Shown here: one piece after another, positions 1-64,000 of the stretch | Numbering within the stretch: position 1 is the first letter of the stretch | Layout: the number at the start of each line of letters is the position of its first letter | Assembly: GCA_019058315.1 (NCBI GenBank) | Contig: JAHPZH010000004.1 | Span: forward strand, 192,001-256,000 | Reading direction: 5' to 3' | Length of the DNA stretch: 64,000 nucleotides | DNA from: Candidatus Helarchaeota archaeon | Lineage (GTDB): Archaea > Asgardarchaeota > Lokiarchaeia > Helarchaeales > RDOG01 | Made by a program: the position numbers and the translations under genes | The notes under the pieces: generated by a model | What the model was told of the DNA's origin: nothing | The model's database searches: none | Seen by the model: only the letters and a program-made list of their open reading frames with translations

Positions 1-159
1 TTCTCTCTCATTTATTTGTAAATTACCCAAAACGGTGGCGTATATTTTTCCTTCTTCTTCATATGTCCCTGGACCGGGAAAATACATCTCAATTACACCA
101 ATTTTTTGGCCAGGGATTACAAAATCACCAGCTTTAAATTCTTTTTCAACATCATTCAT
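1..159 (-). CDS. csl4: Exosome complex component Csl4, 5' part (runs off the window edge)
   Basis: Own translation from ATG at 159: MNDVEKEFKAGDFVIPGQKIGVIEMYFPGPGTYEEEGKIYATVLG. This matches the Csl4/Rrp4 N-terminal VxPG...E...PGxGTY...G.IYA pattern. SD-like AGGCGA upstream; the gene lies next to METTL5, as is common in archaea. Confidence 0.85.
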   Translation of the reverse strand, partial: MNDVEKEFKAGDFVIPGQKIGVIEMYFPGPGTYEEEGKIYATVLGNLQINERE

Positions 160-196
160 AAATATCGCCTAATTCAAAAATAATTTCAATAATTAT

Positions 197-829
197 TTAT
201 TTAACAATTCTCCATAAATCCACTTTAACTTTATGTATTTTTTTAGAATGAAAATGAAATTGATGAGGAATTAACAATTCCATTTCTATCATACTATCAA
301 TTTTCCCATTCATCTCATGGATGATTTTTTTTAAAAAAATTCGATTTTTTTCACCACTTTTATGCAGTGTATATATGATATTTCCTAATTCTAACGCCTT
401 TTTTAAAAAAATTACATCTTGTCCCTTTGTCTGTACACCAAAGGGTGGATTTTGCAATACTATTTCGGCTCTTTTAGAACATTGAGAAATATCTTGTTCA
501 ATCCATTCAATATCTGTACAACCACTTTTAATTGCATTGTTTTTTGCGATTTCTATGGCAATAGGATCAATATCAACTGCATAAACTTTTTTTGCACCTA
601 ATAGAGATGCACCTATTGCTAGTCTACCAGTTCCACAACCTAGATCAAGAATTAGTTTATCGTATATGTCATTATTAGTGAAGTTTGCAAAATATAAAAT
701 GTTAGCAGCGGTTTTTGCATCAATAGGGTATTGTTCCAAAGAGGGTTTTGGTTTGGGATGTGTATCCAAATTTTGTAGTAATATTTCTAATTTTTTCCTT
801 GACATTAAGTTGGGAACGTTTCTTGACAA
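197..829 (-). CDS. METTL5-family SAM-dependent N6-adenine RNA methyltransferase
   Basis: PKPSLEQY, DLGCGTG SAM motif, NPPFG catalytic motif, C-terminal FHxKK. True start may be the ATG at 805. Confidence 0.92.
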   Translation of the reverse strand: MSRNVPNLMSRKKLEILLQNLDTHPKPKPSLEQYPIDAKTAANILYFANFTNNDIYDKLILDLGCGTGRLAIGASLLGAKKVYAVDIDPIAIEIAKNNAIKSGCTDIEWIEQDISQCSKRAEIVLQNPPFGVQTKGQDVIFLKKALELGNIIYTLHKSGEKNRIFLKKIIHEMNGKIDSMIEMELLIPHQFHFHSKKIHKVKVDLWRIVK

Positions 830-903
830 TTTTAGCTCGCCAATTATTATAATGAAATGTTTATATTTTAAAGCTGATAAAATTTCACTTATATTATAGA
901 TTC

Positions 904-1848
904 TTGGTGATTAAAAAAATGCCGAACGGAAAACCAGGGTTTAAAATTGTGTTTGCTGGGCTTGATAATGCTGGTAAAACAAGTATAATATTGACAATTG
1001 ACGAGAAATATAGCAAATTACGCAATTTAAAACCAACTTTAGGCGCAGAAACTTATGGATTTGAAATATTAGGTATTCCAATTATGCGTTGGGATCTTGG
1101 TGGTCAGAAAAATCTACGAGAGCAATTTGTTCGCGATAAAAAACATTTTGAAAATACCGACTTGCTTTGTTACGTCATAGATATTATGGATTATAAAAGG
1201 TTTTATGAAAGCCTTACGTATTTATTCCAAATTATCGAGATCTTTGAAAGTTCGGGTGAAAAACCAAAAATTGTGGTATTTCTCCACAAAGTAGATCCTG
1301 ATATTGCACATGAAGAAAGAATCCAAAGTAAAATATTAGAAGCAAAAAATATGTTTGAGGGCGATGCGAAATTAAAAGAATATGATATTATATTTTTTGA
1401 AACTTCAATATACAATCCTTGGTCCTTATTAAAGGCATTTTCATATGGGATCACAAGTTTATCCACACATAAAGCAAAAGATTTTAAACAAGAACTAAAT
1501 GATTTTCTCAAAAGCACAAATTCAACAGCTGTCGTAATTTTAGACAAAAATATGATTTCCCTAGGGGAGGTTTATAGTGATGATCTTACGCAGACACTTA
1601 TTGATAAGATGACTCCTGATTTAATTCGTGCTTACAATAACTTGAGGGGTATAAGTGTCTATAAAATTGAAAAATTAATTGTTGAACTTAGTGATCAATA
1701 TCTGCTATTAACTCAAATGAATTTAAAAAAAGGGTCATTTTACATAGTTCTTCTAACAAACGAAGAAAAAATATCCGAATTAATAAAAAAATCGATACCC
1801 AATTTGTCTGTGAGAATAGAAAAAATCATTGAGGGCTTCTTTTTATAA
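904..1848 (+). CDS. Rag/Arf-like small GTPase with C-terminal roadblock/longin-like domain
   Basis: G1 GLDNAGKT, G2 PT, G3 WDLGGQ, G4 HKVD, G5 TSIY; about 120-aa alpha/beta C-terminal domain. Confidence 0.88.
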   Translation: MVIKKMPNGKPGFKIVFAGLDNAGKTSIILTIDEKYSKLRNLKPTLGAETYGFEILGIPIMRWDLGGQKNLREQFVRDKKHFENTDLLCYVIDIMDYKRFYESLTYLFQIIEIFESSGEKPKIVVFLHKVDPDIAHEERIQSKILEAKNMFEGDAKLKEYDIIFFETSIYNPWSLLKAFSYGITSLSTHKAKDFKQELNDFLKSTNSTAVVILDKNMISLGEVYSDDLTQTLIDKMTPDLIRAYNNLRGISVYKIEKLIVELSDQYLLLTQMNLKKGSFYIVLLTNEEKISELIKKSIPNLSVRIEKIIEGFFL

Positions 1849-1896
1849 ATTTAAAAACTATTTTAATCTTTAACCAAAAATAGTTAAGGATTACAT

Positions 1897-3183
1897 TTAA
1901 GAAACTGCATTTAAGATTTTTGACAATATTATATCAAGTGTGATCTGGTTATGAGGGGGATCTATTGATTTTTGAAGTTTTACTTGTTCGAGATCTGTTC
2001 TAAGAGCTGTTCCACTACTTTCAATACCCGCAAAAGTTGTCGGAATTATAACATCTGCAATTTCAGCTGTTAAATTATATAATGGGTCAATATAAATGAT
2101 TTTTTTATCTTTTAAAAATTTCATATGAGAATAAGGAAGATTTGAAAGTGGGTTTGCTCCAATAATTAAAATGACATCACTTTCATTATTAATTATTAAA
2201 TTATGAAATTTCAAATCTTCATAACTTCTATCTTCACCATTTTTAAAGTCTGCGTTAATTTTTTTTGTGGAATTATCTTGAAGTACCTTATTAAACCCGA
2301 CCATGTTATAATGGCCACTCATCGGCATAGCATAAAAATTTAAATTTAATTTTTTCAACTCAAAAAATAAATTATTCAATTCTTGAAGATTTTGGGAAGC
2401 ATTGCTTCCCATAATAAATCCTAAGCCGAAAAAAATCACTCCAAATCTTGCAGATTTTAGGTTTGATATTAATTCTCTAATATCTTTTTGAGAGATTCCT
2501 GCGACATCCTTGAAAATTTGTTCCCCTCTAAGTCCACTAACTATAGTTTTTAATAAAATATGATCTTCTTCTGGAGTTATTTTAAGAAATAGATCTGAAA
2601 TTGACCTAGTTTCGGTCCTTCTAATGTCTATATATACAACATATCGATCTTCCTTTCCTTTCTCTGTATTTTTGCCCCTTGCTAATACTGAATATTTACT
2701 AATTAGTCGTAAATGTGACGCGCTTGGATTACATCCCCAAAATACAATAAAATCTGCATAATCTCGTAAATCTTTAAATTTAGGGATTGGAATTGATTTT
2801 TCTTTTAAAAATATCAACGAAGGAATATGACAAATGGAACCAGGTGTATCTACAATTCCCCCAATTTTTTTTGCTAATTCAATACCTAATTTTTGTTCTT
2901 CACATGTTGTAGAAATTAAACCATAAATTATAGGTCTCTTGGCATTTTTTATATATTCTATCGCCTTATCTATTGCCTCATTAAATGTGACATTTTTTAG
3001 ATTCCCGTCTATACGAATTGAAGGATTCTGAAGTCTTATTTCAGAATTATAGCTCATAAAATGTGCATATCCTCTATTACATGCATTATAAATATGCTCT
3101 ATTTGGTTATTTTTAGTTTCAAGTAAGATATCATCACATAATAAGGAACAACCTGAACAAACAACTTGTATCTTTTTTGACAT
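1897..3183 (-). CDS. fwdB: Formylmethanofuran dehydrogenase subunit B
   Basis: CSGCSLLCDD, ICH, ADFIVFWGCNPxxSHxR, MSGHYN, GIESSGTALRxD; adjacent to fwdD. Confidence 0.92.
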   Translation of the reverse strand: MSKKIQVVCSGCSLLCDDILLETKNNQIEHIYNACNRGYAHFMSYNSEIRLQNPSIRIDGNLKNVTFNEAIDKAIEYIKNAKRPIIYGLISTTCEEQKLGIELAKKIGGIVDTPGSICHIPSLIFLKEKSIPIPKFKDLRDYADFIVFWGCNPSASHLRLISKYSVLARGKNTEKGKEDRYVVYIDIRRTETRSISDLFLKITPEEDHILLKTIVSGLRGEQIFKDVAGISQKDIRELISNLKSARFGVIFFGLGFIMGSNASQNLQELNNLFFELKKLNLNFYAMPMSGHYNMVGFNKVLQDNSTKKINADFKNGEDRSYEDLKFHNLIINNESDVILIIGANPLSNLPYSHMKFLKDKKIIYIDPLYNLTAEIADVIIPTTFAGIESSGTALRTDLEQVKLQKSIDPPHNQITLDIILSKILNAVS

Positions 3184-3243
3184 GCTCTTTCCTTCATATT
3201 ATTATATTAAAATTTAGAAAATAACAAGATTATTAAAATTCCA

Positions 3244-3666
3244 TTAATTTTTTTTTCCAAATAAGGATCTAATATCTGTAACTTCATCCTTGGTTACTTC
3301 AACATTCACCTCTAAATTTTTCAACTGTAGTTTACTATTTTCTGCTCCAGATATTTGGTTTGCCCAAGGACCTAACGGAAGAAATACTATTCCCTCTTCT
3401 GTATCTTTTTCTGATTCAATTGCTTTAACTATTACACTCCCAAATTTAGAAGTCAAACGTACATTTCCTTCTTTTATCCCTAATAATTTTATGTCTTGAG
3501 GATGAATTAGACAAATTGCCATGGCATTTACATATTCTGAAGACAATATCGATTTATCACTCATTACACTTTGAGGAACTGTTCTAATGATTGAAGCTAA
3601 TAATTTGATTTTAGGAACTAAATACTTATAAAAAGAGTCTTCATCACTCAATCTGTTCACAACCAA
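3244..3666 (-). CDS. fwdD: Formylmethanofuran dehydrogenase subunit D (molybdopterin dinucleotide-binding)
   Basis: IHPQDIKLLG...VRLTSKFGSVIV...GIVFLPLGPWAN; upstream of fwdB. Confidence 0.88.
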   Translation of the reverse strand: MVVNRLSDEDSFYKYLVPKIKLLASIIRTVPQSVMSDKSILSSEYVNAMAICLIHPQDIKLLGIKEGNVRLTSKFGSVIVKAIESEKDTEEGIVFLPLGPWANQISGAENSKLQLKNLEVNVEVTKDEVTDIRSLFGKKN

Positions 3667-3737
3667 ATTAAAAACAAATTAGTTCTTATCTCTAATTTGA
3701 AATACGGTCGAAAATTATTTAAAAATTTGGATTATTA

Positions 3738-4322
3738 ATGAAACATAAAAGATTAATGAAGGAGGAAATTTTTTTGATCCTTCCAGATTATGAAATACTT
3801 GATTTGATAAAAAAGAATGAGATAAAGATTGAACCCTTTAAAGAAGAAAATGTAGGACCTTGCTCAGTTGATTTACACTTAGATAATATATTTAGTGTCT
3901 TTAAAATGGGTATAGTGGTGGATCCTAAAGATAATGATTCCATTAACTCTGCAATAGAGAATATCATGGTTAAGGATAATGAATTTTTCATTATTGCACC
4001 TGGTCAATTTGTATTGGCATCTACAGTTGAAACAATTTCAATCCCCAAAAATATTGCTGCAACTCTAGAAGGGCTTTCTTCAGTGGCTAGACTTGGGATT
4101 ACTGTTCATGCTGCAGGACTAGTTAATGCAGGAACAGGGAGTCAGAAACCAACAACTCTTACTTTAGAAATAACATGTCAAAATAGCTCACCTGTTAAAC
4201 TCTATCCTGGGATGAGAATTGTCCAAATAATATTTCATCGATTAGAAAGTGGAGCAAAAACTGGTTACGATGAAAGAAAATCATCACGTTATATAGGACA
4301 AAAAAAGCAAATTTTAATTTAA
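3738..4322 (+). CDS. dcd: dCTP deaminase family protein
   Basis: PCSVDLHL, SSVARLG, LTLEI, LYPGMRIVQIIF, SRYIGQ. Two motif substitutions (see findings). Confidence 0.85.
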   Translation: MKHKRLMKEEIFLILPDYEILDLIKKNEIKIEPFKEENVGPCSVDLHLDNIFSVFKMGIVVDPKDNDSINSAIENIMVKDNEFFIIAPGQFVLASTVETISIPKNIAATLEGLSSVARLGITVHAAGLVNAGTGSQKPTTLTLEITCQNSSPVKLYPGMRIVQIIFHRLESGAKTGYDERKSSRYIGQKKQILI

Positions 4323-4334
4323 AGATAAAAAAAA

Positions 4335-5654
4335 TTATTGAAATTTTTTAAAAGCGGTCTTAAAGTCCTTTCCAGCGTACACGGCGTTATTTCCTAATTC
4401 CTCATTTATTCTTAAAATTTGATTATATTTACATATTCGTTCAGATCGGCTAATACCACCAGTTTTAATTAAACCACAGCATAAACCAACAGCAAGATCC
4501 GCAATAAAACTGTCTTCAGTTTCACCTGATCGATGTGAAACTATTACCGAAAAGTCATTTTTATATGATAACTGAGCAGCTTCAATAGATTCAGTTAATG
4601 ATCCGCATTGATTGACTTTTAATAGCAATGCATTAGCAGATTTCAAATCAATACCCTTCTGTAATCTCTTAACTTGAGTAACAAATAAGTCATCTCCAAC
4701 AATCAAGCTTTTGTTGCCAACTTCTTTAGTAATTTTTGTAAAACTCTCGAAATCATCTTCATCAAATGGGTCTTCTAATGATGCAATGGGATATTCATTT
4801 ATTATCGCTTTATAAAATTCAATAAGTTCTCCAGAACTAATTGACTTACCATCAATGTTATATTTTCCTTTTTCGTAGAATTCAGAAGCCGCAGCATCCA
4901 TAGCAAATACAAAATCAGTTTTTGGATTATAACCAGCAGATTCGATTGATTTTATAAGAGAATTTAATGCTTCTCTAGTAGTTTCAATTGCTGGTGCGAA
5001 TCCTCCTTCATCTCCCACATTAATAGAATTCTTTCCATAAGTTTTTTTAATATAATTCTTCAAATGATGGTATACTTCACTCACAGTACGCATAGCTTCA
5101 TCGAAACTCTTTGCTCCAATTGGCATAATCATAAATTCTTGAATAGCAAGGTCTGAACCTGCATGCTTGCCTCCATTTATTACATTTGACATAGGAACTG
5201 GCAGTAGATATTGATTTGTAGTTTTATCATGACTCAGAGAATATAAATACTGGTAAAGTGGAATTTTTTTACTTAATGCCGCAGCTCTAGCAGATGCTAG
5301 TGATACTGATAGTATTGCGTTTGCCCCTAATTTAGACTTATTATCAGTTCCGTCTAATTTAAGCATTAGCTCATCAATTTCATTTTGGTTTTCTACGCTT
5401 TTACCAATTAATTTAGGAATTATTATTGAATTAATATTATTAATTGCTTTCTTTACTCCTTTTCCCATAAATCGAGTCTTATCCTTATCACGAAGTTCCA
5501 ATGCTTCATGCTCTCCGGTAGAGGCTCCTGAAGGAACTGCAGCTCTACCAATAATATTATCCTCTAGAATTACGTCGGTTTCTACCGTGGGATTACCACG
5601 ACTATCTAAAATCCATCTTGCTTGAATTTTTTTTATCTTAAAACTGTTTCCCAT
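4335..5654 (-). CDS. eno: Enolase
   Basis: [43 protein letters not shown]. Confidence 0.99.
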
Positions 5655-6067
5655 TCATATTACCTCTAATCTCAGTTTTTATAATAAATGGCGTTTTATT
5701 GAATCTTTAAATCATTAAGATTTCGTTTTTTTTAAAATTATATTAAAAAATTTAATTCAATATTTTAAGATTTGGTTTTATTTTATTAAATTTCGATTTA
5801 TTTAAAAACAATTTAGATTTTTAGTAATATTTTTTTTAAATATGATTAAAATTTTTAAACAAAATACCTAGTAATAATAATTTGATATGTAACATTATTG
5901 ACATATCTCAAAAGGAATAATATAAATATGGTAAAATTCTCAATGTAAATATACAACTATTACGATTTTCATAAAAATAATTGCGAGATTCATAATATAA
6001 AAATTAAAAAATTTCAATATGAGGGATCAAATTATTAAAAGATTCAGAGAAATTCGGACTTAAGACA

Positions 6068-7837
6068 TTGGATTCTTTACTTGGTGGTGGAATATCTGCA
6101 GGAAGCTCGATTCTAATTGTCTCGGATCATCAAGCCACCAAAAAACAGTATTTTTCTTCCCACTTCGCTACAGAAATCCTTGGTTCCTCCCAAAATGAGG
6201 ATAGCCATGTCTTTAATGTAGTGTATTCTTACCCCGTTCATCAGGTTTTTGTTTTATATACAGATCCTATTATAAAAAAGGCTATAGAAGATAGAAAATT
6301 TACAGTTATAAACTGCTATGGCCTAACCAGCTCTCCTGACGAATTTAAAAAGTATTCAATTACCCATTTGGAAAACCCAAATGATGTAAATAAATTAAGA
6401 TATTTGATAGGGACAATACGTGAAGAAAAATGCGGGATAGGATGTTCTACAAGATGGATTTTTGATGATATAACAAATATGGTCATTACTATTGGCTCCG
6501 AGGACAGAGTGCTTCAGTTTTTAAGAGAAATGTTTTACATTCTTAAAACTTACGGTGATTTAGGTCTATTTTATGTAGATAGGAATGCACACTCACCAAA
6601 ATTTGTTTCTTCATTAGAAAATATGGTTGAGACCGTAATTAATCTATCAGTAAAGGATGTATCTTCTGTATTTGTACCTCATTTAAGATGTGTTAAAAAT
6701 AGGTTTTTTGGAGAAGAATTGATAAGTTACGAAGTTCCATATACCGTTCAAAAAGGAAAAATTGTATTGCAATCAGATATTTTTGATAATTTTGAATCAA
6801 CAAAGAAAAATCTAATTATTCAACCTGGTGGAGCAATTGAACTTTTTGGTTCGGAATATATAATATCCACTAAAGACGGTCTCATTAACAATATTAAATC
6901 TTATTATGATTCAGTGAATTATGATACTTATAGAAAGGTTTCATTTGATAATGGAAAAGATATGGGAAAGAAGATCTATCAAGACTTTGTAAATAAGCTA
7001 AGAACTAATTCTAAAACTACATTATACGATTTAACAAAATTATTCAATTCATTAGGGATGGGAACACTAAAAATAGAAAAGCTAGATTTAGAAAAAGGTG
7101 TGGCAATTATTCATGGTAATGATCTTTTTCACTGGAAAGCTGCTGTTCGTCCAATACATGCCGAATTAAGTGGGATTTTTGCAGGAGTTAACGAAATGAT
7201 CACAGGGGAACCTTGGGAGTTTATTGAAACTCGCTGTAAGGCTACAGGTGATGATTTTTGTGAATTTCTGGGTGGACCTTTGCGAGAACTTGCTCCTATT
7301 AGTCAAGATATCATGAGCATTAAAAAAGATTTAGAAATTACTCGTGAGGGAGAGTTAATACTTCGTGGTACAAGAATCTTATTGATGCCTAGGGGTACAC
7401 TAATACATATAGTCGAGGCTGTAGAAGATATAACAAATAGAGAAACAGCAAAGGAGATTCTTTACCATGCAGGAGAAAAAATGGCAATGCAATTTTGTAA
7501 TGTCTTATCTTCTAAATATAATTTACAAGGAATCGCGATACTACGTGCATATGCTCAAATAATCTCGACTCGTGGTTGGGGTGTAGTTGAGATTCAAGAT
7601 ATTGATATCGAGAAAGGTATGATGAGAGCATTGGTAAAACAGTCTCTTATTGGAAGTGGCAAACACCTAAGACCAGAATCACAAGATTATATTCCTGCTG
7701 GAGTTTTTGCAGGAATCATGGAATATATTACAAAGATGAAATTATCTTGTGAAGAGATTAAATGTGTTGCAAAGGGTGATAATGTCTGTGAATTTGTTGT
7801 TAAACCATACGAAACAACAAGTAAAACAGTCCTGTAA
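6068..7837 (+). CDS. KaiC/RAD55-like (degenerate) ATPase domain fused to two V4R domains
   Basis: LDSLLGGGI...ILI KaiC-type start; Walker A replaced by SDHQATKK; two V4R units ending ETRCKATGDDFCEF and EIKCVAKGDNVCEF. The frame is open upstream to 6023 (FGLKTLDSLLGGG), so the real start may be earlier. Confidence 0.8.
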   Translation: MDSLLGGGISAGSSILIVSDHQATKKQYFSSHFATEILGSSQNEDSHVFNVVYSYPVHQVFVLYTDPIIKKAIEDRKFTVINCYGLTSSPDEFKKYSITHLENPNDVNKLRYLIGTIREEKCGIGCSTRWIFDDITNMVITIGSEDRVLQFLREMFYILKTYGDLGLFYVDRNAHSPKFVSSLENMVETVINLSVKDVSSVFVPHLRCVKNRFFGEELISYEVPYTVQKGKIVLQSDIFDNFESTKKNLIIQPGGAIELFGSEYIISTKDGLINNIKSYYDSVNYDTYRKVSFDNGKDMGKKIYQDFVNKLRTNSKTTLYDLTKLFNSLGMGTLKIEKLDLEKGVAIIHGNDLFHWKAAVRPIHAELSGIFAGVNEMITGEPWEFIETRCKATGDDFCEFLGGPLRELAPISQDIMSIKKDLEITREGELILRGTRILLMPRGTLIHIVEAVEDITNRETAKEILYHAGEKMAMQFCNVLSSKYNLQGIAILRAYAQIISTRGWGVVEIQDIDIEKGMMRALVKQSLIGSGKHLRPESQDYIPAGVFAGIMEYITKMKLSCEEIKCVAKGDNVCEFVVKPYETTSKTVL

Positions 7838-8020
7838 ATAAAAATTTCATCTAATCAATAAAATATTTAGTTTAAATTTAACATCAAAAAAATACTATTT
7901 TCCGAATTTTTAATATAATATTAAATTTGTTTTGATATTTGTAAATTAAATAGTGAATTTTTCATTCTTTAAATTTTAATTTTTTTACATTCTTTTAAAA
8001 TGATGAGTTGAAGCTCTAGG

Positions 8021-8926
8021 TTGAATTTTTCAAATTTCAAAGTGAAATCAGTTATAATTGGAGAAAATGAAGAGTATAAATCGAGACTCTTTAGGGTTGT
8101 TTCCGCATCACACTTTCAAAGGACCTACAAGAATATTGTGGGTGTGGATATAGGTGTTACTCATATTTCTGTAAATAATATGAACATTACACTCGCTCTA
8201 TGGGACTGTTTATGTCGAGGGCGATCAAATATTTTTAGAACTGGCTTTTATAAAGGAAGCGATGGAGCAATTTTATGTTATGATGCGAATTCTGTTGCCA
8301 ATATTAAAATGTATATTAATGAATTCCAAGAATTTAGCAGAAAAAATCTCCCTATTCTTCTTATTTATATAAAACGGAATGAACAGGATTCATTCTTTCT
8401 TCCAACAAATGAAAATAACATAATAAAACTTCAAGATTTAGAGGAAGCATTAAATTGGTTTGCAAAGAACATGGTAGATAGTAATAGGAAATTCGAAGTG
8501 GGCTATTTAGAATTGTTAGGGGATTCTTTGCCCGAGATTATTACACCTCCTGATATCTCTTATGAAGTCAGCCATCCAGAAGTATTAAGTTCAATAATTA
8601 AAAGTATGGGGTTTAAAGTTTTAGATGAGGAAAAGGTGCATATATTAAAAGAGAAGGCACTTTTTTCAGTAAATTTAATTAATGCAAATGTAAAAATTTA
8701 TCCTTTAATTTGTGAAGAGTGCAGAAGAAATTGTAAGAAAGAAAAAAACATTTGCATTGTTTTAAGTACAAAAGGTTGGTCTTCTTTTTCCTCTTTGTCT
8801 CAAAAAGATTTATTAATTCTTTCTAAAATTTATGCATTAGCAAATTTACCTTATGAGGAGTTTCCAATAGGAATAAAAAATCAAATTAATAATATTTTAT
8901 ATTGCTCAAAATTTAGAAAAAAATAA
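8021..8926 (+). CDS. Rab-like small GTPase fold with degenerate G boxes plus Cys-rich C-terminal domain
   Basis: FKVKSVIIG, IVGVDIG, LALWD, GFYKGSDGAILCYD are Rab-like. P-loop is GENEEYKS, G3 is WDCLCR. C-terminal CEEC...C...C. Confidence 0.7.
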   Translation: MNFSNFKVKSVIIGENEEYKSRLFRVVSASHFQRTYKNIVGVDIGVTHISVNNMNITLALWDCLCRGRSNIFRTGFYKGSDGAILCYDANSVANIKMYINEFQEFSRKNLPILLIYIKRNEQDSFFLPTNENNIIKLQDLEEALNWFAKNMVDSNRKFEVGYLELLGDSLPEIITPPDISYEVSHPEVLSSIIKSMGFKVLDEEKVHILKEKALFSVNLINANVKIYPLICEECRRNCKKEKNICIVLSTKGWSSFSSLSQKDLLILSKIYALANLPYEEFPIGIKNQINNILYCSKFRKK

Positions 8927-8987
8927 TAAACTGGTTTTTCAATAAAATTGTGATATACACTAATTCAAATTTATAGTAAGTGATTTT

Positions 8988-9500
8988 TTGCCAGATGAAG
9001 ATTTAACTAAAGAATTAATCGAAGGACCAGACAAATTAATAGAGGTAATAGAAAAAAAAGATATTGATAAGAAAGATCCTTTAAGTTACACTAAGACACT
9101 TAAAACTTATTTATTTGATAACGAAATTAATGCTACAATTTTAGCTTCTGATAAACCAAATGCAAATAAATTTAGTGGAATTGTTGAATGGATAGGTGAT
9201 CGAAGAGATGATGAAAAAGGTTCCGAATTTTTTATTCGATCTAGAAGTGAGGGAAAAGTAATAACTTTTGGAATAAATAATGTGAAAATCTGTAATTATA
9301 ATCCACAAAAAAGAAGTTTTAAAATAATTCAGAATCCCGTCACTTGTCCTGTTTGTAATCAACCAATCTTACCTAATCAAAGTACCATAACATGTCCAAA
9401 TTGCCATGTAGTAGCACATAAAGATGACTATTTAGAGTATTTGAAGATGAAAGGCGAATGTCCATCTTGTAGTGCTAAATTAACACTGAAAGGTAAATAA
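8988..9500 (+). CDS. Protein with C-terminal RING-like zinc finger
   Basis: CPVC-x12-CPNC-x4-H-x2-D-x10-CPSC. Confidence 0.75.
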   Translation: MPDEDLTKELIEGPDKLIEVIEKKDIDKKDPLSYTKTLKTYLFDNEINATILASDKPNANKFSGIVEWIGDRRDDEKGSEFFIRSRSEGKVITFGINNVKICNYNPQKRSFKIIQNPVTCPVCNQPILPNQSTITCPNCHVVAHKDDYLEYLKMKGECPSCSAKLTLKGK

Positions 9501-9796
9501 AACATAAAAATTTGAAATTATTTACTATATCCTAAAAATTTCTCCTTTTTTAAAACCACAAATTTGAAAATAATTTCTAGCTAATTAATTTCTAATTTAA
9601 TAGTTTAAGAATTTGTCTTATTACATTTAATCTATTAATAATAGTTATTGAAATGAATAATCATTAAGATTTTTATCCGACAAATATTTTATGATTTTTA
9701 TTTTAAAAAATAACTAGTCATTATCAAGCACAAAACATAAGGTTTATTTAGTTTGAATTTTTTAATTATGTTGTAAATCTTGATGGAAGTGGTTAT

Positions 9797-10996
9797 ATAC
9801 CCGACGCAATTAAACCCAAAAAAAAAGCGCTAGGCGACAACGATTATTTATTATCTTATTCGCGTCATCTTGAAAGACGCATAAGAGCACTAGAAACAGA
9901 AAAACAAATATTAGAAGCTGAAAAAATTCGATTTGAACGGGAAATTCGCACTCTTAAAAATGAATTGGACAGAATGAGACAGACACCTTTAGTTACAGCT
10001 GAAATTATTGATACTTTAGAAGACGGTCGAGTAGTTGTTAAAAGTTCTACTGGTCCCAATTTTGTTGTCCACGCGTCATCTAGAATTCCTAAAAGTGATT
10101 TAAAAGCAGGAAGTCGCGTTTCGCTTAATCAGAGACATTTTTCCGTCATGGAAGTCTTACCTGGCGAAACTGACCCATTTGTAAGGGGTATGGAAGTAGA
10201 GACCGCCCCACCTGTAACCTATGCAGATATTGGAGGTCTTGAAGATCAAATCAGAGAACTTAAAGAAACAGTTGAGCTTCCTTTAAAACACCCAGAACTT
10301 TTTATTAAGGTTGGAATCGAACCTCCTAAAGGAGTTCTTTTATGCGGTCCTCCAGGAACTGGAAAAACATTGACTGCAAGAGCTGTTGCTCATGAAACTA
10401 ATGCTACATTTATTCGGGTAATAGCAAGTGAACTCGTCCAAAAATTTATCGGTGAAGGGGCAAGATTAGTACGAGAAATATTCCTTATGGCCAGAGATAA
10501 AGCCCCAACAATAGTATTTATTGATGAATTGGACGCCATTGGCTGCAAGCGTCTTGAAGTTGCTACATCTGGAGACAGAGAAGTTCAAAGAACATTAATG
10601 CAATTACTATCCACTTTAGATGGCTTTGATTCAAGAGGCGAGGTCAGGATAGTCGCTGCCACAAACCGTCCGGATATAATAGATCCTGCTTTATTGAGAC
10701 CTGGTCGATTTGATCGTATTGTAGAATTTCCATTTCCTAATGCTGAAGCAAGACTTCAAATATTTAAAATTCATACTCGTTTAATGAACTTAGAAGAAAC
10801 CGTTGATTTTAATAAATTGGTTAAAATGACTGATGGTGCTTCTGGTGCGGATATAAGAACAATCGCTGTTGAAGCAGGAATGTTTGCAATCCGAGAATTT
10901 AGAGAACAAATTAAAGAAGATGATTTTCTAAAGGCCATCGATAAAGTAATTGGCAGGGAAGAAATTTCTGAAGCACCCGATAGGATTTATATGTAA
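9797..10996 (+). CDS. pan: Proteasome-activating nucleotidase (AAA+ ATPase); start placed at an ATA codon, upstream of the ORF-track start at 9965
   Basis: GPPGTGKT, IVFIDELD, ATNRPDIIDPALLRPGRFDR, C-terminal HbYX motif (IYM). The N-terminal coiled coil (YSRHLERRIRALETEKQILEAEKIRFEREIRTLKNEL) is in frame upstream of 9965. Product call is secure; start is uncertain. Confidence 0.95.
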   Translation: MPDAIKPKKKALGDNDYLLSYSRHLERRIRALETEKQILEAEKIRFEREIRTLKNELDRMRQTPLVTAEIIDTLEDGRVVVKSSTGPNFVVHASSRIPKSDLKAGSRVSLNQRHFSVMEVLPGETDPFVRGMEVETAPPVTYADIGGLEDQIRELKETVELPLKHPELFIKVGIEPPKGVLLCGPPGTGKTLTARAVAHETNATFIRVIASELVQKFIGEGARLVREIFLMARDKAPTIVFIDELDAIGCKRLEVATSGDREVQRTLMQLLSTLDGFDSRGEVRIVAATNRPDIIDPALLRPGRFDRIVEFPFPNAEARLQIFKIHTRLMNLEETVDFNKLVKMTDGASGADIRTIAVEAGMFAIREFREQIKEDDFLKAIDKVIGREEISEAPDRIYM

Positions 10997-11021
10997 ATTT
11001 CCTTTTTTTTTATAATTTTTC
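10997..11021 (+). terminator. Oligo-T tract after pan, archaeal-type terminator candidate
   Basis: tttccttttttttttataattttt-like T-rich tract directly after the stop. Confidence 0.4.
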
Positions 11022-11026
11022 AGTTA

Positions 11027-11542
11027 GTGTTTAATAATTTGCAAAGACTTAGCAAGGACAATGATGATAATTTTTATTTTCTATTACAAAAAATTAGAAG
11101 TATTGCATGCTATTTATTCCATTTGAATATTCAAGAATCAGAGTTATTTTTCCCTGATAACATTGAAATTGAGATATCTAAAAAAACTCAGAGGATCAGA
11201 TATATATTTATCGATGAAAAATTAATTTGTTCAATAAGACCAAACGATGGGTTAATACTTCTAACTATAATGGGTGGTGAAATTTTAAAAAAGATAATTA
11301 AACCTCCCAGATTGCGAGTAAAAATCAATGATGAAGTCGCAGAATTTGTGAGTCAAGGTCGAAATGTCTTTGCTAAACATGTAGTTGATGCAGATATTGA
11401 AATACGTCCTCATTCAGAAGTATTAGTTGTTAATGAATCTGACGATTTATTAGCCATAGGAAAAGCGAATTTAAATCGTGAAGAGATGCTAGCATTCCAA
11501 AAAGGTGTTGCAGTAAAAGTGAGACATGGATCCAAAAAATAA
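11027..11542 (+). CDS. PUA-domain RNA-binding protein (stand-alone archaeosine TGT C-terminal type)
   Basis: SKKTQRIRYI, RPNDG..LT..G, GRNVFAKHVVDAD..IRP..EVLVV, GVAVKVRHG. Confidence 0.88.
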   Translation: MFNNLQRLSKDNDDNFYFLLQKIRSIACYLFHLNIQESELFFPDNIEIEISKKTQRIRYIFIDEKLICSIRPNDGLILLTIMGGEILKKIIKPPRLRVKINDEVAEFVSQGRNVFAKHVVDADIEIRPHSEVLVVNESDDLLAIGKANLNREEMLAFQKGVAVKVRHGSKK

Positions 11543-11545
11543 AAA

Positions 11546-12004
11546 TTATTTTTCTTTAAGTATAATTATTGCTTTGGCTAAATTTCCTTTAGATTCTATC
11601 AAAGCTTTTTCTGCCTCTTCAAGGGATACTCCTGCTTGGTTAGAGACTAGTTTTATATCTTCTGAAGGTGGTTCATATTCCTGAACCTCGTCAATTTCAA
11701 CCGGTTCTTTGGGAGTCTCTTCCACTACTTGCTCTATCTCTTCCCCTTCTAAAGTTTGTTCTGTCCCTGTTCCCACTATCTGATAAACCTCTCCTTGCTG
11801 TAATAGCATTTTTGTAACATTTTCAGGAGTATTAATTACTATTTTATTATCATTTGTGTAAATTACAACTTTTTCTACATTCTCTATTTCGGTCATATCC
11901 ATGCCTTGTTTACCCATCTTCCGCATCATCTTTTTCATAGATCTTGAACTACTGCCTTCTTTTTGAGCTTTTAACTGTTTTTGTAATTTCTGCCATTTTG
12001 GCAT
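11546..12004 (-). CDS. nac: Nascent polypeptide-associated complex protein
   Basis: MKKMMRKMG, NAC beta-barrel (VEKVVI...YQIVG), C-terminal UBA-like EDIKLVSNQAGVSLEEAEKAL..GNLAKAI. Confidence 0.93.
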   Translation of the reverse strand: MPKWQKLQKQLKAQKEGSSSRSMKKMMRKMGKQGMDMTEIENVEKVVIYTNDNKIVINTPENVTKMLLQQGEVYQIVGTGTEQTLEGEEIEQVVEETPKEPVEIDEVQEYEPPSEDIKLVSNQAGVSLEEAEKALIESKGNLAKAIIILKEK

Positions 12005-12022
12005 ATTAAATACCTTCAGATT

Positions 12023-12358
12023 TTAAGTGTTCGGAATTGGATAGATATAGAATAACATACAAATAAATACAAAAAATAGACATACCACTACCCACTGCCA
12101 GAAATATCTACTGCAAATCTCTGGATCATCTTTATATTTTTCGACTATTCCAGAAAGTCCGAGAGTAACTATTCCTAAAATTACAAAAGGAAATCCAATT
12201 GCTGAATCTCTTGTATTAAAATTCAATGGACCTACAACCAATAAACCTAACCACGCAAGGAATCCTAAAAAGAACCATACACTTATGTAGAGGAGAATTT
12301 TATGTAAAGAATAATTTTCGGGCATAATTTCTTCTTTCCTATTTAAATGAAATTTCAA
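12023..12358 (-). CDS. Small membrane protein, about 3 TM helices
   Basis: Three hydrophobic segments. Likely start is the ATG of MPENY. Confidence 0.65.
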   Translation of the reverse strand: MKFHLNRKEEIMPENYSLHKILLYISVWFFLGFLAWLGLLVVGPLNFNTRDSAIGFPFVILGIVTLGLSGIVEKYKDDPEICSRYFWQWVVVCLFFVFICMLFYIYPIPNT

Positions 12359-12587
12359 TCACATTGAGTGTAATATACCTATATGTTATAAATTTCTTTT
12401 CTACTATTGCTTTCTTTTACTATATATTTAAAAATTGGTAAATTTTACAAATCAAAAAGATTTTAATTTGCCCGTAATAATAATAAAAATACAATTGTAT
12501 TAATATAATTATATGTTCTGACTACGAATTAGAAGAAATTTTTAATTCTATGAAGTATATATGTTAAAATTAAGGTTGTGAAATAAT

Positions 12588-12968
12588 TTGAGCGATAAAG
12601 GTGGAGGCTTATTACAATTACTCCAAGATTTTTCGAATGATACTGGAATAACGGCGAGTGCTATTGTCTCTCGCGATGGTTTAGTTATGGCTTCAAATTT
12701 ACCGAAAACTGGATTTGAAGAGGACACCGTAGCTGCTAATGCAGCAAGAATTTTGTTTTTAGGAGAATCAACTGGTAAGGAATTACAAAAAGGGGATTTA
12801 AAACAAGTGCTCTTAAAATATGATCAAGGATCAGTTGTGCTAGCAGGTGCTGGACCCTATGCAGCAGTATTAGCTGTTACAACTGAAGAAGAAAGAATAG
12901 AATCTGGTGCAATGTTATTTGCAGTCAATATTCTTGCAAAGAAAGTGAAAAAATTATTAGAAGGATGA
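12588..12968 (+). CDS. Roadblock/LC7 (MglB-like) domain protein
   Basis: GITASAIVSRDGLVMASNLP, ELQKGDLKQVLL...GSVVL..AG. Confidence 0.92.
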   Translation: MSDKGGGLLQLLQDFSNDTGITASAIVSRDGLVMASNLPKTGFEEDTVAANAARILFLGESTGKELQKGDLKQVLLKYDQGSVVLAGAGPYAAVLAVTTEEERIESGAMLFAVNILAKKVKKLLEG

Positions 12969-13050
12969 ATTAGGATTTATAATATTAGTTAAATTAAATT
13001 TTTCTTTTTTCTAATTACCCTTAAAAATTAGTTAGCTCATTCAAAATTAT

Positions 13051-13070
13051 AAAAGATTTATATATCTTTT
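13051..13070 (+). promoter_or_regulatory. Candidate TATA box for alba, inside a near-palindrome
   Basis: AAAAGATTTATATATCTTTT: A-rich BRE-like run plus TTTATATA, about 140 nt upstream of the alba ATG. Confidence 0.45.
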
Positions 13071-13203
13071 TTTAATATTACAACCAGACTCTTTAGAATA
13101 TTCATATCTTTCAGAGCTAAATCTGGAGAATATTCAAAGCGATGGTAACACGTGATTAAAGAGAATCTGAAAATTGTAAGCTGGAAAAAGGTGACAAAGA
13201 AAA

Positions 13204-13491
13204 ATGTCAAATGATAAAAAAGATAATTCGATTTTTATTGGACAAAAAGATACAATGAGCTACGTACTAGCTTGTATAACAGCGGTCCAGGCTGGAGCCA
13301 AAGAATTGATTTTAAAAGCTCGAGGTAGAGCTATTAGTAGAGCTGTTGATGTTGCAGAAATCTGTAAAAATAGATTTATGAAAGATCAAGTTCAAATTGA
13401 TAAAATTGATATAGGGACTGAACAAATACAAAGCAAAGACCGCGGAACATTTAGTGTTAGTACAATGGAAATAACTTTAAAATTTAAATAA
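13204..13491 (+). CDS. albA: DNA/RNA-binding protein Alba
   Basis: IFIGQK..MSYVLA, LKARGRAISRAVDVAE, VSTMEITL; SD AGGTGA upstream. Confidence 0.97.
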   Translation: MSNDKKDNSIFIGQKDTMSYVLACITAVQAGAKELILKARGRAISRAVDVAEICKNRFMKDQVQIDKIDIGTEQIQSKDRGTFSVSTMEITLKFK

Positions 13492-13528
13492 TATGTAAGG
13501 CATTATGCCATCCAATTTTTTTTATTTT

Positions 13529-14638
13529 TTAATATGATACATATTTTCTCAATGAACGAATAATTTTAAGTAAATTTCTTATATGTTTATCTTTTTCTTC
13601 AACTTTTTCTTCTAAATTTGTTAGTTCTTGGGTTTTATCTATAAGTTCATCTTGAAATTTAGTGATTTGATCTACTAAATGTTCCATTGCCTCTTTGTCT
13701 CCCTCTAACATCATAAGGCTTTTTTGTCGCTCTTCCTCCGTCTCAATTAATCTGGTTTCTAGTTTTTTAACTTCGGTTTTTAACTCTATTCTTTCTAATT
13801 TGTCCTTCAATTTTGTTTCTTCGTCTATTTTTATTTCCGTTGAAGTTTCTATCGTTTCAGCTGGAATAAATTTTTGTTCTAAAGTTTGTAATTCAATTTC
13901 ACTTAATTTATTCAAACCCTCAGTTAAAATTGCTATAATTTTCATTAGTAAATCAAAGGAATAATCAAGTACAATTTTTTTATATTCTTTGATTGGAGTA
14001 GAACTCTCTTCAAAGATGTATGATACAATCATTCCAGGAATCACAACAAATTTATCCGGTGTTCCTGTATAAAAATTTGCAAAATTTAATTTATCTTCTT
14101 TATATTCAGAATATTTTGCATCAGTTGCATTCTTAGTTGTCTTTGACCAAATTTCTCTTATCATATTAGAAGTTAAATCAAGAGCTTTTTTGAAGGCTTG
14201 GAATACAATAAAAGGTTTTTCTCCTTCTGATTGTTTTTGAATTAAAATAATTCCTACTATATCTGGTGCGATTTTTTTGAATTTTTCTAAGAAATCAGGT
14301 AGGATTTCTAAGAAATTAGGAATAATTATATCAGTAGTTAGATTAGGTAGAATTTTTCGAAAATTTGATGGATTTTCGCTCCTATCTAGTAATAATGAGA
14401 CAATATAATTTGGTGCTGGCCCGACATATTTCGTGGTTTTGAGTCCAGTAAAATAACTTGCAACTTTTAGATTTTTCATTGCTAAACTTCCAAAATTGGG
14501 CTCTAGGCTATTCTGTCTATGAACATTATAAATAGACATTACATCTTTTACATCTAATTTAGAAACTTGTGGATGTTGTGCGACTAAATAAGCACCAATA
14601 TCATCTCGCCATGAAATCAAGGCTATTCCATTTACCAA
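13529..14638 (-). CDS. Tandem longin/uDENN-like domains plus C-terminal coiled coil
   Basis: N-terminus GIALISWRDDIGAYLVAQHP. Internal duplication KVASYFTG...NYIVSLLL versus NFANFYTG...GMIVSYIF. Heptad-rich C-terminus. Confidence 0.55.
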   Translation of the reverse strand: MVNGIALISWRDDIGAYLVAQHPQVSKLDVKDVMSIYNVHRQNSLEPNFGSLAMKNLKVASYFTGLKTTKYVGPAPNYIVSLLLDRSENPSNFRKILPNLTTDIIIPNFLEILPDFLEKFKKIAPDIVGIILIQKQSEGEKPFIVFQAFKKALDLTSNMIREIWSKTTKNATDAKYSEYKEDKLNFANFYTGTPDKFVVIPGMIVSYIFEESSTPIKEYKKIVLDYSFDLLMKIIAILTEGLNKLSEIELQTLEQKFIPAETIETSTEIKIDEETKLKDKLERIELKTEVKKLETRLIETEEERQKSLMMLEGDKEAMEHLVDQITKFQDELIDKTQELTNLEEKVEEKDKHIRNLLKIIRSLRKYVSY

Positions 14639-14796
14639 TTTTAATCCTCAATTTATTTTTCAATATATTTGAATTATTCTTTAAATTTGCATTTTAACAT
14701 TAAACAAATATTAATATTGATTATGATTTAAAATTTAAATTATTTAAGAATTAAATAATTATAATATTTGCTAAAATAGACAAAGGAAACGAATTA

Positions 14797-14982
14797 ATGG
14801 GAAAATTATTAAGAAAATGTACTATTTGCAATAAATACACTATTAATAAATTAATATGTCCCTATTGTGGAGGACAAACTAAAAATTCACACCCTCCAAA
14901 ATTTTCGATACAAGACAAATATGGTAAATATCGTCGTGCGGCTAAAAAACTAGCTGAAAAAAACGATAAAAATATTGAATGA
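14797..14982 (+). CDS. nop10: H/ACA RNP protein Nop10
   Basis: LRKCxxCxxYT...CPxCGGxT...HPPKFSxxDKYGKYRR. Confidence 0.96.
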   Translation: MGKLLRKCTICNKYTINKLICPYCGGQTKNSHPPKFSIQDKYGKYRRAAKKLAEKNDKNIE

Positions 14983-15043
14983 AAATTTATAAATCTAAAA
15001 TTAAGCTAAATTGTTTATCTGACTTTTTTTAGGAAGGTTAAAA

Positions 15044-18000
15044 ATGAGTGGAAACGAAAAAGTTGAGGATGTAGCAGAAAAAGCACTTATCGAACTCGGC
15101 TTATCTGAAAAAGAAACTTCTGCTTACTTAAGCATTACCGGCAGAGGACCTGTTAGTATTGGTGAAATCGCTATTCACGGTCAATTAAAAGAAGAAGAAG
15201 CAAAATCTGTAGCAAATAAATTAATAGATTTAGGGTTATTAAAAGTTACACCCGGAACAACACCAAGATATGAAGCTATCCCCCCTTATTCTGCCTTACT
15301 AAAACAACTAACTGAATTTGGAGATTTACTCGAATCTTTAAAAAAATCTGTTCCAAAAGAACTTTCAGATCAATTTGATAAATTTGTAAATTCAGTTGGT
15401 GAATTAACTGGATTACAGGACTTTTTAGAATATGTTAAATTAATTAAGGATGAGGTTCCTGCAGCATTAATTAATCAATTTATTACATTCGAAGATGAAT
15501 TCAAAAAATTTCGTCAATTAGAAGAATTTGCTAATTTTATTAATAGTGTAAAAAATTCTACTTCAAAAACACTATCCGAAAGGTTTCAAGCCATTGAAGA
15601 TGAAATTTTATCGGTTTCAGGTTTGGAAGATTTTAAGAAATTTGCTAAATCATTAAAGGACACAGTTCCCAAAAAATTGTCCGAAGAATTTCAAGGAATA
15701 GAAACTTCTACTGAAAAAGTTGCTGGAACTGAAGAACTTTTAAAATTCATTGCTGAATCCAAGAAGGATATTCCAAAAATGCTTATGGATAGGTTCTCTG
15801 GGATAGAAGATGAATTTAAAAAAATTTCTGGTATTGAGGAATTGAGCGGATTTGCCAAAGCTATGAAGGAAGAATTTCCTCCTAGATTAAAAACTCAATT
15901 TAAAGAAATTGAAGACCAAGTAAAAGGTATTTCAGGAATAAAAGAATTAGCTATATTTGCAAAATCGATAAGAGATGAAGTGCCACCTCGATTAGAATCT
16001 CAATTTAAAAGGATAGAAGAAGAAGTTAGAGGAGTTAGTGGTGTAGATGATTTAGTTCGTTTCGCTTCAGGATTGAAATATGATGTTCCTAAAAAATTGA
16101 TGGATCAATTTTCTGGTTTTGAAGATGAAATAAAAAGTGTAGGGGAATTAGCAACTTTTAGATCCTTTATACAAGAAGTAAAAGAAAATCTTCCAGAATT
16201 AATGTCTGAGGAGTTTGGTAAATTCAAGGAGGAAATTCAAAAAATTCGAGAAAAAATATTTTCCACTAGTCAAGATCAATTTTCTGATTACATGGCAATT
16301 ATGGGTGATATTTTTGGAAAATTTATTGAGACATTCATTAATGATGTAGCTATTGATGAAATTGAGAAATTACGAGTTAAATTTGAAAGAATGGTTCTAG
16401 AAGCTGTCGAAAAAATATTAGACAACATATTAGCACAAGTAATTAAAGCATCAAAAGGGGTCACTGAACAATTTGGAAAGGTAAAAGACTGGTTGGACGA
16501 AAATGTATTAAGAGGTTTCAAAACTACATTATTAGAAGTAGAGGTTGGTGCTGAACAAGTCTCAAAAGCTGTTGAGGACGGTGTAGTAAAACTAGAAGAG
16601 TGGGTTAAAAATGAAGTTATTGATACTCTAAGTAATAATCTAGCTGAAATAGAACAAGGTTCAACTAAAGCTTCAAATGCAGTAGAAGAGGGAATAACAA
16701 AATTAAGAGATTGGTTCTTTAAAGATGTTTTAGAAAATTTGAAAAATACAATGAATGAGATAGAACAAGGCGCATCGAAGGCATCAACAGCTGTTCAGGA
16801 TGGAATTAACAAGATTCGTGATTGGTTAATGAAAGAAGTTACCAATCAATTTCTTAATTCATTGAATGAAGTTGAAACAGGTGCAAAAACCGCCGATCAG
16901 GCGATGAAAGATGGAATGGCTCGAATGAAGGTCTGGTTTGATAAAGAAATTATAGAAGACTTGAAACGGACACTTTCTGAAGTAGATCAAAGTGCTGATT
17001 CCGCTGCATCCATAATTGAAAAAGAATTTGCTGAATTACATAATTGGTTTAATAAAGATATTGTTTCTGGTGTTTCTGAAATCCTAGGAAATGTAGAACA
17101 AGAAGTTGGAAAATCGTCCAAAACTGTAGTTGAAGGATTTTCTGAGTTAAGAAAAAAATTAGAAAAAGATGTTGTAACTACTGCCAAAGATACTATGGCT
17201 AAAGTAGAAGATAAAGTGGGTTCAGCTTCCGAAATGATGACAAGTTCAATAGAAAATATGAGAAAAACTCATTCAGAAAAGGTTGTTGATAGCCTACGTA
17301 AGATGCTTGAAGATGTGGAAAATCGTGTAGGTAAATCCCAAGAAACCATGTATTCGTTATGGGAAAGAGCAAAATCTTTAGTTACGTTTCGCTTCCAAGA
17401 TGTATGGTTCGTATTAGGAAGAGAAGGTGCGAGGGCCCAAATAAATGAGACTTTAGCTAAAGCAAAGGCAAGAGCTCTAATTGTTGCACCAGAGCTTAAA
17501 GATATAGATCCAGTTCCTATATTGAACTTGAAACCCCATGTTGCTATAAGAATTTCTACTCTCATAAATACAGATGATCCAAAGAGTGCAGAAGTTTTAT
17601 CTCAATTATCTTCACGAGAGAATCTAGAATTAAGAAATTATCCCGATAAAAATATCTGGGGTATTGCTAGAGAAAATGAAGAAGTATTTATTGGCGCTGT
17701 TTCTGAATTAGGAGATATTGCAGGTATAGCTTCAGTTGTTGGAGAACATCAAAAAATGTTTGTACCTATTCTTGAAGATGCATGGCTTAAGGGAAAGAAA
17801 GTTGTTATTACCCGTACAGCTCCAAAAATTAGTGTTCCTACCCCTGCTCCTAAACCCGTTGAAGTTGCTCCAAAACTTCAAGTTAAAAAACCTCAAACTC
17901 CCGTAGATTTGAAAATAGGAAGTGTTGGGGAAATTATGAAACCCGTTTATGAAGTCGTTGAAAAGGGTGTTGTTGGTCCTATCCATGATGCATTAGAAAA

Positions 18001-18187
18001 AGCAAAAACTGATATTGCCCTTAAATTTAAATGGAGTGTATGCATTTACGAAATGGGAAACTGGATTCGAAAATTGAAAAAAGAAAATTTAACAGAACAT
18101 TTGGATCCAGATAAAAAAAATCGATTATTAAAGAAATTGGATGATTGGTTGGATAGGCTTAAACAAGTTAAACCTCTAGATTCATAA
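15044..18187 (+). CDS. TrmB-type HTH protein with long internal helical repeat arrays and a TrmB/PLD-like C-terminal region
   Basis: LIELGLSEKETSAYL...L.DLGLL...PRYEAIPP (TrmB N-terminus); 35-aa and 37-aa repeats; AKARALIVAP C-terminal domain; Pro-rich linker. Confidence 0.7.
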   Translation: MSGNEKVEDVAEKALIELGLSEKETSAYLSITGRGPVSIGEIAIHGQLKEEEAKSVANKLIDLGLLKVTPGTTPRYEAIPPYSALLKQLTEFGDLLESLKKSVPKELSDQFDKFVNSVGELTGLQDFLEYVKLIKDEVPAALINQFITFEDEFKKFRQLEEFANFINSVKNSTSKTLSERFQAIEDEILSVSGLEDFKKFAKSLKDTVPKKLSEEFQGIETSTEKVAGTEELLKFIAESKKDIPKMLMDRFSGIEDEFKKISGIEELSGFAKAMKEEFPPRLKTQFKEIEDQVKGISGIKELAIFAKSIRDEVPPRLESQFKRIEEEVRGVSGVDDLVRFASGLKYDVPKKLMDQFSGFEDEIKSVGELATFRSFIQEVKENLPELMSEEFGKFKEEIQKIREKIFSTSQDQFSDYMAIMGDIFGKFIETFINDVAIDEIEKLRVKFERMVLEAVEKILDNILAQVIKASKGVTEQFGKVKDWLDENVLRGFKTTLLEVEVGAEQVSKAVEDGVVKLEEWVKNEVIDTLSNNLAEIEQGSTKASNAVEEGITKLRDWFFKDVLENLKNTMNEIEQGASKASTAVQDGINKIRDWLMKEVTNQFLNSLNEVETGAKTADQAMKDGMARMKVWFDKEIIEDLKRTLSEVDQSADSAASIIEKEFAELHNWFNKDIVSGVSEILGNVEQEVGKSSKTVVEGFSELRKKLEKDVVTTAKDTMAKVEDKVGSASEMMTSSIENMRKTHSEKVVDSLRKMLEDVENRVGKSQETMYSLWERAKSLVTFRFQDVWFVLGREGARAQINETLAKAKARALIVAPELKDIDPVPILNLKPHVAIRISTLINTDDPKSAEVLSQLSSRENLELRNYPDKNIWGIARENEEVFIGAVSELGDIAGIASVVGEHQKMFVPILEDAWLKGKKVVITRTAPKISVPTPAPKPVEVAPKLQVKKPQTPVDLKIGSVGEIMKPVYEVVEKGVVGPIHDALEKAKTDIALKFKWSVCIYEMGNWIRKLKKENLTEHLDPDKKNRLLKKLDDWLDRLKQVKPLDS

Positions 18188-18197
18188 AAAGTCTAAT

Positions 18198-19037
18198 TTA
18201 GCCTCCAGGGAATATAATTTTTAACGGCACTCCATATTGCCTCATTTTTTTTGATATATATGGGTTTTCTCTTTTAATTCGAAATGCCATGCCACAAGCG
18301 TTATCTTTTTTTGACCTTCTACGTCCTGGACCTGAATATGGAACTATTTCTAAAAATTTATACAACTCATTAGCTAACTCTTTATATTTAGCAGAATCGG
18401 CTCTTAATATACGATAAATTACTTCAGGGTTGTATTTTAATTCCTGAGCCATCTTATTTGCTGTGCGAATTCCCCAATATACTTCAGGCATATCCTTCGA
18501 AATATAATCGCTCCAATACGCTTCAGCCATCGCATCTACTATCTTCTTTACTTTGGGATACTTTGGAGGTTCAACTGAGGATATGTAAGGATATAACGTG
18601 CTTAAATTTCCATCAATGAAAACAAATAATGCATCTTCCTTCATTTCAATAGATGTTTTAAAACCTCGCATTTTATTTCCAATTTTTTCTATAATTTCTC
18701 TAACTTTTTCAATAGAATTTCCAGTTTTTTTATAATTAATCGTGAGAATATTGGATGGGTTGAAAATAGATTTTTTCTCTTGAATGAAACCTAGTTGTCG
18801 TATCATAATCATCTTTGAGGTAAATCTAATAAAACTATATTCATTATCAACTGATATATGAAAAGAAATTAAAATATTATAATCATTATTCGATGATTTC
18901 TCAATATTCAATGTATCTTCTTGTAAGAGAATTTGCTTTATTTCCAAATTATTAGAAAGATCATCAAGATTGTTCAATTCATCTTCTAAAATATTCCAAT
19001 TGTTTTGGACTTTATTATAAAGAATAGAATTAGACAT
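18198..19037 (-). CDS. Hypothetical protein
   Basis: 279-aa ORF with SD-like AAGGA upstream; no recognised motif. Confidence 0.65.
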   Translation of the reverse strand: MSNSILYNKVQNNWNILEDELNNLDDLSNNLEIKQILLQEDTLNIEKSSNNDYNILISFHISVDNEYSFIRFTSKMIMIRQLGFIQEKKSIFNPSNILTINYKKTGNSIEKVREIIEKIGNKMRGFKTSIEMKEDALFVFIDGNLSTLYPYISSVEPPKYPKVKKIVDAMAEAYWSDYISKDMPEVYWGIRTANKMAQELKYNPEVIYRILRADSAKYKELANELYKFLEIVPYSGPGRRRSKKDNACGMAFRIKRENPYISKKMRQYGVPLKIIFPGG

Positions 19038-19059
19038 ATTATCAATCCTTATTTTTTAT

Positions 19060-19132
19060 AAGTGTGCAAAATATTTATACATTTTCACACAGTAAAAGTG
19101 TAGGAAAATATGCTTATATTTTCTCACAGTAA
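19060..19132. promoter_or_regulatory. Two tandem palindromic ~36-bp units in a divergent promoter
   Basis: AAGTGTGCAAAATATTTATACATTTTCACACAGTAA followed by AAGTGTAGGAAAATATGCTTATATTTTCTCACAGTAA. Confidence 0.6.
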
Positions 19133-19182
19133 TAATTATAATAGGACAATATTTTGAAATTAAATTTTGAAAGTGATAAAAA

Positions 19183-19437
19183 ATGGTTGAATATAGATTC
19201 AGATTAACCGGTGTACCGCCAGATCAGGCCGTTAAAACCGTAGATATAGATGTTAATCAAAATGTCGCAGAAGCGAAAAAAGCAGTAAGAAAAGCATATA
19301 AACTAAATCCCATTTTAACAATTCAATTCATTCATAAAGGTAAAGTTTTACCTGATAATGTCAGATTTGCAAGCTTGGGGATTTTTCCTAAAAAAGATGT
19401 AATTACAGTAATGGCAACCCAGGCTGGCGGTTTATAA
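19183..19437 (+). CDS. Eukaryote-type ubiquitin-like protein (precursor ending GG-L)
   Basis: Beta-grasp pattern V.E.K..V...IQFIHKGKVLPD...F.SLGI...VITVM, ending QAGGL; SD AAGTGA. Confidence 0.88.
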   Translation: MVEYRFRLTGVPPDQAVKTVDIDVNQNVAEAKKAVRKAYKLNPILTIQFIHKGKVLPDNVRFASLGIFPKKDVITVMATQAGGL

Positions 19438-19568
19438 AACCACTTTTTTTATTTCTTTTTTACTTTTCAACTTTTTTAAGTCTAATTTTATATATTTGAA
19501 ATTGAAATTAATTTATACATTTTATTATTTTTTTGACTTTCCTAAATTAAATTGAGCCGTGTATAGAA

Positions 19569-20147
19569 TTGAAGGAATTTGCAGAACTTCGAGAGCTTAT
19601 AAGTGATAAAATAGATGAATTACGGAATAAAATAAAAGAAATGCAAAATGAATTGAACAGCTATACCAATATATTAATAAAAATTGACTCTATACTCGAA
19701 AAAGAAAGTTTTAAAACAGCAGCTGAAATATATGACGCCGAACCTAAAGAATCAAAAATAGAAACTAAACCTGCGAAATCTAGCGAAGCTATTATTGAAA
19801 AAGAGTTTGAAATCCAATCATCAGAAGAGCAACTTTTAGGAAAAATGATGGTAAAAAAAGATTCAATTATTATTACTCCGACTAATAATATCAAAGTACC
19901 TGAAAATGCTCCTCCTTTTAAAACATTCTTTTTGGGTAGAATATTAAAACAAATGGAAGATGAAGATCAAGAAGCCATTAAAAATGGTAAAATTGATAAA
20001 GATAAAGCAATATCATATGAAATTACTAAATCTAAAGAAAATTTTATAGAAAAGATTACTATAAAAAATTATCGTTCGTATAATAGAAGTATTAAAATAT
20101 TAGATACTATTAGCTGGACTTTTAGAACTATTTTAAAGCCAAAATGA
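19569..20147 (+). CDS. Conserved archaeal hypothetical protein with N-terminal coiled coil
   Basis: Coiled coil then APPFKTFFLGRIL...IKNYR...WT, a pattern I recall from TACK/Asgard hypotheticals (not verified). Confidence 0.7.
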   Translation: MKEFAELRELISDKIDELRNKIKEMQNELNSYTNILIKIDSILEKESFKTAAEIYDAEPKESKIETKPAKSSEAIIEKEFEIQSSEEQLLGKMMVKKDSIIITPTNNIKVPENAPPFKTFFLGRILKQMEDEDQEAIKNGKIDKDKAISYEITKSKENFIEKITIKNYRSYNRSIKILDTISWTFRTILKPK

Positions 20148-20368
20148 CCACTAATTAATAACTCCTAATCACTTCAAACAATTTCAAATTTGTGTGTAGT
20201 TGATAAATTAAAGTCGACATTATCTTAGAAGCTAAATGATATCTCATTTAATAAAATATAGAAAAAAATATACCAAAAAAGGGGCGAAATTTTCAAAAAT
20301 TTTAGGCATCAAAATGATTTAAGCCATTCTATGAATTCTCTAATTAATAATTTAGAAGAGTAAATGAA

Positions 20369-20872
20369 ATGGATAAAGGAAAAAAAATAACGAGCTTATC
20401 AATAGAAGATTTGGCTAAGTCTCAAATATTAAATTCCGAATATGGAATGTTTAAAAATCTTGAGCAGAAAATAAAAAGTTTAGAATTGAAAATCACCGAT
20501 TTAAATGCAAGACAATCAAGACTTGAGAGTAAATTAAATCAATTTGATGACATAACTAAAAGAATTGAAAATCAACTGATCAAATTGAATGAATATTCTA
20601 ATGAAGCTAAACCTAATTCTGATATTGAACAAGAACAACATTTCGATCCGGAATTTCTTAAAGCTTCAGATTTAATCCAAATTAATAAAAATAATAATCC
20701 TGAAGAATCAGTCATTCAATCAAAAATTAAAATATGTAATCAGTTGTTAAATTATTTGCAAAAACAATTTGAGTCGAAATCCATTACAGATAAAGAATAT
20801 GAAGTAAATAAACAGAAAATAAAATTAAAAATTAAGCAATTAGAACAAAAAATTAACAAAAATAAGGATTAA
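20369..20872 (+). CDS. Coiled-coil hypothetical protein
   Basis: Heptad-rich, with a SHOCT-like ITDKEYEVNKQKI C-terminus. Confidence 0.6.
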   Translation: MDKGKKITSLSIEDLAKSQILNSEYGMFKNLEQKIKSLELKITDLNARQSRLESKLNQFDDITKRIENQLIKLNEYSNEAKPNSDIEQEQHFDPEFLKASDLIQINKNNNPEESVIQSKIKICNQLLNYLQKQFESKSITDKEYEVNKQKIKLKIKQLEQKINKNKD

Positions 20873-20903
20873 TAAAATAAAAAAATAGAAAAAAAATAAT
20901 TTT

Positions 20904-23900
20904 TTATTCTGTTTCTTTCTTTTCCTTTGCTTTTCTACTTAATTCCGATCCAAAACCCTTTACTGCTTGGATGAATCCTGATATTAAAGTTGGATCTAAA
21001 CCTTTTTCTACTTCGTAATTAAAGATATCTATTCCCGTTCCTTTATGTATTACCAAAATATGTCGAATATTTGCAACGTCTGCAACTGAAGAAATAGTCT
21101 TTTTCTTCTCAGCTTCTATTTTTACTTTTCTCCTTCTAGCTCCTACTCCCGCGACAATAGCAATTGCTGCAACACCTACTGCCCCTATAACAATAAATAA
21201 GATAATTGGATCAAGTCCTTTTGGACCTAAAAGTGCACCAAGTAAAGCTGCCATTAAGTTTTCTCCTGGAGAAGGAAGGACTACAACAGTGAACTTTCTT
21301 ATAGACGAACTGGTTAATCCAGCAGCATCGGTAACATTGACTTCAATTGTAACATTTCCAGCTGGAATTTGTGTATTGCTGCGAAATTCGTATATTCCTG
21401 AAGGTGAACCAACTGGATTTAAAAAGATTGTAAAACGAGAATCATTTATCATGACCGATTGAATATTTGAACCTGTTCCATCTACAGTACCATTAATTTT
21501 TATAATAACTTCTTCAGTTTGGTCTCCATCTGAAGCAGGGAAAGTAATCGAGATGGTTGGATTAGTATTATCGATATCAGAAAATCTAGTAGTTGATGTT
21601 GTCAATGCCGCTGAATCAGTCACATTTACTAATACTGAAATATTTCCATCTGGGATGAATGTGTTATTTCTGAATTCATATGCACCAGAAGGAGTGCCTG
21701 ATGGATTAGTGAAAATAGTAAATCTGGAATCATTTATCATGACTGATATTATGTTTGAACCAGTTCCATCCGCATTTCCGCTAATAGAAATAATCACTCC
21801 AGTATCAATATCTCCATTGGAAGCAGGATCTGTAATCGAAATTGTGGGGTTTGTATTATCAATGTCAAACCATCTTGTAGCTGAGGTAGTTAACAGTGGC
21901 ACATTTGTAACATTAACACGGATTCCAAGGTTTCCATCTGGGATAAATGTATTATTTCTGAATTCATATGCTCCGGAAGGCGATCCAGTAGGATCAGTAA
22001 AAATGGTAAATCGAGAATCATTTATGGTAACTGATATTATATTTGAACCAGTTCCATCCACATTTCCACTAATTGATATAATCGCTCCAGTATCAATATC
22101 TCCATTGGAAGCAGGATCTGTAATCGAGATTGAAGGATATGTATTATCAACATCGCACCATCGAGTAGTTGAAGTTGTAAGACTTGCAGAATCTGTAACA
22201 TTAACAAGGATTCCAAGATTTCCATCTGGGATGAACGTATTATTTCGGAATTCATAAGCTCCAGAAGGTGATCCAGAAGGATCGGTGAAGATAGTAAATC
22301 GGGAATCATTAATATTGACTGATGTTATGTTTGAACCAGTTCCATCCGCATTTCCGCTAATTGATATAATCGCTCCCGAATCAATTTCTCCATCAGAAGC
22401 AGGATCTGTAATTGAGATTGAAGGATATGTATTATCAACATCGCACCATCGAGTAGTTGAAGTTGTAAGACCTGCAGAATCTGTAACATTAACAAGGATT
22501 CCAAGATTTCCGTCTGGGATGAAGGTATTATTACGAAATTCATAAGCTCCAGAAGGAGTACCTGATGGATCAGTAAATATAGAAAATCTTGAATCATTTA
22601 TCATGACAGAGGCAATATAAGAACCTGTGCCATCCGCATTACCACTTATAGATATAATTGCACCAGTGTCTATATCTCCATCAGATGAAGGATCAGTTAT
22701 TGAAATAGTTGGGTATACATTATCTATATTGAACCATCTAGTTGCCAATGAGGTCCTACCAGCAAAATCTGTCACATTAACTTCAATCGAAATTAATCCA
22801 TTTGGGATAAATGTGTTATTATTGAATGCATAAATCCCACTAGGTGTATAAGAAGGATCAATTGAAATAGTAAACCTTGAATCGTTGATCATTACAGAAT
22901 ATATATCTGTGCCAGTTCCATCAACAGTACCATTTATCCAAATAATATTACTTGTGATATTTGCATTATTTACCGTAGGATAACTTATAGAAATTGTCGG
23001 ATCTAGTGGATCTAATATTATCCAACGCCAATTTGATCCATTATTTCCAGCATAATCTTCAGCAACTATTGTAATATTATTCCAACCTTGTAGTAAACCG
23101 ATAAGCTGATTAGTGGATGTCCCCACATATTGACTTGAACCATTTCTAAATACTTGATATATTCTAATACCACTTTCTAGATCAAAACTACTTGTCCAAT
23201 TAACTGGAACTGGTGTAACACTGCTATTTAATTTATTAACCGGAATATCAATAATAACAGAGGGATTAATGACATCTTGAGTTAAATTCCAATAAATTGT
23301 AAACATTTGAGTTAAATAACCTTGTTTAGAAGCAGTTATGTTTATTTCAAATGTATTATTCAAAGTATAATCGGTATAATTAAGTTGTATATTATAAGTC
23401 TGATCGATTCCATTCCAGTATAAATTACCTTCTTGTCCTGTTTCATTTGTTGTATAATTAACATTGGAATTTGATAAGTTAGCCCCTGTATCCCAATTGA
23501 AATAATTTACTTGTATTGTTAAATTAAACGGATCATAATTGCTCGTAATAACATTTACTGGTAGAATTCGATTTAAACTTGTATTATAAACAAGATCAAA
23601 CGTTCTACTCTGCGTTGCATTATTAAACCAATCTTTCGAACCATTTACCACAATTTGATAGGTCCCATTGACAAAATTATCGGATGATATAGTATAATTG
23701 TAATATCCTGGAGTGGCACTACTTTGTAAGGTATCTTCAAGCACTAGTGTATGACCAGCACTTTCATTATATATATGAAATGTAAGATTCGCACCTGTTA
23801 TAGGGGCGTTTGCATGTGTATCATTGAAATAAGCAGTCAAATTAATATCTTGACCGATAAGTTGAATACCAGTTATTTCGTTCTCATTAATTAATGCAAT

Positions 23901-25598
23901 CTCTGTATCATTAATTACAAGAATATACGTCTGGTTAATTCCTGCAAATGTATTATTACTCCAAACTATTTGAACTGTATAATTCCCAGTGGTAGCATCG
24001 GTTGGAACAGTTAAATTAAAAAACACAAAACTTCCAAGAGATGCACTACTAACAGAAGTCCAAGCAGCGGTTAAATCATCATTTGTGGTATTATATATTG
24101 TTAAATTAACTATACCATCTGTAAACCCATTGACTGTAGCATTTACTTGAATTGCATCCCCATGCACAAATGCTTGAGGGTGATAAACAGTAACTATAGT
24201 GGACTGGTTTAATGCCAGATTTATATCACGAGGAGGGTTCTGAAACGTGAAATGCCAATTTCCATCAGTTAAAATATCATCGGTATTATTGGAAAGGTAA
24301 ATCCATTTATTATTTTGTACTATTCCGTTTGTTACATTTAGCCCAGAAGAATTTAAGGCTAAATTCATGGTCCAATTTGAATTTGGTTTATAAATTGTCA
24401 CTGTATAATTTGTTAATGATTCTCCGTAGGCTGGAATTGGATTAGATACAGTAAAATTCGTTATCCAGTTAACCAATTGTCCATTATGGGTTATATTATA
24501 TATTACATTGTCGGTTAATGTCTCGTTAAAATTTTTCGAGGTCCAAGTCAAGTTACAAGAATAACTAGCATTTGTAGATATTATAACTGATTTATTTTCT
24601 CCGTCATTATCTGCAAAATTAAAATTAGAGACGGTGCTATTAACATCATAAACGGTGCTATCAATTGTCATATTCATATCAATTTCTTCTGGATTCATAT
24701 TAGTTAATGTGTTATTCGAAGAATCGATATAAACCGTTCTCAGTTTTAATGATAAATCTTGGGTATTAACTTGACTCCACACTCCGACATATTGATATAT
24801 ATATCCCTCATCAACATTATCTCCACCATTAAAAGTGGTATCCCAATTATATATCCAATGAACACCAGTGGTCCCTGGGATGCTATCTACTAAATTTGTA
24901 GCGTTAATCACAAAATAATAATAACCCGCAGTTAAATTGACGTTTATATTATTGAAAACATTCCAAGTGGTAGATCCAAATGTAGTAACTCTTGTATCGC
25001 TCCAGATCGATGTATTTGGTGCTAGACCAACTCCAGTTGCGTTCCAGATCTCAATGTCATAATTACCTGCAAAGAGAATCAAATAACCATAGATACTGAT
25101 ATCGGTTATTCTAGAATCTCTTGAAAGATTAAAAGACATTGCATAAGGAGATGAAGAACTGCTAAGAATATATTTTAAAGCACTATGATTCTCTTCAATA
25201 TCAATCCAAGTAGGTTCTGCAGAAATATTTTGTATATTAATTTCATAAGATGTACGATTATAATCTGAGGGAGTAGTAATATCTATATCACGTTCGTTAG
25301 CACTTACACCTAATTCATCATTTGTCTGATTTCTTAAGTTTTGTACAAGCCAATTAAGATTTGTTTTATTAGATTCGACGGTCTGATTAACTTTCAAAGG
25401 ACTCCTTGTACCATTTGCTTGATCCTTTGAAATTTCATCAAAAACATCCGTGTTAATATCTGGATTTTGATTATTAGCGTTTTGTTTACATAAAGGTGGT
25501 AAAATGTCAAGATTATTACTTTGAACAATTCCATGAATTGCAAGAAATGGCGAGACCATCATCAACATTAATACAAAAAAGATAGCTTTATTTCGCAT
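20904..25598 (-). CDS. Single-pass cell-surface glycoprotein (1564 aa): signal peptide, head region, about 6 Ig-like 96-aa repeats, TM, cytoplasmic half-longin tail
   Basis: N-terminal hydrophobic signal; many NxS/T sequons; TM IILFIVIGAVGVAAIAIVAGVGA followed by RRRK; tail IRHILVIHKGTGIDIF...LDPTLISGFIQAVKGFGSEL then stop. Confidence 0.9.
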   Translation of the reverse strand: MRNKAIFFVLMLMMVSPFLAIHGIVQSNNLDILPPLCKQNANNQNPDINTDVFDEISKDQANGTRSPLKVNQTVESNKTNLNWLVQNLRNQTNDELGVSANERDIDITTPSDYNRTSYEINIQNISAEPTWIDIEENHSALKYILSSSSSPYAMSFNLSRDSRITDISIYGYLILFAGNYDIEIWNATGVGLAPNTSIWSDTRVTTFGSTTWNVFNNINVNLTAGYYYFVINATNLVDSIPGTTGVHWIYNWDTTFNGGDNVDEGYIYQYVGVWSQVNTQDLSLKLRTVYIDSSNNTLTNMNPEEIDMNMTIDSTVYDVNSTVSNFNFADNDGENKSVIISTNASYSCNLTWTSKNFNETLTDNVIYNITHNGQLVNWITNFTVSNPIPAYGESLTNYTVTIYKPNSNWTMNLALNSSGLNVTNGIVQNNKWIYLSNNTDDILTDGNWHFTFQNPPRDINLALNQSTIVTVYHPQAFVHGDAIQVNATVNGFTDGIVNLTIYNTTNDDLTAAWTSVSSASLGSFVFFNLTVPTDATTGNYTVQIVWSNNTFAGINQTYILVINDTEIALINENEITGIQLIGQDINLTAYFNDTHANAPITGANLTFHIYNESAGHTLVLEDTLQSSATPGYYNYTISSDNFVNGTYQIVVNGSKDWFNNATQSRTFDLVYNTSLNRILPVNVITSNYDPFNLTIQVNYFNWDTGANLSNSNVNYTTNETGQEGNLYWNGIDQTYNIQLNYTDYTLNNTFEINITASKQGYLTQMFTIYWNLTQDVINPSVIIDIPVNKLNSSVTPVPVNWTSSFDLESGIRIYQVFRNGSSQYVGTSTNQLIGLLQGWNNITIVAEDYAGNNGSNWRWIILDPLDPTISISYPTVNNANITSNIIWINGTVDGTGTDIYSVMINDSRFTISIDPSYTPSGIYAFNNNTFIPNGLISIEVNVTDFAGRTSLATRWFNIDNVYPTISITDPSSDGDIDTGAIISISGNADGTGSYIASVMINDSRFSIFTDPSGTPSGAYEFRNNTFIPDGNLGILVNVTDSAGLTTSTTRWCDVDNTYPSISITDPASDGEIDSGAIISISGNADGTGSNITSVNINDSRFTIFTDPSGSPSGAYEFRNNTFIPDGNLGILVNVTDSASLTTSTTRWCDVDNTYPSISITDPASNGDIDTGAIISISGNVDGTGSNIISVTINDSRFTIFTDPTGSPSGAYEFRNNTFIPDGNLGIRVNVTNVPLLTTSATRWFDIDNTNPTISITDPASNGDIDTGVIISISGNADGTGSNIISVMINDSRFTIFTNPSGTPSGAYEFRNNTFIPDGNISVLVNVTDSAALTTSTTRFSDIDNTNPTISITFPASDGDQTEEVIIKINGTVDGTGSNIQSVMINDSRFTIFLNPVGSPSGIYEFRSNTQIPAGNVTIEVNVTDAAGLTSSSIRKFTVVVLPSPGENLMAALLGALLGPKGLDPIILFIVIGAVGVAAIAIVAGVGARRRKVKIEAEKKKTISSVADVANIRHILVIHKGTGIDIFNYEVEKGLDPTLISGFIQAVKGFGSELSRKAKEKKETE
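21285..23010 (-). repeat. About 6 tandem 288-bp (96-aa) Ig-like coding repeats
   Basis: Unit DNTxPTISITDPASxGDIDTG.IISISGNADGTGSNI.SV.INDSRFTIFTDPSG.PSGAYEFRNNTFIPDGN..I.VNVTDSAGLTTSTTRW. Confidence 0.92.
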
Positions 25599-25947
25599 TA
25601 TTATTCCGACCTTTTTTAACTAATATAATTATTCCTTTTGCCTTTTTTAACAGATATTTGAAATTCTCATCATTTAAGTCAATAAAATCTCTAATTTCTG
25701 AAGATATTTTAATTCTCCCAATATTATCAACAGTACCAAACACTGATACGTGTTTACCTGGAAGTTCCATAGGTTTTTTTAAGTCTGATTCTTTACGAAA
25801 TTCAATGAAATTCTTTCCGATTTGATATAACTCTTGTAAAAGTGTATCTTTACTAATACCGAGTTCTTCCCGCCATTTTTTTGGCAAGACGATTCGATAT
25901 TTGTCAATTTTTACTTCTTTTTGCTCTAGCTCTTCTGTTGACATCAA
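25588..25947 (-). CDS. Double AbrB/SpoVT-domain (MraZ-like) DNA-binding protein
   Basis: Two units, KIDKYRIVLPKKWREELGI and TVDNIGRIKISSEIRDFIDL. Its end overlaps the start of the 1564-aa gene by 11 nt. Confidence 0.75.
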   Translation of the reverse strand: MMSTEELEQKEVKIDKYRIVLPKKWREELGISKDTLLQELYQIGKNFIEFRKESDLKKPMELPGKHVSVFGTVDNIGRIKISSEIRDFIDLNDENFKYLLKKAKGIIILVKKGRNNNAK

Positions 25948-26214
25948 GAATATCTCCGATTTGTAATTGACTGAAATATACCTTAAATTAAGATGTATAT
26001 ATATTTTCCCTAAAATAGGAAAAAAATTTTTTTGAGATCAATTTTATGAATTTAAAAAAATTCAATGCTATTTTTATTTATGATTGGAAATTATTTTAAG
26101 AGTAGAATAAAAAAAAGAAAGTTTTATGTTTATTTACTTAATATTAAATTGCCGTAAAAAGTTTATTTTTTTATTTTTAGCTAAAAAGTCAACACCGTCT
26201 TTTTTAGTAGGTTG

Positions 26215-27060
26215 TTATGTCGTTATTTTATATTGGTCTAATTTTGATTTCGGTATTTTTAAAATTTCAAACAGTGGACCTAATTTTTTTATATTTCCTT
26301 CATATCTTTTTGTTTTTTTACCTTTAATTTCGATAATTAAATCTAATTCTTTTAATTTTGTGATAATATCATTAAACATTTTTGCGCTTAGGGCTGGGGC
26401 TTTTGTTGATAATGTAATTAATTCGCTTTTAGGATTCAATAAGATTAACTCTAGAACTGCAAAAATATCTTGATTTTTTAAAAATATAATAGATTCATGA
26501 TATTCAGGATTAATTTTAGATGCAAAATACCAAATTTTTAGATTAACTTTACTTTTTTTGATGTAATCGAAGTCTTCTAACATTTTCAAGTGATAAGCAG
26601 CTTGTTGAGGAGTTATATTTAATTGGTTTTGAATTTCTTTTAAAGTAGTTCCCGGAAAATTTGAAATGTAAACAGCAATTTTTTTTCTTTTATCGCTCTC
26701 AAGAATATTATCATCTGTAATTATAGTTTTTTTTGCTATGTAATTTTTCGTAATTAATTGATAAATAGCTTGACTAATTTCATATGCATTAAGTTTTAAT
26801 TTATTAACTGACAACCAATACAATTCTTGAATGTTTATAGAACCTTTTTTCATTAATTTTTCTGCGAATTTTAATATTGATGCTTCAGTGGATGAAATTT
26901 TTTCTTTATTCTTATCAAATTTCTCTTTTTTCTCCTCTTTGGTTTCAACTTTCTTATCCTTTTTTATTTCTTCTTTCTTATCTTCTTTTTTCTTTTTATC
27001 TTCTGGTATTGAGGGTTTTTGAAAAGGTATATATCTTGGAGCTCTTCTAGGTCGTTCCAT
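26215..27060 (-). CDS. Multi winged-helix (ArsR/MarR-like) protein with R/P-rich leader and K/E/D linker
   Basis: LESDKRKKIAVYISNFPG...EIQNQL...YHLKMLEDFDYI HTH, plus flanking wHTH-like units; leader MERPRRAPRYIPFQKPSIPEDKKK; SD GTGA. Confidence 0.8.
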   Translation of the reverse strand: MERPRRAPRYIPFQKPSIPEDKKKKEDKKEEIKKDKKVETKEEKKEKFDKNKEKISSTEASILKFAEKLMKKGSINIQELYWLSVNKLKLNAYEISQAIYQLITKNYIAKKTIITDDNILESDKRKKIAVYISNFPGTTLKEIQNQLNITPQQAAYHLKMLEDFDYIKKSKVNLKIWYFASKINPEYHESIIFLKNQDIFAVLELILLNPKSELITLSTKAPALSAKMFNDIITKLKELDLIIEIKGKKTKRYEGNIKKLGPLFEILKIPKSKLDQYKITT

Positions 27061-27118
27061 TTTTTTTCATCACTAATTTTTTTTATTTTTAAATTTTTAA
27101 GTAATTTTTTATAATAAT

Positions 27119-30100
27119 TTAAAAATTATCGTCAATTTTTTCTAAAGTGTCTAAAATTTCTTTTCTTTTCTTAGGATCTAGACCGGCTAATTCCTCTAAT
27201 ATGTCTAGCTTTTCGGATTCGTTAGGAATGTCTAGGTTCATGATTCGAATTATTTCCTCCTTGGATAACATTGTAAATTCTTGTTTGAAAAAGTCCTTAA
27301 GAACTTCATCTTCAACATCGTGTATGGGTACAACTGTTCTTCCAACATCCGGTGTTCTTTTTACAACCTTTTTGGGTTTTCTTCTAGCTATTCCTAAAAT
27401 TATTGCAAATAAACCAACGGCTATTGATGCAAAGACAATTAAGATTAAAATTAAATTATCTCCTGCCCCTACTAGTGGTGGTAGAAAAAGTATACCTTCT
27501 GCTGCTGTAATTGGTGCTATAGCATAATATGAAAGATTTGTGGTAAACCATTCTAAGTAATTTCCAGTAGTATTTAATGTGGCATTTAATTCTATCCACT
27601 TTGTGATATTAAAATAGAATATCCTTAAATCAGTCTCACTAATATTAAGAGCTGATTCGTTATAGTATAATTTCATAGTTGCATTTAATAGTGCTGTTGG
27701 ATTCTGTAAAGTAAATCCAAAAATACCTAAAAAGTCTGGAAGAGAAGTTCCAGTTGGATTACTAGTATAATAACTCATATTTATATTGGTATCAATTGAG
27801 ACAAAAATTCGAAGTTCGCATACTATATTACCTTTAGAGTCTGTTAAGTATACTATATTTTCTTGACCTGCAATAAGTCCTTGTGGAGTGTTATTTGAAT
27901 TCTGTAGAACTGTAAATGTTATTGTCAAATTTTTTCTTAATCCTACTGAATCATTTACTGATATTCTTAATGCAATTAAACCATTTGGAAGATAGCTTGA
28001 GTTGATAAATCTAAAATTACCCCAATTATTTCCACTTGGATCTACAGATAATGTAAAATTGGTATTATTAATAGTGACCGTACTAATTAAGCTTCCCGTT
28101 CCATTTACAAATCCTTCAATTTGATAATTATTTCCTACTTGAATTGTATCATTAAACATTGGGGTAGTTATTTGTATTGTAGGATTGATATTGTCAATAT
28201 AGAACCATCGAGTAGTTAAAGTATTCAATCCCGTAGAATCAGTAACATTTACTAAAATTGAAATAATACCGTCTACGATTATAGTGTTATTTCTAAATTC
28301 ATAAGCACCAGAAGGTGTTCCAGAAGGATCCGTGAAGATTGTGAATCTTGAATCATTAATTAGAACTGATGTAATATTAGACCCAGTACCGTCTACATTA
28401 CCACTAACTGATATTATATTCCCCGTATCAAAATCTCCATTTGAAGCTGGATCTGTAATTATTACAGTTGGGGCAGTATTGTCAATATAAAACCAACGGT
28501 TATTTGTTGTAGTTAAGCCAATAGAATCGGTTACATTAACTAGGACTGATATTAAGCCATCTGTAACAAATGTATTATTTCTAAATTCAAAAACTCCTGA
28601 AATAGAACCTGCGGGGTTGATAAAAAGAGTAAATCTTGAATCGTTAATCATTACTGATATAATATTTGATGCTGTTCCATTTGCAAAGCCAGTAATTGTA
28701 ATTGTATTTCCAGAATCTATTTGACCGTTTGAAATTGGATCTGTAATCGAAATATTTGGTGGAGAATTATCAACTCTAAACCATCTTGTAGTTGAGATTG
28801 TCAAGTTTGCACTATCTGTAATATTGACTTCGATTGAGATTACACCGTCTGAGACATATGAATTATTTGTGAATGTGTAGAAACCAGAAGGGCTTCCCGT
28901 TGGATCGCCTACAAGATTAAATCTAGAATCGTTTATCATAACAGATTGAATATTAGAACCCGTCCCATCTACCCAACCACTTACTAATATAGTGTTACCA
29001 GTAACTACGAGCCCATTTGCAGCTGGATTAATTATTGAAATAGTAGGTAGAGTATTATCAATAATAAACCATCTAACCATGCTATCTATAAGCCCTCCGG
29101 TATTATTAAGGGTCACATTAACTGCTATTATGCCATCCGGGATAAAGCTGTTATTTTCAAAGCCATAATTACCAAATCCAGTTCCAGAAGGGTCGATGGT
29201 AAGAATAAAACGGCTATCATTGATCCAAATAGTATCTATATTAACCCCACCACCATCAGCAGTACCGTTTATTGTTATATTGGTACCTGTGTCAATATCA
29301 CTATTTGCGGTTGGGTGATCTATGGTTACACTTGGACCAATAATATACGTAAACCACCAGATTATAGAATTCGTTAAATTAGCGGAATCGGTTACATTTG
29401 CTTCGACTGATACAGTTCCTAAATTAATGAAACTATTATTAGTAAAGATATAAGGTCCTGAAGCTGTTCCTGCCGGATCTGTAGTCAATATAAACCTTGA
29501 ATCATTAATTTGAACTGAAAGGATGTTAGATCCTGTTCCATCAACTGTTCCCTCAATAGTAACAGAAGATCCACTATCCGTTGTTCCATTTGGAAAAGGG
29601 TTAGTTATGGCAATTGTCGGATTTGTATTATCGAGATTAAACCACCTTGATAATGAAGTTGTTAAACTAGCAGTATCTGTGACATTAACAGTAATTGAAA
29701 TGATGCCATCTGGAATATATGTATTGTTATTAAATGCATAGTTTCCTGAAGGAGAACCTGTCGGATCAACTACAATAGTAAATCTGGAATCATTAATCAT
29801 TAATGATAGGATGTTAGACCCGGTACCATCTGCAGTCCCATTTACCCATATGTCAACTCCTGTATCAACATCGCCATCCGAAGCAGGATCAGCAATTGAA
29901 ATCATAGGATAAGTGTTATCAATATCAAACCATCTTGTTGCAAAATCTGTTAGATTTGCACTGTCTGTTACGTTGACTTCAACTGCTATATTACCATCTG
30001 GAATATAGGAATTGTTATTAAATGCATAGCTTCCTGATGGGGAGCCTGATGGATCAATGAAGATTGTAAATCGGGAGTCATTAATCATTACGGAAAGAAT

Positions 30101-33100
30101 ATTTGAACCAGTCCCATCAGTTGTTCCATTTATCCAGATAATCGCACCTGTATCCATGTCTCCATCAGAAGTTGGATCTGTTATTGAAATAGTGGGATCA
30201 GTATTGTCAATATCAAACCATCGAGTAGTAGAAGTTGTTAATCCTGCCGTATCGGTGACATTAACTAATACTCCAATATTTCCATCAGCAAGAAAAGTGT
30301 TATTGCGAAATTCATAAGCTCCAGAAGGAGTTCCTGATGGATCAGTGAAAATAGTAAATCGTGAATCATTAATCATGACTGATACTATATTAGAACCGGT
30401 ACCATCTGTGTTACCACTTACTGATATTATAGCTCCGGTATCAATATCTCCATCAGATGTGGGATCTGTAATTGTAATTGTAGGATTGGTGTTGTCTATA
30501 TCAAACCATCTTGTAGTAGATGTGGTCAAACCTGCAGAATCGGTTACATTAACTAAAATTGCTATATTTCCATCAGGAATTAATGTGTTATTTCTAAATT
30601 GATATGCCCCTGAGGGAGTTCCAGAAGGATTTATGAAAATAGTAAATCTAGAATCATTAATCATAACTGATACAATATTAGTACCAGTTCCATTTACATT
30701 GCCGCTTATTGAAATAATGGTTCCTGTATCTATATCACCATCTGATGCGGGATCTGTTATTGAAATAGTCGGATAGGTGTTATCTATATCAAACCATCTT
30801 GTAGTAGAAACGGTCAAGCCTGCAGAATCTGTCACATTAACAAGAACTCCGATATTTCCGTCTGGTATGAATGTGTTATTTCTGAATTCATAGGCTCCAG
30901 AAGGAGTACCCGAAGGATCCGTGAAAATAGTGAATCGAGTATCATTAATCATGACTGATACTATATTAGATCCAGTTCCATTGGCATTACCGCTGACTGA
31001 TATTATTATACCAGTATCAATAACTCCATCAGAAGCAGGATCCGTGATTGAAATGGTTGGATAGGTGTTATCTATATCAAACCAGCGAGTTATTGATATC
31101 GTTAGAGGTGCGGAATTAGTCACATTAACCTCGATAGCAACATTTCCATCTGGGATGTATGTGTTGTTTCGAAATTCATACGGTCCTGAGAGAGAACCAG
31201 AGGGATCTGTAAAAATAGTAAATCTAGAATCATTTATCATGACTGATATTATGTTTGAACCAGTTCCATCCGCATTACCGCTTATTGATATTATGGCTCC
31301 TGAATCTACATCTCCATTAGAAGCAGGATCTGTAATTGTAATGGTTGGATAGGTATTGTCTATATTAAACCATCGGGTTGTAGAAGTGGTTAAACCAGCA
31401 GAATCAGTAACATTTACTAGAACTCCAATATTTCCATCTGGAATGAATGTATTATTTCTAAATTCATAAGCCCCAGAAGGAGTTCCAGAAGGATCTGTGA
31501 AAATAGTGAATCGAGAATCATTAATCATAACTGATAAGATATTAGATCCGGTCCCATCAGCATTACCGCTTACTGAAACTATGGCTCCTGAATCTACAGC
31601 TCCATCGGAAGCAGGATCCGTGATTGAAATGGTTGGGTAAGTATTGTCAATGTCAAACCAGCGAATAGCAGAAGTGGTTAAACTGGCGGAATCAGTTACA
31701 TTTACCAAAATTGCAATATTTCCATCGGGAATAAATGAATTGTTTCTAAATTCATATGCACCAGAAGGAGTCCCCGAAGGATCCGTGAAAATAGTAAATC
31801 GTGAATCATTTATCATTACAGAGGCAATATTAGATCCAGTTCCATCAGCATTACCGCTTATGGATATTATGGTTCCCGTATCTATATCTCCATCAGATGC
31901 AGGATCGATAATTGAAATGGTTGGATAAGTATTATCAATATCAAACCAGCGCGTTGTAGAAGTGGTTAAACCCGCAGAATCTGTAACATTAACAAGAACC
32001 CCAATATTTCCGTCTGGAATGAATGTGTTATTTCTAAATTGATAAGCCCCAGAAGGAGTCCCCGAAGGATCCGTGAAAATAGTAAATCGAGAATCATTTA
32101 TCATTACAGAGGCAATATTAGATCCAGTTCCATCAGCGTTTCCACTTACGGATATAATTGCACCCACATCAACATCTCCATCTGATACAGGATCGGTAAT
32201 TGTAATTGTTGGAAGGGTGTTATCTATATCAAACCAGCGAGTCGTTGAAGTAGTTAAACCTGCAGAATCAGTTACATTTACAAGAATTCCGATATTTCCA
32301 TCAGGAATAAATGTGTTATTTCTAAATTCATATGCACCCGAAGGAGAACCCGAAGGATCTGTAAAGATAGTAAATCGTGAATCATTAATCATTACAGAAA
32401 CTATGTTAGAGCCAGTTCCATCTGCATTTCCACTGATTGAAATAATTGCTCCAGTATCAATATCTCCGTTCGATGCAGGATCGGTAATTGTAATTGTTGG
32501 AAGGGTGTTATCTACATCAAACCAGCGAGTCGTTGAAGTAGTTAGACCTGCAGAATCAGTTACATTTACAAGAATTCCGATATTTCCATCAGGAATAAAT
32601 GTGTTATTTCTAAATTCATATGCACCCGAAGGAGAACCCGAAGGATCTGTAAAGATAGTAAATCGTGAATCATTAATCATTACAGAAACTATGTTAGAGC
32701 CAGTTCCATCTGCATTTCCACTGATTGAAATAATTGCTCCAGTATCAATATCTCCGTTCGATGCAGGATCGGTAATTGTAATTGTTGGAAGGGTGTTATC
32801 TACATCAAACCAGCGAGTCGTTGAAGTAGTTAGACCTGCAGAATCAGTTACATTTACAAGAATTCCGATATTTCCATCAGGAATAAATGTGTTATTTCTA
32901 AATTCATATGCACCCGAAGGAGAACCCGAAGGATCTGTGAAGATAGTAAATCGTGAATCATTAATCATAACAGATACGATATTAGATCCGGTCCCATCGG
33001 CGTTACCACTTATGGATATTATGGTTCCTGTATCTATATCACCATCTGATGCAGGATCTGTTATTGAAATAGTCGGATAAGTATTATCTATATCAAACCA

Positions 33101-36100
33101 TCGAGTTGTAGAAGTGGTTAAACCTGCAGAATCAGTTACATTTACAAGAATTCCGATATTTCCATCAGGAATAAATGTGTTATTTCTAAATTCATATGCA
33201 CCCGAAGGAGAACCCGAAGGATCTGTGAAGATAGTAAATCGTGAATCATTAATCATAACAGATACGATATTAGATCCGGTCCCATCGGCGTTACCACTTA
33301 TGGATATTATGGTTCCTGTATCTATATCACCATCTGATGCAGGATCTGTTATTGAAATAGTCGGATAAGTATTATCTATATCAAACCATCGAGTTGTAGA
33401 AGTGGTTAAACCTGCAGAATCAGTTACATTCACCAAGATTCCAATATTACCATCTGGGATGAATGTGTTATTTCTAAATTCATAAGCTCCCGAGGGAGTC
33501 CCTGAAGGATCAGTGAAAATGGTGAACCGAGAATCATTAATCATAACAGAAGCAATATTAGAGCCAGTTCCATCAGCATTTCCACTTACGGAAATAATTG
33601 CACCCGTATCTATATCCCCATCTGATGAAGGATCAGTAATTGAAATTGTAGGATAGGTATTATCTATATCAGCCCATCGTGTGGTAGAAGTTGTCAAGCT
33701 TGCAGTATCGGTCACATTTACCATGATAGCAATATTACCGTCTGGTATAAATGTATTATTTCTAAATTCATAAGCCCCAGAAGGAGTTCCCGAAGGATCT
33801 GTGAAAATGGTGAACCGTGAATCATTAATCATTACTGATACAATATTAGATCCGGTCCCATCTGCATTGCCACTTATAGATATTATAGCTCCTGTATCAA
33901 CATCTCCATCTGAAGCAGGATCGGTAATTGTAATGGTTGGATATGTGTTGTCTATGTCAAACCAGCGCGTAGTAGGTGTAGTTAAACCAGCAGAGTCAGT
34001 TATATTAACTTTAATACCTATATTTCCATCTGGAATGTACGAATTGTTATTAAATGCATAGCTGCCTGATGGGGAACCTGATGGATCAATGAAGATTGTA
34101 AATCGGGAATCATTAATCAAAACAGATATAATATTAGAACCAGTGCCATCCACTGTCCCATTAATCCAAATAATGGCTCCTGTGTCAATGTCTCCATCAG
34201 AAGCAGGATCATTTATAGTGATAGTTGGGTAGATATTATCGACATCAAACCAGCGTGTAGCAGAAGATGTCAAACTAGCAGAATCTGTCACATTAACTTC
34301 GATAGCAATATTTCCTTCAGTAATATAAGAATTATTATTAAATGCGAAGCTTCCTGATGGAGAACCTGAGGGATCTGTGAATATCGTAAATCTAGAATCA
34401 TTAATCAAAACAGATACAATATTGGAGCCTGTACCATCCACTGTCCCGTTAATCCAGATAATAGTTCCTGTGTCAACATCTCCATTAGATGCGGGATCGT
34501 TAATTAAAATTGAAGGATTTGTATTATCTAGATTGAGCCAGCGTATAGCAGCAGATGTTAAACTAGCAGAATCCGTAATATTAACTTCGATTGAGATAAT
34601 TCCATCTGCTACATAAGAATTATTATTAAATGCGTAGTTTCCGGAAGGAGATCCAGATGGATCTATGATAAGTGTGAATCTGGAATCGTTAATCATCACA
34701 GAAGTAATATTTGAACCTGTTCCATCTACTGTTCCGTTTATCCAGATATCAGTGCCTGTAACTAAATCTCCATTTGAAGCAGGAACAGTAATTGAAATTG
34801 TGGGATATGTATTATCAATATCAAACCAACGAGTAGTTGAGACGGTCAAGTTAGCAGTATCTGTAATATTTACCTCAACCGCTATATTTCCATCTGGAAT
34901 GTAAGAATTATTATTGAACGTATAAATTCCGGAAGCAGATCCTGAAGGATCAACTGCTATAGTAAACCTCGAGTCATTTATCATAACTGATTGAATATTA
35001 GAACCAGTTCCATTTACAAATCCACTAATCGAAATAGTAGCTCCAGTATCTATATCGCCATCTGAAGTTGGATCCGTTATTGAGATTGTTGGATATGTAT
35101 TATCAATAATAAACCATCGAATTCTGTAATCTGAAAGGCCTCCTGAATTATTTAAGGTTATAGTAATAGCAACACGACCATCAGGAATAAAACTAATATT
35201 TTGAAATCCATAAACTCCGGATGGACTTCCAGAAGGATTAACTGTCAAAATAAATCGACTATCATTAATCCAAACTTGATCGATATTAGTCCCACCACCA
35301 TCAGCTGTTCCATTTATTGTAATATCAATTCCTGTATCTATAGCACTATCTGGAGAGGGATGATCAACGGTTACACTAGGCCCAATAATATATGTAAACC
35401 ATCGGGCTATAGAACCAGTTAATCCCACCGAATCGGTAACATTTACTTTAACCGCAACATTTCCAAGGGTAATAAAGCTATTATTACTAAAAGTAAAGGG
35501 ACCTGAAGAGCTTCCTACAGGATTTGTTGTTAAAGTAAATCTGGAATCATTTATTTGAACTGAGAAAATATTAGTTCCTGTTCCATCAACCCATCCATCG
35601 ACAGTAACACTACCCCCAGTATCGGTTGTACCATTTGGAAAGGGATGAGTTATAACAATAGTAGGATTTGTATTATCTAATATAAACCATCGAATCGCAG
35701 AAGTGGTTAAATAAGCAGAATCCGTGACATTAACCTCAATTGCAATAGTCCCATCTGTGATTAAGGTGTTATTATTAAATGCATAATTTCCTGATGGACT
35801 CCCTGATGGATCAGTGAAAATAGTGAATCGGGAATCATTAATCATTACAGACGAAATATCGGAACCTGTACCATCAGCTGTTCCATTTATCCATATAATG
35901 GCTCCTGTATCTAAATCTCCATTCGACGCTGGATCGGCAATTGAAATAGTAGGATAAGTATTGTCAATATCAAACCATCGTGTAGTAGAAGTAGTTAAGC
36001 CAGCAGTATCAGTAACATTTACGAGAACTCCTATATTTCCATCAGCAAGGTAAGTGTTATTTCTGAATTCATAAGCACCAGAAGGGGATCCTGAAGGATC

Positions 36101-39100
36101 TGTAAGAATTGTAAATCGTGAGTCGTTAATCATAACAGATACTATATTAGATCCCGTACCATCTGCATTTCCACTTATAGATATGATAGCTCCTGTATCC
36201 ACATCCCCATCAGAAACAGGATCAGTAATGGAGATAGTTGGATAAGTATTATCTACGTCAAACCATCGTGTAGTTGATGTTGTTAAACTAGCAGAATCCG
36301 TCACATTAACAAGAACTGCAACATTTCCATCCGGGATGAACGTGTTATTTCTAAATTCATAAGCTCCAGAAGGAGATCCTGATGGATCCGTAAAGATTGT
36401 AAATCGTGAATCATTAATCATGACAGATATAATATTGGAACCAGTTCCATCAGCGTTACCGCTTATGAATATTATGGCACCCGTATCTATATCTCCGTCA
36501 GAGGCAGGATCCGTAATCGTGATTGTAGGATATGTGTTATCAATATCGAACCATCTTGTTGTTGATGTTGTAAGGCCAGCAGAATCCGTCACATTCACAA
36601 GAACTCCAATATTTCCATCTGGAATGAATGTATTGTTTCTAAATTCATAAGCTCCAGAAGGAGTTCCTGATGGATCTGTAAAGATGGTAAAACGAGTATC
36701 ATTAATCATTACCGAAGCAATATTCGACCCAGTTCCATCTGCATTACCCCCTACTGATATAATAGCTCCGTTATCTATATCTCCATCAGAAGCGGGATCA
36801 GTAATTGAAATAGTCGGATAAGTGTTGTCAATATCAAACCATCTTGTATTTGATGTTGTCAATCCAGCAGAATCCGTTACATTAACAAGAATTCCTACAT
36901 TTCCATCTGCAAGATAGGTGTTATTTCGGAATTCATAAGCTCCAGAAGGAGTTCCAGAAGGATCTGTAAAGATAGTAAATCGTGAATCATTAATCAAAAC
37001 GGATACAATATTAGATCCAGTGCCATCGGCGTTACCGCTTATTGAAATAATGTTTCCAGTATCAATATCACCATCAGAAGCAGGATCTATTATTGAAATA
37101 GTTGGATAAGTGTTGTCAATATCAAACCATCTAGAAGTTGAAGTTGTAAGACCAGCAGAATCGGTTACATTAACAAGAACTCCTATATTTCCATCTGGTA
37201 TGAATGTGTTATTTCGGAATTCATAAGCTCCAGAAGGAGTTCCAGAAGGATCTGTAAAGATAGTAAATCGGGAATCATTAATCATAACAGAAACAATATT
37301 AGATCCCGTTCCATCGGCGTTACCGCTTATTGAAATAATTGCACCTGTATCAATATCCCCATCAGAAGCGGGATCTGTAATTGAAATAGTTGGATAAGTA
37401 TTGTCTATATCAAACCATCGAGTAGTAGAAGCAGTTAGACTAGCTGAATCAGTTACATTAACAAGAACTCCAATGTTACCGTCCGGAATATATGAATTAT
37501 TTCTAAATTCATAAGCTCCCGAAGGACTACCCGAAGGATCTGTAAAGATAGTAAATCGAGAATCATTGATCATAACAGAAACTATATTTGAACCAGTTCC
37601 ATCAGCATTGCCACTTATTGAAATAATAACTCCAGTATCAATGTCTCCGTCTGAAGCTGGATCGGTAATTGAAATGGTTGGTAATGTGTTGTCTATATCA
37701 AACCATCGAGTCGCTGACGTAGTTAATCCTGCAGAATCAGTCACGTTTACAAGAACCCCGATATTGCCGTCTGGAATAAATGTATTATTTCTAAACTCAT
37801 AAGCTCCAGAAGGAGAACCCGAAGGATCTGTGAAAATAGTGAATCGAGAATCATTAATCATAACAGAAGCTATATTAGAGCCAGTTCCATCAGCATTGCC
37901 ACTTATTGAAATAATAACTCCAGTATCAATGTCTCCGTCTGAAGCTGGATCGGTAATTGAAATGGTTGGTAATGTATTGTCTATATCAAACCATCGAGTC
38001 GTTGATGTGGTTAAGCCTGCAGAATCAGTTACATTAACAAGAACTCCAATATTACCGTCTGGTATGAATGTGTTATTTCTAAATTCGTATGCACCAGAAG
38101 GAGTTCCTGATGGATCTGTAAAGATTGTAAATCGTGAATCATTAATCATTACAGAAGCTATATTAGAGCCAGTTCCATCAGCATTGCCACTTATTGAAAT
38201 AATCACTCCAGTATCTATATCTCCATCAGATGCGGGATCTGTAATTGAAATGGTTGGTAATGTGTTGTCTATATCAAACCATCTAGTTGTTGATGTGGTT
38301 AAGCCTGCAGAATCGGTCACATTAACAAGAACACCTATATTGCCGTCTGGAATAAATGTATTATTTCTAAATTCATAAGCTCCAGAAGGAGAACCCGAAG
38401 GATCTGTGAAAATTGTAAATCTAGAATCATTAATCATAACAGAAGCAATATTAGAACCAGTACCATCTGAGTTTCCACTTACAGATATTATGGCTCCAGT
38501 ATCGATATCCCCATTAGATGCAGGATCTATTATTGAAATAGTGGGATAGGTGTTGTCAATATCAAACCATCTCGTAGTAGATGTGGTTAGTCCAGCAGAA
38601 TCGGTGACATTAACTAATACTCCAATATTTCCATCAGCAAGAAAAGTGTTATTGCGAAATTCATAAGCTCCAGAAGGAGTTCCAGAAGGGTTTGTAAAGA
38701 TTGTAAATCGTGAATCATTAATCATAACAGAAGCAATATTAGAACCAGTACCGTCTGCGTTTCCACTTATAGATATAATGACTCCAGTATCTATATCACC
38801 ATCTGATGTGGGATCGGTTATAGATATTGTTGGATAGGTGTTGTCAATATCAAACCAGCGAGTTGCAGATGTAGTTAATCCTGCTGAATCTGTTACATTC
38901 ACAAGGACTCCGATATTGCCATCAGCAATGAAAGTATTATTTCTAAATTCATAAGCACCAGAAGGAGTACCCGAAGGATCTGTGAAGATTGTGAATCTTG
39001 AATCATTAATCATAACCGATATAATATTAGATCCAGTACCGTCAACATTGCCACTTATTGATATTATGGTCCCAGTATCAGTAACCCCATCAGCAGTAGG

Positions 39101-42100
39101 ATCAGTTATTGAAATGGTGGGATAAGTGTTATCTATATCAAACCATCGTGTAGTAGAAGTAGTCAAACCAGCAGAATCTGTTATATTTACTAGAATTCCA
39201 ATATTGCCGTCAGCAAGAAAAGTATTATTTCTGAATTCATACGCCCCCGAGGGAGTTCCGGACGGATCTGTGAAAATAGTAAATCTAGAATCATTGATCA
39301 TGACCGAAACAATATTAGTTCCAGTTCCATCTGCATTTCCGCTAACTGATATTATAATACCAGTATCAATATCACCATCTGATGCGGGATCGGTTATAGA
39401 TATTGTAGGATAGGTGTTATCTATATCAAACCATCTTGTTGCTGAAGTAGTTTGACTTGCAGAATCTGTTACATTAACGAGAATTGCGATATTTCCATCG
39501 GGAATGAAAGTATTATTACGAAATTCATAGGCTCCAGAGGGAGTTCCTGATGGATCTGTAAAGATAGTAAATCTAGAATCATTAATCATTACAGATACGA
39601 TATTAGAACCTGTCCCATCCGCATTTCCACTTATAGATATAATTGCTCCAGTATCGACATCTCCATCAGAAGTGGGGTCAATAATCGATATTGTAGGATA
39701 AATATTATCAACATCAAACCATCGTGTGGTTGAAGTTATCAAGCCTGCGGAATCAGTTATATTTACAAGTACCCCGATGTTTCCATCTGAAATAAAAGTG
39801 TTATTTCTAAATTCATAAGCTCCCGAAGGACTACCCGAAGGATCTGTAAAGATAGTAAATCGAGAATCATTAATCATAACAGAGACAATATTTGACCCAG
39901 TCCCATCTGCATTTCCACTTATTGAGATAATAGCACCAGTATCTATATCACCGTCAGAAGCAGGATCTGTAATAGTAATTGTAGGATCTGTATTGTCTAT
40001 ATCAAACCATCTCGTGGTTGAAGTAGTTTGAGCTGCAGAATCAGTAACATTCACTAGGATCCCAATATTTCCATCTGGGATGAAAGTGTTATTCCTGAAT
40101 TCATAAGCTCCCGAGGGAGATCCGGAAGGATCTGTGAAAATAGTGAATCGAGAATCATTAATCATGACGGAAACAATATTAGATCCGGTTCCATCTGCAT
40201 TACCACTGATAGATATAATCGCACCAGTATCAATATCACCATCAGAAGTAGGGTCAGTTATAGAAATCGTAGGATATATGTTATCAATATCGAACCATCG
40301 TGTTGTTGATGTGGTTAAACCCGCAGAATCCGTCACATTTACTAAAACTGCAATATTACCGTCTGGTATAAATGTGTTATTCCTGAATTCATAAGCTCCA
40401 GAAGGAGATCCCGAAGGATCAGTGAAAATAGTGAATCGAGATTCATTAATCATTACTGATGCAATATTAGATCCAGTTCCATCAGCATTACCGCCTATTG
40501 ATATAATGGTTCCAGTATCTATATCACCATCAGAAGCAGGATCTGTTATTGAAATAGTGGGATCAGTATTGTCAATATCAAACCATCGAGTAGTAGAAGT
40601 TGTTAAACTAGCTGAATCTGTCACATTGACGAGAATTCCAATATTTCCGTCTGGTATGAATGTGTTATTTCTAAATTCATAAGCTCCAGAAGGAGAACCC
40701 GAAGGATCTGTAAAAATTGTAAATCGTGAATCATTTATCATAACAGAGACTATATTAGAACCAGTGCCATCGGCATTACCGCTTATTGATATAATGACCC
40801 CAGTGTCTACATCTCCATCCGAAGCAGGATCAGTAATAGTTATTGTAGGATTGGTATTGTCTATGTCAAACCACCTTGTAGCAGATGTTGTTAATCCTGC
40901 AGAATCGGTTACATTTACCAAAATTGCGATATTTCCATCAAGAATTAAGGTGTTGTTTCTAAATTCATACGCTCCTGAGGGAGTTCCAGACGGATCTGTG
41001 AATATAGTAAATCGAGAATCATTAATCATGACAGACGCTATATTAGATCCAGTACCATCTGTATTGCCGCTTATTGATATAATGGTCCCAGTATCTATAT
41101 CTCCATCAGATGCAGGATCGGTTATTGAAATGGTTGGATAAGTATTGTCTATATCAAACCAACGAGTTGTTGATGTGGTTAAGCTTGCGGAATCAGTCAC
41201 ATTAACAAGAACTGCTACATTTCCGTCTGGAATGAATGTATTATTTCGAAATTCATAAGCTCCAGAAGGAGAACCCGAAGGATCTGTAAAAATTGTGAAT
41301 CGTGAATCATTAATCATAACTGAGACTATATTAGAACCAGTGCCATCGGCATTACCACTTATTGATATAATGACTCCAGTATCTATATCTCCATCCGAAG
41401 CAGGATCAGTAATAGTTATTGTAGGATTGGTATTGTCTATGTCAAACCACCTTGTAGCAGATGTTGTCAATCCTGCAGAATCGGTTACATTTACCAAAAT
41501 TGCGATATTTCCGTCGGGAATGAATGTATTGTTTCTAAATTCATATGCACCAGAAGGAGTTCCCGATGGATCAGTAAAGATCGTAAATCGTGAATCATTA
41601 ATCATAACAGAAGCTATATTAGATCCAGTGCCATCCGCATTTCCACTTATTGATATAATGGTCCCAGTATCTATATCTCCATCAGATGCAGGATCAGTTA
41701 TTGAAATGGTTGGATAAGTATTGTCTATATCAAACCAACGAGTTGTTGATGTGGTTAAGCTTGCGGAATCAGTCACATTAACAAGAACTGCTACATTTCC
41801 GTCTGGAATGAATGTATTATTTCGAAATTCATATACTCCTGAAGGCGTTCCCGAAGGATCAATAAAGATTGTGAATCGTGAATCATTAATCATAACTGAA
41901 ACTATATTAGAACCAGTACCATCCACATTTCCACCTATTGATATAATAGTACCTGTATCAATATCACCATCAGAAGCAGGATCTGTTATTGAAATAGTGG
42001 GATCAGTATTGTCAATATCAAACCATCGAGTAGTAGAAGTTGTTAAACTAGCTGAATCTGTCACATTGACGAGAATTCCAATATTTCCGTCTGGTATGAA

Positions 42101-45100
42101 TGTGTTATTTCTAAATTCATAAGCTCCAGAAGGAGATCCTGAAGGATCTGTAAAAATTGTAAATCTAGAATCATTAATCAAAACAGATACGATATTAGAA
42201 CCAGTGCCATCGGCATTTCCACTGATTGAAATAATAGTACCTGTATCAATATCTCCATCAGATGCAGGATCTGTAATTGTTATGGTTGGGTATGTATTGT
42301 CAATATCAAACCATCTAGTTGCAGAGGTTGTCAAGCTTGCAGAATCAGTCACATTCACTAGGATTGCAACATTTCCGTCCGGAATAAATGTGTTATTTCT
42401 AAATTCATATGCACCAGAAGGAGTCCCTGATGGATCTGTAAAAATTGTAAAACGAGAATCATTTATCATTACTGATACAATGTTAGAACCTGTTCCATCC
42501 ACATTACCGCCAATTGAGATGGTGGTCCCAGTATCTATATCACCGTCCGATGCCGGATCTGTAATTGAAATGGTAGGATAGGTATTGTCTATATCAAACC
42601 ATCTTGTGGTAGAAGTTGTCAAGCTAGCGGAATCGGTTACATTAACTAGGATGGCAATATTACCGTCTGGGATGAATGTATTATTTCTAAATTCATAAGC
42701 TCCAGAGGGACTGCCCGAAGGATCAGTAAAGATAGTAAATCTAGAATCATTAATCATAACAGAAACTATGTTAGAGCCAGTTCCATCTGCATTACCACTG
42801 ATTGAAATTATCACCCCAGTATCAATATCTCCATCAGAAGCTGGATCTGTGATTGAAATGGTAGGATAGGTATTGTCTATATCAAACCATCGAGTAGTAG
42901 AAGCAGTTAGACTAGCTGAATCCGTCACATTGACGAGAATTCCAATATTTCCGTCCGGAATGAATGTGTTATTTCTAAATTCATAAGCTCCAGAGGGACT
43001 GCCCGAAGGATCAGTAAAGATAGTAAATCTAGAATCATTAATCATAACAGAAACTATGTTAGAGCCAGTTCCATCTGCATTACCACTGATTGAAATTATC
43101 ACCCCAGTATCAATATCTCCATCAGAAGCTGGATCTGTGATTGAAATGGTAGGATAGGTATTGTCTATATCAAACCATCGAGTAGTAGAAGCAGTTAGAC
43201 TAGCTGAATCCGTCACATTGACGAGAATTCCAATATTTCCGTCCGGAATGAATGTGTTATTTCTAAATTCATAAGCTCCAGAGGGACTGCCCGAAGGATC
43301 AGTAAAGATAGTAAATCTAGAATCATTGATCATAACAGAAACAATATTAGATCCCGTGCCATCTGCATTTCCGCTTATTGAAATAATAGCTCCAGTATCA
43401 ATATCTCCGTCTGAAGCTGGATCGGTAATTGAAATGGTTGGATAAGTATTGTCTATATCAAACCATCGAGTCGTTAATGTGGTTAAGCCTGCAGAATCAG
43501 TTACATTAACAAGAACTCCAATATTTCCGTCCGGTATGAATGTGTTATTTCTAAATTCATAAGCTCCAGAAGGAGATCCCGAAGGATCTGTAAAAATTGT
43601 AAAACGGGAATCGTTGATCATGACTGATACGATATTGGAACCAGTACCATCAGCATTTCCACTAATTGAAATAATGGTCCCAGTATCAATATCTCCATCA
43701 GAAGCAGGATCTGTTATTGTTATTGTTGGATATGTATTATCTATATCAAACCATCGTGTTGTTGATGTGGTTAAACCCGCAGAATCCGTCACATTTACTA
43801 GAACTGCAATATTACCGTCTGGTATAAATGTGTTATTCCTGAATTCATAAGCTCCAGAAGGAGATCCCGAAGGATCTGTAAAAATTGTAAAACGAGAATC
43901 ATTTATCATTACTGATAAAATATTAGATCCAGTACCATCGGCGTTTCCACTAATTGAGATAATAACACCAGTATCTATATCACCGTCTGATGCGGGATCT
44001 GTTATTGTTATTGTAGGATCTGTATTATCTATATCAAACCAGCGTGAAGCGGTTGTTGTTAAGCTCGCTTGGTCAGTTACATTAACTTGAATTGCCACAT
44101 TTCCATCGGGGATATATGTATTATTTCTAAATTCATAAGCTCCAGAAGGAGATCCCGAAGGATCTGTAAAAATTGTAAAACGGGAATCGTTGATCATGAC
44201 TGATACGATATTGGAACCAGTACCATCAGCATTTCCACTTATTGATATAATAGCTCCAGTATCTATATCACCATTTGAAGCTGGATCAGTTATTGTTAAG
44301 GACGGAAGTGTATTATCTATATCAAACCATCGAGTAGCGGATGTTGTTAATCCGGCTGTATCTGTTACGTTCACTAGAATTGCGACATTCCCATCAGGAA
44401 TAAAAGTATTATTTCGGAATTCATATGCTCCTGAAGGAGTTCCTGAAGGATCTGTAAAAATTGTAAAACGAGAATCATTTATCATTACTGATACAATATT
44501 TGAACCTGTTCCATCAGCGTTGCCGCTTACGGAAATTATAGCCCCCGTATCTATATCTCCATCAGATGCGGGATCTGTTATTGATATCGTAGGTGGTGTA
44601 TTATCTATATAGAACCAGCGAATAATAGAAGAAGTTAAACCTGATGAATCTGTAATATTTATTTTAATTGCAATATATCCGTCTGCAATATAAGATGAAT
44701 TTCTAAATTCATAATTTCCGGAAAGGCTTCCTGAGGGATCCAGAAATATATTAAAATTAGAATTATTAATCTGAATAGATGTGATTTCAGTTCCGGTTCC
44801 ATTGGCAAATCCACTGATTGAAATTATAACCCCCGTATCAATGGAACCATTAGATGCGGGATCTGTAACTGTAATAGTAGGATTAATCGAATCCATAATT
44901 ACCCAAATCATGAAAGACCCATTATTTCTTGCATAATCTTGTGCAACGACTGTTATATTGTTCCAACCTTCAACCAAGTTAATATTTTGAACAGTGGATG
45001 TACCTGTATATTGAATTGATCCATTTCTAATGACTTCATAAACTTTAATTCCACTTTCAGAATCGTAACTACTTGTCCAATTTACTTGGACAGAGGCTGC

Positions 45101-47464
45101 AGATGTATTCAATTTATCAACAGGACTATCGATGATGACTGTTGGATTTGTATTATCTGAGCTTACATTCCAATAAATAATTTCAGATCGACTTTTATAA
45201 CCTAACTTTGAAGAAGTAATGTTAATTTCATAAATATTATCTAAAGTAAAATCCGAATAGTTAAGTTGGATATAATACGTCTCATTGGTTGCATGCCATA
45301 GGAAATTTCCATCTTGACCTGTCATATTACTATTATAAGTTACATTTGCATTTGTAATATTAAGACCAGTTTTCAAATCGATATATTGTACTATTATAGT
45401 GAGATTAAATGGCTCAAAATTACTCGTTATTGTAGTGCTAGGTTCCAATCGAATTAAACTTGTATTATAAATCAGTGAAAAAGTATTATTTATAGACGCA
45501 TTGTTATACCATGCTTTAGAAGCATTAATTACAACTTTATATGAACCATTTACAAAGTTATTTGTGGATAATGTATAATTATAATATCCGGAACTTAGAC
45601 TTTCCGTGAGGTTATCTTGCAAGACAAGAGATGAATCAGTCTCATTAAATATTTGAATTGTAAGGTTTGCTTCTGTTATTGGTGAATTAGTATGAGTATC
45701 ATTGTAAAACACAGTGACATTCAAATCGACTCCAATTAAATGGACGCCACTAACCTCACCTAAGTCATCAAAGCTTAGATTTGTGGAATTAACTACAAAT
45801 AAGTAAGTTTGATTTATTGCTGAATAAGATTCATTAGTCCAAATAATTTGAACAGTATAATTTCCTGTCTCTGTTGAAGCAGGAACGGTTACATTGAATA
45901 AAACGAAATCTACGAGTGTAGAACTATTAATTGTTGTCCAATCGGAAGTAACATCGTCATTAGTAGTATTATATATTGATAAATTCATTATACCATTAGA
46001 AAATCCACTAACAGAAGTATTTATTTGTATATTTTCTCCATGAATATAAGCTCGAGAATTATATGATGATGTAACTGCAGATTGGTTTAAAGATATTAAT
46101 ATTGTTTGTGTTGGACTCCTAAAAGTAAATTTCCAGAGACCTTCGGTTAAAATATCGTTGGTGTTATTTGATAAATATACAATGTTGTTCTGTTCAATTA
46201 TACCATTGGTAACATTTACATCTGAAGAATTTAATGCTAAAATCATATTCCAACTTGATAATGGTTTGGAAAGGGTAACCGAAAAATTACTTAAAGACTC
46301 TCCATATGAAGCTGTTGGAGCGGATACTGAAAAATTAGTTTTCCAATAACTCCACAACTCTCCAAGAGAAATATTATGTTTTATATTAGTAGTTTGTGTC
46401 AAATTAACATTTATAGATGTCCATGTCAGATTACATGAAAAACTAGAATTTGTGGATATTGTTATTGATTTGTTTTCTCCGTCATTATCTGCAAAATTGA
46501 AATTATAGGTAGTACTATTAACATCATGAACGGTACTATCTATCGTCATGTTCATATCGATATCTTCTGGGTTCATATTTGTAAGAGTGTTATTCGAAGA
46601 ATCGATATAAACTGTTTTTAGTTTTAATGACATATCTTGTGTATTTATTTGACTCCAGACTCCAACATACTGATATAGATAACCCTCATCAACGTTATCT
46701 CCTCCATTAAAAGTTGTATCCCAATTATAAAACCAATGAACACCAGTGGTTCCTGGGATACTATCTACTAAATTAGTTGCGTTAATCACAAAATAATAAA
46801 ATCCTGCTGTCAAATTAACGTTAATATTACTAAACACATTCCATGTAGTAGTTCCAAATTGGCCAGTCCTCGAACTATTCCATAATAGTGCTTGTGGTGC
46901 ATTTCCAACTCCTGTAGAATTCCAAATCTCAATGTCATAATATCCTGAAAAAAGTATCAGGTAACCATATAAGCTAATATCAGTGATTCTAGAATCTCTC
47001 GAGAGGATAAAAGACATTGCGTAAGGAGAAGAACTACTACTAAGAATATATTTAAGAGTACTAAAATTTTGTTCAACATCCCTCCAAGTAGATTCTGCAG
47101 AAATATTCTGTATATTAATTTCATAATTGGTACGGTTATAGTCTGTGGGAACAGTTACATCGAATTGACGTTCATTGTCACCAGCTGGAGATTCAGGACC
47201 TGTTGCGTTTATTACATTACTTACTAACCAATTTAAATAAGTTTTATTTGAATAACTTGTCTGTGTGACATTTAGACCATTTCGTGTACCATTTGCATAA
47301 TCCTTAGTAATCTCATTAAAGGTTTTTGATTTAAAATTTAATTTTTCCAATAAATTCAATGGAATTGGAGATTCTGAGTTATATTGATTATAATTTAAAA
47401 TCGCCAAATAAGGTGAAGTTAGTATGATAATAAAAATAATGATTTTAATAGGAATTTTTCGCAA
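27119..47464 (-). CDS. Giant single-pass cell-surface glycoprotein (6781 aa), paralog of 20904..25598, with about 59 Ig-like repeats and a helical cytoplasmic tail
   Basis: Uninterrupted 20.3-kb ORF; signal peptide; shared head (KYILSSSSSPYAMSF..SRDSRITDIS); TM LILILIVFASIAVGLFAIILGIA followed by RRK; about 88-aa tail. Confidence 0.93.
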   Translation of the reverse strand: MRKIPIKIIIFIIILTSPYLAILNYNQYNSESPIPLNLLEKLNFKSKTFNEITKDYANGTRNGLNVTQTSYSNKTYLNWLVSNVINATGPESPAGDNERQFDVTVPTDYNRTNYEINIQNISAESTWRDVEQNFSTLKYILSSSSSPYAMSFILSRDSRITDISLYGYLILFSGYYDIEIWNSTGVGNAPQALLWNSSRTGQFGTTTWNVFSNINVNLTAGFYYFVINATNLVDSIPGTTGVHWFYNWDTTFNGGDNVDEGYLYQYVGVWSQINTQDMSLKLKTVYIDSSNNTLTNMNPEDIDMNMTIDSTVHDVNSTTYNFNFADNDGENKSITISTNSSFSCNLTWTSINVNLTQTTNIKHNISLGELWSYWKTNFSVSAPTASYGESLSNFSVTLSKPLSSWNMILALNSSDVNVTNGIIEQNNIVYLSNNTNDILTEGLWKFTFRSPTQTILISLNQSAVTSSYNSRAYIHGENIQINTSVSGFSNGIMNLSIYNTTNDDVTSDWTTINSSTLVDFVLFNVTVPASTETGNYTVQIIWTNESYSAINQTYLFVVNSTNLSFDDLGEVSGVHLIGVDLNVTVFYNDTHTNSPITEANLTIQIFNETDSSLVLQDNLTESLSSGYYNYTLSTNNFVNGSYKVVINASKAWYNNASINNTFSLIYNTSLIRLEPSTTITSNFEPFNLTIIVQYIDLKTGLNITNANVTYNSNMTGQDGNFLWHATNETYYIQLNYSDFTLDNIYEINITSSKLGYKSRSEIIYWNVSSDNTNPTVIIDSPVDKLNTSAASVQVNWTSSYDSESGIKVYEVIRNGSIQYTGTSTVQNINLVEGWNNITVVAQDYARNNGSFMIWVIMDSINPTITVTDPASNGSIDTGVIISISGFANGTGTEITSIQINNSNFNIFLDPSGSLSGNYEFRNSSYIADGYIAIKINITDSSGLTSSIIRWFYIDNTPPTISITDPASDGDIDTGAIISVSGNADGTGSNIVSVMINDSRFTIFTDPSGTPSGAYEFRNNTFIPDGNVAILVNVTDTAGLTTSATRWFDIDNTLPSLTITDPASNGDIDTGAIISISGNADGTGSNIVSVMINDSRFTIFTDPSGSPSGAYEFRNNTYIPDGNVAIQVNVTDQASLTTTASRWFDIDNTDPTITITDPASDGDIDTGVIISISGNADGTGSNILSVMINDSRFTIFTDPSGSPSGAYEFRNNTFIPDGNIAVLVNVTDSAGLTTSTTRWFDIDNTYPTITITDPASDGDIDTGTIISISGNADGTGSNIVSVMINDSRFTIFTDPSGSPSGAYEFRNNTFIPDGNIGVLVNVTDSAGLTTLTTRWFDIDNTYPTISITDPASDGDIDTGAIISISGNADGTGSNIVSVMINDSRFTIFTDPSGSPSGAYEFRNNTFIPDGNIGILVNVTDSASLTASTTRWFDIDNTYPTISITDPASDGDIDTGVIISISGNADGTGSNIVSVMINDSRFTIFTDPSGSPSGAYEFRNNTFIPDGNIGILVNVTDSASLTASTTRWFDIDNTYPTISITDPASDGDIDTGVIISISGNADGTGSNIVSVMINDSRFTIFTDPSGSPSGAYEFRNNTFIPDGNIAILVNVTDSASLTTSTTRWFDIDNTYPTISITDPASDGDIDTGTTISIGGNVDGTGSNIVSVMINDSRFTIFTDPSGTPSGAYEFRNNTFIPDGNVAILVNVTDSASLTTSATRWFDIDNTYPTITITDPASDGDIDTGTIISISGNADGTGSNIVSVLINDSRFTIFTDPSGSPSGAYEFRNNTFIPDGNIGILVNVTDSASLTTSTTRWFDIDNTDPTISITDPASDGDIDTGTIISIGGNVDGTGSNIVSVMINDSRFTIFIDPSGTPSGVYEFRNNTFIPDGNVAVLVNVTDSASLTTSTTRWFDIDNTYPTISITDPASDGDIDTGTIISISGNADGTGSNIASVMINDSRFTIFTDPSGTPSGAYEFRNNTFIPDGNIAILVNVTDSAGLTTSATRWFDIDNTNPTITITDPASDGDIDTGVIISISGNADGTGSNIVSVMINDSRFTIFTDPSGSPSGAYEFRNNTFIPDGNVAVLVNVTDSASLTTSTTRWFDIDNTYPTISITDPASDGDIDTGTIISISGNTDGTGSNIASVMINDSRFTIFTDPSGTPSGAYEFRNNTLILDGNIAILVNVTDSAGLTTSATRWFDIDNTNPTITITDPASDGDVDTGVIISISGNADGTGSNIVSVMINDSRFTIFTDPSGSPSGAYEFRNNTFIPDGNIGILVNVTDSASLTTSTTRWFDIDNTDPTISITDPASDGDIDTGTIISIGGNADGTGSNIASVMINESRFTIFTDPSGSPSGAYEFRNNTFIPDGNIAVLVNVTDSAGLTTSTTRWFDIDNIYPTISITDPTSDGDIDTGAIISISGNADGTGSNIVSVMINDSRFTIFTDPSGSPSGAYEFRNNTFIPDGNIGILVNVTDSAAQTTSTTRWFDIDNTDPTITITDPASDGDIDTGAIISISGNADGTGSNIVSVMINDSRFTIFTDPSGSPSGAYEFRNNTFISDGNIGVLVNITDSAGLITSTTRWFDVDNIYPTISIIDPTSDGDVDTGAIISISGNADGTGSNIVSVMINDSRFTIFTDPSGTPSGAYEFRNNTFIPDGNIAILVNVTDSASQTTSATRWFDIDNTYPTISITDPASDGDIDTGIIISVSGNADGTGTNIVSVMINDSRFTIFTDPSGTPSGAYEFRNNTFLADGNIGILVNITDSAGLTTSTTRWFDIDNTYPTISITDPTADGVTDTGTIISISGNVDGTGSNIISVMINDSRFTIFTDPSGTPSGAYEFRNNTFIADGNIGVLVNVTDSAGLTTSATRWFDIDNTYPTISITDPTSDGDIDTGVIISISGNADGTGSNIASVMINDSRFTIFTNPSGTPSGAYEFRNNTFLADGNIGVLVNVTDSAGLTTSTTRWFDIDNTYPTISIIDPASNGDIDTGAIISVSGNSDGTGSNIASVMINDSRFTIFTDPSGSPSGAYEFRNNTFIPDGNIGVLVNVTDSAGLTTSTTRWFDIDNTLPTISITDPASDGDIDTGVIISISGNADGTGSNIASVMINDSRFTIFTDPSGTPSGAYEFRNNTFIPDGNIGVLVNVTDSAGLTTSTTRWFDIDNTLPTISITDPASDGDIDTGVIISISGNADGTGSNIASVMINDSRFTIFTDPSGSPSGAYEFRNNTFIPDGNIGVLVNVTDSAGLTTSATRWFDIDNTLPTISITDPASDGDIDTGVIISISGNADGTGSNIVSVMINDSRFTIFTDPSGSPSGAYEFRNNSYIPDGNIGVLVNVTDSASLTASTTRWFDIDNTYPTISITDPASDGDIDTGAIISISGNADGTGSNIVSVMINDSRFTIFTDPSGTPSGAYEFRNNTFIPDGNIGVLVNVTDSAGLTTSTSRWFDIDNTYPTISIIDPASDGDIDTGNIISISGNADGTGSNIVSVLINDSRFTIFTDPSGTPSGAYEFRNNTYLADGNVGILVNVTDSAGLTTSNTRWFDIDNTYPTISITDPASDGDIDNGAIISVGGNADGTGSNIASVMINDTRFTIFTDPSGTPSGAYEFRNNTFIPDGNIGVLVNVTDSAGLTTSTTRWFDIDNTYPTITITDPASDGDIDTGAIIFISGNADGTGSNIISVMINDSRFTIFTDPSGSPSGAYEFRNNTFIPDGNVAVLVNVTDSASLTTSTTRWFDVDNTYPTISITDPVSDGDVDTGAIISISGNADGTGSNIVSVMINDSRFTILTDPSGSPSGAYEFRNNTYLADGNIGVLVNVTDTAGLTTSTTRWFDIDNTYPTISIADPASNGDLDTGAIIWINGTADGTGSDISSVMINDSRFTIFTDPSGSPSGNYAFNNNTLITDGTIAIEVNVTDSAYLTTSAIRWFILDNTNPTIVITHPFPNGTTDTGGSVTVDGWVDGTGTNIFSVQINDSRFTLTTNPVGSSSGPFTFSNNSFITLGNVAVKVNVTDSVGLTGSIARWFTYIIGPSVTVDHPSPDSAIDTGIDITINGTADGGGTNIDQVWINDSRFILTVNPSGSPSGVYGFQNISFIPDGRVAITITLNNSGGLSDYRIRWFIIDNTYPTISITDPTSDGDIDTGATISISGFVNGTGSNIQSVMINDSRFTIAVDPSGSASGIYTFNNNSYIPDGNIAVEVNITDTANLTVSTTRWFDIDNTYPTISITVPASNGDLVTGTDIWINGTVDGTGSNITSVMINDSRFTLIIDPSGSPSGNYAFNNNSYVADGIISIEVNITDSASLTSAAIRWLNLDNTNPSILINDPASNGDVDTGTIIWINGTVDGTGSNIVSVLINDSRFTIFTDPSGSPSGSFAFNNNSYITEGNIAIEVNVTDSASLTSSATRWFDVDNIYPTITINDPASDGDIDTGAIIWINGTVDGTGSNIISVLINDSRFTIFIDPSGSPSGSYAFNNNSYIPDGNIGIKVNITDSAGLTTPTTRWFDIDNTYPTITITDPASDGDVDTGAIISISGNADGTGSNIVSVMINDSRFTIFTDPSGTPSGAYEFRNNTFIPDGNIAIMVNVTDTASLTTSTTRWADIDNTYPTISITDPSSDGDIDTGAIISVSGNADGTGSNIASVMINDSRFTIFTDPSGTPSGAYEFRNNTFIPDGNIGILVNVTDSAGLTTSTTRWFDIDNTYPTISITDPASDGDIDTGTIISISGNADGTGSNIVSVMINDSRFTIFTDPSGSPSGAYEFRNNTFIPDGNIGILVNVTDSAGLTTSTTRWFDIDNTYPTISITDPASDGDIDTGTIISISGNADGTGSNIVSVMINDSRFTIFTDPSGSPSGAYEFRNNTFIPDGNIGILVNVTDSAGLTTSTTRWFDVDNTLPTITITDPASNGDIDTGAIISISGNADGTGSNIVSVMINDSRFTIFTDPSGSPSGAYEFRNNTFIPDGNIGILVNVTDSAGLTTSTTRWFDVDNTLPTITITDPASNGDIDTGAIISISGNADGTGSNIVSVMINDSRFTIFTDPSGSPSGAYEFRNNTFIPDGNIGILVNVTDSAGLTTSTTRWFDIDNTLPTITITDPVSDGDVDVGAIISVSGNADGTGSNIASVMINDSRFTIFTDPSGTPSGAYQFRNNTFIPDGNIGVLVNVTDSAGLTTSTTRWFDIDNTYPTISIIDPASDGDIDTGTIISISGNADGTGSNIASVMINDSRFTIFTDPSGTPSGAYEFRNNSFIPDGNIAILVNVTDSASLTTSAIRWFDIDNTYPTISITDPASDGAVDSGAIVSVSGNADGTGSNILSVMINDSRFTIFTDPSGTPSGAYEFRNNTFIPDGNIGVLVNVTDSAGLTTSTTRWFNIDNTYPTITITDPASNGDVDSGAIISISGNADGTGSNIISVMINDSRFTIFTDPSGSLSGPYEFRNNTYIPDGNVAIEVNVTNSAPLTISITRWFDIDNTYPTISITDPASDGVIDTGIIISVSGNANGTGSNIVSVMINDTRFTIFTDPSGTPSGAYEFRNNTFIPDGNIGVLVNVTDSAGLTVSTTRWFDIDNTYPTISITDPASDGDIDTGTIISISGNVNGTGTNIVSVMINDSRFTIFINPSGTPSGAYQFRNNTLIPDGNIAILVNVTDSAGLTTSTTRWFDIDNTNPTITITDPTSDGDIDTGAIISVSGNTDGTGSNIVSVMINDSRFTIFTDPSGTPSGAYEFRNNTFLADGNIGVLVNVTDTAGLTTSTTRWFDIDNTDPTISITDPTSDGDMDTGAIIWINGTTDGTGSNILSVMINDSRFTIFIDPSGSPSGSYAFNNNSYIPDGNIAVEVNVTDSANLTDFATRWFDIDNTYPMISIADPASDGDVDTGVDIWVNGTADGTGSNILSLMINDSRFTIVVDPTGSPSGNYAFNNNTYIPDGIISITVNVTDTASLTTSLSRWFNLDNTNPTIAITNPFPNGTTDSGSSVTIEGTVDGTGSNILSVQINDSRFILTTDPAGTASGPYIFTNNSFINLGTVSVEANVTDSANLTNSIIWWFTYIIGPSVTIDHPTANSDIDTGTNITINGTADGGGVNIDTIWINDSRFILTIDPSGTGFGNYGFENNSFIPDGIIAVNVTLNNTGGLIDSMVRWFIIDNTLPTISIINPAANGLVVTGNTILVSGWVDGTGSNIQSVMINDSRFNLVGDPTGSPSGFYTFTNNSYVSDGVISIEVNITDSANLTISTTRWFRVDNSPPNISITDPISNGQIDSGNTITITGFANGTASNIISVMINDSRFTLFINPAGSISGVFEFRNNTFVTDGLISVLVNVTDSIGLTTTNNRWFYIDNTAPTVIITDPASNGDFDTGNIISVSGNVDGTGSNITSVLINDSRFTIFTDPSGTPSGAYEFRNNTIIVDGIISILVNVTDSTGLNTLTTRWFYIDNINPTIQITTPMFNDTIQVGNNYQIEGFVNGTGSLISTVTINNTNFTLSVDPSGNNWGNFRFINSSYLPNGLIALRISVNDSVGLRKNLTITFTVLQNSNNTPQGLIAGQENIVYLTDSKGNIVCELRIFVSIDTNINMSYYTSNPTGTSLPDFLGIFGFTLQNPTALLNATMKLYYNESALNISETDLRIFYFNITKWIELNATLNTTGNYLEWFTTNLSYYAIAPITAAEGILFLPPLVGAGDNLILILIVFASIAVGLFAIILGIARRKPKKVVKRTPDVGRTVVPIHDVEDEVLKDFFKQEFTMLSKEEIIRIMNLDIPNESEKLDILEELAGLDPKKRKEILDTLEKIDDNF
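27905..44893 (-). repeat. About 59 tandem ~288-bp (96-aa) Ig-like coding repeats
   Basis: Span of about 17.0 kb divided by 288 bp. Same unit as in the short paralog, with several variant units. Confidence 0.93.
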
Positions 47465-47636
47465 AATTCATCCGACCTAAAAAGTAAATTATATCAAGTT
47501 ATATTACATCATTGAATTTAAATTATAAAACAAGAAAAATATAAAAATATTTATTTAATATTGAAAATCTAATATATCAAAATTAAGTAATTTTTAAAAA
47601 TAAGAAACAATAAATAAATTTTAAGAAATTAAAGAG

Positions 47637-49010
47637 TTATTTAAGAGCTTCTCTCAAACTAGCTAATTCTTTGAGATTTCTCATCCTCTCAACTTCTTCT
47701 AAATATTGCTTAGCTTCTGTCATTTCACCAATTTCTACAGATAGCTTTGAAGCTTGATCAAACAACATTGCAGCTTCATCGTATTTTCCACCAATTTCCA
47801 TTGTTTTTGCTTTATTAATAATCTCATTTCGTTCTTGTCTTAATCGTGGAATTCGTGAACGCATTTCCTGTGCGGTTTGACTAAAGAGCTGGGCACGTTC
47901 TGCAAATTCTTGAGCGACTATATTTTCGTATAATTGAGTAGAAAGTCCCGAAATACTAGATAATAATTGTGCAGCAGTACCAAAATCATCTCTTTTTACT
48001 GAATCATCCAGTTGAGAAAAAAGAATCTTCCTTTCTTCACGTATCCTTTTCCTGTTTTCAATTTCTGCACTAAGTTGCTCCGTTAGCTTTTTTTTAGGGA
48101 ATTGCTGAATTCTATCTAGAAAAGTTTTTCTACTATCTTCCGTAGAAACTAATAAATCTTCCAAAATTAAATTTTTATTTTCATTAGATAATGTCTTAAT
48201 TTCTGACATTTGATCCCATAGCATTCTACGTTCTGCGGATTGAGCTACTTGTTCTATATCTATAGCTATAAATAATCCTTTGTCATTTAGACCAAAAATT
48301 GCCTTTACAATCTTATCTCGGGGCATTTTTGTTTTTTTAATAACTTCCTCAATGAGTCTAGCTGTAAAAAAGAAACCTCTTTCTTTAGAAAGGTCTTTCG
48401 CGACTTTCATTATTGAATTTTCTGCTGAATTAAGTTTTGCCTGTTTTATAATTTCAGGATCCATTGGTAAAATTATGGGCTTAATTAAAAACAAATTGAA
48501 GTGTGTATCAACCAAATCTTTGGCTGGAGCAAAATCACTTACTTTTCCCGAGAACTCATCAATATATCGTTTAAATTTTCTATTAAAATCTTCTGCAAAT
48601 GTAGTAAGAGATTGCTTGATAGGATCGGAAGGATCGGATTCAAGCATTACTGCGACCATTACATCTTCCGTATCTGCAATACAGATTTGGAATTGTTCCA
48701 TTGGATATGTATAAAGTACACAAGTGGTTCCTGCCATTTCTTCGGTTATATCGGCACTTTTTGGTTTTTTCTTCTCGTCTTTCTTCTTTTTCTTTTCGTC
48801 TTCTCTTCTTTCCTTTTCTTCTTCCTTTTTCCTCTTCTCGTCTTCCTTTTTTCTTAATTTTTCTTCTTTTTTATTGTCTTTCTTTTTATCGACTTTCTCT
48901 TTTTTATCCTCTTTTTTGTCGTCTTTTTTGTCATCTTTTTTTTTCTTGTCTTCTGGAATCGTGGGTTTTTGGAAAGGTATAAACCTTGGAGTTCTTCGGG
49001 GTCGTGCCAT
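47637..49010 (-). CDS. Cytoplasmic multidomain protein: R/P leader, K/E/D linker, C-half longin-like, winged helix, helical motif, TPR-like C-terminus
   Basis: MARPRRTPRFIPFQKPTIPEDKKK; FQICIADTEDVMVAVMLESDPS...L..FAEDF..KF...F.GKVSDF; GKYDEAAMLFDQASKLSVEIG. SD AGGAG. Confidence 0.8.
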   Translation of the reverse strand: MARPRRTPRFIPFQKPTIPEDKKKKDDKKDDKKEDKKEKVDKKKDNKKEEKLRKKEDEKRKKEEEKERREDEKKKKKDEKKKPKSADITEEMAGTTCVLYTYPMEQFQICIADTEDVMVAVMLESDPSDPIKQSLTTFAEDFNRKFKRYIDEFSGKVSDFAPAKDLVDTHFNLFLIKPIILPMDPEIIKQAKLNSAENSIMKVAKDLSKERGFFFTARLIEEVIKKTKMPRDKIVKAIFGLNDKGLFIAIDIEQVAQSAERRMLWDQMSEIKTLSNENKNLILEDLLVSTEDSRKTFLDRIQQFPKKKLTEQLSAEIENRKRIREERKILFSQLDDSVKRDDFGTAAQLLSSISGLSTQLYENIVAQEFAERAQLFSQTAQEMRSRIPRLRQERNEIINKAKTMEIGGKYDEAAMLFDQASKLSVEIGEMTEAKQYLEEVERMRNLKELASLREALK

Positions 49011-49320
49011 TATTTCTCCTCATTTAAGTTTTTATTCAAAAATTTGGGTTGAAATTTCTAAAAGACACGTAAAATATTCTTTTTTACATTTACACATTTT
49101 ATTTATTTAAATATTTAGTTATAAACATTTAGTAAATTTTAATATTATATTGTTCATTTCATTTTGTAAATAAAAATGCAATTATCTTTTTATTATATTT
49201 TTTTTCAAATTGTTAATCATAAAATATTTACTTTATTAATGATTTCAAATACTTAGTTAATTAAAGAAATTATATTTATGGGATTAATAGATTTAATATT
49301 AATTTATTTTAGTGATTACT

Positions 49321-50601
49321 ATGTCTTGGAAAGAAATAAAAAGAATCGAGCAAATTATCAGAAAGGAACGTGGGGATAAAGCTGTATTTCTCAGACTTGT
49401 AAAAGATAAAGACGAAGTTTCTTCGGTAATTTTTGGTATAGAAGATAAAAATAGTAAAAATTCTATAAAATTAAGTTTAGAAGAATGGGATAGTCTATTA
49501 TCTTTCTTTAACACAATAGATGATGAAATAAAATCACGTCAAAACTCTATAATAGAAGAAGAAAAAGAATACATATCAAATGAGTTGGAAACACAAACTC
49601 CTGCAGAAGTAGGTATTCAAGAACCTCCTGAAACCATCCCTGAAGCTAAAGTAATAGGCTCAGCATTTGAAGAACCTTCCTCAACTGTGACTCTTATTCA
49701 TAAAGATATGACATCTACCCCCGCAGAAATAACCGAAATACCCTCTCCAGAACCTGAGGAAGTAACTGAAATACCCTCTCCAGAACCTGAAGAAGTAACT
49801 GAAATACCCTCTCCAGAACTTGAAGAAATAATTGAAATACCCTCTCCAGAACTTGAAGAAATAATTGAAATACCCTCTCCAGAACCTGAAGAAATAGCTG
49901 AAATACCCTCTCCAGAACCTGTAGAAATAACTGAAATACCCACCCCAGAACCTGTAGAAATAACTGAAATACCCTCTCCAGAACTTGAAGAAACGATTCC
50001 ACCTCCTACAATTGTTAATGAAGACATCGAATCCCCCTCAGAAGTAATAGCAGAACCTATTGAAATAGAAAAACCACCTTTGCCCACTGCAGTTGTTTTT
50101 GAAGAAGAACCACAGATAGAGGCTAAACCAACACCTCCTGCAATTGTATTAGAACATATTGAACCACCATTCGAGAGCAAACCTAAAATTACTGAACCTA
50201 AACCTTCAATTCCGTCTCCTGTTCTAATTCCAGATACAAGTCCAATTAGTCCAGAACAAGATGATCTATTTCCTGAAATGCCACCTGAAGTAAAAGAAAT
50301 TTTTGAAGAATTAGATACTCAAGCAACAGAATTGGAAAAATCTCTCATATTATCTGAGGACGAATTATCCGGTTCAGAACTATCAAAAGAAGTAAAAATA
50401 ACTAAAGCTATGCAAGAGGTAGCAGAACTTATGCCTTCTGGTCCAGCAAAAGAATTTGTTGAACAGATGATTGTAAAAAGAAAAGAGACACAAGATACTA
50501 CTGAAGATGAAAATGAGAAATCAAAAGAAAAGGAGAAAAGCTCGCCTAAAGAAGAAATAAAAAATGATACAGAAGAGGAAGAAAAATTAAAATATTGGTA
50601 A
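49321..50601 (+). CDS. Acidic Pro/Glu-rich protein with a small N-terminal globular domain and 11-aa repeats
   Basis: ATG at 49321 after SD-like GTGA; EIPSPE repeats. Confidence 0.75.
   Translation: MSWKEIKRIEQIIRKERGDKAVFLRLVKDKDEVSSVIFGIEDKNSKNSIKLSLEEWDSLLSFFNTIDDEIKSRQNSIIEEEKEYISNELETQTPAEVGIQEPPETIPEAKVIGSAFEEPSSTVTLIHKDMTSTPAEITEIPSPEPEEVTEIPSPEPEEVTEIPSPELEEIIEIPSPELEEIIEIPSPEPEEIAEIPSPEPVEITEIPTPEPVEITEIPSPELEETIPPPTIVNEDIESPSEVIAEPIEIEKPPLPTAVVFEEEPQIEAKPTPPAIVLEHIEPPFESKPKITEPKPSIPSPVLIPDTSPISPEQDDLFPEMPPEVKEIFEELDTQATELEKSLILSEDELSGSELSKEVKITKAMQEVAELMPSGPAKEFVEQMIVKRKETQDTTEDENEKSKEKEKSSPKEEIKNDTEEEEKLKYW
49726..49989 (+). repeat. 8 x 33-bp coding tandem repeat (E-[IV]-x-E-I-P-[ST]-P-E-[PL]-[EV])
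   Basis: Recurrent gaaataccctctccagaac core at 33-nt spacing. Confidence 0.92.
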
Positions 50602-50612
50602 AAGTTTGACCA

Positions 50613-51515
50613 TTAGCATACTAATCTATTAGCCATTATCTCCCATTGTCTGTCAACCCAATCTTGTAAATATTTGATATCGGTCTTTGTCATTTTAGCA
50701 AATCTTCCTTGAGGTTTAATATATTCTTCTATAGGTTTTCTCTTAGATTTATCTAGACGTGATTTGCTAGGTCCACTCAACTTTGTAACACCATCTTCAA
50801 CTTCATATAAAATCCAAAATCCGGTTTCTACTGCTAATTTACCCATTTCAATTGTAAGTTCAGAAGCGAATCTCCAACCGGGGGCACATGGAGCAAATAT
50901 GTGGATATATTTACAGCCTCTTATATCTTTTGATTTCTTTACCTTGTTATATAGATCAAGTGGATATCCTGTAGAGGCTGTAGCCACATATGGAATATCA
51001 TGAGCTGCGATAATTTGAGGTAAATTTTTCTTATGTTGTTTTTTTCCAAAGGGTGTAGTAGTCGTCCAAGCACCATAAGGTGTTCCACCACTTCTTTGTG
51101 TACCAGTGTTCATATATGCTTCATTATCATAACAAATATATAAAATATCATCCCCTCGTTCAGCTGCACCACTTAGAGCTTGTATACCAATATCGTATGT
51201 TCCTCCGTCTCCTGCCCAACATAAACATGTGATATCGTTTATTCCTCTGGCTTTTAATGCAGTACGAATTCCGGCTGTAGCTGCAGCACCTGCAGCAAAT
51301 GCCATATTAATGAATGGAATAGTAGGTGCAGTTTTAGGATATAGACCAATAACTACATTTGTGCATGAAGCAGGGGCAACTATAATTGTTCGTTCTCCCA
51401 AAGCCTTTAAGGTCCATCTTATAGCAAGCTCAAGTCCACAACCTGCACAACAAGAATTTCCTCTTAAAAAATATTCTCTATTCTCAGTTTTTGCTAATTC
51501 TTTAATAGATACCAT
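50613..51515 (-). CDS. porB: Pyruvate/2-oxoacid:ferredoxin oxidoreductase beta subunit
   Basis: CAGCG, GDGGTYDIG, DNEAYMNTGxQRS, PC..GW. Confidence 0.93.
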   Translation of the reverse strand: MVSIKELAKTENREYFLRGNSCCAGCGLELAIRWTLKALGERTIIVAPASCTNVVIGLYPKTAPTIPFINMAFAAGAAATAGIRTALKARGINDITCLCWAGDGGTYDIGIQALSGAAERGDDILYICYDNEAYMNTGTQRSGGTPYGAWTTTTPFGKKQHKKNLPQIIAAHDIPYVATASTGYPLDLYNKVKKSKDIRGCKYIHIFAPCAPGWRFASELTIEMGKLAVETGFWILYEVEDGVTKLSGPSKSRLDKSKRKPIEEYIKPQGRFAKMTKTDIKYLQDWVDRQWEIMANRLVC

Positions 51516-51528
51516 AATTCTTCACCTT

Positions 51529-52770
51529 CTATTTATGAAAACCTACATATTCAACTTTATTTTCTAATTCTCCTTTCTCTAAATTCTTAAACGCTTGTTT
51601 AATAATCCAACATTGGTCATCAACAGAAACATCTCTACCACCAACCCCACCAATCACAGGCATAACTATAGGTCTTTCTTCAAGATAATAGAGTGCTGAT
51701 TTTAAATCTACAGAAGCACAACCACCATAAAGACTAAACCCCATATTACGTTCCAAGGTAGCAAAAACTTTTATTTTTTTAGCTAAATTTTGAAAATCTT
51801 CAGTTGGAAAAGGTTTATAAGCTCTTAATTTAACCGCTCCAACTTTATAACCTTCATCTCTCATCCTATCTACTGAGTATTTAGCTTGATCTGCTAAATT
51901 TCCCATGCAAACAAGGGCGACTTCAGCATCGTTACATTTATATTCCTCTATCAAAGCTCCATGATAGCGCCCAAATTTTTTCTTAAATTCTTCAGCAACT
52001 TCTTTAATAACAGTTTTTGAATTTAACATAGCTTCATCAATTAGTGAACGAAATTCAAAGTACATAGAACCTGGAGTGGCAGTAGCTCCACCAGGATTTT
52101 GTAAATTGCCATGAGAAATTGGTCTTTCTGGATCTAAAAAGATGTGGGGCCAACCATTTTTCGGAATCTCTGGTAGAAAATCATCCACATCTGCTTGGTC
52201 TGGCATATCTACTGGTGTATTCATGTGGCTTAACATAAAACCCTCTAAACAAACCATTATAGGTAGAAATACTCTAGGATCCTCTGCTATCTTGTAAGCC
52301 TGTATTATTGTGTCAAAGATTTCTTGGTGGTTTGATGCAAAAAGAATAAGCCATCCGCTATCCCTTTCTGCAATAACGTCTTGATGATCTCCCCAAATAT
52401 TCCATGGAGGGGCTATACCACGGTCTGAAATGGCAGTTACTATCGGTAACCTTGTAGCACTTGCCCAATGTAACATCTCTGTCATGTATAATAATCCTTG
52501 ACCTGCGGTTGCAGTAAAAGTCCTTGCACCCGCATAACTAGCTCCTACTAAAAAACCCATTACACTATGTTCACTTTCGACACGGACATATTCCGCATCC
52601 ATTTCTCCAGCATCTACAAAATCGGAAAGTTTTTCTACTATAACAGTCTGTGGTGTGATAGGATATGCCGATATTACTTGTACTTTAGCATATCTGGCTG
52701 CCCAAGCGACAGTTGCATTACCAGAAATTATTCTAGTTGTTGGTTTTAAATCAGATTTTACTTTTGTCAT
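51529..52770 (-). CDS. porA: Pyruvate/2-oxoacid:ferredoxin oxidoreductase alpha subunit
   Basis: AYPITPQT, VESEHS, TATAGQGL, GGRD. Start set at the ATG at 52770, after SD GGAGGA. Confidence 0.93.
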   Translation of the reverse strand: MTKVKSDLKPTTRIISGNATVAWAARYAKVQVISAYPITPQTVIVEKLSDFVDAGEMDAEYVRVESEHSVMGFLVGASYAGARTFTATAGQGLLYMTEMLHWASATRLPIVTAISDRGIAPPWNIWGDHQDVIAERDSGWLILFASNHQEIFDTIIQAYKIAEDPRVFLPIMVCLEGFMLSHMNTPVDMPDQADVDDFLPEIPKNGWPHIFLDPERPISHGNLQNPGGATATPGSMYFEFRSLIDEAMLNSKTVIKEVAEEFKKKFGRYHGALIEEYKCNDAEVALVCMGNLADQAKYSVDRMRDEGYKVGAVKLRAYKPFPTEDFQNLAKKIKVFATLERNMGFSLYGGCASVDLKSALYYLEERPIVMPVIGGVGGRDVSVDDQCWIIKQAFKNLEKGELENKVEYVGFHK

Positions 52771-52774
52771 ATTC

Positions 52775-53113
52775 TTAATCCTCCACTTTTTTTTCACGAA
52801 TTAACGTTATTGCCTTTTTCGGGCATTCATGAGCACAAATTCCACATCCTTTACAGTAATCATAATCAATTTCTGTAAATTCATCATCGCTAATATCAAT
52901 ACAACCTTCTGGACAATAAGCCCAGCACAAATAGCATTTATTACAATTTGATTTATCGATTACTGGACGAAAAGTTCTCCAATCACCTGTCACACCAAGA
53001 CTACCTTCACTGGGGACTGCAATTGGAACAGGTGGAAGATCTTTAACTTTGACTTCATCTGGAACTTTTCGCCAAGCTTTAAACGGTTTTCTTTTCTTTA
53101 CTTCATTTGTCAT
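52775..53113 (-). CDS. porD: Oxidoreductase delta subunit (2x[4Fe-4S])
   Basis: TGDWRTFRP, CNKCYLCWAYCP, YCKGCGICAHECP. Confidence 0.94.
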   Translation of the reverse strand: MTNEVKKRKPFKAWRKVPDEVKVKDLPPVPIAVPSEGSLGVTGDWRTFRPVIDKSNCNKCYLCWAYCPEGCIDISDDEFTEIDYDYCKGCGICAHECPKKAITLIREKKVED

Positions 53114-53132
53114 ATTATCATACTCTCTTTCT

Positions 53133-53732
53133 TTATTTTGAACATTTTAATCTATCATAAGCAAGTTCTACTGCTTTAACATTTAATCCGCCCCATTCAC
53201 CTTTCCATTTAGCTCCTAAAGTGTTAACTAAATATTCTAATTTGACAAGACCAGTAGCCTTAGCCATAGCTCCTAACATAGGTGAATTTACAACACTTTG
53301 CCCTGCAACTTCTAAATTTAATTCAATAGAAATTCCTGTAGCATCTACTGTGCAAATTTTTAATCCATTATTTTTCAAAGTTTTTTGGATTTCTTGCGGT
53401 GATCTTGTAGAATTTAGAATTAATGTCCCATTATCTTTAAGACCATCTAAAACAACCTGACTATATTTTATGAATAAGCTGGGATCTAACACCACAACTA
53501 TATCTGGATTATATATTTGGCTGTGAATTCGTATTTGTTCTTGTGAGATTCGGGCGAAAACTCTAATTGGAGATCCTCTACGTTCTGCACCTATTAATGG
53601 TATAGATTGGACTCCAGCGTAACCCTGCTTATGAGCAGCTTGTATAAACAAGTTTGCAGCAGTCACGGTGCCCTGGCCTCCGCGACCATGCATTCTTATT
53701 TCATAGATTTCCTTTTTTTCCATTTCTTTCAA
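53133..53732 (-). CDS. porC: Oxidoreductase gamma subunit
   Basis: EIRMHGRGGQGTVTA, GAERRGSP, NSPMLGA. Confidence 0.94.
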   Translation of the reverse strand: MKEMEKKEIYEIRMHGRGGQGTVTAANLFIQAAHKQGYAGVQSIPLIGAERRGSPIRVFARISQEQIRIHSQIYNPDIVVVLDPSLFIKYSQVVLDGLKDNGTLILNSTRSPQEIQKTLKNNGLKICTVDATGISIELNLEVAGQSVVNSPMLGAMAKATGLVKLEYLVNTLGAKWKGEWGGLNVKAVELAYDRLKCSK

Positions 53733-53771
53733 CTTCTATAGGGAGATATAAAAATTTTATAAAAATCTCAC

Positions 53772-53800
53772 GCCTTTAAGTTATTTTATAACTTAAAGGC
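53772..53800. promoter_or_regulatory. Perfect 13-bp inverted repeat upstream of the por operon
   Basis: GCCTTTAAGTTAT-TTT-ATAACTTAAAGGC. Confidence 0.6.
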
Positions 53801-54042
53801 ACTTATATTAAAACAATAATAATAAGGACGACAAGGAGAAGAACTATATTTGTGACTGAAAAGTAGTTTTTTATTTTTATATTCAAATTTAGCTCATTCA
53901 ATTTTTAATTTTCTCCAAAGTGTCGTACAATAACTTAAAAACTAATTATAACATAGTTTTAACAAAAATATTTAAAACTTTCTGTTAAATTTCAGAATCT
54001 TATAAAAATAAATAATCTTATTCATGTTAAAAAAAAAATAAT

Positions 54043-54603
54043 TTAAACAAAAATAAAAGTAAATTCCTCGTCTCCGCCAATAAATTCTGATTTTCTTCCC
54101 CATAAAATTATTAAATTAGACATTATTTCAAAGTTCATACTAGTTTTAATTTTTAGTTTTGTTCCTTCCGGGAAATGCCATATACAGTGGCAATCATATT
54201 CTAATTCTTCTTTAGGAGTCCAAGTTCTATAAATATTTTTGTTATTCCTACCTATTTTAAAATCTCCCTTAAAATCGATTAACCAAGTTATGTAGGGCAG
54301 GTCCTCAGAACCTCGATGCCCAATATCAACGTGTACGACCTTTGGATTTACTTTTTTATTATTAATATAATTTTTCTCTTCTCCTAGAAAATTTTGCATA
54401 TTATTCCACAATTTTTCAATTTCTTCATTAAAATCCAATTGATTAGTTTCGTGGCAAAGATTTGCATAGAATCCATCCGGGTCATAATAATCGTATTGTA
54501 ATAATTGGTGGATCTCGCCATCTCTGGCTACGTTAAAATAAGCATAAGCATAAATTGGGGTTATATTTTCGTCAGATTTTTTCTTTCTATTATTCATTCT
54601 CAC
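54043..54603 (-). CDS. Hypothetical protein
   Basis: 186-aa ORF with normal composition; no recognised motif. Confidence 0.65.
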   Translation of the reverse strand: MRMNNRKKKSDENITPIYAYAYFNVARDGEIHQLLQYDYYDPDGFYANLCHETNQLDFNEEIEKLWNNMQNFLGEEKNYINNKKVNPKVVHVDIGHRGSEDLPYITWLIDFKGDFKIGRNNKNIYRTWTPKEELEYDCHCIWHFPEGTKLKIKTSMNFEIMSNLIILWGRKSEFIGGDEEFTFIFV

Positions 54604-54706
54604 TCATCATTTTTTTTCATTTAGTTTAAAACGGATCAAAACATTTTTAGTATGAAAGATCTACTTAAAAAAAGTATAATCTACTATAAATTAGGAAGAT
54701 AATAGC

Positions 54707-55162
54707 ATGAGTCTTGAAAATATAAAAATTGCAGATAGAATAATCTTATTAGGGAAAAAAATTAAGATGGATATCGATAAGACTCTACTGGTAGCGTCTA
54801 GAAAATATAATATGGACTTAACAAAATCGATTTTAAATTATTCTGGCAGTTTAGTTAAAGAAAAAATTGATGAAATAATAAATGAAGAAGCTGAAAAATT
54901 TAGATATATAAGAATTTTAGTTGATTTCGGTGTATGCGAATCGGAACTCGATAAAATATTAAGCTTTGCTAAAAATATTAAAGATAATTTGGCTACAGAA
55001 CTTCCCACAGGATATGATATTTCAAATTTATCAATTTCGGTTAATGATTCTATGAAATTGATTATAATTCAATTTCCAGCCAAATGGGGAGTTGAATTAG
55101 TGGATGATTATAGAAAAAATTTCATGGAAAGATTAAGACAAAATGATATTGTCAAAATTTAA
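54707..55162 (+). CDS. Hypothetical protein
   Basis: 151-aa ORF with SD-like AGGAAGA, co-oriented upstream of sepS. Confidence 0.65.
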   Translation: MSLENIKIADRIILLGKKIKMDIDKTLLVASRKYNMDLTKSILNYSGSLVKEKIDEIINEEAEKFRYIRILVDFGVCESELDKILSFAKNIKDNLATELPTGYDISNLSISVNDSMKLIIIQFPAKWGVELVDDYRKNFMERLRQNDIVKI

Positions 55163-55215
55163 TTAAAACACTATTTTAAACCCTATTTTTAATGTCCACG
55201 ATTGAGTGAATTTTA

Positions 55216-56766
55216 TTGAAATTTAAAATTAAAGATATAAAAGATTTAAGTAATGAAGATTATGAAAAGGCATGGATTGAAACCCAGAAATTACTTAAAA
55301 ATAATGGAAAACTTTTCTCATTAAGTAAAAAAGGCAAATCTCACATTTTATATGATACTATTGAAAAAATCAGAAGAATTTTAATTGACTTTGGATTTGA
55401 AGAAATTGTTTTACCTATGATAGTGGAAGATTCAATTGTTTATAAGGAATATGGTCCCGAAGCAGCATTAATTTTAGATAGATTATTTTATTTAGCCGGT
55501 ATAATACGCCCTGATATCGGAATTTCTAAAAATAAAAAAGAAATGATAAATAAAATTATTGTTAATTTTCAAAAAATTGATTTACTTCAGACTATTTTTA
55601 AGGAATTTAAAAAGGGAAAGATTGAAGCCGATGACTTAATTGAAGAGATGGTTTTAAGATTAGATATCAAACCAGAACAAGCAACTAAATTAATCGATGA
55701 AGTTTTTCCAGAGTTTAAAAACCTAACCCCTGTTCCCTCAAACCTAACCCTACGTAGTCATACTACTGCACTTTGGTTTCCTGTTTTGGAAACATTACAA
55801 AAGAGTTCAGAATTACCAATACAACTCTTCCATATTGGACAAAAATTTCGTAGAGAACAACATTTGGATAAAACTCATCTTTATTCTTCATATACTGCTT
55901 CTCTTGTTATTGAGTCAGAAAATATTTCATTAGATGATGGAAAAAGAATTTCTGCAGAAATTTTTAAAAAACTAGGGTTTGAGGAGGTAAAATTTGAAAT
56001 AAAAAAAGCCACATCAAAGTATTACGCACCTCAAATGGAATTTGAAGTGTTTATTAAACATGATAATGAATGGTTAGAAATTGGGGATGGCGGTTTTTAT
56101 AGTCCTGTAAGTTTGGCTAAATTCAACATAGAATATCCCGTTTTTAACTTAGGTTTAGGAATTGAAAGGTTATGTATGATTGAAACAGGAATAACCGATA
56201 TTCGAGAATTAGTCTATCCTTACTTTTACAAAAAAGCTGATTTTTCAGACGAGGAAATCGCTGAAAAAATTAGCTTTGAAAAAGAACCTAGAACAAAGCA
56301 AGGAAAAGAAATTATGAATTCCATAATTTTAACGGCATTAAAAAATAAAGATAAATCAGCGCCAATAGAAATCCTTGTCTGGAAAGGGGAAATTCAAGGT
56401 AAAAATATTGAAATTACTATTTGGGAATTCGATAAGGGTGCAAAATTAATAGGACCGGCTTCCTTAAATGAGATAATTGTTAGAGAAGGTTCCATTCTTG
56501 GAATATTGCCAGAAAAAAATACTAAAGGTGGCGTTTCGACAAAAATTAGATATCTAGATTCTTTAGCGGCTCATGCTGCGAGAAAAATAGAGGAATTAAT
56601 TAATTCGGATAAGGATGAAATTAAATTAAGATATCGGATTTCAAAACTAGCTTCTGATGTTAATATAAATATTCCACAAGACGTTCGCTATTTCATCACT
56701 TCAAAAAATAAGAAAATTGACCTTCGTGGACCAGTATTTATTGGAATAACAGGAAAGATTGTTTAA
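55216..56766 (+). CDS. sepS: O-phosphoseryl-tRNA(Cys) synthetase, divergent
   Basis: VYKEYGPEAALILDRLFYLAG..RPDIG, TLRSHTT, FRREQ..D..HL, SKYY, YSPVSLA, NLGLGIERL, KKIDLRGPVF. Confidence 0.92.
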   Translation: MKFKIKDIKDLSNEDYEKAWIETQKLLKNNGKLFSLSKKGKSHILYDTIEKIRRILIDFGFEEIVLPMIVEDSIVYKEYGPEAALILDRLFYLAGIIRPDIGISKNKKEMINKIIVNFQKIDLLQTIFKEFKKGKIEADDLIEEMVLRLDIKPEQATKLIDEVFPEFKNLTPVPSNLTLRSHTTALWFPVLETLQKSSELPIQLFHIGQKFRREQHLDKTHLYSSYTASLVIESENISLDDGKRISAEIFKKLGFEEVKFEIKKATSKYYAPQMEFEVFIKHDNEWLEIGDGGFYSPVSLAKFNIEYPVFNLGLGIERLCMIETGITDIRELVYPYFYKKADFSDEEIAEKISFEKEPRTKQGKEIMNSIILTALKNKDKSAPIEILVWKGEIQGKNIEITIWEFDKGAKLIGPASLNEIIVREGSILGILPEKNTKGGVSTKIRYLDSLAAHAARKIEELINSDKDEIKLRYRISKLASDVNINIPQDVRYFITSKNKKIDLRGPVFIGITGKIV

Positions 56767-56801
56767 TTTTATCTTAATTTTAGGAAGTGTAGTCTTTTCT
56801 A

Positions 56802-58379
56802 ATTACTGGAAAGCTTAGTAATAATCGTGAATTTACGCAAAATATCAATCCAGATATTTCAATCCTCAATTTAAGAGAAAAAGAGATCTCTGAAATTGAT
56901 TTAAGAATTCTTCAAAATTGTAAAAATCTTAGAGGTCTATTTTTATCAGATAATAAAATAAAGGAATTAAATCTTGAGCCACTCCAAAAATGTCCAAAAT
57001 TTTCGGATCTTGATATATCTAATAATTTATTTAATTCTGTAAATCTCAATCCCCTACAAAATTGTAAAAATCTCAAGTCATTATTTTTAGATCATAATTT
57101 TTTGACTAGTATTAATCTTAAACCACTCAGAAATTGCACGAAACTTATCGATATTACACTATCTTATAATAAATTTGAAGAAGTGGATTTAAGCCCTTTG
57201 AAAAGTTGTAAAAACCTTGAAACACTCAATTTACAAGATAATGAATTAAAAGAACTTGATTTATCACATTTTAATAACTTCCCAAAGCTTAAATCAATAA
57301 TATTACCAACAAATCAATTGAAAGAGCTTAAATTATATAATTTTCCCAATCTTCACGATTTGGATTTGAGAAATAATAGGCTACCAGATTTGGATATTAA
57401 TCCATTGAAAAACTCTATTAAATTAATGAGGATAAATTTAAATTCTAACCATCTGACCTCTTTTGACTTTCAACCTCTTCAAAATTGTACTAATCTTGAA
57501 TATATTTATTTAGTTGATAATAAAATTAAAAAATTAAATTTGATTTCACTTCCAAATCTTCAAAATCTTAATTCAGGAAGCAATCAACTAAATGAGTTAG
57601 ATTTAACTCCAATCAAATATTCTAAAAAATTATATTCTATTATTTTGAGTAAGAACCAACTACAAGATATAAAATTAGTTGAATTACCTAATCTTGAAAC
57701 ACTTTATCTAAATGAAAATCAACTAAATTCAATAGATTTAACTCCTATTCAAGGTTGTTCGAAATTAAGCCAAATAGATCTATCATTTAATAATTTGAAA
57801 ATAATTGATCTTTCTCCTTTAAAAAAATGTAAAGACTTTCAATACTTAAATTTAAACGATAATCCCTTGGAAAAATTAAATTTAATACCACTAATGTATT
57901 GTTCTAAATTGAGGATTCTAAATTTATTTAGAACCTCTTTAAGCTCTCTGAATTTAACTCCATTGAAGCATACCACAATACAATATCTAGATTTAAGTGA
58001 ATGTAAATTGAAGAGCGTAACCCTATGTCCAATGAAAAATCTAAGTAGTCTTGATTTAAGAATTAATCAAATTTCTTCTTTAGATCTATCTCCACTCAAG
58101 CAAAGTCCTAAACTAAACACTCTATATTTGTTTAATAATCAGTTAAAAAATTTAGATCTCTCTCCTCTACAGTCTTGTATAGAATTACGAGACCTTAGAT
58201 TGACAGATAATCCAATAACATCTTTGGATATTACTCCGCTTCTCGGTTTAAAAAATCTAACATATATTGTAATTAATAATGATACCAAACTTCAAATCCA
58301 AAAATCTAAAAAAAAGAAAAAAATCAGTTCTAAAGTAGTTAGAGATTTAATTAAAAATCGATCTATTGAATGGATTTAA
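56802..58379 (+). CDS. Leucine-rich repeat protein (~22-aa LRRs, more than 20 units); start extended upstream of the track ORF at 57102
   Basis: LxxLxLxxNxLxxLDLxPL units. The frame is open from 56793 with about 4 more LRRs before 57102 but no ATG/GTG/TTG; start is uncertain. Confidence 0.85.
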   Translation: MTGKLSNNREFTQNINPDISILNLREKEISEIDLRILQNCKNLRGLFLSDNKIKELNLEPLQKCPKFSDLDISNNLFNSVNLNPLQNCKNLKSLFLDHNFLTSINLKPLRNCTKLIDITLSYNKFEEVDLSPLKSCKNLETLNLQDNELKELDLSHFNNFPKLKSIILPTNQLKELKLYNFPNLHDLDLRNNRLPDLDINPLKNSIKLMRINLNSNHLTSFDFQPLQNCTNLEYIYLVDNKIKKLNLISLPNLQNLNSGSNQLNELDLTPIKYSKKLYSIILSKNQLQDIKLVELPNLETLYLNENQLNSIDLTPIQGCSKLSQIDLSFNNLKIIDLSPLKKCKDFQYLNLNDNPLEKLNLIPLMYCSKLRILNLFRTSLSSLNLTPLKHTTIQYLDLSECKLKSVTLCPMKNLSSLDLRINQISSLDLSPLKQSPKLNTLYLFNNQLKNLDLSPLQSCIELRDLRLTDNPITSLDITPLLGLKNLTYIVINNDTKLQIQKSKKKKKISSKVVRDLIKNRSIEWI

Positions 58380-58450
58380 TAAAAATAGGAATTAAATTAG
58401 CAAAAATAATTATTATTTATATATTATTAATATTATAGAGGATAACCAAA

Positions 58451-59116
58451 ATGCCGAATGAAGTTGAGAAAAAAAAGCGAAGTTCTGCTTGGAAACGGTT
58501 CATTTATGAGTTTTTTGAACGATCAGCTTATGAACAATGGCATGACGGGGTAAATCCTTATGTAGTTCTCGATTTAGTGGGAGAAGAGCGCGAAGAAGCG
58601 GAAAATATACTAATTGAAAGTGTACAAAAGGGTGAAATGTGGCCTACAGAAGGTCTAGCAGCATTAAAATCTCAAAAAGCATTACCCATATTGAAAAAAA
58701 AATTAACAAATGCCCCTCCACCAACAAACATTCGGATTGCTTTAGCAATTGAAGAGATCGAGGGATCTGGAGAATATGTTTCAGTAATAATTGACGAGCT
58801 TCTTACAGGTTACTCCCCCTACAATAGATTGGAAGCTGCAATGAAGCTTAGGAAATTTCCTACTCAGGAGGTTATTAATGCACTCTTTAAAGGAGTTTTG
58901 GATCCTGATTATCTCGTTAGAAATCACTCATCTGAGAGCCTCCTTGAAATTCATGGTTTTGAACCCGAAATATCCGAACATCGAGAGATTTTTAAGCTTA
59001 TTTGTGCTGATAAAGAAAATTCTGGAGGACAAAATCTGCCTGAGTTATATGAAAAAGCAGCAGAAATGTTGAAAAAATTATTTAAAAATAAAAAAGGTTT
59101 AAAAAAAGGGTCATAA
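58451..59116 (+). CDS. HEAT-repeat protein
   Basis: RLEAAMKL...VINALFKGVLDPDYLVRNHSSESL. Confidence 0.75.
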   Translation: MPNEVEKKKRSSAWKRFIYEFFERSAYEQWHDGVNPYVVLDLVGEEREEAENILIESVQKGEMWPTEGLAALKSQKALPILKKKLTNAPPPTNIRIALAIEEIEGSGEYVSVIIDELLTGYSPYNRLEAAMKLRKFPTQEVINALFKGVLDPDYLVRNHSSESLLEIHGFEPEISEHREIFKLICADKENSGGQNLPELYEKAAEMLKKLFKNKKGLKKGS

Positions 59117-59164
59117 ATACGATATTTTTATTAAACAAAGTAAATAATTAAGAGAAATAATAGA

Positions 59165-59857
59165 TTGAATAACAATATTAGAAATTTTTTATTATATCTA
59201 CAAAAATTTGGTAGTAATGAGCAAAAACTCAGAGAAATTCAAATTATAGATGCCAAAAAGATAGTTTTAGAAGATGGTTTTTCTTATCCACCTTCGACAA
59301 TTGCTGGAATTGACGCTGCTTATATTAATAATACTGCTTATACTGCTTGTGTCACTCTTAATTTTAAAAATTTGAAAATTTTAGAGGAAAAAGTCATAAA
59401 AACCGAATTACAATTCCCTTATAAATCTGGTTTTTTTATTTTTAGAGAAGGTCCCCCAATATTAGATGTTCTTTCTAAATTAAGAATTATTCCAGATGTC
59501 ATTTTAATCAATTCACATGGGATTAGCCACCCTCTAGGAATTGGTGCTGCATCTCATATTGGGATTTTAATTGAAAAATCGACAATAGGGGTTGCACAGA
59601 ATCTATTATGTGGGAATGTTGAAACTCCTAAGATAAAAGGTAATTATAATCCTATTAATTTTAAAAATAAAATTGTTGGGTTTGCATATTTGTCTCAAAT
59701 AAATACAAAACCAATTTATATCTCTCCAGGACATCTAATTACCCTAGAAACTTCAATAAAAATCATTAAAAATACAATACAAACTCATAAATTACCAGAA
59801 CCATTAAGATTGGCTCACGAATTAGCAAATTTAGCTAAATCCCAACAATTAATTTAA
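59165..59857 (+). CDS. nfi: Endonuclease V family protein
   Basis: AGIDAAY, FPY..GF..FRE, HGISHP..GAASHIG, PIYISPGH, KLPEPLRLAH. Confidence 0.9.
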   Translation: MNNNIRNFLLYLQKFGSNEQKLREIQIIDAKKIVLEDGFSYPPSTIAGIDAAYINNTAYTACVTLNFKNLKILEEKVIKTELQFPYKSGFFIFREGPPILDVLSKLRIIPDVILINSHGISHPLGIGAASHIGILIEKSTIGVAQNLLCGNVETPKIKGNYNPINFKNKIVGFAYLSQINTKPIYISPGHLITLETSIKIIKNTIQTHKLPEPLRLAHELANLAKSQQLI

Positions 59858-59913
59858 TAAATCAATTTTTAATGTTATTATAAAAAGAAAAAATAGTTTG
59901 AAGATGGGCTATT

Positions 59914-60600
59914 TTGAGTAGTGAGCTTTGGTTTTCTCTTTTTATTTTAGCGAAATTAGGTGCAATAAATAAAAAAATCGAGATCTCTTCAACAAAATTT
60001 TCTAAAGAAATATCCGCTAGTCAACAAACTGCTTCAAGGCGGATAATTGAACTTGAAAAACTCGGTTGGATCTCTCGTGAACCTCATGGTACTGGACATT
60101 ACCTTCAAATTACAAAATCAGGGAATAATCAGCTTAAGGATGTTTATAATATTCTAGGAAGTATTTTTGAACCAAAACAAAAATCCATAGAAATTGAAGG
60201 AGAATTATTTACAGGAATGGAAGAGGGAGGATATTATGTTAGCCGTGAAGGCTATAAAAAACAATTCATAAAAAAATTGGGTTTTAAAGATATTTATCCA
60301 GGAACTTTAAACTTAGAATTGACAACAGAAGAAGATATAAAAAATCGGAAAATTCTTCTAGATAGAAAAGATTTAGGGATTGTCATTGAGGGATTTAAAA
60401 ACAAAGATCGGACGTATGGCAATGTGATTTGTTTTAAATGTAAAGTTAATGAAAAAATTGATGGAGCACTATTGGAAATTGAAAGAACTCATCATAAAGA
60501 AACCGTAATCGAAATAATTGCGCCGTTCCATATCAGAACTGCTCTAAATATTAAGGATGGGGATAAAGTCAAAATTAGAGTATTTTTAAATAACTTTTAA
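59914..60600 (+). CDS. ribK: CTP-dependent riboflavin kinase with N-terminal HTH (RbkR type)
   Basis: SQQTASR HTH; GMEEGGYYVS, YPGTLNL, RTHH, EIIAP. Confidence 0.93.
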   Translation: MSSELWFSLFILAKLGAINKKIEISSTKFSKEISASQQTASRRIIELEKLGWISREPHGTGHYLQITKSGNNQLKDVYNILGSIFEPKQKSIEIEGELFTGMEEGGYYVSREGYKKQFIKKLGFKDIYPGTLNLELTTEEDIKNRKILLDRKDLGIVIEGFKNKDRTYGNVICFKCKVNEKIDGALLEIERTHHKETVIEIIAPFHIRTALNIKDGDKVKIRVFLNNF

Positions 60601-61070
60601 GAATAAAATCTTAATAATCTTTGTATTCTATCTTCTAATTTATCTAAAATTTTAGAAGAACTGTTTAATCCTGGTGTTCCGTATTTTTTCAATCTATAAA
60701 TTTTAATATTTGTTAGACCTCGTTTTTCTAATTCTCTCCTTAAGTGGTCACTATCAATTTTCTGATCATATCCCAGAGCAATAATATCAGGTTTGCATTT
60801 TTCCACTATCTTTAAATGATCCGGACCTTCTGAACCAAGGTATACAGCATCGACAACTTTTAACGACTGTATTAAAGCTAATCTCTCTTCTTCTGGAAAA
60901 ATTGGATCATGTCCCTTCTCCTTTATAACTGTAGAATCTCTTGCAATTACAACAATTAATTCTACATTATCGCCTCCTAATGCCCTTGCTTGTTCTAATA
61001 ATCTAACATGCCCAAAATGAAGAATATCAAAAGTACCAAATGCCATTACTTTGATTTTTTTTGAGGGCAT
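60597..61070 (-). CDS. ribL: FAD synthase (cytidylyltransferase family)
   Basis: GTFDILHFGH, VVIARD, PDIIALGYDQ, SSSKI. Convergent with ribK, 4-nt overlap. Confidence 0.9.
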   Translation of the reverse strand: MPSKKIKVMAFGTFDILHFGHVRLLEQARALGGDNVELIVVIARDSTVIKEKGHDPIFPEEERLALIQSLKVVDAVYLGSEGPDHLKIVEKCKPDIIALGYDQKIDSDHLRRELEKRGLTNIKIYRLKKYGTPGLNSSSKILDKLEDRIQRLLRFYS

Positions 61071-61282
61071 TGTTTTTCGGTCTCAAAAAGTATTTTTTCT
61101 CAAATTTAATGTTGAGGAATCTAATTTATCTGCTATTTTTAATTTTCAAAATTGAATTAAAAAGATTATTTCTTAAGGCTCAATCAATTAGAGCAATTTC
61201 GTAAATCTTTTTAAATATAGATTAATTTATTTTTCTTAAGCAAATTTATTGCTTATTAATTAAAAATTAACTAGGATAAGTT

Positions 61283-61388
61283 GGGCTCGTAGCTCAGTTT
61301 GGTAGAGCACCGGGCTCTTAACCCGATGGTCGCGGGTTCAAAAAACTCTCATAAATTGAGGTTTGAACTAACCCCGTCGAGCCCGCCA
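61283..61388 (+). tRNA. tRNA-Lys(CUU) with a 29-nt T-loop intron (about 61342-61370, position 58/59); CCA encoded
   Basis: Acceptor GGGCTCG/CGAGCCC, D-arm GCTC/GAGC, anticodon loop CT-CTT-AA. BHB central helix GTTC/GAAC with AAA and TAA bulges. Confidence 0.92.
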
Positions 61389-61399
61389 TTTTCCTTTTT

Positions 61400-61530
61400 G
61401 CCCTAGTGGCTTAGTGGTATAGCAACATAGTATCTAAAGTACTAGATTCTATGTAAAAGCCTCGTAAGCTGTAGGTCGAGGGTTCAAAATCAAAGGAAAA
61501 ATTCATTTGATGAAAATCCCTCCTAGGGCT
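61400..61530 (+). tRNA. tRNA-Thr(CGU) with two introns: anticodon stem (about 61427-61457, 28/29) and T-loop (61489-61516, 59/60)
   Basis: Acceptor GCCCTAG/CTAGGGC, spliced stem ACAGC/GCTGT, loop CT-CGT-AA. The T-loop intron has a perfect BHB (TTCA/TGAA, bulges AAA and AAT). Confidence 0.9.
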
Positions 61531-61684
61531 CCTTTCATAAGGAAGCAAAGATAAGCCAAATAACCTTTGAAAAAATAATAAAATAGAAAATTAGTTAGGA
61601 AAATATATTAAAAATTTAACTTCAAAATAAATAAAAAGAATAAAATAATCGAATATTAATTAATTAAGAAAGTATAAAATTACC

Positions 61685-61808
61685 GCAGAGGTGTCCGAGT
61701 CTGGTCAAAGAAACAGCTTTCAGTATGCTGATTAATTTAACTAAAGGAGCAGGACTGAGGCTCCTGTGGCGAAGGCCTGCGTGGGTTCGAAGCCCATCCT
61801 CTGCACCA
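61685..61808 (+). tRNA. tRNA-Leu(GAG) with a 36-nt D-loop intron (about 61709-61744); long variable arm; CCA encoded
   Basis: Acceptor GCAGAGG/CCTCTGC, stem CAGGA/TCCTG, loop CT-GAG-GC. Splicing restores TCCGAGTCTGGTCAAAGGA. Confidence 0.92.
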
Positions 61809-61841
61809 TCTAAAAAAACTAATTAATTTATAATGATTTAA

Positions 61842-62396
61842 ATGCAAGATATTATTAAAAACACTAAAAATATAATGAAACAGCGAGGCTACAAGATAAA
61901 AGAGCAGGAAAAAGTAGATAAGAACAAAGTTTTTTTAATATGTGAAAAGGCGACAGGAAAGACCACAGAATCTGCTCAAGTACTGATCTTAGGAGAGGTT
62001 GAAACACTCGGAGTAGCGATGGTAAGAGATATCGTAAAAGAAATGAATAAGAAAAAAATTAAAAATAAATTGATAATAGGTTCTGGCAAAGTCACAAGAA
62101 GTGCAAAAAATGAAATGATTGCAAATAAAATTGATTTTATTCCAACACAATTAGTCTTAATGAATATCCTAGAACATGAATTTGTTCCAAAACATGAAAT
62201 AATTCCACATGAAGAGATACAAACAATATTGGAAAAATATAGAATTACTGAAGATTTGCTTCCACAAATCTTAGATACAGATCCCGTCTCTAAAATTATA
62301 GGCGCTAAGCCCGGCGACGTTGTTAAAATAACTCGTAAAAGTCTTACAGCTGGTGAAAGCATAATCTACCGTCTATGTGTAAAAGGTGAAGAATGA
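61842..62396 (+). CDS. rpo5: RNA polymerase subunit Rpo5/H with a eukaryote-like Rpb5 N-terminal domain
   Basis: C-terminal HEFVPKHEI...LPQILDTDPV...GAKPGDVVKITRKSLTAG...YR, plus about 105 extra N-terminal residues. Confidence 0.95.
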   Translation: MQDIIKNTKNIMKQRGYKIKEQEKVDKNKVFLICEKATGKTTESAQVLILGEVETLGVAMVRDIVKEMNKKKIKNKLIIGSGKVTRSAKNEMIANKIDFIPTQLVLMNILEHEFVPKHEIIPHEEIQTILEKYRITEDLLPQILDTDPVSKIIGAKPGDVVKITRKSLTAGESIIYRLCVKGEE

Positions 62397-62440
62397 AATT
62401 TTTTAATTAATTACTTTCTAATCTTCTCTTCTTATCTATT

Positions 62441-62677
62441 CTATAATTCTTTTGCATATCTATTTGCAAGATAACAAGTTTTTATTATTATATCCACTAA
62501 TTCCTTACTGGTAAATATTATTATTTCTTCATTTGTATCAAAGTATAATTTGAAACATTCATAAACTTTCTTACTTTCATTCCATCTAATGCTCAATTTG
62601 AATTCCCGCTTTTTGTCCTCCCAAATTCCAAAATTTTTTACATTTCCGTGTTGAAAATCTAAAATATCTATCTTCAT
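62441..62677 (-). CDS. Small hypothetical protein
   Basis: 78-aa ATG ORF filling the gap between rpo5 and the radical SAM gene. Confidence 0.45.
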   Translation of the reverse strand: MKIDILDFQHGNVKNFGIWEDKKREFKLSIRWNESKKVYECFKLYFDTNEEIIIFTSKELVDIIIKTCYLANRYAKEL

Positions 62678-62754
62678 TTTTCTATATTATTTAATTTTAA
62701 TCCTTAGTATATTATTGATATGGGATGAATGATTGTAAACCTGGATGTGTAAAA

Positions 62755-64000
62755 ATGAAGGTTTTATTAATATATCCACCATATTTTTTAAATACGGGTT
62801 TGGGAGCTATGATGAAATCTCCACCTCTTCCTTTATTACAGTTAGCAGCAATGATTCCAAACCATGAAGTTGAAATTATTGATTTAAATGTTATACCTGA
62901 ATTAGATTACGATATTATTGAGGAGAAAATTTCTAAATTTGATATGGTAGGTATAACTTGCATGTCAAATATGCTTAATAATGCACTAAAACTCTGTGAA
63001 TTAGCCAAACAGCATGATGTTACTACAGTTCTTGGTGGATTCCACCCTACACTAAAGCCAGACGTAATTAAATACCCAAATATTGATTATATTGTTAGAG
63101 GAGAAGGTGAGTACACATTTAAAGAATTAGTAGATGGTCTAAATCCAGTAAAGATTCTAGGACTAAGTTACAAAAAAAATGGAGAATGTCATCATAATAA
63201 ACCAAGACCATTTATTCCAGATTTGGATATATTGCCTTACCCAAGAAAAGATTTGGTGGATTATAAGCCATATATTACTTTTGGGATGCCTGGTGACGTG
63301 GTTGAAACTTCTCGAGGATGTCCATTCGATTGTCATTTTTGTTGTGTTTCAAAATTTTATGGTCGAACTTATCGAAAAAAATCCCCTCTTCGAGTTATTA
63401 AGGAATTAGAATTAGTGCCCAAAACACAAATAAGTGTATTTTTCACAGATGATAACTTTACACTAGATCATAAACGAGTAGAGGAAATTTGCAATTTAAT
63501 TCACGAACGTAAACTTCATAGGAAATTAATGTTTTCTTGCCAAGCGCGAGTAGATGATATTGCACAGAATCTTGGATTAGTTAAAAAGATGGCTGAAAGT
63601 AAATTCTTTGTTTTTTTTATGGGATTTGAAAGTCTTAAGCAAGAGAGTCTCGATATAATAAAAAAGCAAGTGAAATTACCATTATTCAAAAAAGCAATAA
63701 AAAATTGTCATGATAATAAGATTCTAGTGTTTGGATCTTTTATTATTGGAAATATCGATGAAACAAGAGAAGATATGCTGCAATTACCCAAATTAGTAAA
63801 AGAGTTAAAAATTGATTTAGCATATGCAACTTCTCTCATTCCATTCCCTGGAACAAGATTATGGGATCAAGCCGTTGCTAATGGATGGATTGATAAAGAT
63901 TTTGACTGGACTAAATTTGATCTTAGTGAACCTATAATGAGAACACCTGATCTATCAAAAAAAGAAATACATGAATTACTTGAGAATTTCTATAAATCAT
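62755..64000 (+). CDS. Cobalamin-binding radical SAM protein (runs off the window; absent from the ORF track)
   Basis: Own translation: MKVLLIYPP...PLPLLQLAA...VLGGFHPT...DYIVRGEGE...ETSRGCPFDCHFC (CxxxCxxC)...FTDDNF...GFES...PFPGT. Confidence 0.93.
   Translation, partial: MKVLLIYPPYFLNTGLGAMMKSPPLPLLQLAAMIPNHEVEIIDLNVIPELDYDIIEEKISKFDMVGITCMSNMLNNALKLCELAKQHDVTTVLGGFHPTLKPDVIKYPNIDYIVRGEGEYTFKELVDGLNPVKILGLSYKKNGECHHNKPRPFIPDLDILPYPRKDLVDYKPYITFGMPGDVVETSRGCPFDCHFCCVSKFYGRTYRKKSPLRVIKELELVPKTQISVFFTDDNFTLDHKRVEEICNLIHERKLHRKLMFSCQARVDDIAQNLGLVKKMAESKFFVFFMGFESLKQESLDIIKKQVKLPLFKKAIKNCHDNKILVFGSFIIGNIDETREDMLQLPKLVKELKIDLAYATSLIPFPGTRLWDQAVANGWIDKDFDWTKFDLSEPIMRTPDLSKKEIHELLENFYKS

Follow-up and report, generated by a model that had tools for sequence, protein, structure and literature searches.

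Longin domains are platforms for small GTPases, and their sets are expanded in Asgard genomes (PMC10933270, PMC12290439). Within the same fold superfamily, a missing element can be supplied by another protein, as in the truncated roadblock RBLC7 (LAMTOR4/5, DLRB1), which is completed in trans by its partner's helix (PMC10933270). There the partner gives the C-terminal helix only, whereas at the locus described here a second polypeptide carries about 40% of the domain, namely two strands and the central helix. Chaperone-usher pili use donor-strand complementation, in which an absent strand is supplied in trans, and PLC-gamma1 and the TRPC3 channel have reportedly been proposed to share an intermolecular split PH domain. 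The latter pair resembles our case in that one small domain comes in part from a membrane protein and in part from a soluble one; the folds and organisms of both examples are unrelated to the Asgard split longin, and the existence of fused relatives allows the split reported here to be traced to a dated gene fission. In the SRX domain of SRalpha, a soluble protein is tethered to a membrane-anchored partner, a joining analogous to the one proposed below. To our knowledge, all described longins are single-chain domains, and our literature search found no paper on a split longin, a two-gene longin or fission within a longin. Here we report an archaeal cassette in which complementary parts of a longin domain are encoded by a receptor gene and an adaptor gene. 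We favor, with a probability of about three in four, a gene fission inside the longin followed by non-covalent reassembly of the halves, which would hold the adaptor on the receptor.

Architecture of the receptor-adaptor cassette

The window, that is, the whole stretch of 64,000 nucleotides of Candidatus Helarchaeota archaeon DNA that was analyzed, contains five co-oriented ORFs, all on the minus strand, and the ORF list and translations reproduced the coordinates given by the initial annotation.

47637-49010, minus strand: adaptor gene P0001, soluble protein of 457 aa (ORF)
27119-47464, minus strand: giant Ig-repeat surface protein of 6781 aa (ORF)
26215-27060, minus strand: winged-helix protein of 281 aa (ORF)
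25588-25947, minus strand: AbrB/MazE/MraZ-like small protein of 119 aa (ORF; Pfam/NCBIfam match just below cut-off)
20904-25598, minus strand: single-pass surface receptor of 1564 aa (ORF and translation)

The stop of the 119-aa gene overlaps the receptor start codon by 11 nt, and a homolog of the small protein occupies the equivalent overlapping position in L064, L065 and L066. The interval between the receptor and adaptor genes bears repeats and is rearranged among close relatives, and one homolog has an adjoining transposase. No small GTPase gene was found within 12 kb of the cassette, and a promoter and terminator scan of the DNA, which relied on bacterial consensus sequences, returned counts at the level of shuffled sequence.

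In the receptor, a signal peptide precedes an ectodomain that carries Ig-like repeats, and a single TM helix leads to a short cytoplasmic tail. Pfam matched Big_7, MG2 and Big_13 to the receptor, the Big_7/Big_13 Ig-like repeats being present in both surface proteins (1564 aa and 6781 aa), and a sequon count gave 80 N-glycosylation sequons in the receptor ectodomain. Its relevant segments are as follows.

21642-22742, minus strand: 288-nt repeat in the receptor gene, 3.8 copies (repeat analysis)
21138-21209, minus strand: TM helix, residues 1464-1487, followed by polybasic RRRK (sequence)
20940-21107, minus strand: conserved tail core, residues 1498-1553 (family profile 1-53, identity comparison)
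20940-21068, minus strand: longin N-half IRHILVIHKG...GFGSEL, residues 1511-1553 (family profile positions 1-53 only)

The tail core comprises a juxtamembrane KKKTISSV.DVAN segment and the longin N-half b1-b2-a1, after which 11 charged residues precede a TAA stop. Receptor orthologs were identified as P0011-P0014 and in the genomes G003, G004 and G006, the latter three sharing the layout of TM helix and RRRK. Across P0002 and P0011-14, identity reached 95-98% in the tail core versus 38-85% in the ectodomains, and no other part of the receptor is as well conserved; the tail also keeps the G, L, G and E that are invariant across the family.

The adaptor, whose orthologs are 37-70% identical, is divided into four segments.

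48945-49010, minus strand: N-terminal peptide motif MARPRRTPRFIPFQKPTIPEDK, residues 1-22 (conservation in orthologs)
48741-48944, minus strand: K/E-rich linker, residues 23-90 (sequence, AF2 model)
48489-48740, minus strand: longin C-half b3-b4-b5-a2-a3, residues 91-174 (family profile positions 41-124 only)
47640-48488, minus strand: all-helical C-terminal module, residues 175-457 (AF2 pLDDT about 90)

The peptides quoted by the initial annotation for the receptor tail and the adaptor were both found in the translations, that of the adaptor, VLYTYPMEQFQICI...THF, corresponding to residues 99-171 downstream of the K/E-rich stretch. In the AF2 model the C-half forms strands at 98-103, 108-113 and 118-123 and helices at 129-151 and 157-171, and its family-invariant residues are retained. 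The N-terminal motif is kept in P0007-10, P0017, P0019, G003 and G006, weaker in G001 and P0016, and missing in G004 and P0018; within this genome (G000) it is carried by P0001 and P0003 only. AF2 left the motif disordered and undocked (pLDDT <50), so that the idea of the motif acting in cis as a placeholder strand on the adaptor C-half is unsupported. The linker, about 30 to 130 aa long among orthologs, was modelled as one long helix (residues 38-79, pLDDT about 60-84). Neither the motif nor the K/E helix has a role within the reassembly model.

The C-terminal module had been labelled wHTH/TPR. An all-helical structure with a winged-helix-like part is indeed predicted (about residues 195-250, with long helical hairpins at 306-456), but no significant fold or Pfam match backs the label: Pfam/NCBIfam contained no family for the module, Foldseek with the whole adaptor model returned nothing at E<=0.001, and a search of the ESM Atlas with residues 175-457 gave one Asgard cluster at 0.82, below the meaningful level. 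We also considered a TPR, Rap or GATOR-like identity for the adaptor and set it aside, the Foldseek rows being too weak for use.

One longin domain divided between two genes

To describe the domain, we built a 125-position family profile from about 144 domain copies in this genome, 127 of which cover virtually the full profile. An intact paralog, modelled with AF2 (pLDDT 91.9), has the topology b1 b2 a1 b3 b4 b5 a2 a3, its elements being E9-16, E22-27, H35-53, E61-63, E68-73, E77-83, H89-111 and H117-131, and it presents a five-stranded antiparallel sheet with longin topology, accompanied by two helices at the C-terminus and, at the N-terminus, just a short one (residues 3-8). VIA-align matched this model to Fuzzy (Z 12.9, rmsd 2.7 A, 121 residues), Sec22 (Z 12.6, rmsd 2.4 A, 116 residues) and VAMP7 (Z 12.4, rmsd 2.7 A, 116 residues), these alignments spanning model residues 8-132 with a3 included. 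Roadblock matches reached Z 9-11.8 but were partial, covering model residues about 4-108 and ending before a3. Full-length matches at Z 10.9-12.9 extended across Sec22/VAMP7, Fuzzy/Mon1-Ccz1, TRAPP Bet5/Trs23, AP sigma/mu (compared by their N-termini), SRX and the Lokiarchaeal Roadblock-Longin 8yqg. Foldseek with the intact paralog gave 42 matches at E<=0.001, every one a longin or roadblock. At the sequence level, Pfam at E<=1 assigned no family, Robl_LC7 included, to five intact paralogs or to either half, no curated longin-type Pfam model matched the domain, and the profile found weak longin matches among PDB sequences (E-values: AP-4 sigma 0.006, Trs23 0.15, Bet5 0.33, Mon1 0.33). The genome encodes roughly 104 Ras-like GTPases. 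Of the 144 family genes, 27 either contain a fused Ras-like GTPase or lie no more than 500 nt from a Ras-like GTPase gene, an enrichment over a random mean of 8.6 and a maximum of 15. Judged by the intact-paralog model and the full-length alignments to solved longins, the fold of the family is a longin, as the initial annotation had read it.

The halves are more than a chance resemblance. The family profile places the cut at the a1-b3 loop, where it had been proposed: the receptor tail covers positions 1-53 only and the adaptor positions 41-124 only, and about 20 paralogs match the two halves back to back. G000 contains exactly one clean N-half-only gene, one clean C-half-only gene and no further clean halves; three candidates (C2:123635-124534, C1:443168-444775 and C6:274795-276378) were rejected, as 43-65 residues precede the match and a Ras-like domain is fused. 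All eight receptors with a readable C-terminus (G001, G003, G004, G006 and P0011-14) end just past a1. In a search of 1.84 billion representatives, all eight adaptor ortholog cluster representatives carried the C-half only, and 128 of 143 more distant adaptor homologs carried the whole domain. The N-half gene and the C-half gene co-occur in every genome with either one.

The search for fused and split homologs recovered both kinds. Lokiarchaeia-class receptors from G027 (1564 aa), G032 (1567 aa) and G029 (2123 aa) combine, in a single ORF, a whole longin with a subsequent helical module that is homologous to residues 109-445 of the adaptor; the adaptor's own C-terminal module is homologous to their C-terminal part. 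Unlike the split pair, these proteins have an uninterrupted a1-b3 loop and possess neither the N-terminal peptide motif nor the K/E linker. The TM-proximal tail of the receptor aligns in the fused G027 and G029 proteins, and the ectodomain of fused G032 is homologous to that of the receptor and the ectodomain of fused G029 to that of the 6781-aa paralog. Given these class-level relatives, in which one protein unites ectodomain, TM helix, whole longin and 457-like module, the split is read as a gene fission.

The initial annotation had the halves about 27 kb apart with the C-half first, which holds in G000 and reflects a local rearrangement. In three genomes of the order (G003, G004 and G006) the gene with the N-half directly precedes the one with the C-half, the adaptor start lying 1 nt past, or overlapping, the receptor stop and the adaptor SD lying within the upstream receptor gene; each half gene has its own start and SD, as had been claimed. 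In G000, G001 and the MAG with P0008 and P0012 the genes are not adjacent, being on different contigs or separated by 27 kb, so that co-translation cannot be a general feature. In L064, from another lineage, the order is adaptor, AbrB-like gene and surface protein, the last being cut at the contig end with its tail unseen.

That two frames abut or overlap in G003, G004 and G006, and that the adaptor linker is encoded by A-rich DNA prone to indel errors, could mean that the split is an artefact of misassembly or sequencing error, or that it is bypassed by programmed frameshifting or protein splicing. We regard this as scarcely credible, since the same post-a1 stop and the same ATG-led adaptor recur in independent assemblies from several samples, and the junctions feature an SD plus ATG with no shared slippery pattern. 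Read-through fusion is impossible in G000 and L064, where the surface-protein gene lies downstream of the adaptor gene. A split intein was likewise rejected: both ends consist of charged low-complexity sequence with no intein-like flanks. Among Logan contigs, one from the probable source run spans the receptor 3′ end with 0 differences, although this run is not independent, and the other runs contain just fragments of relatives. Among the public runs, no RNA dataset was listed as containing the sequence.

Half domains usually originate by truncation, and both the rearranged, repeat-bearing interval and the transposase beside one homolog would suit decaying relics, namely a pseudogenized receptor tail and a truncated paralog, both functionless. 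This explanation appears very improbable: both halves are clean ORFs across lineages with adaptor identity of only 37-45%, the tail core is the receptor's most conserved part, the family-invariant residues are retained in both halves, and the adaptor has acquired a start, SD, motif and linker that are themselves conserved. Together, the sequence comparisons indicate that the half-domain split is conserved and under selection.

Predicted reassembly of the halves

The initial annotation had suggested that the two fragments could reassemble in trans, and the predicted complex of the tail with the adaptor is a single sheet with b1 against b5. The complex scored an ipSAE of 0.62 versus 0.00 for the best control, a value to be read knowing that halves of a known fold tend to pass simply by resembling solved structures. 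When the tool was calibrated, 58 of 80 solved complexes attained this mark, as did 2 of 110 mismatched pairs; the calibration is only approximate here because our own alignments were used. Runs agreed in at least 74% of contacts with a partner pLDDT of at least 65, and the closest predicted contacts placed tail residues 21-29 (IRHILVIHK) antiparallel to the adaptor segment VMVAVML. We infer that the halves probably reassemble physically.

In the mechanism that we propose, the ancestor would have been a single-pass surface receptor, one chain in which a TM helix joined an Ig-repeat ectodomain to a cytoplasmic longin with a helical, winged-helix-like module behind it, and in this Asgard order its gene would have been cut within the longin at the a1-b3 loop. 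The receptor would have retained the TM helix, the conserved juxtamembrane segment and b1-b2-a1, while the downstream product would have become a separate soluble 457-aa protein consisting of b3-b4-b5-a2-a3 and the helical module, which presumably then acquired its short N-terminal peptide motif and K/E-rich helical spacer. The two fragments may reassemble non-covalently into a single longin fold in which tail b1 pairs antiparallel with adaptor b5 and a1 packs onto the adaptor sheet. Such reassembly would hold the adaptor at the cytoplasmic face of the receptor, restoring what the fused receptors of sister lineages combine in a single chain. The split arrangement is kept in related genomes and probably serves to fasten the soluble protein to the receptor. 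By analogy with known longins, the rebuilt domain could act as a small-GTPase or dimerization platform.

Alternatively, the fission may be real and conserved while the halves no longer pair, each having taken a new role: the tail hairpin and helix might dock by edge-strand addition onto intact longin proteins, and the three-stranded half of the adaptor might be stabilized by another partner or by self-association. We consider this unlikely. Three observations would fit halves that do not pair: G000, G001 and the MAG with P0008 and P0012 have the genes unlinked or rearranged, about 140 other longin domains in the genome could supply sheet edges, and the C-half of the adaptor modelled alone reached an AF2 pLDDT of about 85-90. 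Nevertheless, G000 has one clean gene for each half, the halves co-occur wherever either is found, adjacency and coupled translation link them in three genomes, and the native b1-b5 pairing is reproduced at the predicted interface, all of which argue against this alternative.

Beyond fission and reassembly, a more speculative reading, to which we give little weight, is that the arrangement operates as a switch: the longin would exist only when tail and adaptor are together, and the state of the ectodomain would control platform assembly. Inputs to the ectodomain might be ligand, clustering or tension on the Ig-repeat stalk; the platform at the membrane might be GTPase-regulatory or winged-helix-releasing, and the N-terminal peptide on its K/E-rich helical spacer might provide a second, regulated contact. 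If true, this would represent natural protein-fragment complementation for transmembrane signalling in an Asgard archaeon.

A putative second receptor pair and the wiring of longin copies

The initial annotation had also drawn the second surface protein into the longin link. This part was not borne out: the 6781-aa protein has no longin half and probably pairs instead with the 281-aa protein. It is a paralog of the receptor ectodomain (67% identity over residues 14-1438), its gene contains 52 copies of a 288-nt tandem unit, and its membrane-proximal parts are as follows.

27386-27457, minus strand: TM helix of the 6781-aa protein (sequence)
27122-27331, minus strand: cytoplasmic tail of roughly 70 aa, unlike that of the receptor (sequence)

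This type of tail, without a family in Pfam/NCBIfam, was found on 10 large proteins in the genome, and a gene of the 281 type adjoins all 10 of their genes. The 281-aa protein matched PF24266, an HVO_0163-like HTH, above the Pfam cut-off. The first ~40 codons of its gene duplicate those of the 457-aa gene, the 5′ ends sharing about 80% DNA identity from the SD onward. We propose the 281-aa winged-helix protein as the putative partner of the 6781-aa tail, and the recurrence of this tail beside a winged-helix protein suggests that modular receptor-adaptor cassettes make up a wider family.

Eukaryotic machines that regulate GTPases are built around longin and roadblock domains, both of which have undergone great expansion in Asgard archaea. 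From a single genome with more than 140 longin genes and about 100 small GTPase genes, our analysis singles out a specific, testable pairing, in which a soluble protein can be assigned to a surface receptor from the genome because both share one domain. Furthermore, the locus appears to offer a clean natural case of a small alpha/beta domain kept functional though cut between secondary-structure elements; fused and split forms are both available for comparison, which is of use to studies of protein evolution and to the design of split reporters. Collectively, these findings bear on how the archaeal longin and roadblock copies are wired to membranes and signals.

The five-gene cassette

The source genome comprises 12 contigs (5.79 Mb, GC 30%), and its closest database homologs carry the label Candidatus Helarchaeota. 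The initial annotation had described five co-oriented genes of 457, 6781, 281, 119 and 1564 aa, all of which were recovered as minus-strand ORFs:

47637-49010, minus, ORF: adaptor, 457 aa
27119-47464, minus, ORF: giant surface protein, 6781 aa
26215-27060, minus, ORF: winged-helix protein, 281 aa
25588-25947, minus, ORF: AbrB/MazE-like gene, 119 aa
20904-25598, minus, ORF: receptor, 1564 aa

The receptor carries a signal peptide, Ig-like repeats, 80 N-glycosylation sequons and a transmembrane helix (residues 1464-1487) followed by a polybasic stretch; its 77-residue tail includes IRHILVIHKGTGIDIFNYEVEKGLDPTLISGFIQAVKGFGSEL, which is followed by 11 charged residues and the TAA stop. At its N-terminus the adaptor has a short peptide motif, next a K/E-rich stretch and then the segment VLYTYPMEQFQICIADTEDVMVAVMLES...THF, and both segments are present as the initial annotation had quoted them. 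In the AF2 model of the adaptor (pLDDT 82.7 overall), residues 1-37 are disordered, residues 38-79 form a single long K/E-rich helix, three strands plus helices follow as the C-half, and residues 185-456 are confidently all-helical. Because this helical region had neither a Pfam match nor a significant fold match, "winged helix/TPR-like" describes a model only, and so does the earlier wHTH/TPR label.

The AbrB/MazE/MraZ-like gene overlaps the receptor start, as do its homologs with surface-protein starts in three relatives' loci (L064 2587-3030, L065 334-687 and L066 1784-2134). Its product, which has two swapped-hairpin-like repeats, may be a regulator or partner of the receptor. On both sides of the cassette, the flanks show synteny with contigs of close relatives; the interior is rearranged. 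L064, from another lineage, runs from adaptor through AbrB-like gene to a surface protein cut by the contig end, and the window keeps this order apart from an insertion, the 6781-aa and 281-aa genes, that separates adaptor and AbrB-like gene. Downstream of the receptor, an 84-aa ORF (19183-19437) encodes a protein 99-100% identical to that of a gene in L065 and L066, where the counterparts have a weak ubiquitin Pfam match; no Pfam family was found for the conserved neighbours of 192 and 279 aa.

Two halves of a longin-type domain

Searches of all the genome's six-frame ORFs with each half-segment as query gave approximately 20 proteins that match both, the tail-like part standing directly before the adaptor-like part. 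An iterated family profile of 125 positions, built on the ORFs of this genome, identified 144 domain copies, 127 of which span essentially the whole profile. The receptor tail covers positions 1-53 only and the adaptor positions 41-124 only; they are the sole clean half copies in the genome, both retain the family-invariant residues, and the break falls in the α1-β3 loop, the very point at which the initial annotation had placed the cut between two genes. Three weak partial matches were rejected as halves because 43-65 residues precede the match and they are fused to Ras-like domains.

The partners to which the domain copies of this genome are joined differ widely (loci L001-L008 and L027-L046 give examples): many copies close ORFs of ~355-390 aa, others close ~1100-aa proteins, giant surface proteins or winged-helix proteins of 700-760 aa, and seven are fused to Ras-like GTPases. 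Four distant database homologs (P0122, P0126, P0131 and P0141) match the C-terminal part of the profile only, with 28-160 residues before the match; these could be cases of a diverged N-half or of a split that arose independently.

AF2, supplied with an alignment (A1) of 28 diverse intact copies, modeled the domain at pLDDT 91.9 with the order β1-β2-α1-β3-β4-β5-α2-α3. Exhaustive structural comparison matched this model to the longins of Fuzzy (Z 12.9), Sec22 (Z 12.6) and VAMP7 (Z 12.4), and further to those of TRAPP Bet5, AP sigma/mu and SRX; a solved Lokiarchaeal longin gave Z 10.9. The alignment to solved longins extends to the last helix, and Roadblock/MglB matches were partial. No Pfam model for the family was found, and a profile search of PDB sequences returned only weak matches, every one a longin protein. 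The modeled fold is that of a longin, as previously proposed.

In published work, Asgard longins are regarded as likely GTPase platforms (PMC10933270, PMC12290439). In this genome, which has ~104 Ras-like genes, 27 of the 144 copies are fused to, or lie within 500 nt of, a small GTPase gene, an enrichment over random expectation (mean 8.6, maximum 15). There is no GTPase gene within 12 kb of the cassette, so a platform role for it is drawn from the family only. The closest small GTPase-like gene, a 304-aa ORF at 8012-8923 (C1:200012-200923), lies 12 kb from the receptor gene and has a partial Ras-family match.

A second putative receptor-adaptor pair

The 6781-aa protein and the receptor ectodomain are 67% identical. 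In the 6781-aa gene, a 288-nt unit (96 aa, Ig-like) is repeated in tandem 52.3 times at ~80% identity (29655-44714); the same unit occurs in 3.8 copies in the receptor gene (21642-22742). Contigs of close relatives break within these repeat intervals, probably owing to the repeats. The cytoplasmic C-terminal tail of ~70 residues differs from that of the receptor, and this tail type ends 10 large surface proteins in the genome, all 10 of whose genes adjoin a gene for a winged-helix protein homologous to the 281-aa HVO_0163-like one. These neighbors measure ~250 aa, or 740-760 aa if fused to a longin domain, and three of the 10 neighbors also close with such a domain. Loci of the recurrent two-gene module include:

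window: tail 27122-27331, winged-helix 26215-27060
C3:120193-128438
C3:793387-798342
C3:614042-622655
C3:1059598-1066181
C2:292507-302714
C5:81633-85899
C11:252577-268464

Because this tail recurs beside 281-like genes, the window has two putative receptor-adaptor pairs of different kinds. The earlier view of one split-longin cassette with two surface proteins is supported for the 1564-aa/457-aa pair but not for the 6781-aa protein, which has a different tail and a putative 281-aa partner. The 281-aa gene has taken over from the 457-aa gene the adaptor motif M.RPRR.PR[FY]IPFQKP.IPEDKKKK together with the beginning of the K/E linker, and this motif is absent from all other proteins of the genome; from the Shine-Dalgarno sequence onward, the first ~40 codons of the two genes (48890-49010 and 26940-27060) share ~80% DNA identity.

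Gene fission and predicted reassembly

In three class-level relatives, single ORFs (G027, 1564 aa; G032, 1567 aa; G029, 2123 aa) contain a complete longin and, after it, a module with homology to adaptor residues 109-445. The receptor's membrane-proximal tail aligns in the fused proteins of G027 and G029, and its ectodomain in that of G032. Four further genomes of this order, as well as metagenomes, contain orthologs of the adaptor, at 37-70% identity. In a search of 1.84 billion representative proteins, the ortholog clade scored at least 200 bits versus at most 81 for all other matches; all eight clade representatives that cover the region have the C-half only, whereas the domain is complete in 128 of 143 more distant homologs. 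The comparison of homologs proposed in the initial annotation returned both forms, fused and split.

Receptor orthologs (G001, G003, G004 and G006, plus four Helarchaeota MAG proteins) all stop a few residues past α1, and across five receptors the 56-residue core of the tail is 95-98% identical, against 38-85% for their ectodomains. In G003, G004 and G006, the receptor gene lies directly upstream of the adaptor gene, whose ATG is 1 nt past, or overlaps, the receptor stop, with the Shine-Dalgarno sequence inside the upstream gene. Such an arrangement typically marks translational coupling. The split is a gene fission that has been conserved and is under selection.

For the 74-residue tail and residues 80-190 of the adaptor, each with an alignment, complex prediction yielded ipSAE values of 0.62, 0.60 and 0.62, compared to 0.00 for three controls; among the complexes used to calibrate the tool, that mark is reached by 58 of 80 solved ones and by 2 of 110 mismatched pairs. 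The runs share at least 74% of contacts, with partner pLDDT of at least 65. The tightest predicted contacts set tail residues 21-29 (β1) antiparallel to adaptor VMVAVML (β5), and one face of α1 is buried. The strand order of the longin sheet is 2-1-5-4-3, and the β1-β5 pairing is the neighbor relation expected from it. Two halves of a known fold often score well in complex prediction through resemblance, so this result, from a check that the initial annotation had proposed, indicates compatibility, not binding. The initial annotation was right in essentials: a longin domain is here divided by nature, one part on a surface receptor and the other on a soluble adaptor, and the two halves likely reassemble.

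Follow-up and report, generated by a model that had tools for sequence, protein, structure and literature searches.

Two different cytoplasmic proteins of a Helarchaeota-like Asgard archaeon, here termed A and B, begin with a common 25-residue peptide that is probably a lineage-specific N-terminal short linear motif (SLiM), situated at the free end of a spacer that is charged and partly helical. The tag is native to the Helarchaeales family B and was copied once, together with its spacer, onto A in the lineage of the studied genome. B itself appears to represent the detached cytoplasmic part of a surface receptor whose gene has been split. A surf2-type surface protein would end past its TM helix in beta1-beta2-alpha1, and B would add beta3-beta4-beta5-alpha2, a winged-helix-like domain and a helical bundle. 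The combined scheme of an N-terminal SLiM, a split-longin B, a copy on A and common docking is the best overall explanation and is considered probable.

The window analysed is a stretch of 64,000 nt, positions 192,001-256,000 of contig JAHPZH010000004.1 (Candidatus Helarchaeota archaeon, GCA_019058315.1), and all coordinates are positions in it (Table 1). The genes for A and B are both found on the minus strand, with start codons at 27060 and 49010, respectively. The first-pass annotation had placed each tagged gene upstream of a surface-protein gene. This stands for B, which is directly upstream of the giant; A is located 3' of it, and an AbrB/MazE-like open reading frame intervenes before surf2. 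The latter frame shares 11 nt with the start of surf2 and is also kept in L068. B neighbours in L008 and L009 are open reading frames homologous to the 429-aa one, which had no match in a Pfam search; in L067 an unnamed candidate frame of 375 aa occupies its position. The giant and surf2 carry the same Ig-like repeat type, and the giant displays a sub-threshold match to Pfam Big_7 (E 1.3e-4, 22.9 bits, cut-off 24.1).

Table 1. Features of the locus, with positions in the window
Feature	Position	Strand	Description or basis
Gene A	26215-27060	(-)	281 aa, tandem winged-helix
Gene B	47637-49010	(-)	457 aa
B tag, codons 1-25, MARPRRTPRFIPFQKPTIPEDKKKK; core P8-x-F-I-P-F13	48936..49010	(-)	kept in B orthologues
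B charged K/E/D spacer, ~residues 20-94	48729..48953	(-)	orthologue alignment, AF2
B predicted half-longin module beta3-beta4-beta5-alpha2, ~residues 95-180	48471..48728	(-)	alignment to P0014, complex model
Remainder of B: predicted winged-helix-like domain, long helices, C-terminal three-helix bundle (385-457) resembling MIT/TPR	47637..48470	(-)	AF2
Giant surface protein, 6781 aa: Ig-like repeat array, C-terminal TM helix, helical cytoplasmic tail	27119..47464	(-)	
tail1, the giant's cytoplasmic tail, last ~75 aa	27122-27346	(-)	
A tag, codons 1-25, MERPRRAPRYIPFQKPSIPEDKKKK	26986..27060	(-)	
A charged K/E/D spacer, ~residues 20-55	26896..27003	(-)	
A body, tandem winged-helix	26215..26895	(-)	Pfam HTH_HVO_0163_N, HTH_24
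119-aa AbrB/MazE-like ORF between A and surf2	25588..25947	(-)	Pfam MazE_antitoxin E 3.4e-5, just sub-threshold
surf2, 1564-aa surface protein: Ig-like repeats, TM helix, 77-aa cytoplasmic tail	20904..25598	(-)	
surf2 cytoplasmic tail, longin N-terminal half (beta1-beta2-alpha1)	20907-21137	(-)	alignment to P0014
429-aa ORF (MSWKE..., PEPEE repeats), kept beside B in related genomes	49312..50601	(+)	

The two peptides are present where they had first been noticed, MERPRRAPRYIPFQKPSIPEDKKKK on A and MARPRRTPRFIPFQKPTIPEDKKKK on B. Both follow the pattern M-x-RPRR-x-PR[FY]IPFQKP-x-IPEDKKKK and continue into a K/E/D stretch of ~35 aa in A and ~70 aa in B. In-frame stops are located 3-4 codons 5' of both ATGs. 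Alignment of A with B by BLASTP is confined to residues 1-19 (79% identity, E 7e-09), and the proteins are unrelated outside the tag region. When the 25 codons of the two tags are compared, 13 are identical, 8 differ synonymously and 4 represent conservative replacements, with dS ~1.0 and dN/dS 0.07 (Nei-Gojobori). In the B family, dN/dS is 0.02 in the tag and 0.13 in the body. The suggestion that the peptide rather than the DNA is conserved is thus borne out, as codons vary while residues stay constant and neither tag value approaches 1.

The tag is also the kind of segment in which SLiMs are found. AF2 modelling of B gives pLDDT <50 for residues 1-48 and no secondary structure ahead of residue 35; in the monomer the tag is unplaced, with pLDDT 30-40. 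Among B orthologues it is better conserved than the segments around it, purifying selection acts on the peptide, and the spacer that follows differs strongly in length in the alignment. With its predicted disorder and its terminal place on a charged spacer, the tag fits a short linear motif. It resembles eukaryotic-type SLiMs such as SH3, WW and EVH1 ligands in its 6-20 residues, predicted disorder, hydrophobic-proline core, conservation above that of the flanks and transfer onto an unrelated protein; unlike these, it occurs strictly at the N-terminus and is limited to two families of a single archaeal order. The patterns RxxPxxP, PPxY, FPxΦP, PPxxF, NPF and YxxΦ, compared by eye, are not matched across the tag orthologues. 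The spacer, for its part, is similar to ER/K single alpha-helices in being a K/E/D stretch of variable length that joins the tag to a globular body and in its predicted helix at residues 35-78 of B. It differs in that the B spacer is Lys/Asp-rich and not classic E4K4, and at pLDDT 48-70 it may simply be disordered.

How widely the tag occurs bears on the first proposal made for it, a portable motif for docking, localisation or degradation carried by many proteins genome-wide and across Asgards. The strict pattern RPRR.PR[FY]IPF has exactly two occurrences in the 5.79-Mb genome. The relaxed core P.[FY][IV]PF is found 8 times in open reading frames of >=100 aa, whereas chance would give ~2 (estimated by hand from rough residue frequencies), and just one further match in the genome is near an N-terminus. 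When 1.84 billion representatives were scanned exhaustively with HMMER, a single match was obtained at E <= 0.001, a B-family member. A word-indexed search of 5.8 billion proteins detected the tag only on B orthologues, on A and on the A orthologue P0009, and there was no convincing match in 34 other Lokiarchaeia genomes searched. A portable motif would account for the presence of the tag on two otherwise unrelated proteins and for the purifying selection on it; with no spread beyond the B family, A and P0009 in this genome, the Lokiarchaeia genomes searched or public proteins, this reading is largely refuted and has very little left to recommend it.

Within the B family, the part conserved among orthologues is P-x-[FY]-[IV]-P-F, and distant orthologues keep only this core. 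The studied lineage displays the extension RPRRxPR[FY]IPFQKPxIPEDKKKK, with prolines at positions 4, 8, 12, 16 and 19; outside A proteins, the segment FQKPxIPE[DE]KKKK is common only to B proteins of the same lineage. Orthologues of family f3 read MSDEYQPQFIPF and MHDEHEPEFVPF, where the hydrophobic-proline core alone is kept between acidic flanks. B of G004 has no tag and that of G001 has a degenerate one (GKFVGF); some lineages can thus do without the tag. A single transfer from B to A explains its distribution.

These flanks weigh on another possibility, in which the tag would serve as a basic arm for binding to membrane lipid or nucleic acid. RPRRxPR and the aromatic residues of the f1 lineage, which precede a Lys-rich stretch, would suit such an arm, as would the winged-helix domains of both A and B and the predicted juxtamembrane position of B on the surf2 tail. 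Conservation does not extend to the basic flank, however, which is acidic in f3, the spacer is mixed K/E/D and not purely basic, and a GRP core of the AT-hook type is missing, so that a basic arm is a poor candidate. AT-hooks have basic residues on either side of an R-G-R-P core, and the tag was rejected as one on account of the missing core and the acidic f3 flanks. In Tat signals an RR motif precedes a hydrophobic h-region and a cleavage site; in the tag the RR pair is present but is followed by QKPSIPEDKKKK and the charged spacer with no hydrophobic stretch, and this assignment was rejected as well.

The nature of B is revealed by a domain that the first-pass annotation had missed as a split longin. 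Residues 617-662 of P0014 align with the surf2 tail (E 4e-12) and residues 659-739 with the half-longin of B (E 1e-13), i.e., the two match adjoining, non-overlapping parts of one intact domain. No Pfam model matches the intact domain at the sequence level. An intact paralogous domain was modelled by AF2 (pLDDT 78) as beta1-beta2-alpha1-beta3-beta4-beta5-alpha2, which is the longin topology, and its best PDB matches by Foldseek are AP sigma subunits, TRAPP Bet5/Trs23, the Sec22b longin (TMq 0.62) and LAMTOR (E 6e-5 to 1e-3). The genome has 24 copies of the N-terminal half, and surf2 is the only one that ends right past alpha1. The full-length B match is single-copy in the genome, and its half-domain starts directly past the spacer. 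B thus seems to supply the C-terminal half of a longin domain whose N-terminal half is the surf2 tail.

A model of the complex points the same way. B with the surf2 tail scored 0.73, the best of three controls reaching 0.01; this mark is attained by 58/80 solved complexes and 2/110 mismatched pairs, counts that are rough because own alignments were used, and the longin halves may pass partly via their likeness to solved longin structures. Runs have >=91% of contacts in common, with partner pLDDT >=79. Strand 23-30 of the surf2 tail pairs with strand 117-124 of B, and the half-longin of B forms the confident interface. According to this model, which is not a measurement, the surf2 tail and B would together form one domain.

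Gene order in relatives is consistent with a split. A surf2-type gene is immediately upstream of B in three other Helarchaeales (G003, G006 and G004), with junctions TAATG, TAAAATG or TAGAATG in which stop and start overlap or abut; an SD-like motif is contained in the coding sequence of the tail. Unsplit forms, in which the whole domain is in one chain, are found in G002 and other Lokiarchaeia. Since these unsplit relatives have no tag, tag and spacer arose at or after the split. In the Helarchaeota genome studied, surf2 and B are ~22 kb apart and the locus is rearranged relative to the surf2-then-B order. Split inteins and split enzymes offer a parallel in their adjacent coupled genes, adjoining fold halves, unsplit homologues and predicted beta-sheet completion. 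The differences are that the surf2/B break cuts through a small adaptor domain that is not an enzyme and separates a membrane protein from a soluble one, that the new N-terminus of B gained a conserved tag and charged spacer and that the halves are no longer adjacent in the studied genome. Longin/roadblock platforms (Ragulator LAMTOR1-5, AP sigma/mu-N, TRAPP Bet5/Trs23, Sec22b) share the topology of the intact domain and are its best structural matches; with its location at the membrane on the tail of a TM protein, the Asgard domain could likewise be an assembly platform. Unlike them, it is part of a giant Ig-repeat surface protein or has been split off from one, with winged-helix and helical modules behind it; it has no evident GTPase partner and is divided between two polypeptides.

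The tight junctions might also point to a role in translation, whereby a nascent-peptide or 5' coding element tunes initiation or early elongation in a gene ancestrally coupled to surf2. The tag is always at the extreme N-terminus, as such an element would be. An RNA-sequence element is nevertheless unlikely, as codons vary freely at conserved residues, and A is not coupled likewise, lying behind a 58-nt gap past the giant's stop. The chances of a translational role are judged slim, and a docking SLiM on a split-longin B is preferred.

Where the tag might dock within the pair has been considered as well. It could act within or between A and B, as a MIM2-like ligand of the B bundle or as a cover for the exposed half-longin, a placeholder until the surf2 tail arrives; the copy on A would then compete with the tag of B. 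MIM2 has the consensus Φ-P-x-Φ-P-x-x-P-Φ-P and is situated at the C-terminal end of ESCRT-III proteins. Residues 385-457 of B superpose on MIT domains, including the Vps4 MIT of Sulfolobus, whose structure was determined in complex with a proline-rich ESCRT-III peptide (PDB 2w2u; chain 2w2u_B, Z 9.2, rmsd 1.4 over 63 residues) and 2crb (Z 9.4, rmsd 4.8 over 78 residues), and B has a weak profile match to the SKD1 MIT domain (E 0.19). The tag is comparable to MIM2 in being proline-rich, chain-terminal and on a flexible linker. However, the Z values of 9.2-9.4 are not above the helical-bundle background, since TPR proteins and designed bundles score equally; in the AF2 model the tag is not docked onto B in cis; and B of G004 retains the C-terminal bundle despite having no tag. 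Identity with MIM2 was rejected, as the tag is N-terminal, A and B are not ESCRT-III proteins, the prolines are spaced 4-4-4-3 and the consensus is unmatched, distant orthologues having only P-x-[FY]-[IV]-P-F. Docking within or between A and B is on the whole doubtful.

Protein A has a different history. Its body is of a predicted winged-helix transcription-regulator type, with Pfam matches to PF24266 (34.7 bits, cut-off 31) and PF13412 (24.6 bits, cut-off 21.9). The family has 14 loci in the genome, including 8 paralogues at 40-44% identity to A. The 13 other loci have neither tag nor spacer, and P0010, a 52%-identical homologue from another MAG, is also without the tag. As the paralogues do not have the tag, tag and spacer were copied from B. 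The tag of A changes more quickly than the A body (dN/dS 0.35 versus 0.14, a tag value that rests on the small counts Sd 4 and Nd 6), and the orthologue P0009 carries the tag minus the nearly invariant P8 and one residue. Function of the tag is therefore less certain on A than on B. The tag of A might be a functionless passenger of the locus rearrangement, the B copy alone being functional. The low dN/dS between the two tags at a dS of ~1.0 speaks against this, as does the survival of the RY[IV]PFQKPSIPE core in both A orthologues, and a passenger is regarded as unlikely.

The tail1 module is found on at least 9 large surface proteins in the genome, and an A-family gene adjoins 9/9 tail1 loci, an adjacency that suggests binding of tail1 by the A body. 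The first-pass annotation had proposed that A and B may compete for one binding site. B would be held on the surf2 tail by fragment complementation, with A as the presumed partner of the giant's tail, and the tag as a docking handle would bring A and B to one common site. If so, two surface proteins with the same extracellular repeats would be coupled.

Two genes of the locus, those for proteins A and B, share an N-terminal tag of about 25 residues that is followed in both by a K/E/D-rich spacer; the remainder of the two proteins is unrelated. Taken in their direction of transcription, B comes first and is followed by the giant surface-protein gene, A, an AbrB/MazE-like open reading frame and surf2, a second surface-protein gene.

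Features of the locus that carries the tagged genes (window coordinates)
Feature	Position	Strand	Length	Remarks
surf2, second surface protein	20904-25598	minus	1564 aa	
AbrB/MazE-like (SpoVT-type) ORF	25588-25947	minus	119 aa	between A and surf2
A	26215-27060	minus	281 aa	tagged
Giant surface-protein gene	27119-47464	minus	6781 aa	between A and B
B	47637-49010	minus	457 aa	tagged
429-aa ORF	49312-50601	plus	429 aa	small N-terminal domain, long EIPSPEPEE-like repeat run, conserved C-terminus, no Pfam match

Similarity between A and B is limited to residues 1-19 (BLASTP, 79% identity, E 7e-09), and the strict tag pattern has exactly two occurrences in the whole 5.79-Mb, 30% GC genome. Between the two tags 13 of the 25 codons are identical, eight differ synonymously and four carry conservative replacements, with a dS of ∼1.0 and a dN/dS of 0.07 (Nei-Gojobori). 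The first-pass annotation had described a tag on two proteins that is not a recent copy, and these results therefore confirm it.

Several other arrangements are seen in the locus. The AbrB/MazE-like open reading frame overlaps the start of surf2 by 11 nt, as it does in a related MAG (L068). The surf2 and giant proteins have a common Ig-like repeat unit of ∼95 aa (…DGTGSNI.SVMINDSRFTIF.DPSG.PSG.YEFRNNT…) but different cytoplasmic tails, which suggests recombination between surface genes inside the locus. In the contig of the closest relative (L067:12665-13518), B is followed by an ISL3-type transposase fragment and then the contig end, consistent with an assembly break at the repeat-rich giant gene. 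Homologues of the 429-aa open reading frame adjoin B in two genomes of family f3, and an unnamed 375-aa open reading frame is at the same position in a close relative's contig; the 429-aa product is a candidate partner.

The source names attached to the homologues point to a Helarchaeota-like Asgard archaeon. Orthologues of B are found at 40-70% identity, and nearly all begin with some version of the tag: MSRPRRTPRYIPFQKPTIPEDKKKK, MSRRKKPRY[IV]PF..., MSDEYQPQFIPF..., MHDEHEPEFVPF... and, in degenerate form, MDRRRQPGKFVGF. The tag is absent from the orthologue in one related genome (G004). What is kept is a core at positions 8-13, P-x-[FY]-[IV]-P-F; the basic flank is specific to particular lineages, and codons vary at the conserved residues. 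When the B gene is compared with that of a 69%-identical relative, dN/dS is 0.02 for the tag versus 0.13 for the body. The tag is a selected peptide, carried on a disordered or helical charged spacer. It might act as a lipid or nucleic-acid arm, an explanation weakened by the acidic tag flanks of the f3 orthologues. Inspection by eye led to rejection of the tag as a Tat signal, AT-hook, PIP box, NPF, PY-NLS or LIR, and also as YxxΦ, as B has F instead of Y.

In the A family the tag is far more restricted. A single tagged orthologue was found, P0009, which reads MSRRRTSRYVPFQKPSIPEEKKKK; a 52%-identical homologue in another MAG has no room for a tag, and all 13 other A-family loci of the same genome, eight of them at 40-44% identity, are without tag and spacer. 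The extension FQKPxIPE[DE]KKKK of the A tag is common only to B proteins of A's own lineage, and it therefore follows that tag and spacer were copied from B onto one A-family gene. This transfer predates the split between the present genome and that of P0009. The A tag is less constrained than the A body (dN/dS 0.35 versus 0.14, from small counts); alternatively to a function on A, the tag there may be a passenger. A word-indexed search of 5.8 billion proteins with a 40-aa profile matched B orthologues, A and P0009 only, and in an exhaustive HMMER scan the sole hit among 1.84 billion cluster representatives was a member of the B family. The earlier proposal of a portable motif across Asgards is thus not borne out.

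The relation between B and the surface proteins becomes visible through a 740-aa paralogue, P0014, with an intact longin-like domain at its C-terminus. Residues 617-662 of this protein match the surf2 cytoplasmic tail (E 4e-12), and the adjoining residues 659-739 align to residues 91-171 of B (E 1e-13). A direct hhalign comparison of the B alignment with the surf2 tail gave no match, as expected for different halves of a domain, which are linked only via intact P0014. Folded alone with 22 homologues, the P0014 domain is predicted to form beta1-beta2-alpha1-beta3-beta4-beta5-alpha2 (pLDDT 78), and the PDB structures that match it best are AP sigma subunits, TRAPP Bet5/Trs23, Fuzzy, the Sec22b longin and LAMTOR/Rag roadblocks (E 6e-5 to 1e-3). 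Comparison with PDB sequence profiles was uninformative for the domain, and Pfam has no match for it or for B. From the alignments, predicted fold and PDB matches it was concluded that surf2 ends in the predicted first half of a longin fold, of which B carries the second.

Full-length copies of the domain number more than 40 in the genome (tblastn). These ∼125-aa longin-fold copies (e.g. C3:1063959-1064381, C5:675709-676119, C11:272665-273066) have no Pfam model, and many are placed at the ends of proteins of 700-2100 aa. Among the 24 copies detectable with the N-terminal half, surf2 alone stops right after alpha1. The full-length match to B is single-copy, and the half-domain of B begins directly after the spacer. 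Unsplit proteins of 1400-2100 aa are present in a related genome (G002), in many other Lokiarchaeia and in the present genome; these combine surface repeats and a TM helix with a basic juxtamembrane stretch, the intact domain and a B-like remainder, and have no tag. The tag arose in B when the gene split or later, and was copied once onto A.

In the related genomes G003, G006 and G004, B is immediately preceded by a surf2-type gene that ends in the same tail, and the junctions are TAATG, TAAAATG and TAGAATG. The surf2-type stop codon overlaps or abuts the B start (L008:1859-1863, L009:1350-1356, L011 around 2715-2722), and an SD-like GGAGG/GAGGTG is within the tail coding region; both features suggest that the two longin halves are translationally coupled. 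In a less likely rival explanation, conservation of the tag would represent a nascent-peptide effect tied to this coupling.

Docking of B on the surf2 tail by completion of the longin fold is supported by a model. The complex of B with the 77-aa tail scores 0.73 versus 0.01 for the best control, although likeness to solved longins may account for part of the pass, the two chains being halves of a known fold. Of solved complexes 58 of 80 reach the score mark, as do 2 of 110 mismatched pairs; these counts are only rough because custom alignments were used. At least 91% of contacts agree between runs, the partner pLDDT is at least 79, and strand 23-30 of the tail pairs with strand 117-124 of B. 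With full-length B no tag residue is in the confident interface, and the model is neutral as to the tag.

The tag is also unplaced in the monomer model of B (AF2, 11-sequence alignment, mean pLDDT 79), as are residues 1-48 in general; a helix is predicted at 35-78 with modest confidence. Confident prediction starts at residue 98, with a three-stranded sheet and helices, followed by a winged-helix-like domain, further long helices and, at the end, a three-helix bundle. The bundle superposes on MIT domains (2w2u_B, Z 9.2, rmsd 1.4 over 63 residues), but this likeness is a lead only, as TPR and designed bundles fit equally well. A Foldseek comparison of the whole protein with the PDB found nothing at E ≤ 0.001, a shape search of the ESM Atlas returned only unnamed Asgard clusters, and an Atlas feature search gave 'Roadblock/LAMTOR2' at 0.87, again a lead only. 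A rival explanation is that the tag is a cis or trans ligand of B's own MIT/TPR-like bundle or exposed half-domain.

Protein A has winged-helix domains in tandem (Pfam HTH_HVO_0163_N and HTH_24). The last 75 residues of the giant form tail1, a helical cytoplasmic module found on at least nine large surface proteins of the genome. Each of nine tail1 genes is adjoined by an A-family gene, which follows it directly within 224 nt in six cases and directly precedes it in three. Two-gene cassettes of a tail1 TM surface protein and an A-family gene, into which all nine tail1 loci fall, include C3:120256-121155, C3:124843-125771, C3:793453-794364, C5:81690-82752, C11:265276-266325 and others. From gene adjacency, A-family proteins are predicted cytoplasmic partners of tail1. 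Some A-family members, of ∼740 aa, have an intact longin domain at their end (P0014) and so link the A and B worlds in one chain.

It is proposed that B would complete the longin tail of surf2, and that A, the putative winged-helix partner of the giant, and B would meet at one site via the tag, which would be a docking handle. The locus would then be an Asgard transmembrane adhesion/signalling complex, built by longin fragment complementation and a shared docking peptide, in which giant (via A) and surf2 (via B) are joined to one cytoplasmic hub. This full reading is unlikely. Such a hub would resemble eukaryotic adaptor logic, a membrane-anchored longin platform with SLiM recruitment, in an archaeon.

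Asgard genomes have dozens of longin and roadblock domains, with partners and roles mostly unknown, and here one is tied physically to cell-surface proteins. The abundance of such domains in Asgards is known (PMC10933270). A literature search found Asgard longin/roadblock surveys and no published description of the TM-surface-protein–longin fusion, the split or the tag; the system falls under the known kinds SLiM, gene fission and longin platform. The split-longin surface-protein system explains the tag and is a more interesting result than the tag alone, of moderate interest. In many Lokiarchaeia the longin domain is fused to surface proteins. In Helarchaeales it is split, one part being in the tail of the membrane protein and the other in a soluble adaptor, and two genes thus naturally share one small adaptor domain. 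The surf2 tail and B are a concrete, testable protein pair. The conserved N-terminal peptide originated where the domain was divided and was subsequently transferred to another adaptor family. Should the tag recruit the two adaptors to a common site, membrane complexes wired by SLiMs, a eukaryotic hallmark, would be present in archaeal relatives of eukaryotes; if its role is only local, the locus would still be a clear instance of modules being shuffled in an archaeal genome.

Follow-up and report, generated by a model that had tools for sequence, protein, structure and literature searches.

A helix-loop-helix element in the cytoplasmic tail of a giant Helarchaeota surface protein and in a neighboring 457-aa adaptor: probable relatedness and a candidate role in winged-helix docking

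The window, which is the whole stretch of 64,000 nucleotides of Candidatus Helarchaeota archaeon DNA that was analyzed, encodes a giant surface protein and a 457-aa adaptor (P0001) with two short segments that are probably genuinely related and belong to one small helical element, as judged from profile comparisons of their families. On balance, and with moderate confidence, we favor the reading that this hairpin is a diverged piece of a receptor-tail module that docks on winged-helix (WH) domains, in trans in the giant protein and in cis in the adaptor. We observed a likeness at the level of the families, a pairing of the genes involved and both split and fused architectures. The features are listed below.

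20904..25598, minus strand: open reading frame of the 1564-aa Ig-like surface protein
about 20907-21100, minus strand: cytoplasmic tail of the 1564-aa protein (last ~65 aa), N-terminal half of the adaptor's longin-type domain by hhalign
26215..27060, minus strand: P0002 (P2 family), 281 aa, an N-terminal peptide, a K/E linker and three winged-helix domains, from PF24266, paralogues and a predicted complex
26719..26898, minus strand: WH1 domain in P0002, aa 55-114, where the tail is predicted to dock mainly, going by the modeled interface
27119..47464, minus strand: giant surface protein, 6781 aa, TTG start, from the ORF list and the N- and C-terminal translations
27122..27355, minus strand: cytoplasmic tail module of the giant, aa 6704-6781, helices H1-H4, from the paralogue HMM, AF2 and public clusters
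27143..27214, minus strand: motif segment of the giant, aa 6751-6774, EKLDILEELAGLDPKKRKEILDTL, in helix 3-loop-helix 4 of the module
27386..27454, minus strand: the one TM helix of the giant, near its C-terminus, aa 6671-6693, from sequence
47637..49010, minus strand: 457-aa adaptor P0001, from the ORF, an AF2 model and four close homologues
48108..48179, minus strand: motif segment of the adaptor, aa 278-301, NKNLILEDLLVSTEDSRKTFLDRI, helices 276-287 and 291-301, aligned to tail H3-H4
48261..48434, minus strand: adaptor winged-helix domain, aa 193-250, with a possible relation to P2 WH1, from hhalign and the AF2 model
48495..48704, minus strand: C-terminal half of the longin-type domain, adaptor aa 103-172, from hhalign
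48936..49010, minus strand: N-terminal peptide RPRRxPR[FY]IPF... of the adaptor, common to P0002 only, from sequence comparison

Judged from its sequence, the 88-aa cytoplasmic tail of the giant protein carries a four-helix C-terminal module of ~65-80 aa that was not previously described. It is recognized by an HMM of its paralogues with E 4e-31 and by a broad tail HMM with E 1e-18, lies C-terminal and downstream of the TM helix, and is modeled by AF2 with a pLDDT of 85-89 over residues 31-80. An HMM search of this genome recovered the module in 14 large membrane proteins and one 82-aa ORF. Across the phylum 59 of 201 genomes carry it (39 of 40 in one sister family), and in public data we found 166 clusters among 1.84 billion proteins, with nearly all matches situated at or close to the C-terminus. 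The module forms the cytoplasmic end of many single-pass Asgard surface proteins, and free-standing copies of 59-130 aa exist as well. Pfam and NCBIfam gave no matches to the giant tail or the adaptor core, and Foldseek against the PDB returned nothing at E<=0.001 for the adaptor model or for the tail, for which three-helix protein-A-like matches appeared at E>1. A structure atlas search yielded generic or Promethearchaeota clusters only.

The constant companion of the module is a winged-helix protein. Downstream of the giant, a gap of 56 bp separates it from the gene of P0002. Each of the 14 large tail genes in this genome has a P2-family neighbor with triple winged helices, and for 13 of the 15 P2-family genes a tail gene is no more than 400 bp away. 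The same arrangement was seen in the sister family, where the tail module gene stands beside a winged-helix gene at 17 of 19 loci, and the divergence of the tails parallels that of their P2 partners (Mantel r=0.79, p=0.0002). P0002 matches PF24266 (HVO_0163 N-terminal HTH) with 34.7 bits at aa 122-184, above the gathering cut-off of 31, its long paralogues reach 39-59 bits, and the family also matches ArsR/MarR-type profiles. A literature search on HVO_0163 recovered only an unrelated proteomics study, and one on the receptor-tail/WH system found none, such absence being no proof. A shared HTH origin of the tail and the P2 family was considered as well and found unsupported, with a hhalign probability of 4.4%.

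Structure prediction of the P0002 core together with the tail gave an ipSAE of 0.80 (0.81/0.78/0.80), as compared to 0.01 for the best of three controls. Among solved complexes 58 of 80 attain this mark, as do 2 of 110 mismatched pairs, counts that apply only roughly here as own alignments were used. The runs had at least 75% of their contacts in common, with a partner pLDDT of at least 76. On P0002 the predicted interface covers core residues 9-60, including the wing (52-58), and on the giant it includes 11 of the 24 motif residues. The strongest predicted tail contacts are made by the H1/strand segment (residues 24-32), for which the profile alignments placed no equivalent in the adaptor. 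Most likely, the tail module has winged-helix domains as its docking partners and does not pair with itself, and the trans form of the contact would be the binding of the giant's tail to WH1 of the adjacent triple-WH protein P0002.

The starting point for the comparison with the adaptor was a motif that, according to the earlier note, is common to both proteins. The two segments indeed lie where they had been placed and fit the pattern with identical spacing (9 of 24 residues identical), a regular expression that was derived from the two sequences themselves and that fits only one of ten tail paralogues. Taken alone, the pair is at chance level. Its BLOSUM62 score is 28 (32 for the best 24-residue window), shuffled tails score 33 +/- 5.5 on average and 85% of the shuffles equal or beat the real pair; BLASTP of the pair reported nothing, and among the 43 window ORFs of at least 150 aa five others equal or exceed the adaptor in their score against the tail. 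The tail HMMs ranked the adaptor at about 116-160 of 22,907 ORFs (E=21-26; E=26 for the ten-paralogue HMM). More specifically, the hairpin of this genome's adaptor (aa 273-303) obtained 3.9 bits (E=21, rank 116 of 22,907), which leaves it outside the module proper, and other stand-alone adaptor orthologues obtained -1.5 to 9.1 bits. The single adaptor sequence came at about the 92nd percentile among 450 random ORFs, and narrow tail profiles aligned to five adaptor orthologues gave hhalign probabilities of 5-6%; column shuffling turned out not to be a strict enough control. Since the hairpin is internal in the adaptor and comprises H3-H4 only, it was treated as a related element and not as a member of the module. 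Its divergence in this genome suggests that the ancestral function may have been lost here.

When a motif match does not rise above chance within one genome, as in this case, its confirmation requires that both families be broadened. Of 20 adaptor-like regions in the sister family, 19 are hit by the tail HMM with 9-24 bits, at the position homologous to the motif. Reversed sequences reached at most 11.0 bits and shuffled ones at most 2.4 bits, with 0 of 25 at 12 bits or more, and the noise ceiling among the ORFs of this genome is 11.5 bits. Alignment of a broad tail profile to the enlarged adaptor family by hhalign gave a probability of 91.6% (E 8e-7, 37 columns) in the register of the earlier note, as compared to 1.1% for the reversed control, and another comparison of enlarged families gave 76.6% in the same register. 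The claim of a shared small element thus held at the level of the enlarged families and failed for the narrow profiles. The positions that are conserved in both families are a K, a hydrophobic pair, an acidic residue, an L and an A, followed by P..R..aromatic/L. The matched stretch is short and purely helical, a class that is prone to false positives, and a competing alignment places the adaptor hairpin on the HTH of WH2 in P2.

Given these data, it is rather unlikely that the likeness is due to chance or convergence between amphipathic helix-turn-helix pieces rich in K, E and L, with no common origin or function, in a genome of 30% GC. All pair-level statistics and the narrow profiles would fit such an explanation, as would the known tendency of short helical matches to produce false hhalign hits, but it leaves unexplained the position-specific match in nearly all sister-family homologues, with failing reversed and shuffled controls, the result for the broad profiles and the fact that the coinciding conserved positions include charged residues and go beyond the hydrophobic ones. 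According to the reading that we prefer, the hairpin would be a copy, now diverged, of the final helix-loop-helix in the tail module (H3-H4, perhaps H2-H4).

The surroundings of the hairpin within the adaptor are consistent with docking in cis. It lies directly C-terminal to a domain (three helices and one strand in the AF2 model) for which a relation to WH1 of P2 has about an even chance, with hhalign giving a probability of 45-54% and E 1-2e-4 for aa 193-272. Considering this position right after a possible WH1-like domain, the adaptor may represent a fused form of the tail-WH1 contact, in which the hairpin would pack on its own WH1-like domain. Upstream of it, aa 103-172 match the C-terminus of the long P2-family proteins (707-761 aa), in which winged helices are joined to a longin-type domain at the C-terminus, with a hhalign probability of 96% and E 3e-9. 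The tail of the 1564-aa protein matches as the N-terminal half of such a domain (97%, E 9e-11). The split longin-type domain that the earlier note had proposed as a tie between the adaptor and the shorter surface protein is therefore real (96-97%), and the adaptor half would complete the half carried by the tail of the 1564-aa protein. Pfam found nothing in adaptor aa 85-260, and the label 'longin' was taken from that note and from PMC10936438.

In the sister family, the adaptor architecture constitutes the cytoplasmic end of proteins of 1100-2250 aa, with the order ectodomain, TM, longin, WH, hairpin and TPR-like helices in a single polypeptide; for one fused form the surrounding 13 kb was inspected and held no P2 neighbor. 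The tail-WH contact is apparently also present as a fusion within one chain, and the adaptor of this genome would be the cytoplasmic portion of a second receptor, detached as a protein of its own. Downstream, the contact might serve to hold a WH protein, as a putative regulator or scaffold, at the membrane or to release it from there.

It is unlikely that hairpins and WH domains are instead interchangeable in trans, with the tail binding the adaptor WH or the adaptor hairpin binding WH1 of P0002, so that receptors compete for partners or hand them over. The adaptor has both types of element, the N-terminal peptide that only it and P0002 possess suggests a common destination, and the free module copies could be competitors. 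However, the wing of P2 WH1, which makes the best predicted contacts, exceeds that of the adaptor by three residues, and the adaptor hairpin has diverged. Very improbable is the model of the earlier note, in which the hairpins pair homotypically and, through the split longin, the adaptor links the giant with the 1564-aa protein. The element common to both proteins, the longin link and the clustering of five genes on the same strand agree with it, but nothing points to a homotypic domain, and the constant partner of the module is a WH protein that is predicted to bind it. This genome has one adaptor-family copy against 14 large tail genes, and the adjacency of adaptor and giant is not conserved. 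None of the adaptor orthologues in the relatives examined lies beside a tail-module gene, and in one relative the orthologue P0005 retains its hairpin although the giant homologue next to it ends in a K/E-rich tail that lacks the module.

Docking of the hairpin on winged helices, as we prefer to read it, has analogies among known systems. Membrane-anchored regulators occur in pairs, such as anti-sigma factors with ECF sigma factors and sensors with winged-helix repressors of the BlaR1-BlaI type. As in these, single-pass membrane proteins are encoded here next to small cytoplasmic HTH proteins, in many paralogous pairs that diverge together. Unlike in these, very large surface proteins with Ig repeats serve as the membrane partners and the system has no protease, kinase or sigma domain; there is no relation in sequence or fold, and DNA binding by P2 is only putative. 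Winged-helix domains of the ESCRT-II type bind short helices of partner proteins, to which the tandem WH domains of P2, as predicted docking surfaces for a helical element, may be compared by analogy, although P2 matches PF24266 and ArsR/MarR-type profiles.

Passages in Makarova et al. (2024, mBio, PMC10936438) describe Asgard multidomain proteins that contain Vps28-C, adaptin appendage, longin together with HTH/PCI, TPR and Ig domains, and wH domains as building blocks of Asgard ESCRT (PMC10936438). The long P2 proteins seem to resemble the proteins in those passages, combining winged helices and a C-terminal longin-type domain with weak matches to an adaptin ear (GAE_BBS1, E 0.01-0.07, below the cut-off), and the adaptor has the longin half and possibly WH1 in common with them. 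In the passages of PMC10936438 that were considered, no receptor tail module, surface-protein gene pairing or hairpin after a WH domain was seen.

Many such eukaryote-like parts (longin, adaptin-ear-like, Vps28-like, WH/ESCRT-II-like) are encoded by Asgard genomes, and the tail with its adjacent winged-helix protein offers a concrete, expressible and testable predicted binding pair. It is a quite doubtful extension that a portable WH-docking hairpin would allow two surface receptors, the giant and the one split between the 1564-aa and 457-aa proteins, to share or exchange WH partners and, with longin complementation, to form a kinase-free hub from the surface to gene control or proto-trafficking. 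Finally, the C-terminal region of the adaptor (aa 386-457), a candidate three-helix domain of the MIT or TPR-like type, aligned to the MIT domains 2crb and 2w2u with VIA Z of 9.3-9.5, under the ~13 that is typical for helical bundles, and an rmsd of 1.4-4.9 over 63-78 residues.

The giant surface protein (6781 aa) and the adaptor P0001 (457 aa) belong to a minus-strand cluster of five genes, in a genome of 5.79 Mb with a GC content of about 30%. Among the close homologues of P0001, one carries the label Candidatus Helarchaeota.

20904-25598, minus strand: Ig-like surface protein, 1564 aa
25588-25947, minus strand: AbrB/MazE-like (SpoVT-type) protein, 119 aa, encoded between P0002 and the 1564-aa gene
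26215-27060, minus strand: P0002, winged-helix (WH) protein, 281 aa
27119-47464, minus strand: giant, 6781 aa
47637-49010, minus strand: adaptor P0001, 457 aa

The AbrB/MazE-like gene overlaps the 1564-aa gene by 11 nt. The giant ends in a single TM helix (aa 6671-6693) followed by an 88-aa cytoplasmic tail. The earlier note had reported a motif common to this tail and the adaptor, and the observation was confirmed, as both 24-mers (giant aa 6751-6774 and adaptor aa 278-301) were found at the coordinates and with the spacing reported. Taken as a single pair, the resemblance is at chance level. The 24-mers have 9 of 24 residues identical (BLOSUM62 score 28), and 85% of shuffled tails score at least as high in their best 24-residue window when compared with the adaptor. 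BLASTP gave no match between giant tail and adaptor, five other ORFs of the window match the tail equally well or better, and the adaptor alone ranks at about the 92nd percentile among random ORFs. The regular expression derived for the motif fits only 1 of 10 tail paralogues, and HMMs of the tail family hit the adaptor with E values of 21-26.

The giant tail itself is a real and so far undescribed module. Further membrane proteins (556-3682 aa) end in paralogues of its last ~80 aa, and a broad HMM located the module on 14 large proteins and one 82-aa ORF of this genome. Of the 201 genomes sampled across the phylum 59 carry it, as do 39 of 40 genomes of the sister family, where it terminates multi-pass proteins of ~520-590 aa or forms stand-alone ORFs of 72-92 aa. 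Among 1.84 billion representatives 166 clusters contained it, nearly all at or near the C-terminus, and neither Pfam nor NCBIfam holds a corresponding family. AlphaFold predicts four helices in the last 80 aa (19-29, 34-41, 48-59 and 63-79; pLDDT 85-89 for residues 31-80), with the motif inside helix 3-loop-helix 4; the model had no significant match in the PDB.

True adaptor orthologues are restricted to the same family or order. Adaptor region 108-444 also recurs as the C-terminal ~330 aa of sister-family proteins of 1100-2250 aa, in which surface protein and adaptor equivalent form one polypeptide. In a 1895-aa member the tail HMM matched at the exact positional equivalent of the motif, and 19 of 20 such adaptor-like regions matched there with 9-24 bits (noise among the ORFs of this genome: up to 11.5 bits); none of the reversed and shuffled regions reached 12 bits. 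In alignment A6 with orthologues, the adaptor's ENKNLILEDLLVSTEDSRKTFL lies in register with EEKQKLVNDLAQMGPAEREAYL. The profile comparison proposed in the earlier note gave 5-6% (hhalign) for the tail family against five adaptor orthologues, but 76.6% (E 2e-5) for the tail against the enlarged adaptor family and 91.6% (E 8e-7, 37 columns, same register) with the broad tail alignment, the reversed control of the latter giving 1.1%. On the basis of these family-level matches, a helical element is very probably common to tail module and adaptor family. With 3.9 bits against the tail HMM, the copy in the adaptor of this genome is a diverged one. Proteins of the Vps28-C/adaptin/longin/HTH kind are among the subjects treated by Makarova et al. 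2024 (PMC10936438); the present analysis adds a relationship, at the level of families, between the tail module and a hairpin set after a WH domain in longin-WH-TPR receptor tails.

The constant partner of the tail module is a winged-helix protein. P0002 matches the HVO_0163 N-terminal HTH of Pfam above cut-off and appears to contain three WH-type units. Its family (P2) has 15 genes in this genome, of which 13 are found no more than 400 bp from a gene with the tail module; each of the 14 large tail genes has a P2-family neighbour. In the sister family a P2-type gene follows the tail locus in 17 of 19 cases. Tails and partners have diverged together and fall into two subfamilies (Mantel r=0.79, p=0.0002), which demonstrates co-duplication but not binding. 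The second, divergent subfamily comprises four pairs, with three partners of 707-730 aa, whose C-terminal parts are ear-like and longin-type, and one of 236 aa:

G000 (this genome) C3:603329-613664, C5:562233-570047 and C7:168313-170730: second tail/P2 subfamily

For the P0002 core with the tail, the predicted complex reached an ipSAE of 0.80 (0.81/0.78/0.80; best of three controls 0.01). As a rough guide, since own alignments were used, this mark was attained for 58 of 80 complexes with solved structures and for 2 of 110 mismatched pairs. The runs had at least 75% of contacts in common, and partner pLDDT was at least 76. The predicted interface involves the first WH domain (WH1) of P0002 (core residues 9-60, wing 52-58) and tail residues 24-32, 40-46, 50-60 and 69-77, including 11 of the 24 motif residues. 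The prediction supports, but does not show, that the tail binds WH1.

Of the 150 best public clusters, 37 are ORFs of 59-130 aa made solely of the tail module; such ORFs occur in many sister-family genomes as well as here:

G000 C5:22389-22634, minus strand: stand-alone tail-module ORF

They could act as free competitors or regulators of the modelled tail-WH contact.

The earlier note had interpreted the motif as a homotypic domain by which the adaptor, holding the 1564-aa protein through a split longin, would bridge it to the giant. This interpretation is partly supported: a common element is very probable, its pairing with itself unlikely. The genome has a single adaptor gene against 14 large tail genes. 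In a same-family genome no giant, tail or P2 gene lies within 19 kb of the adaptor orthologue, and on a contig from a related metagenome no giant homologue follows the orthologue up to the contig end, ~2 kb on. In one relative a giant homologue (pre-TM domain 61% identical) does adjoin the adaptor orthologue P0005, with the genes convergent:

L031 (locus in the relative):6606-7829, minus strand: giant homologue beside P0005

Its ~250-aa K/E-rich cytoplasmic tail lacks the tail module, while P0005 has kept the hairpin. Docking on winged-helix domains, and not self-pairing, is the most likely role of the shared element. Adaptor aa 193-272 resembles WH1 of the P2 family (hhalign probability 45-54%), which places the hairpin directly after a possible WH1-like domain; the two together may represent the tail-WH1 contact in fused form.

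The split longin, in turn, was borne out as a link between the adaptor and the 1564-aa protein:

48495-48704, minus strand: longin-type domain, C-half, adaptor aa 103-172 (hhalign 96% to the end of long P2 proteins)
20907-21100, minus strand: longin-type domain, N-half, cytoplasmic tail of the 1564-aa protein (hhalign 97%)

Split or fused longin loci comprise L047, L048, L049 and L055 besides the window. In relatives from the same order, the gene immediately upstream of the adaptor orthologue encodes a surface protein whose tail is this N-half. The split halves, together with the sister-family fusion, indicate that the adaptor is the cytoplasmic portion of a second receptor, detached from it. 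The adaptor model starts with a disordered N-terminus and a K/E helix, continues with a beta-rich part (89-180) and a winged helix (195-250), and ends with helices 252-269, 276-287 and 291-301 (the last two forming the motif) and long TPR/MIT-like helices. Within the latter, the three-helix bundle of aa 386-457 (47640-47855, minus strand) had MIT domains as best small-domain structural matches (NRBF-2, Sulfolobus Vps4, MITD1 and LIP5), with Z of 8.9-9.5, within the helical background.

The N-terminal peptide M[AE]RPRRxPR[FY]IPFQKPxIPEDKKKK with a K/E-rich linker is confined, genome-wide, to the genes on either side of the giant:

48936-49010, minus strand: adaptor copy
26986-27060, minus strand: P0002 copy

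The N-terminal regions of the two proteins are 58% identical over 59 aa. Since the other P2 paralogues lack the peptide, P0002 looks like a chimera carrying the adaptor's 5' end. Many sister-family P2 matches are interrupted in frame by one or two stops (TAA, TAG, TGA) and may be pseudogenes, neighbouring genes merged by the search, or something else. The P2 proteins of the sister family have a different conserved N-terminal peptide, MSLEKRRE...FRRLDFTPL.
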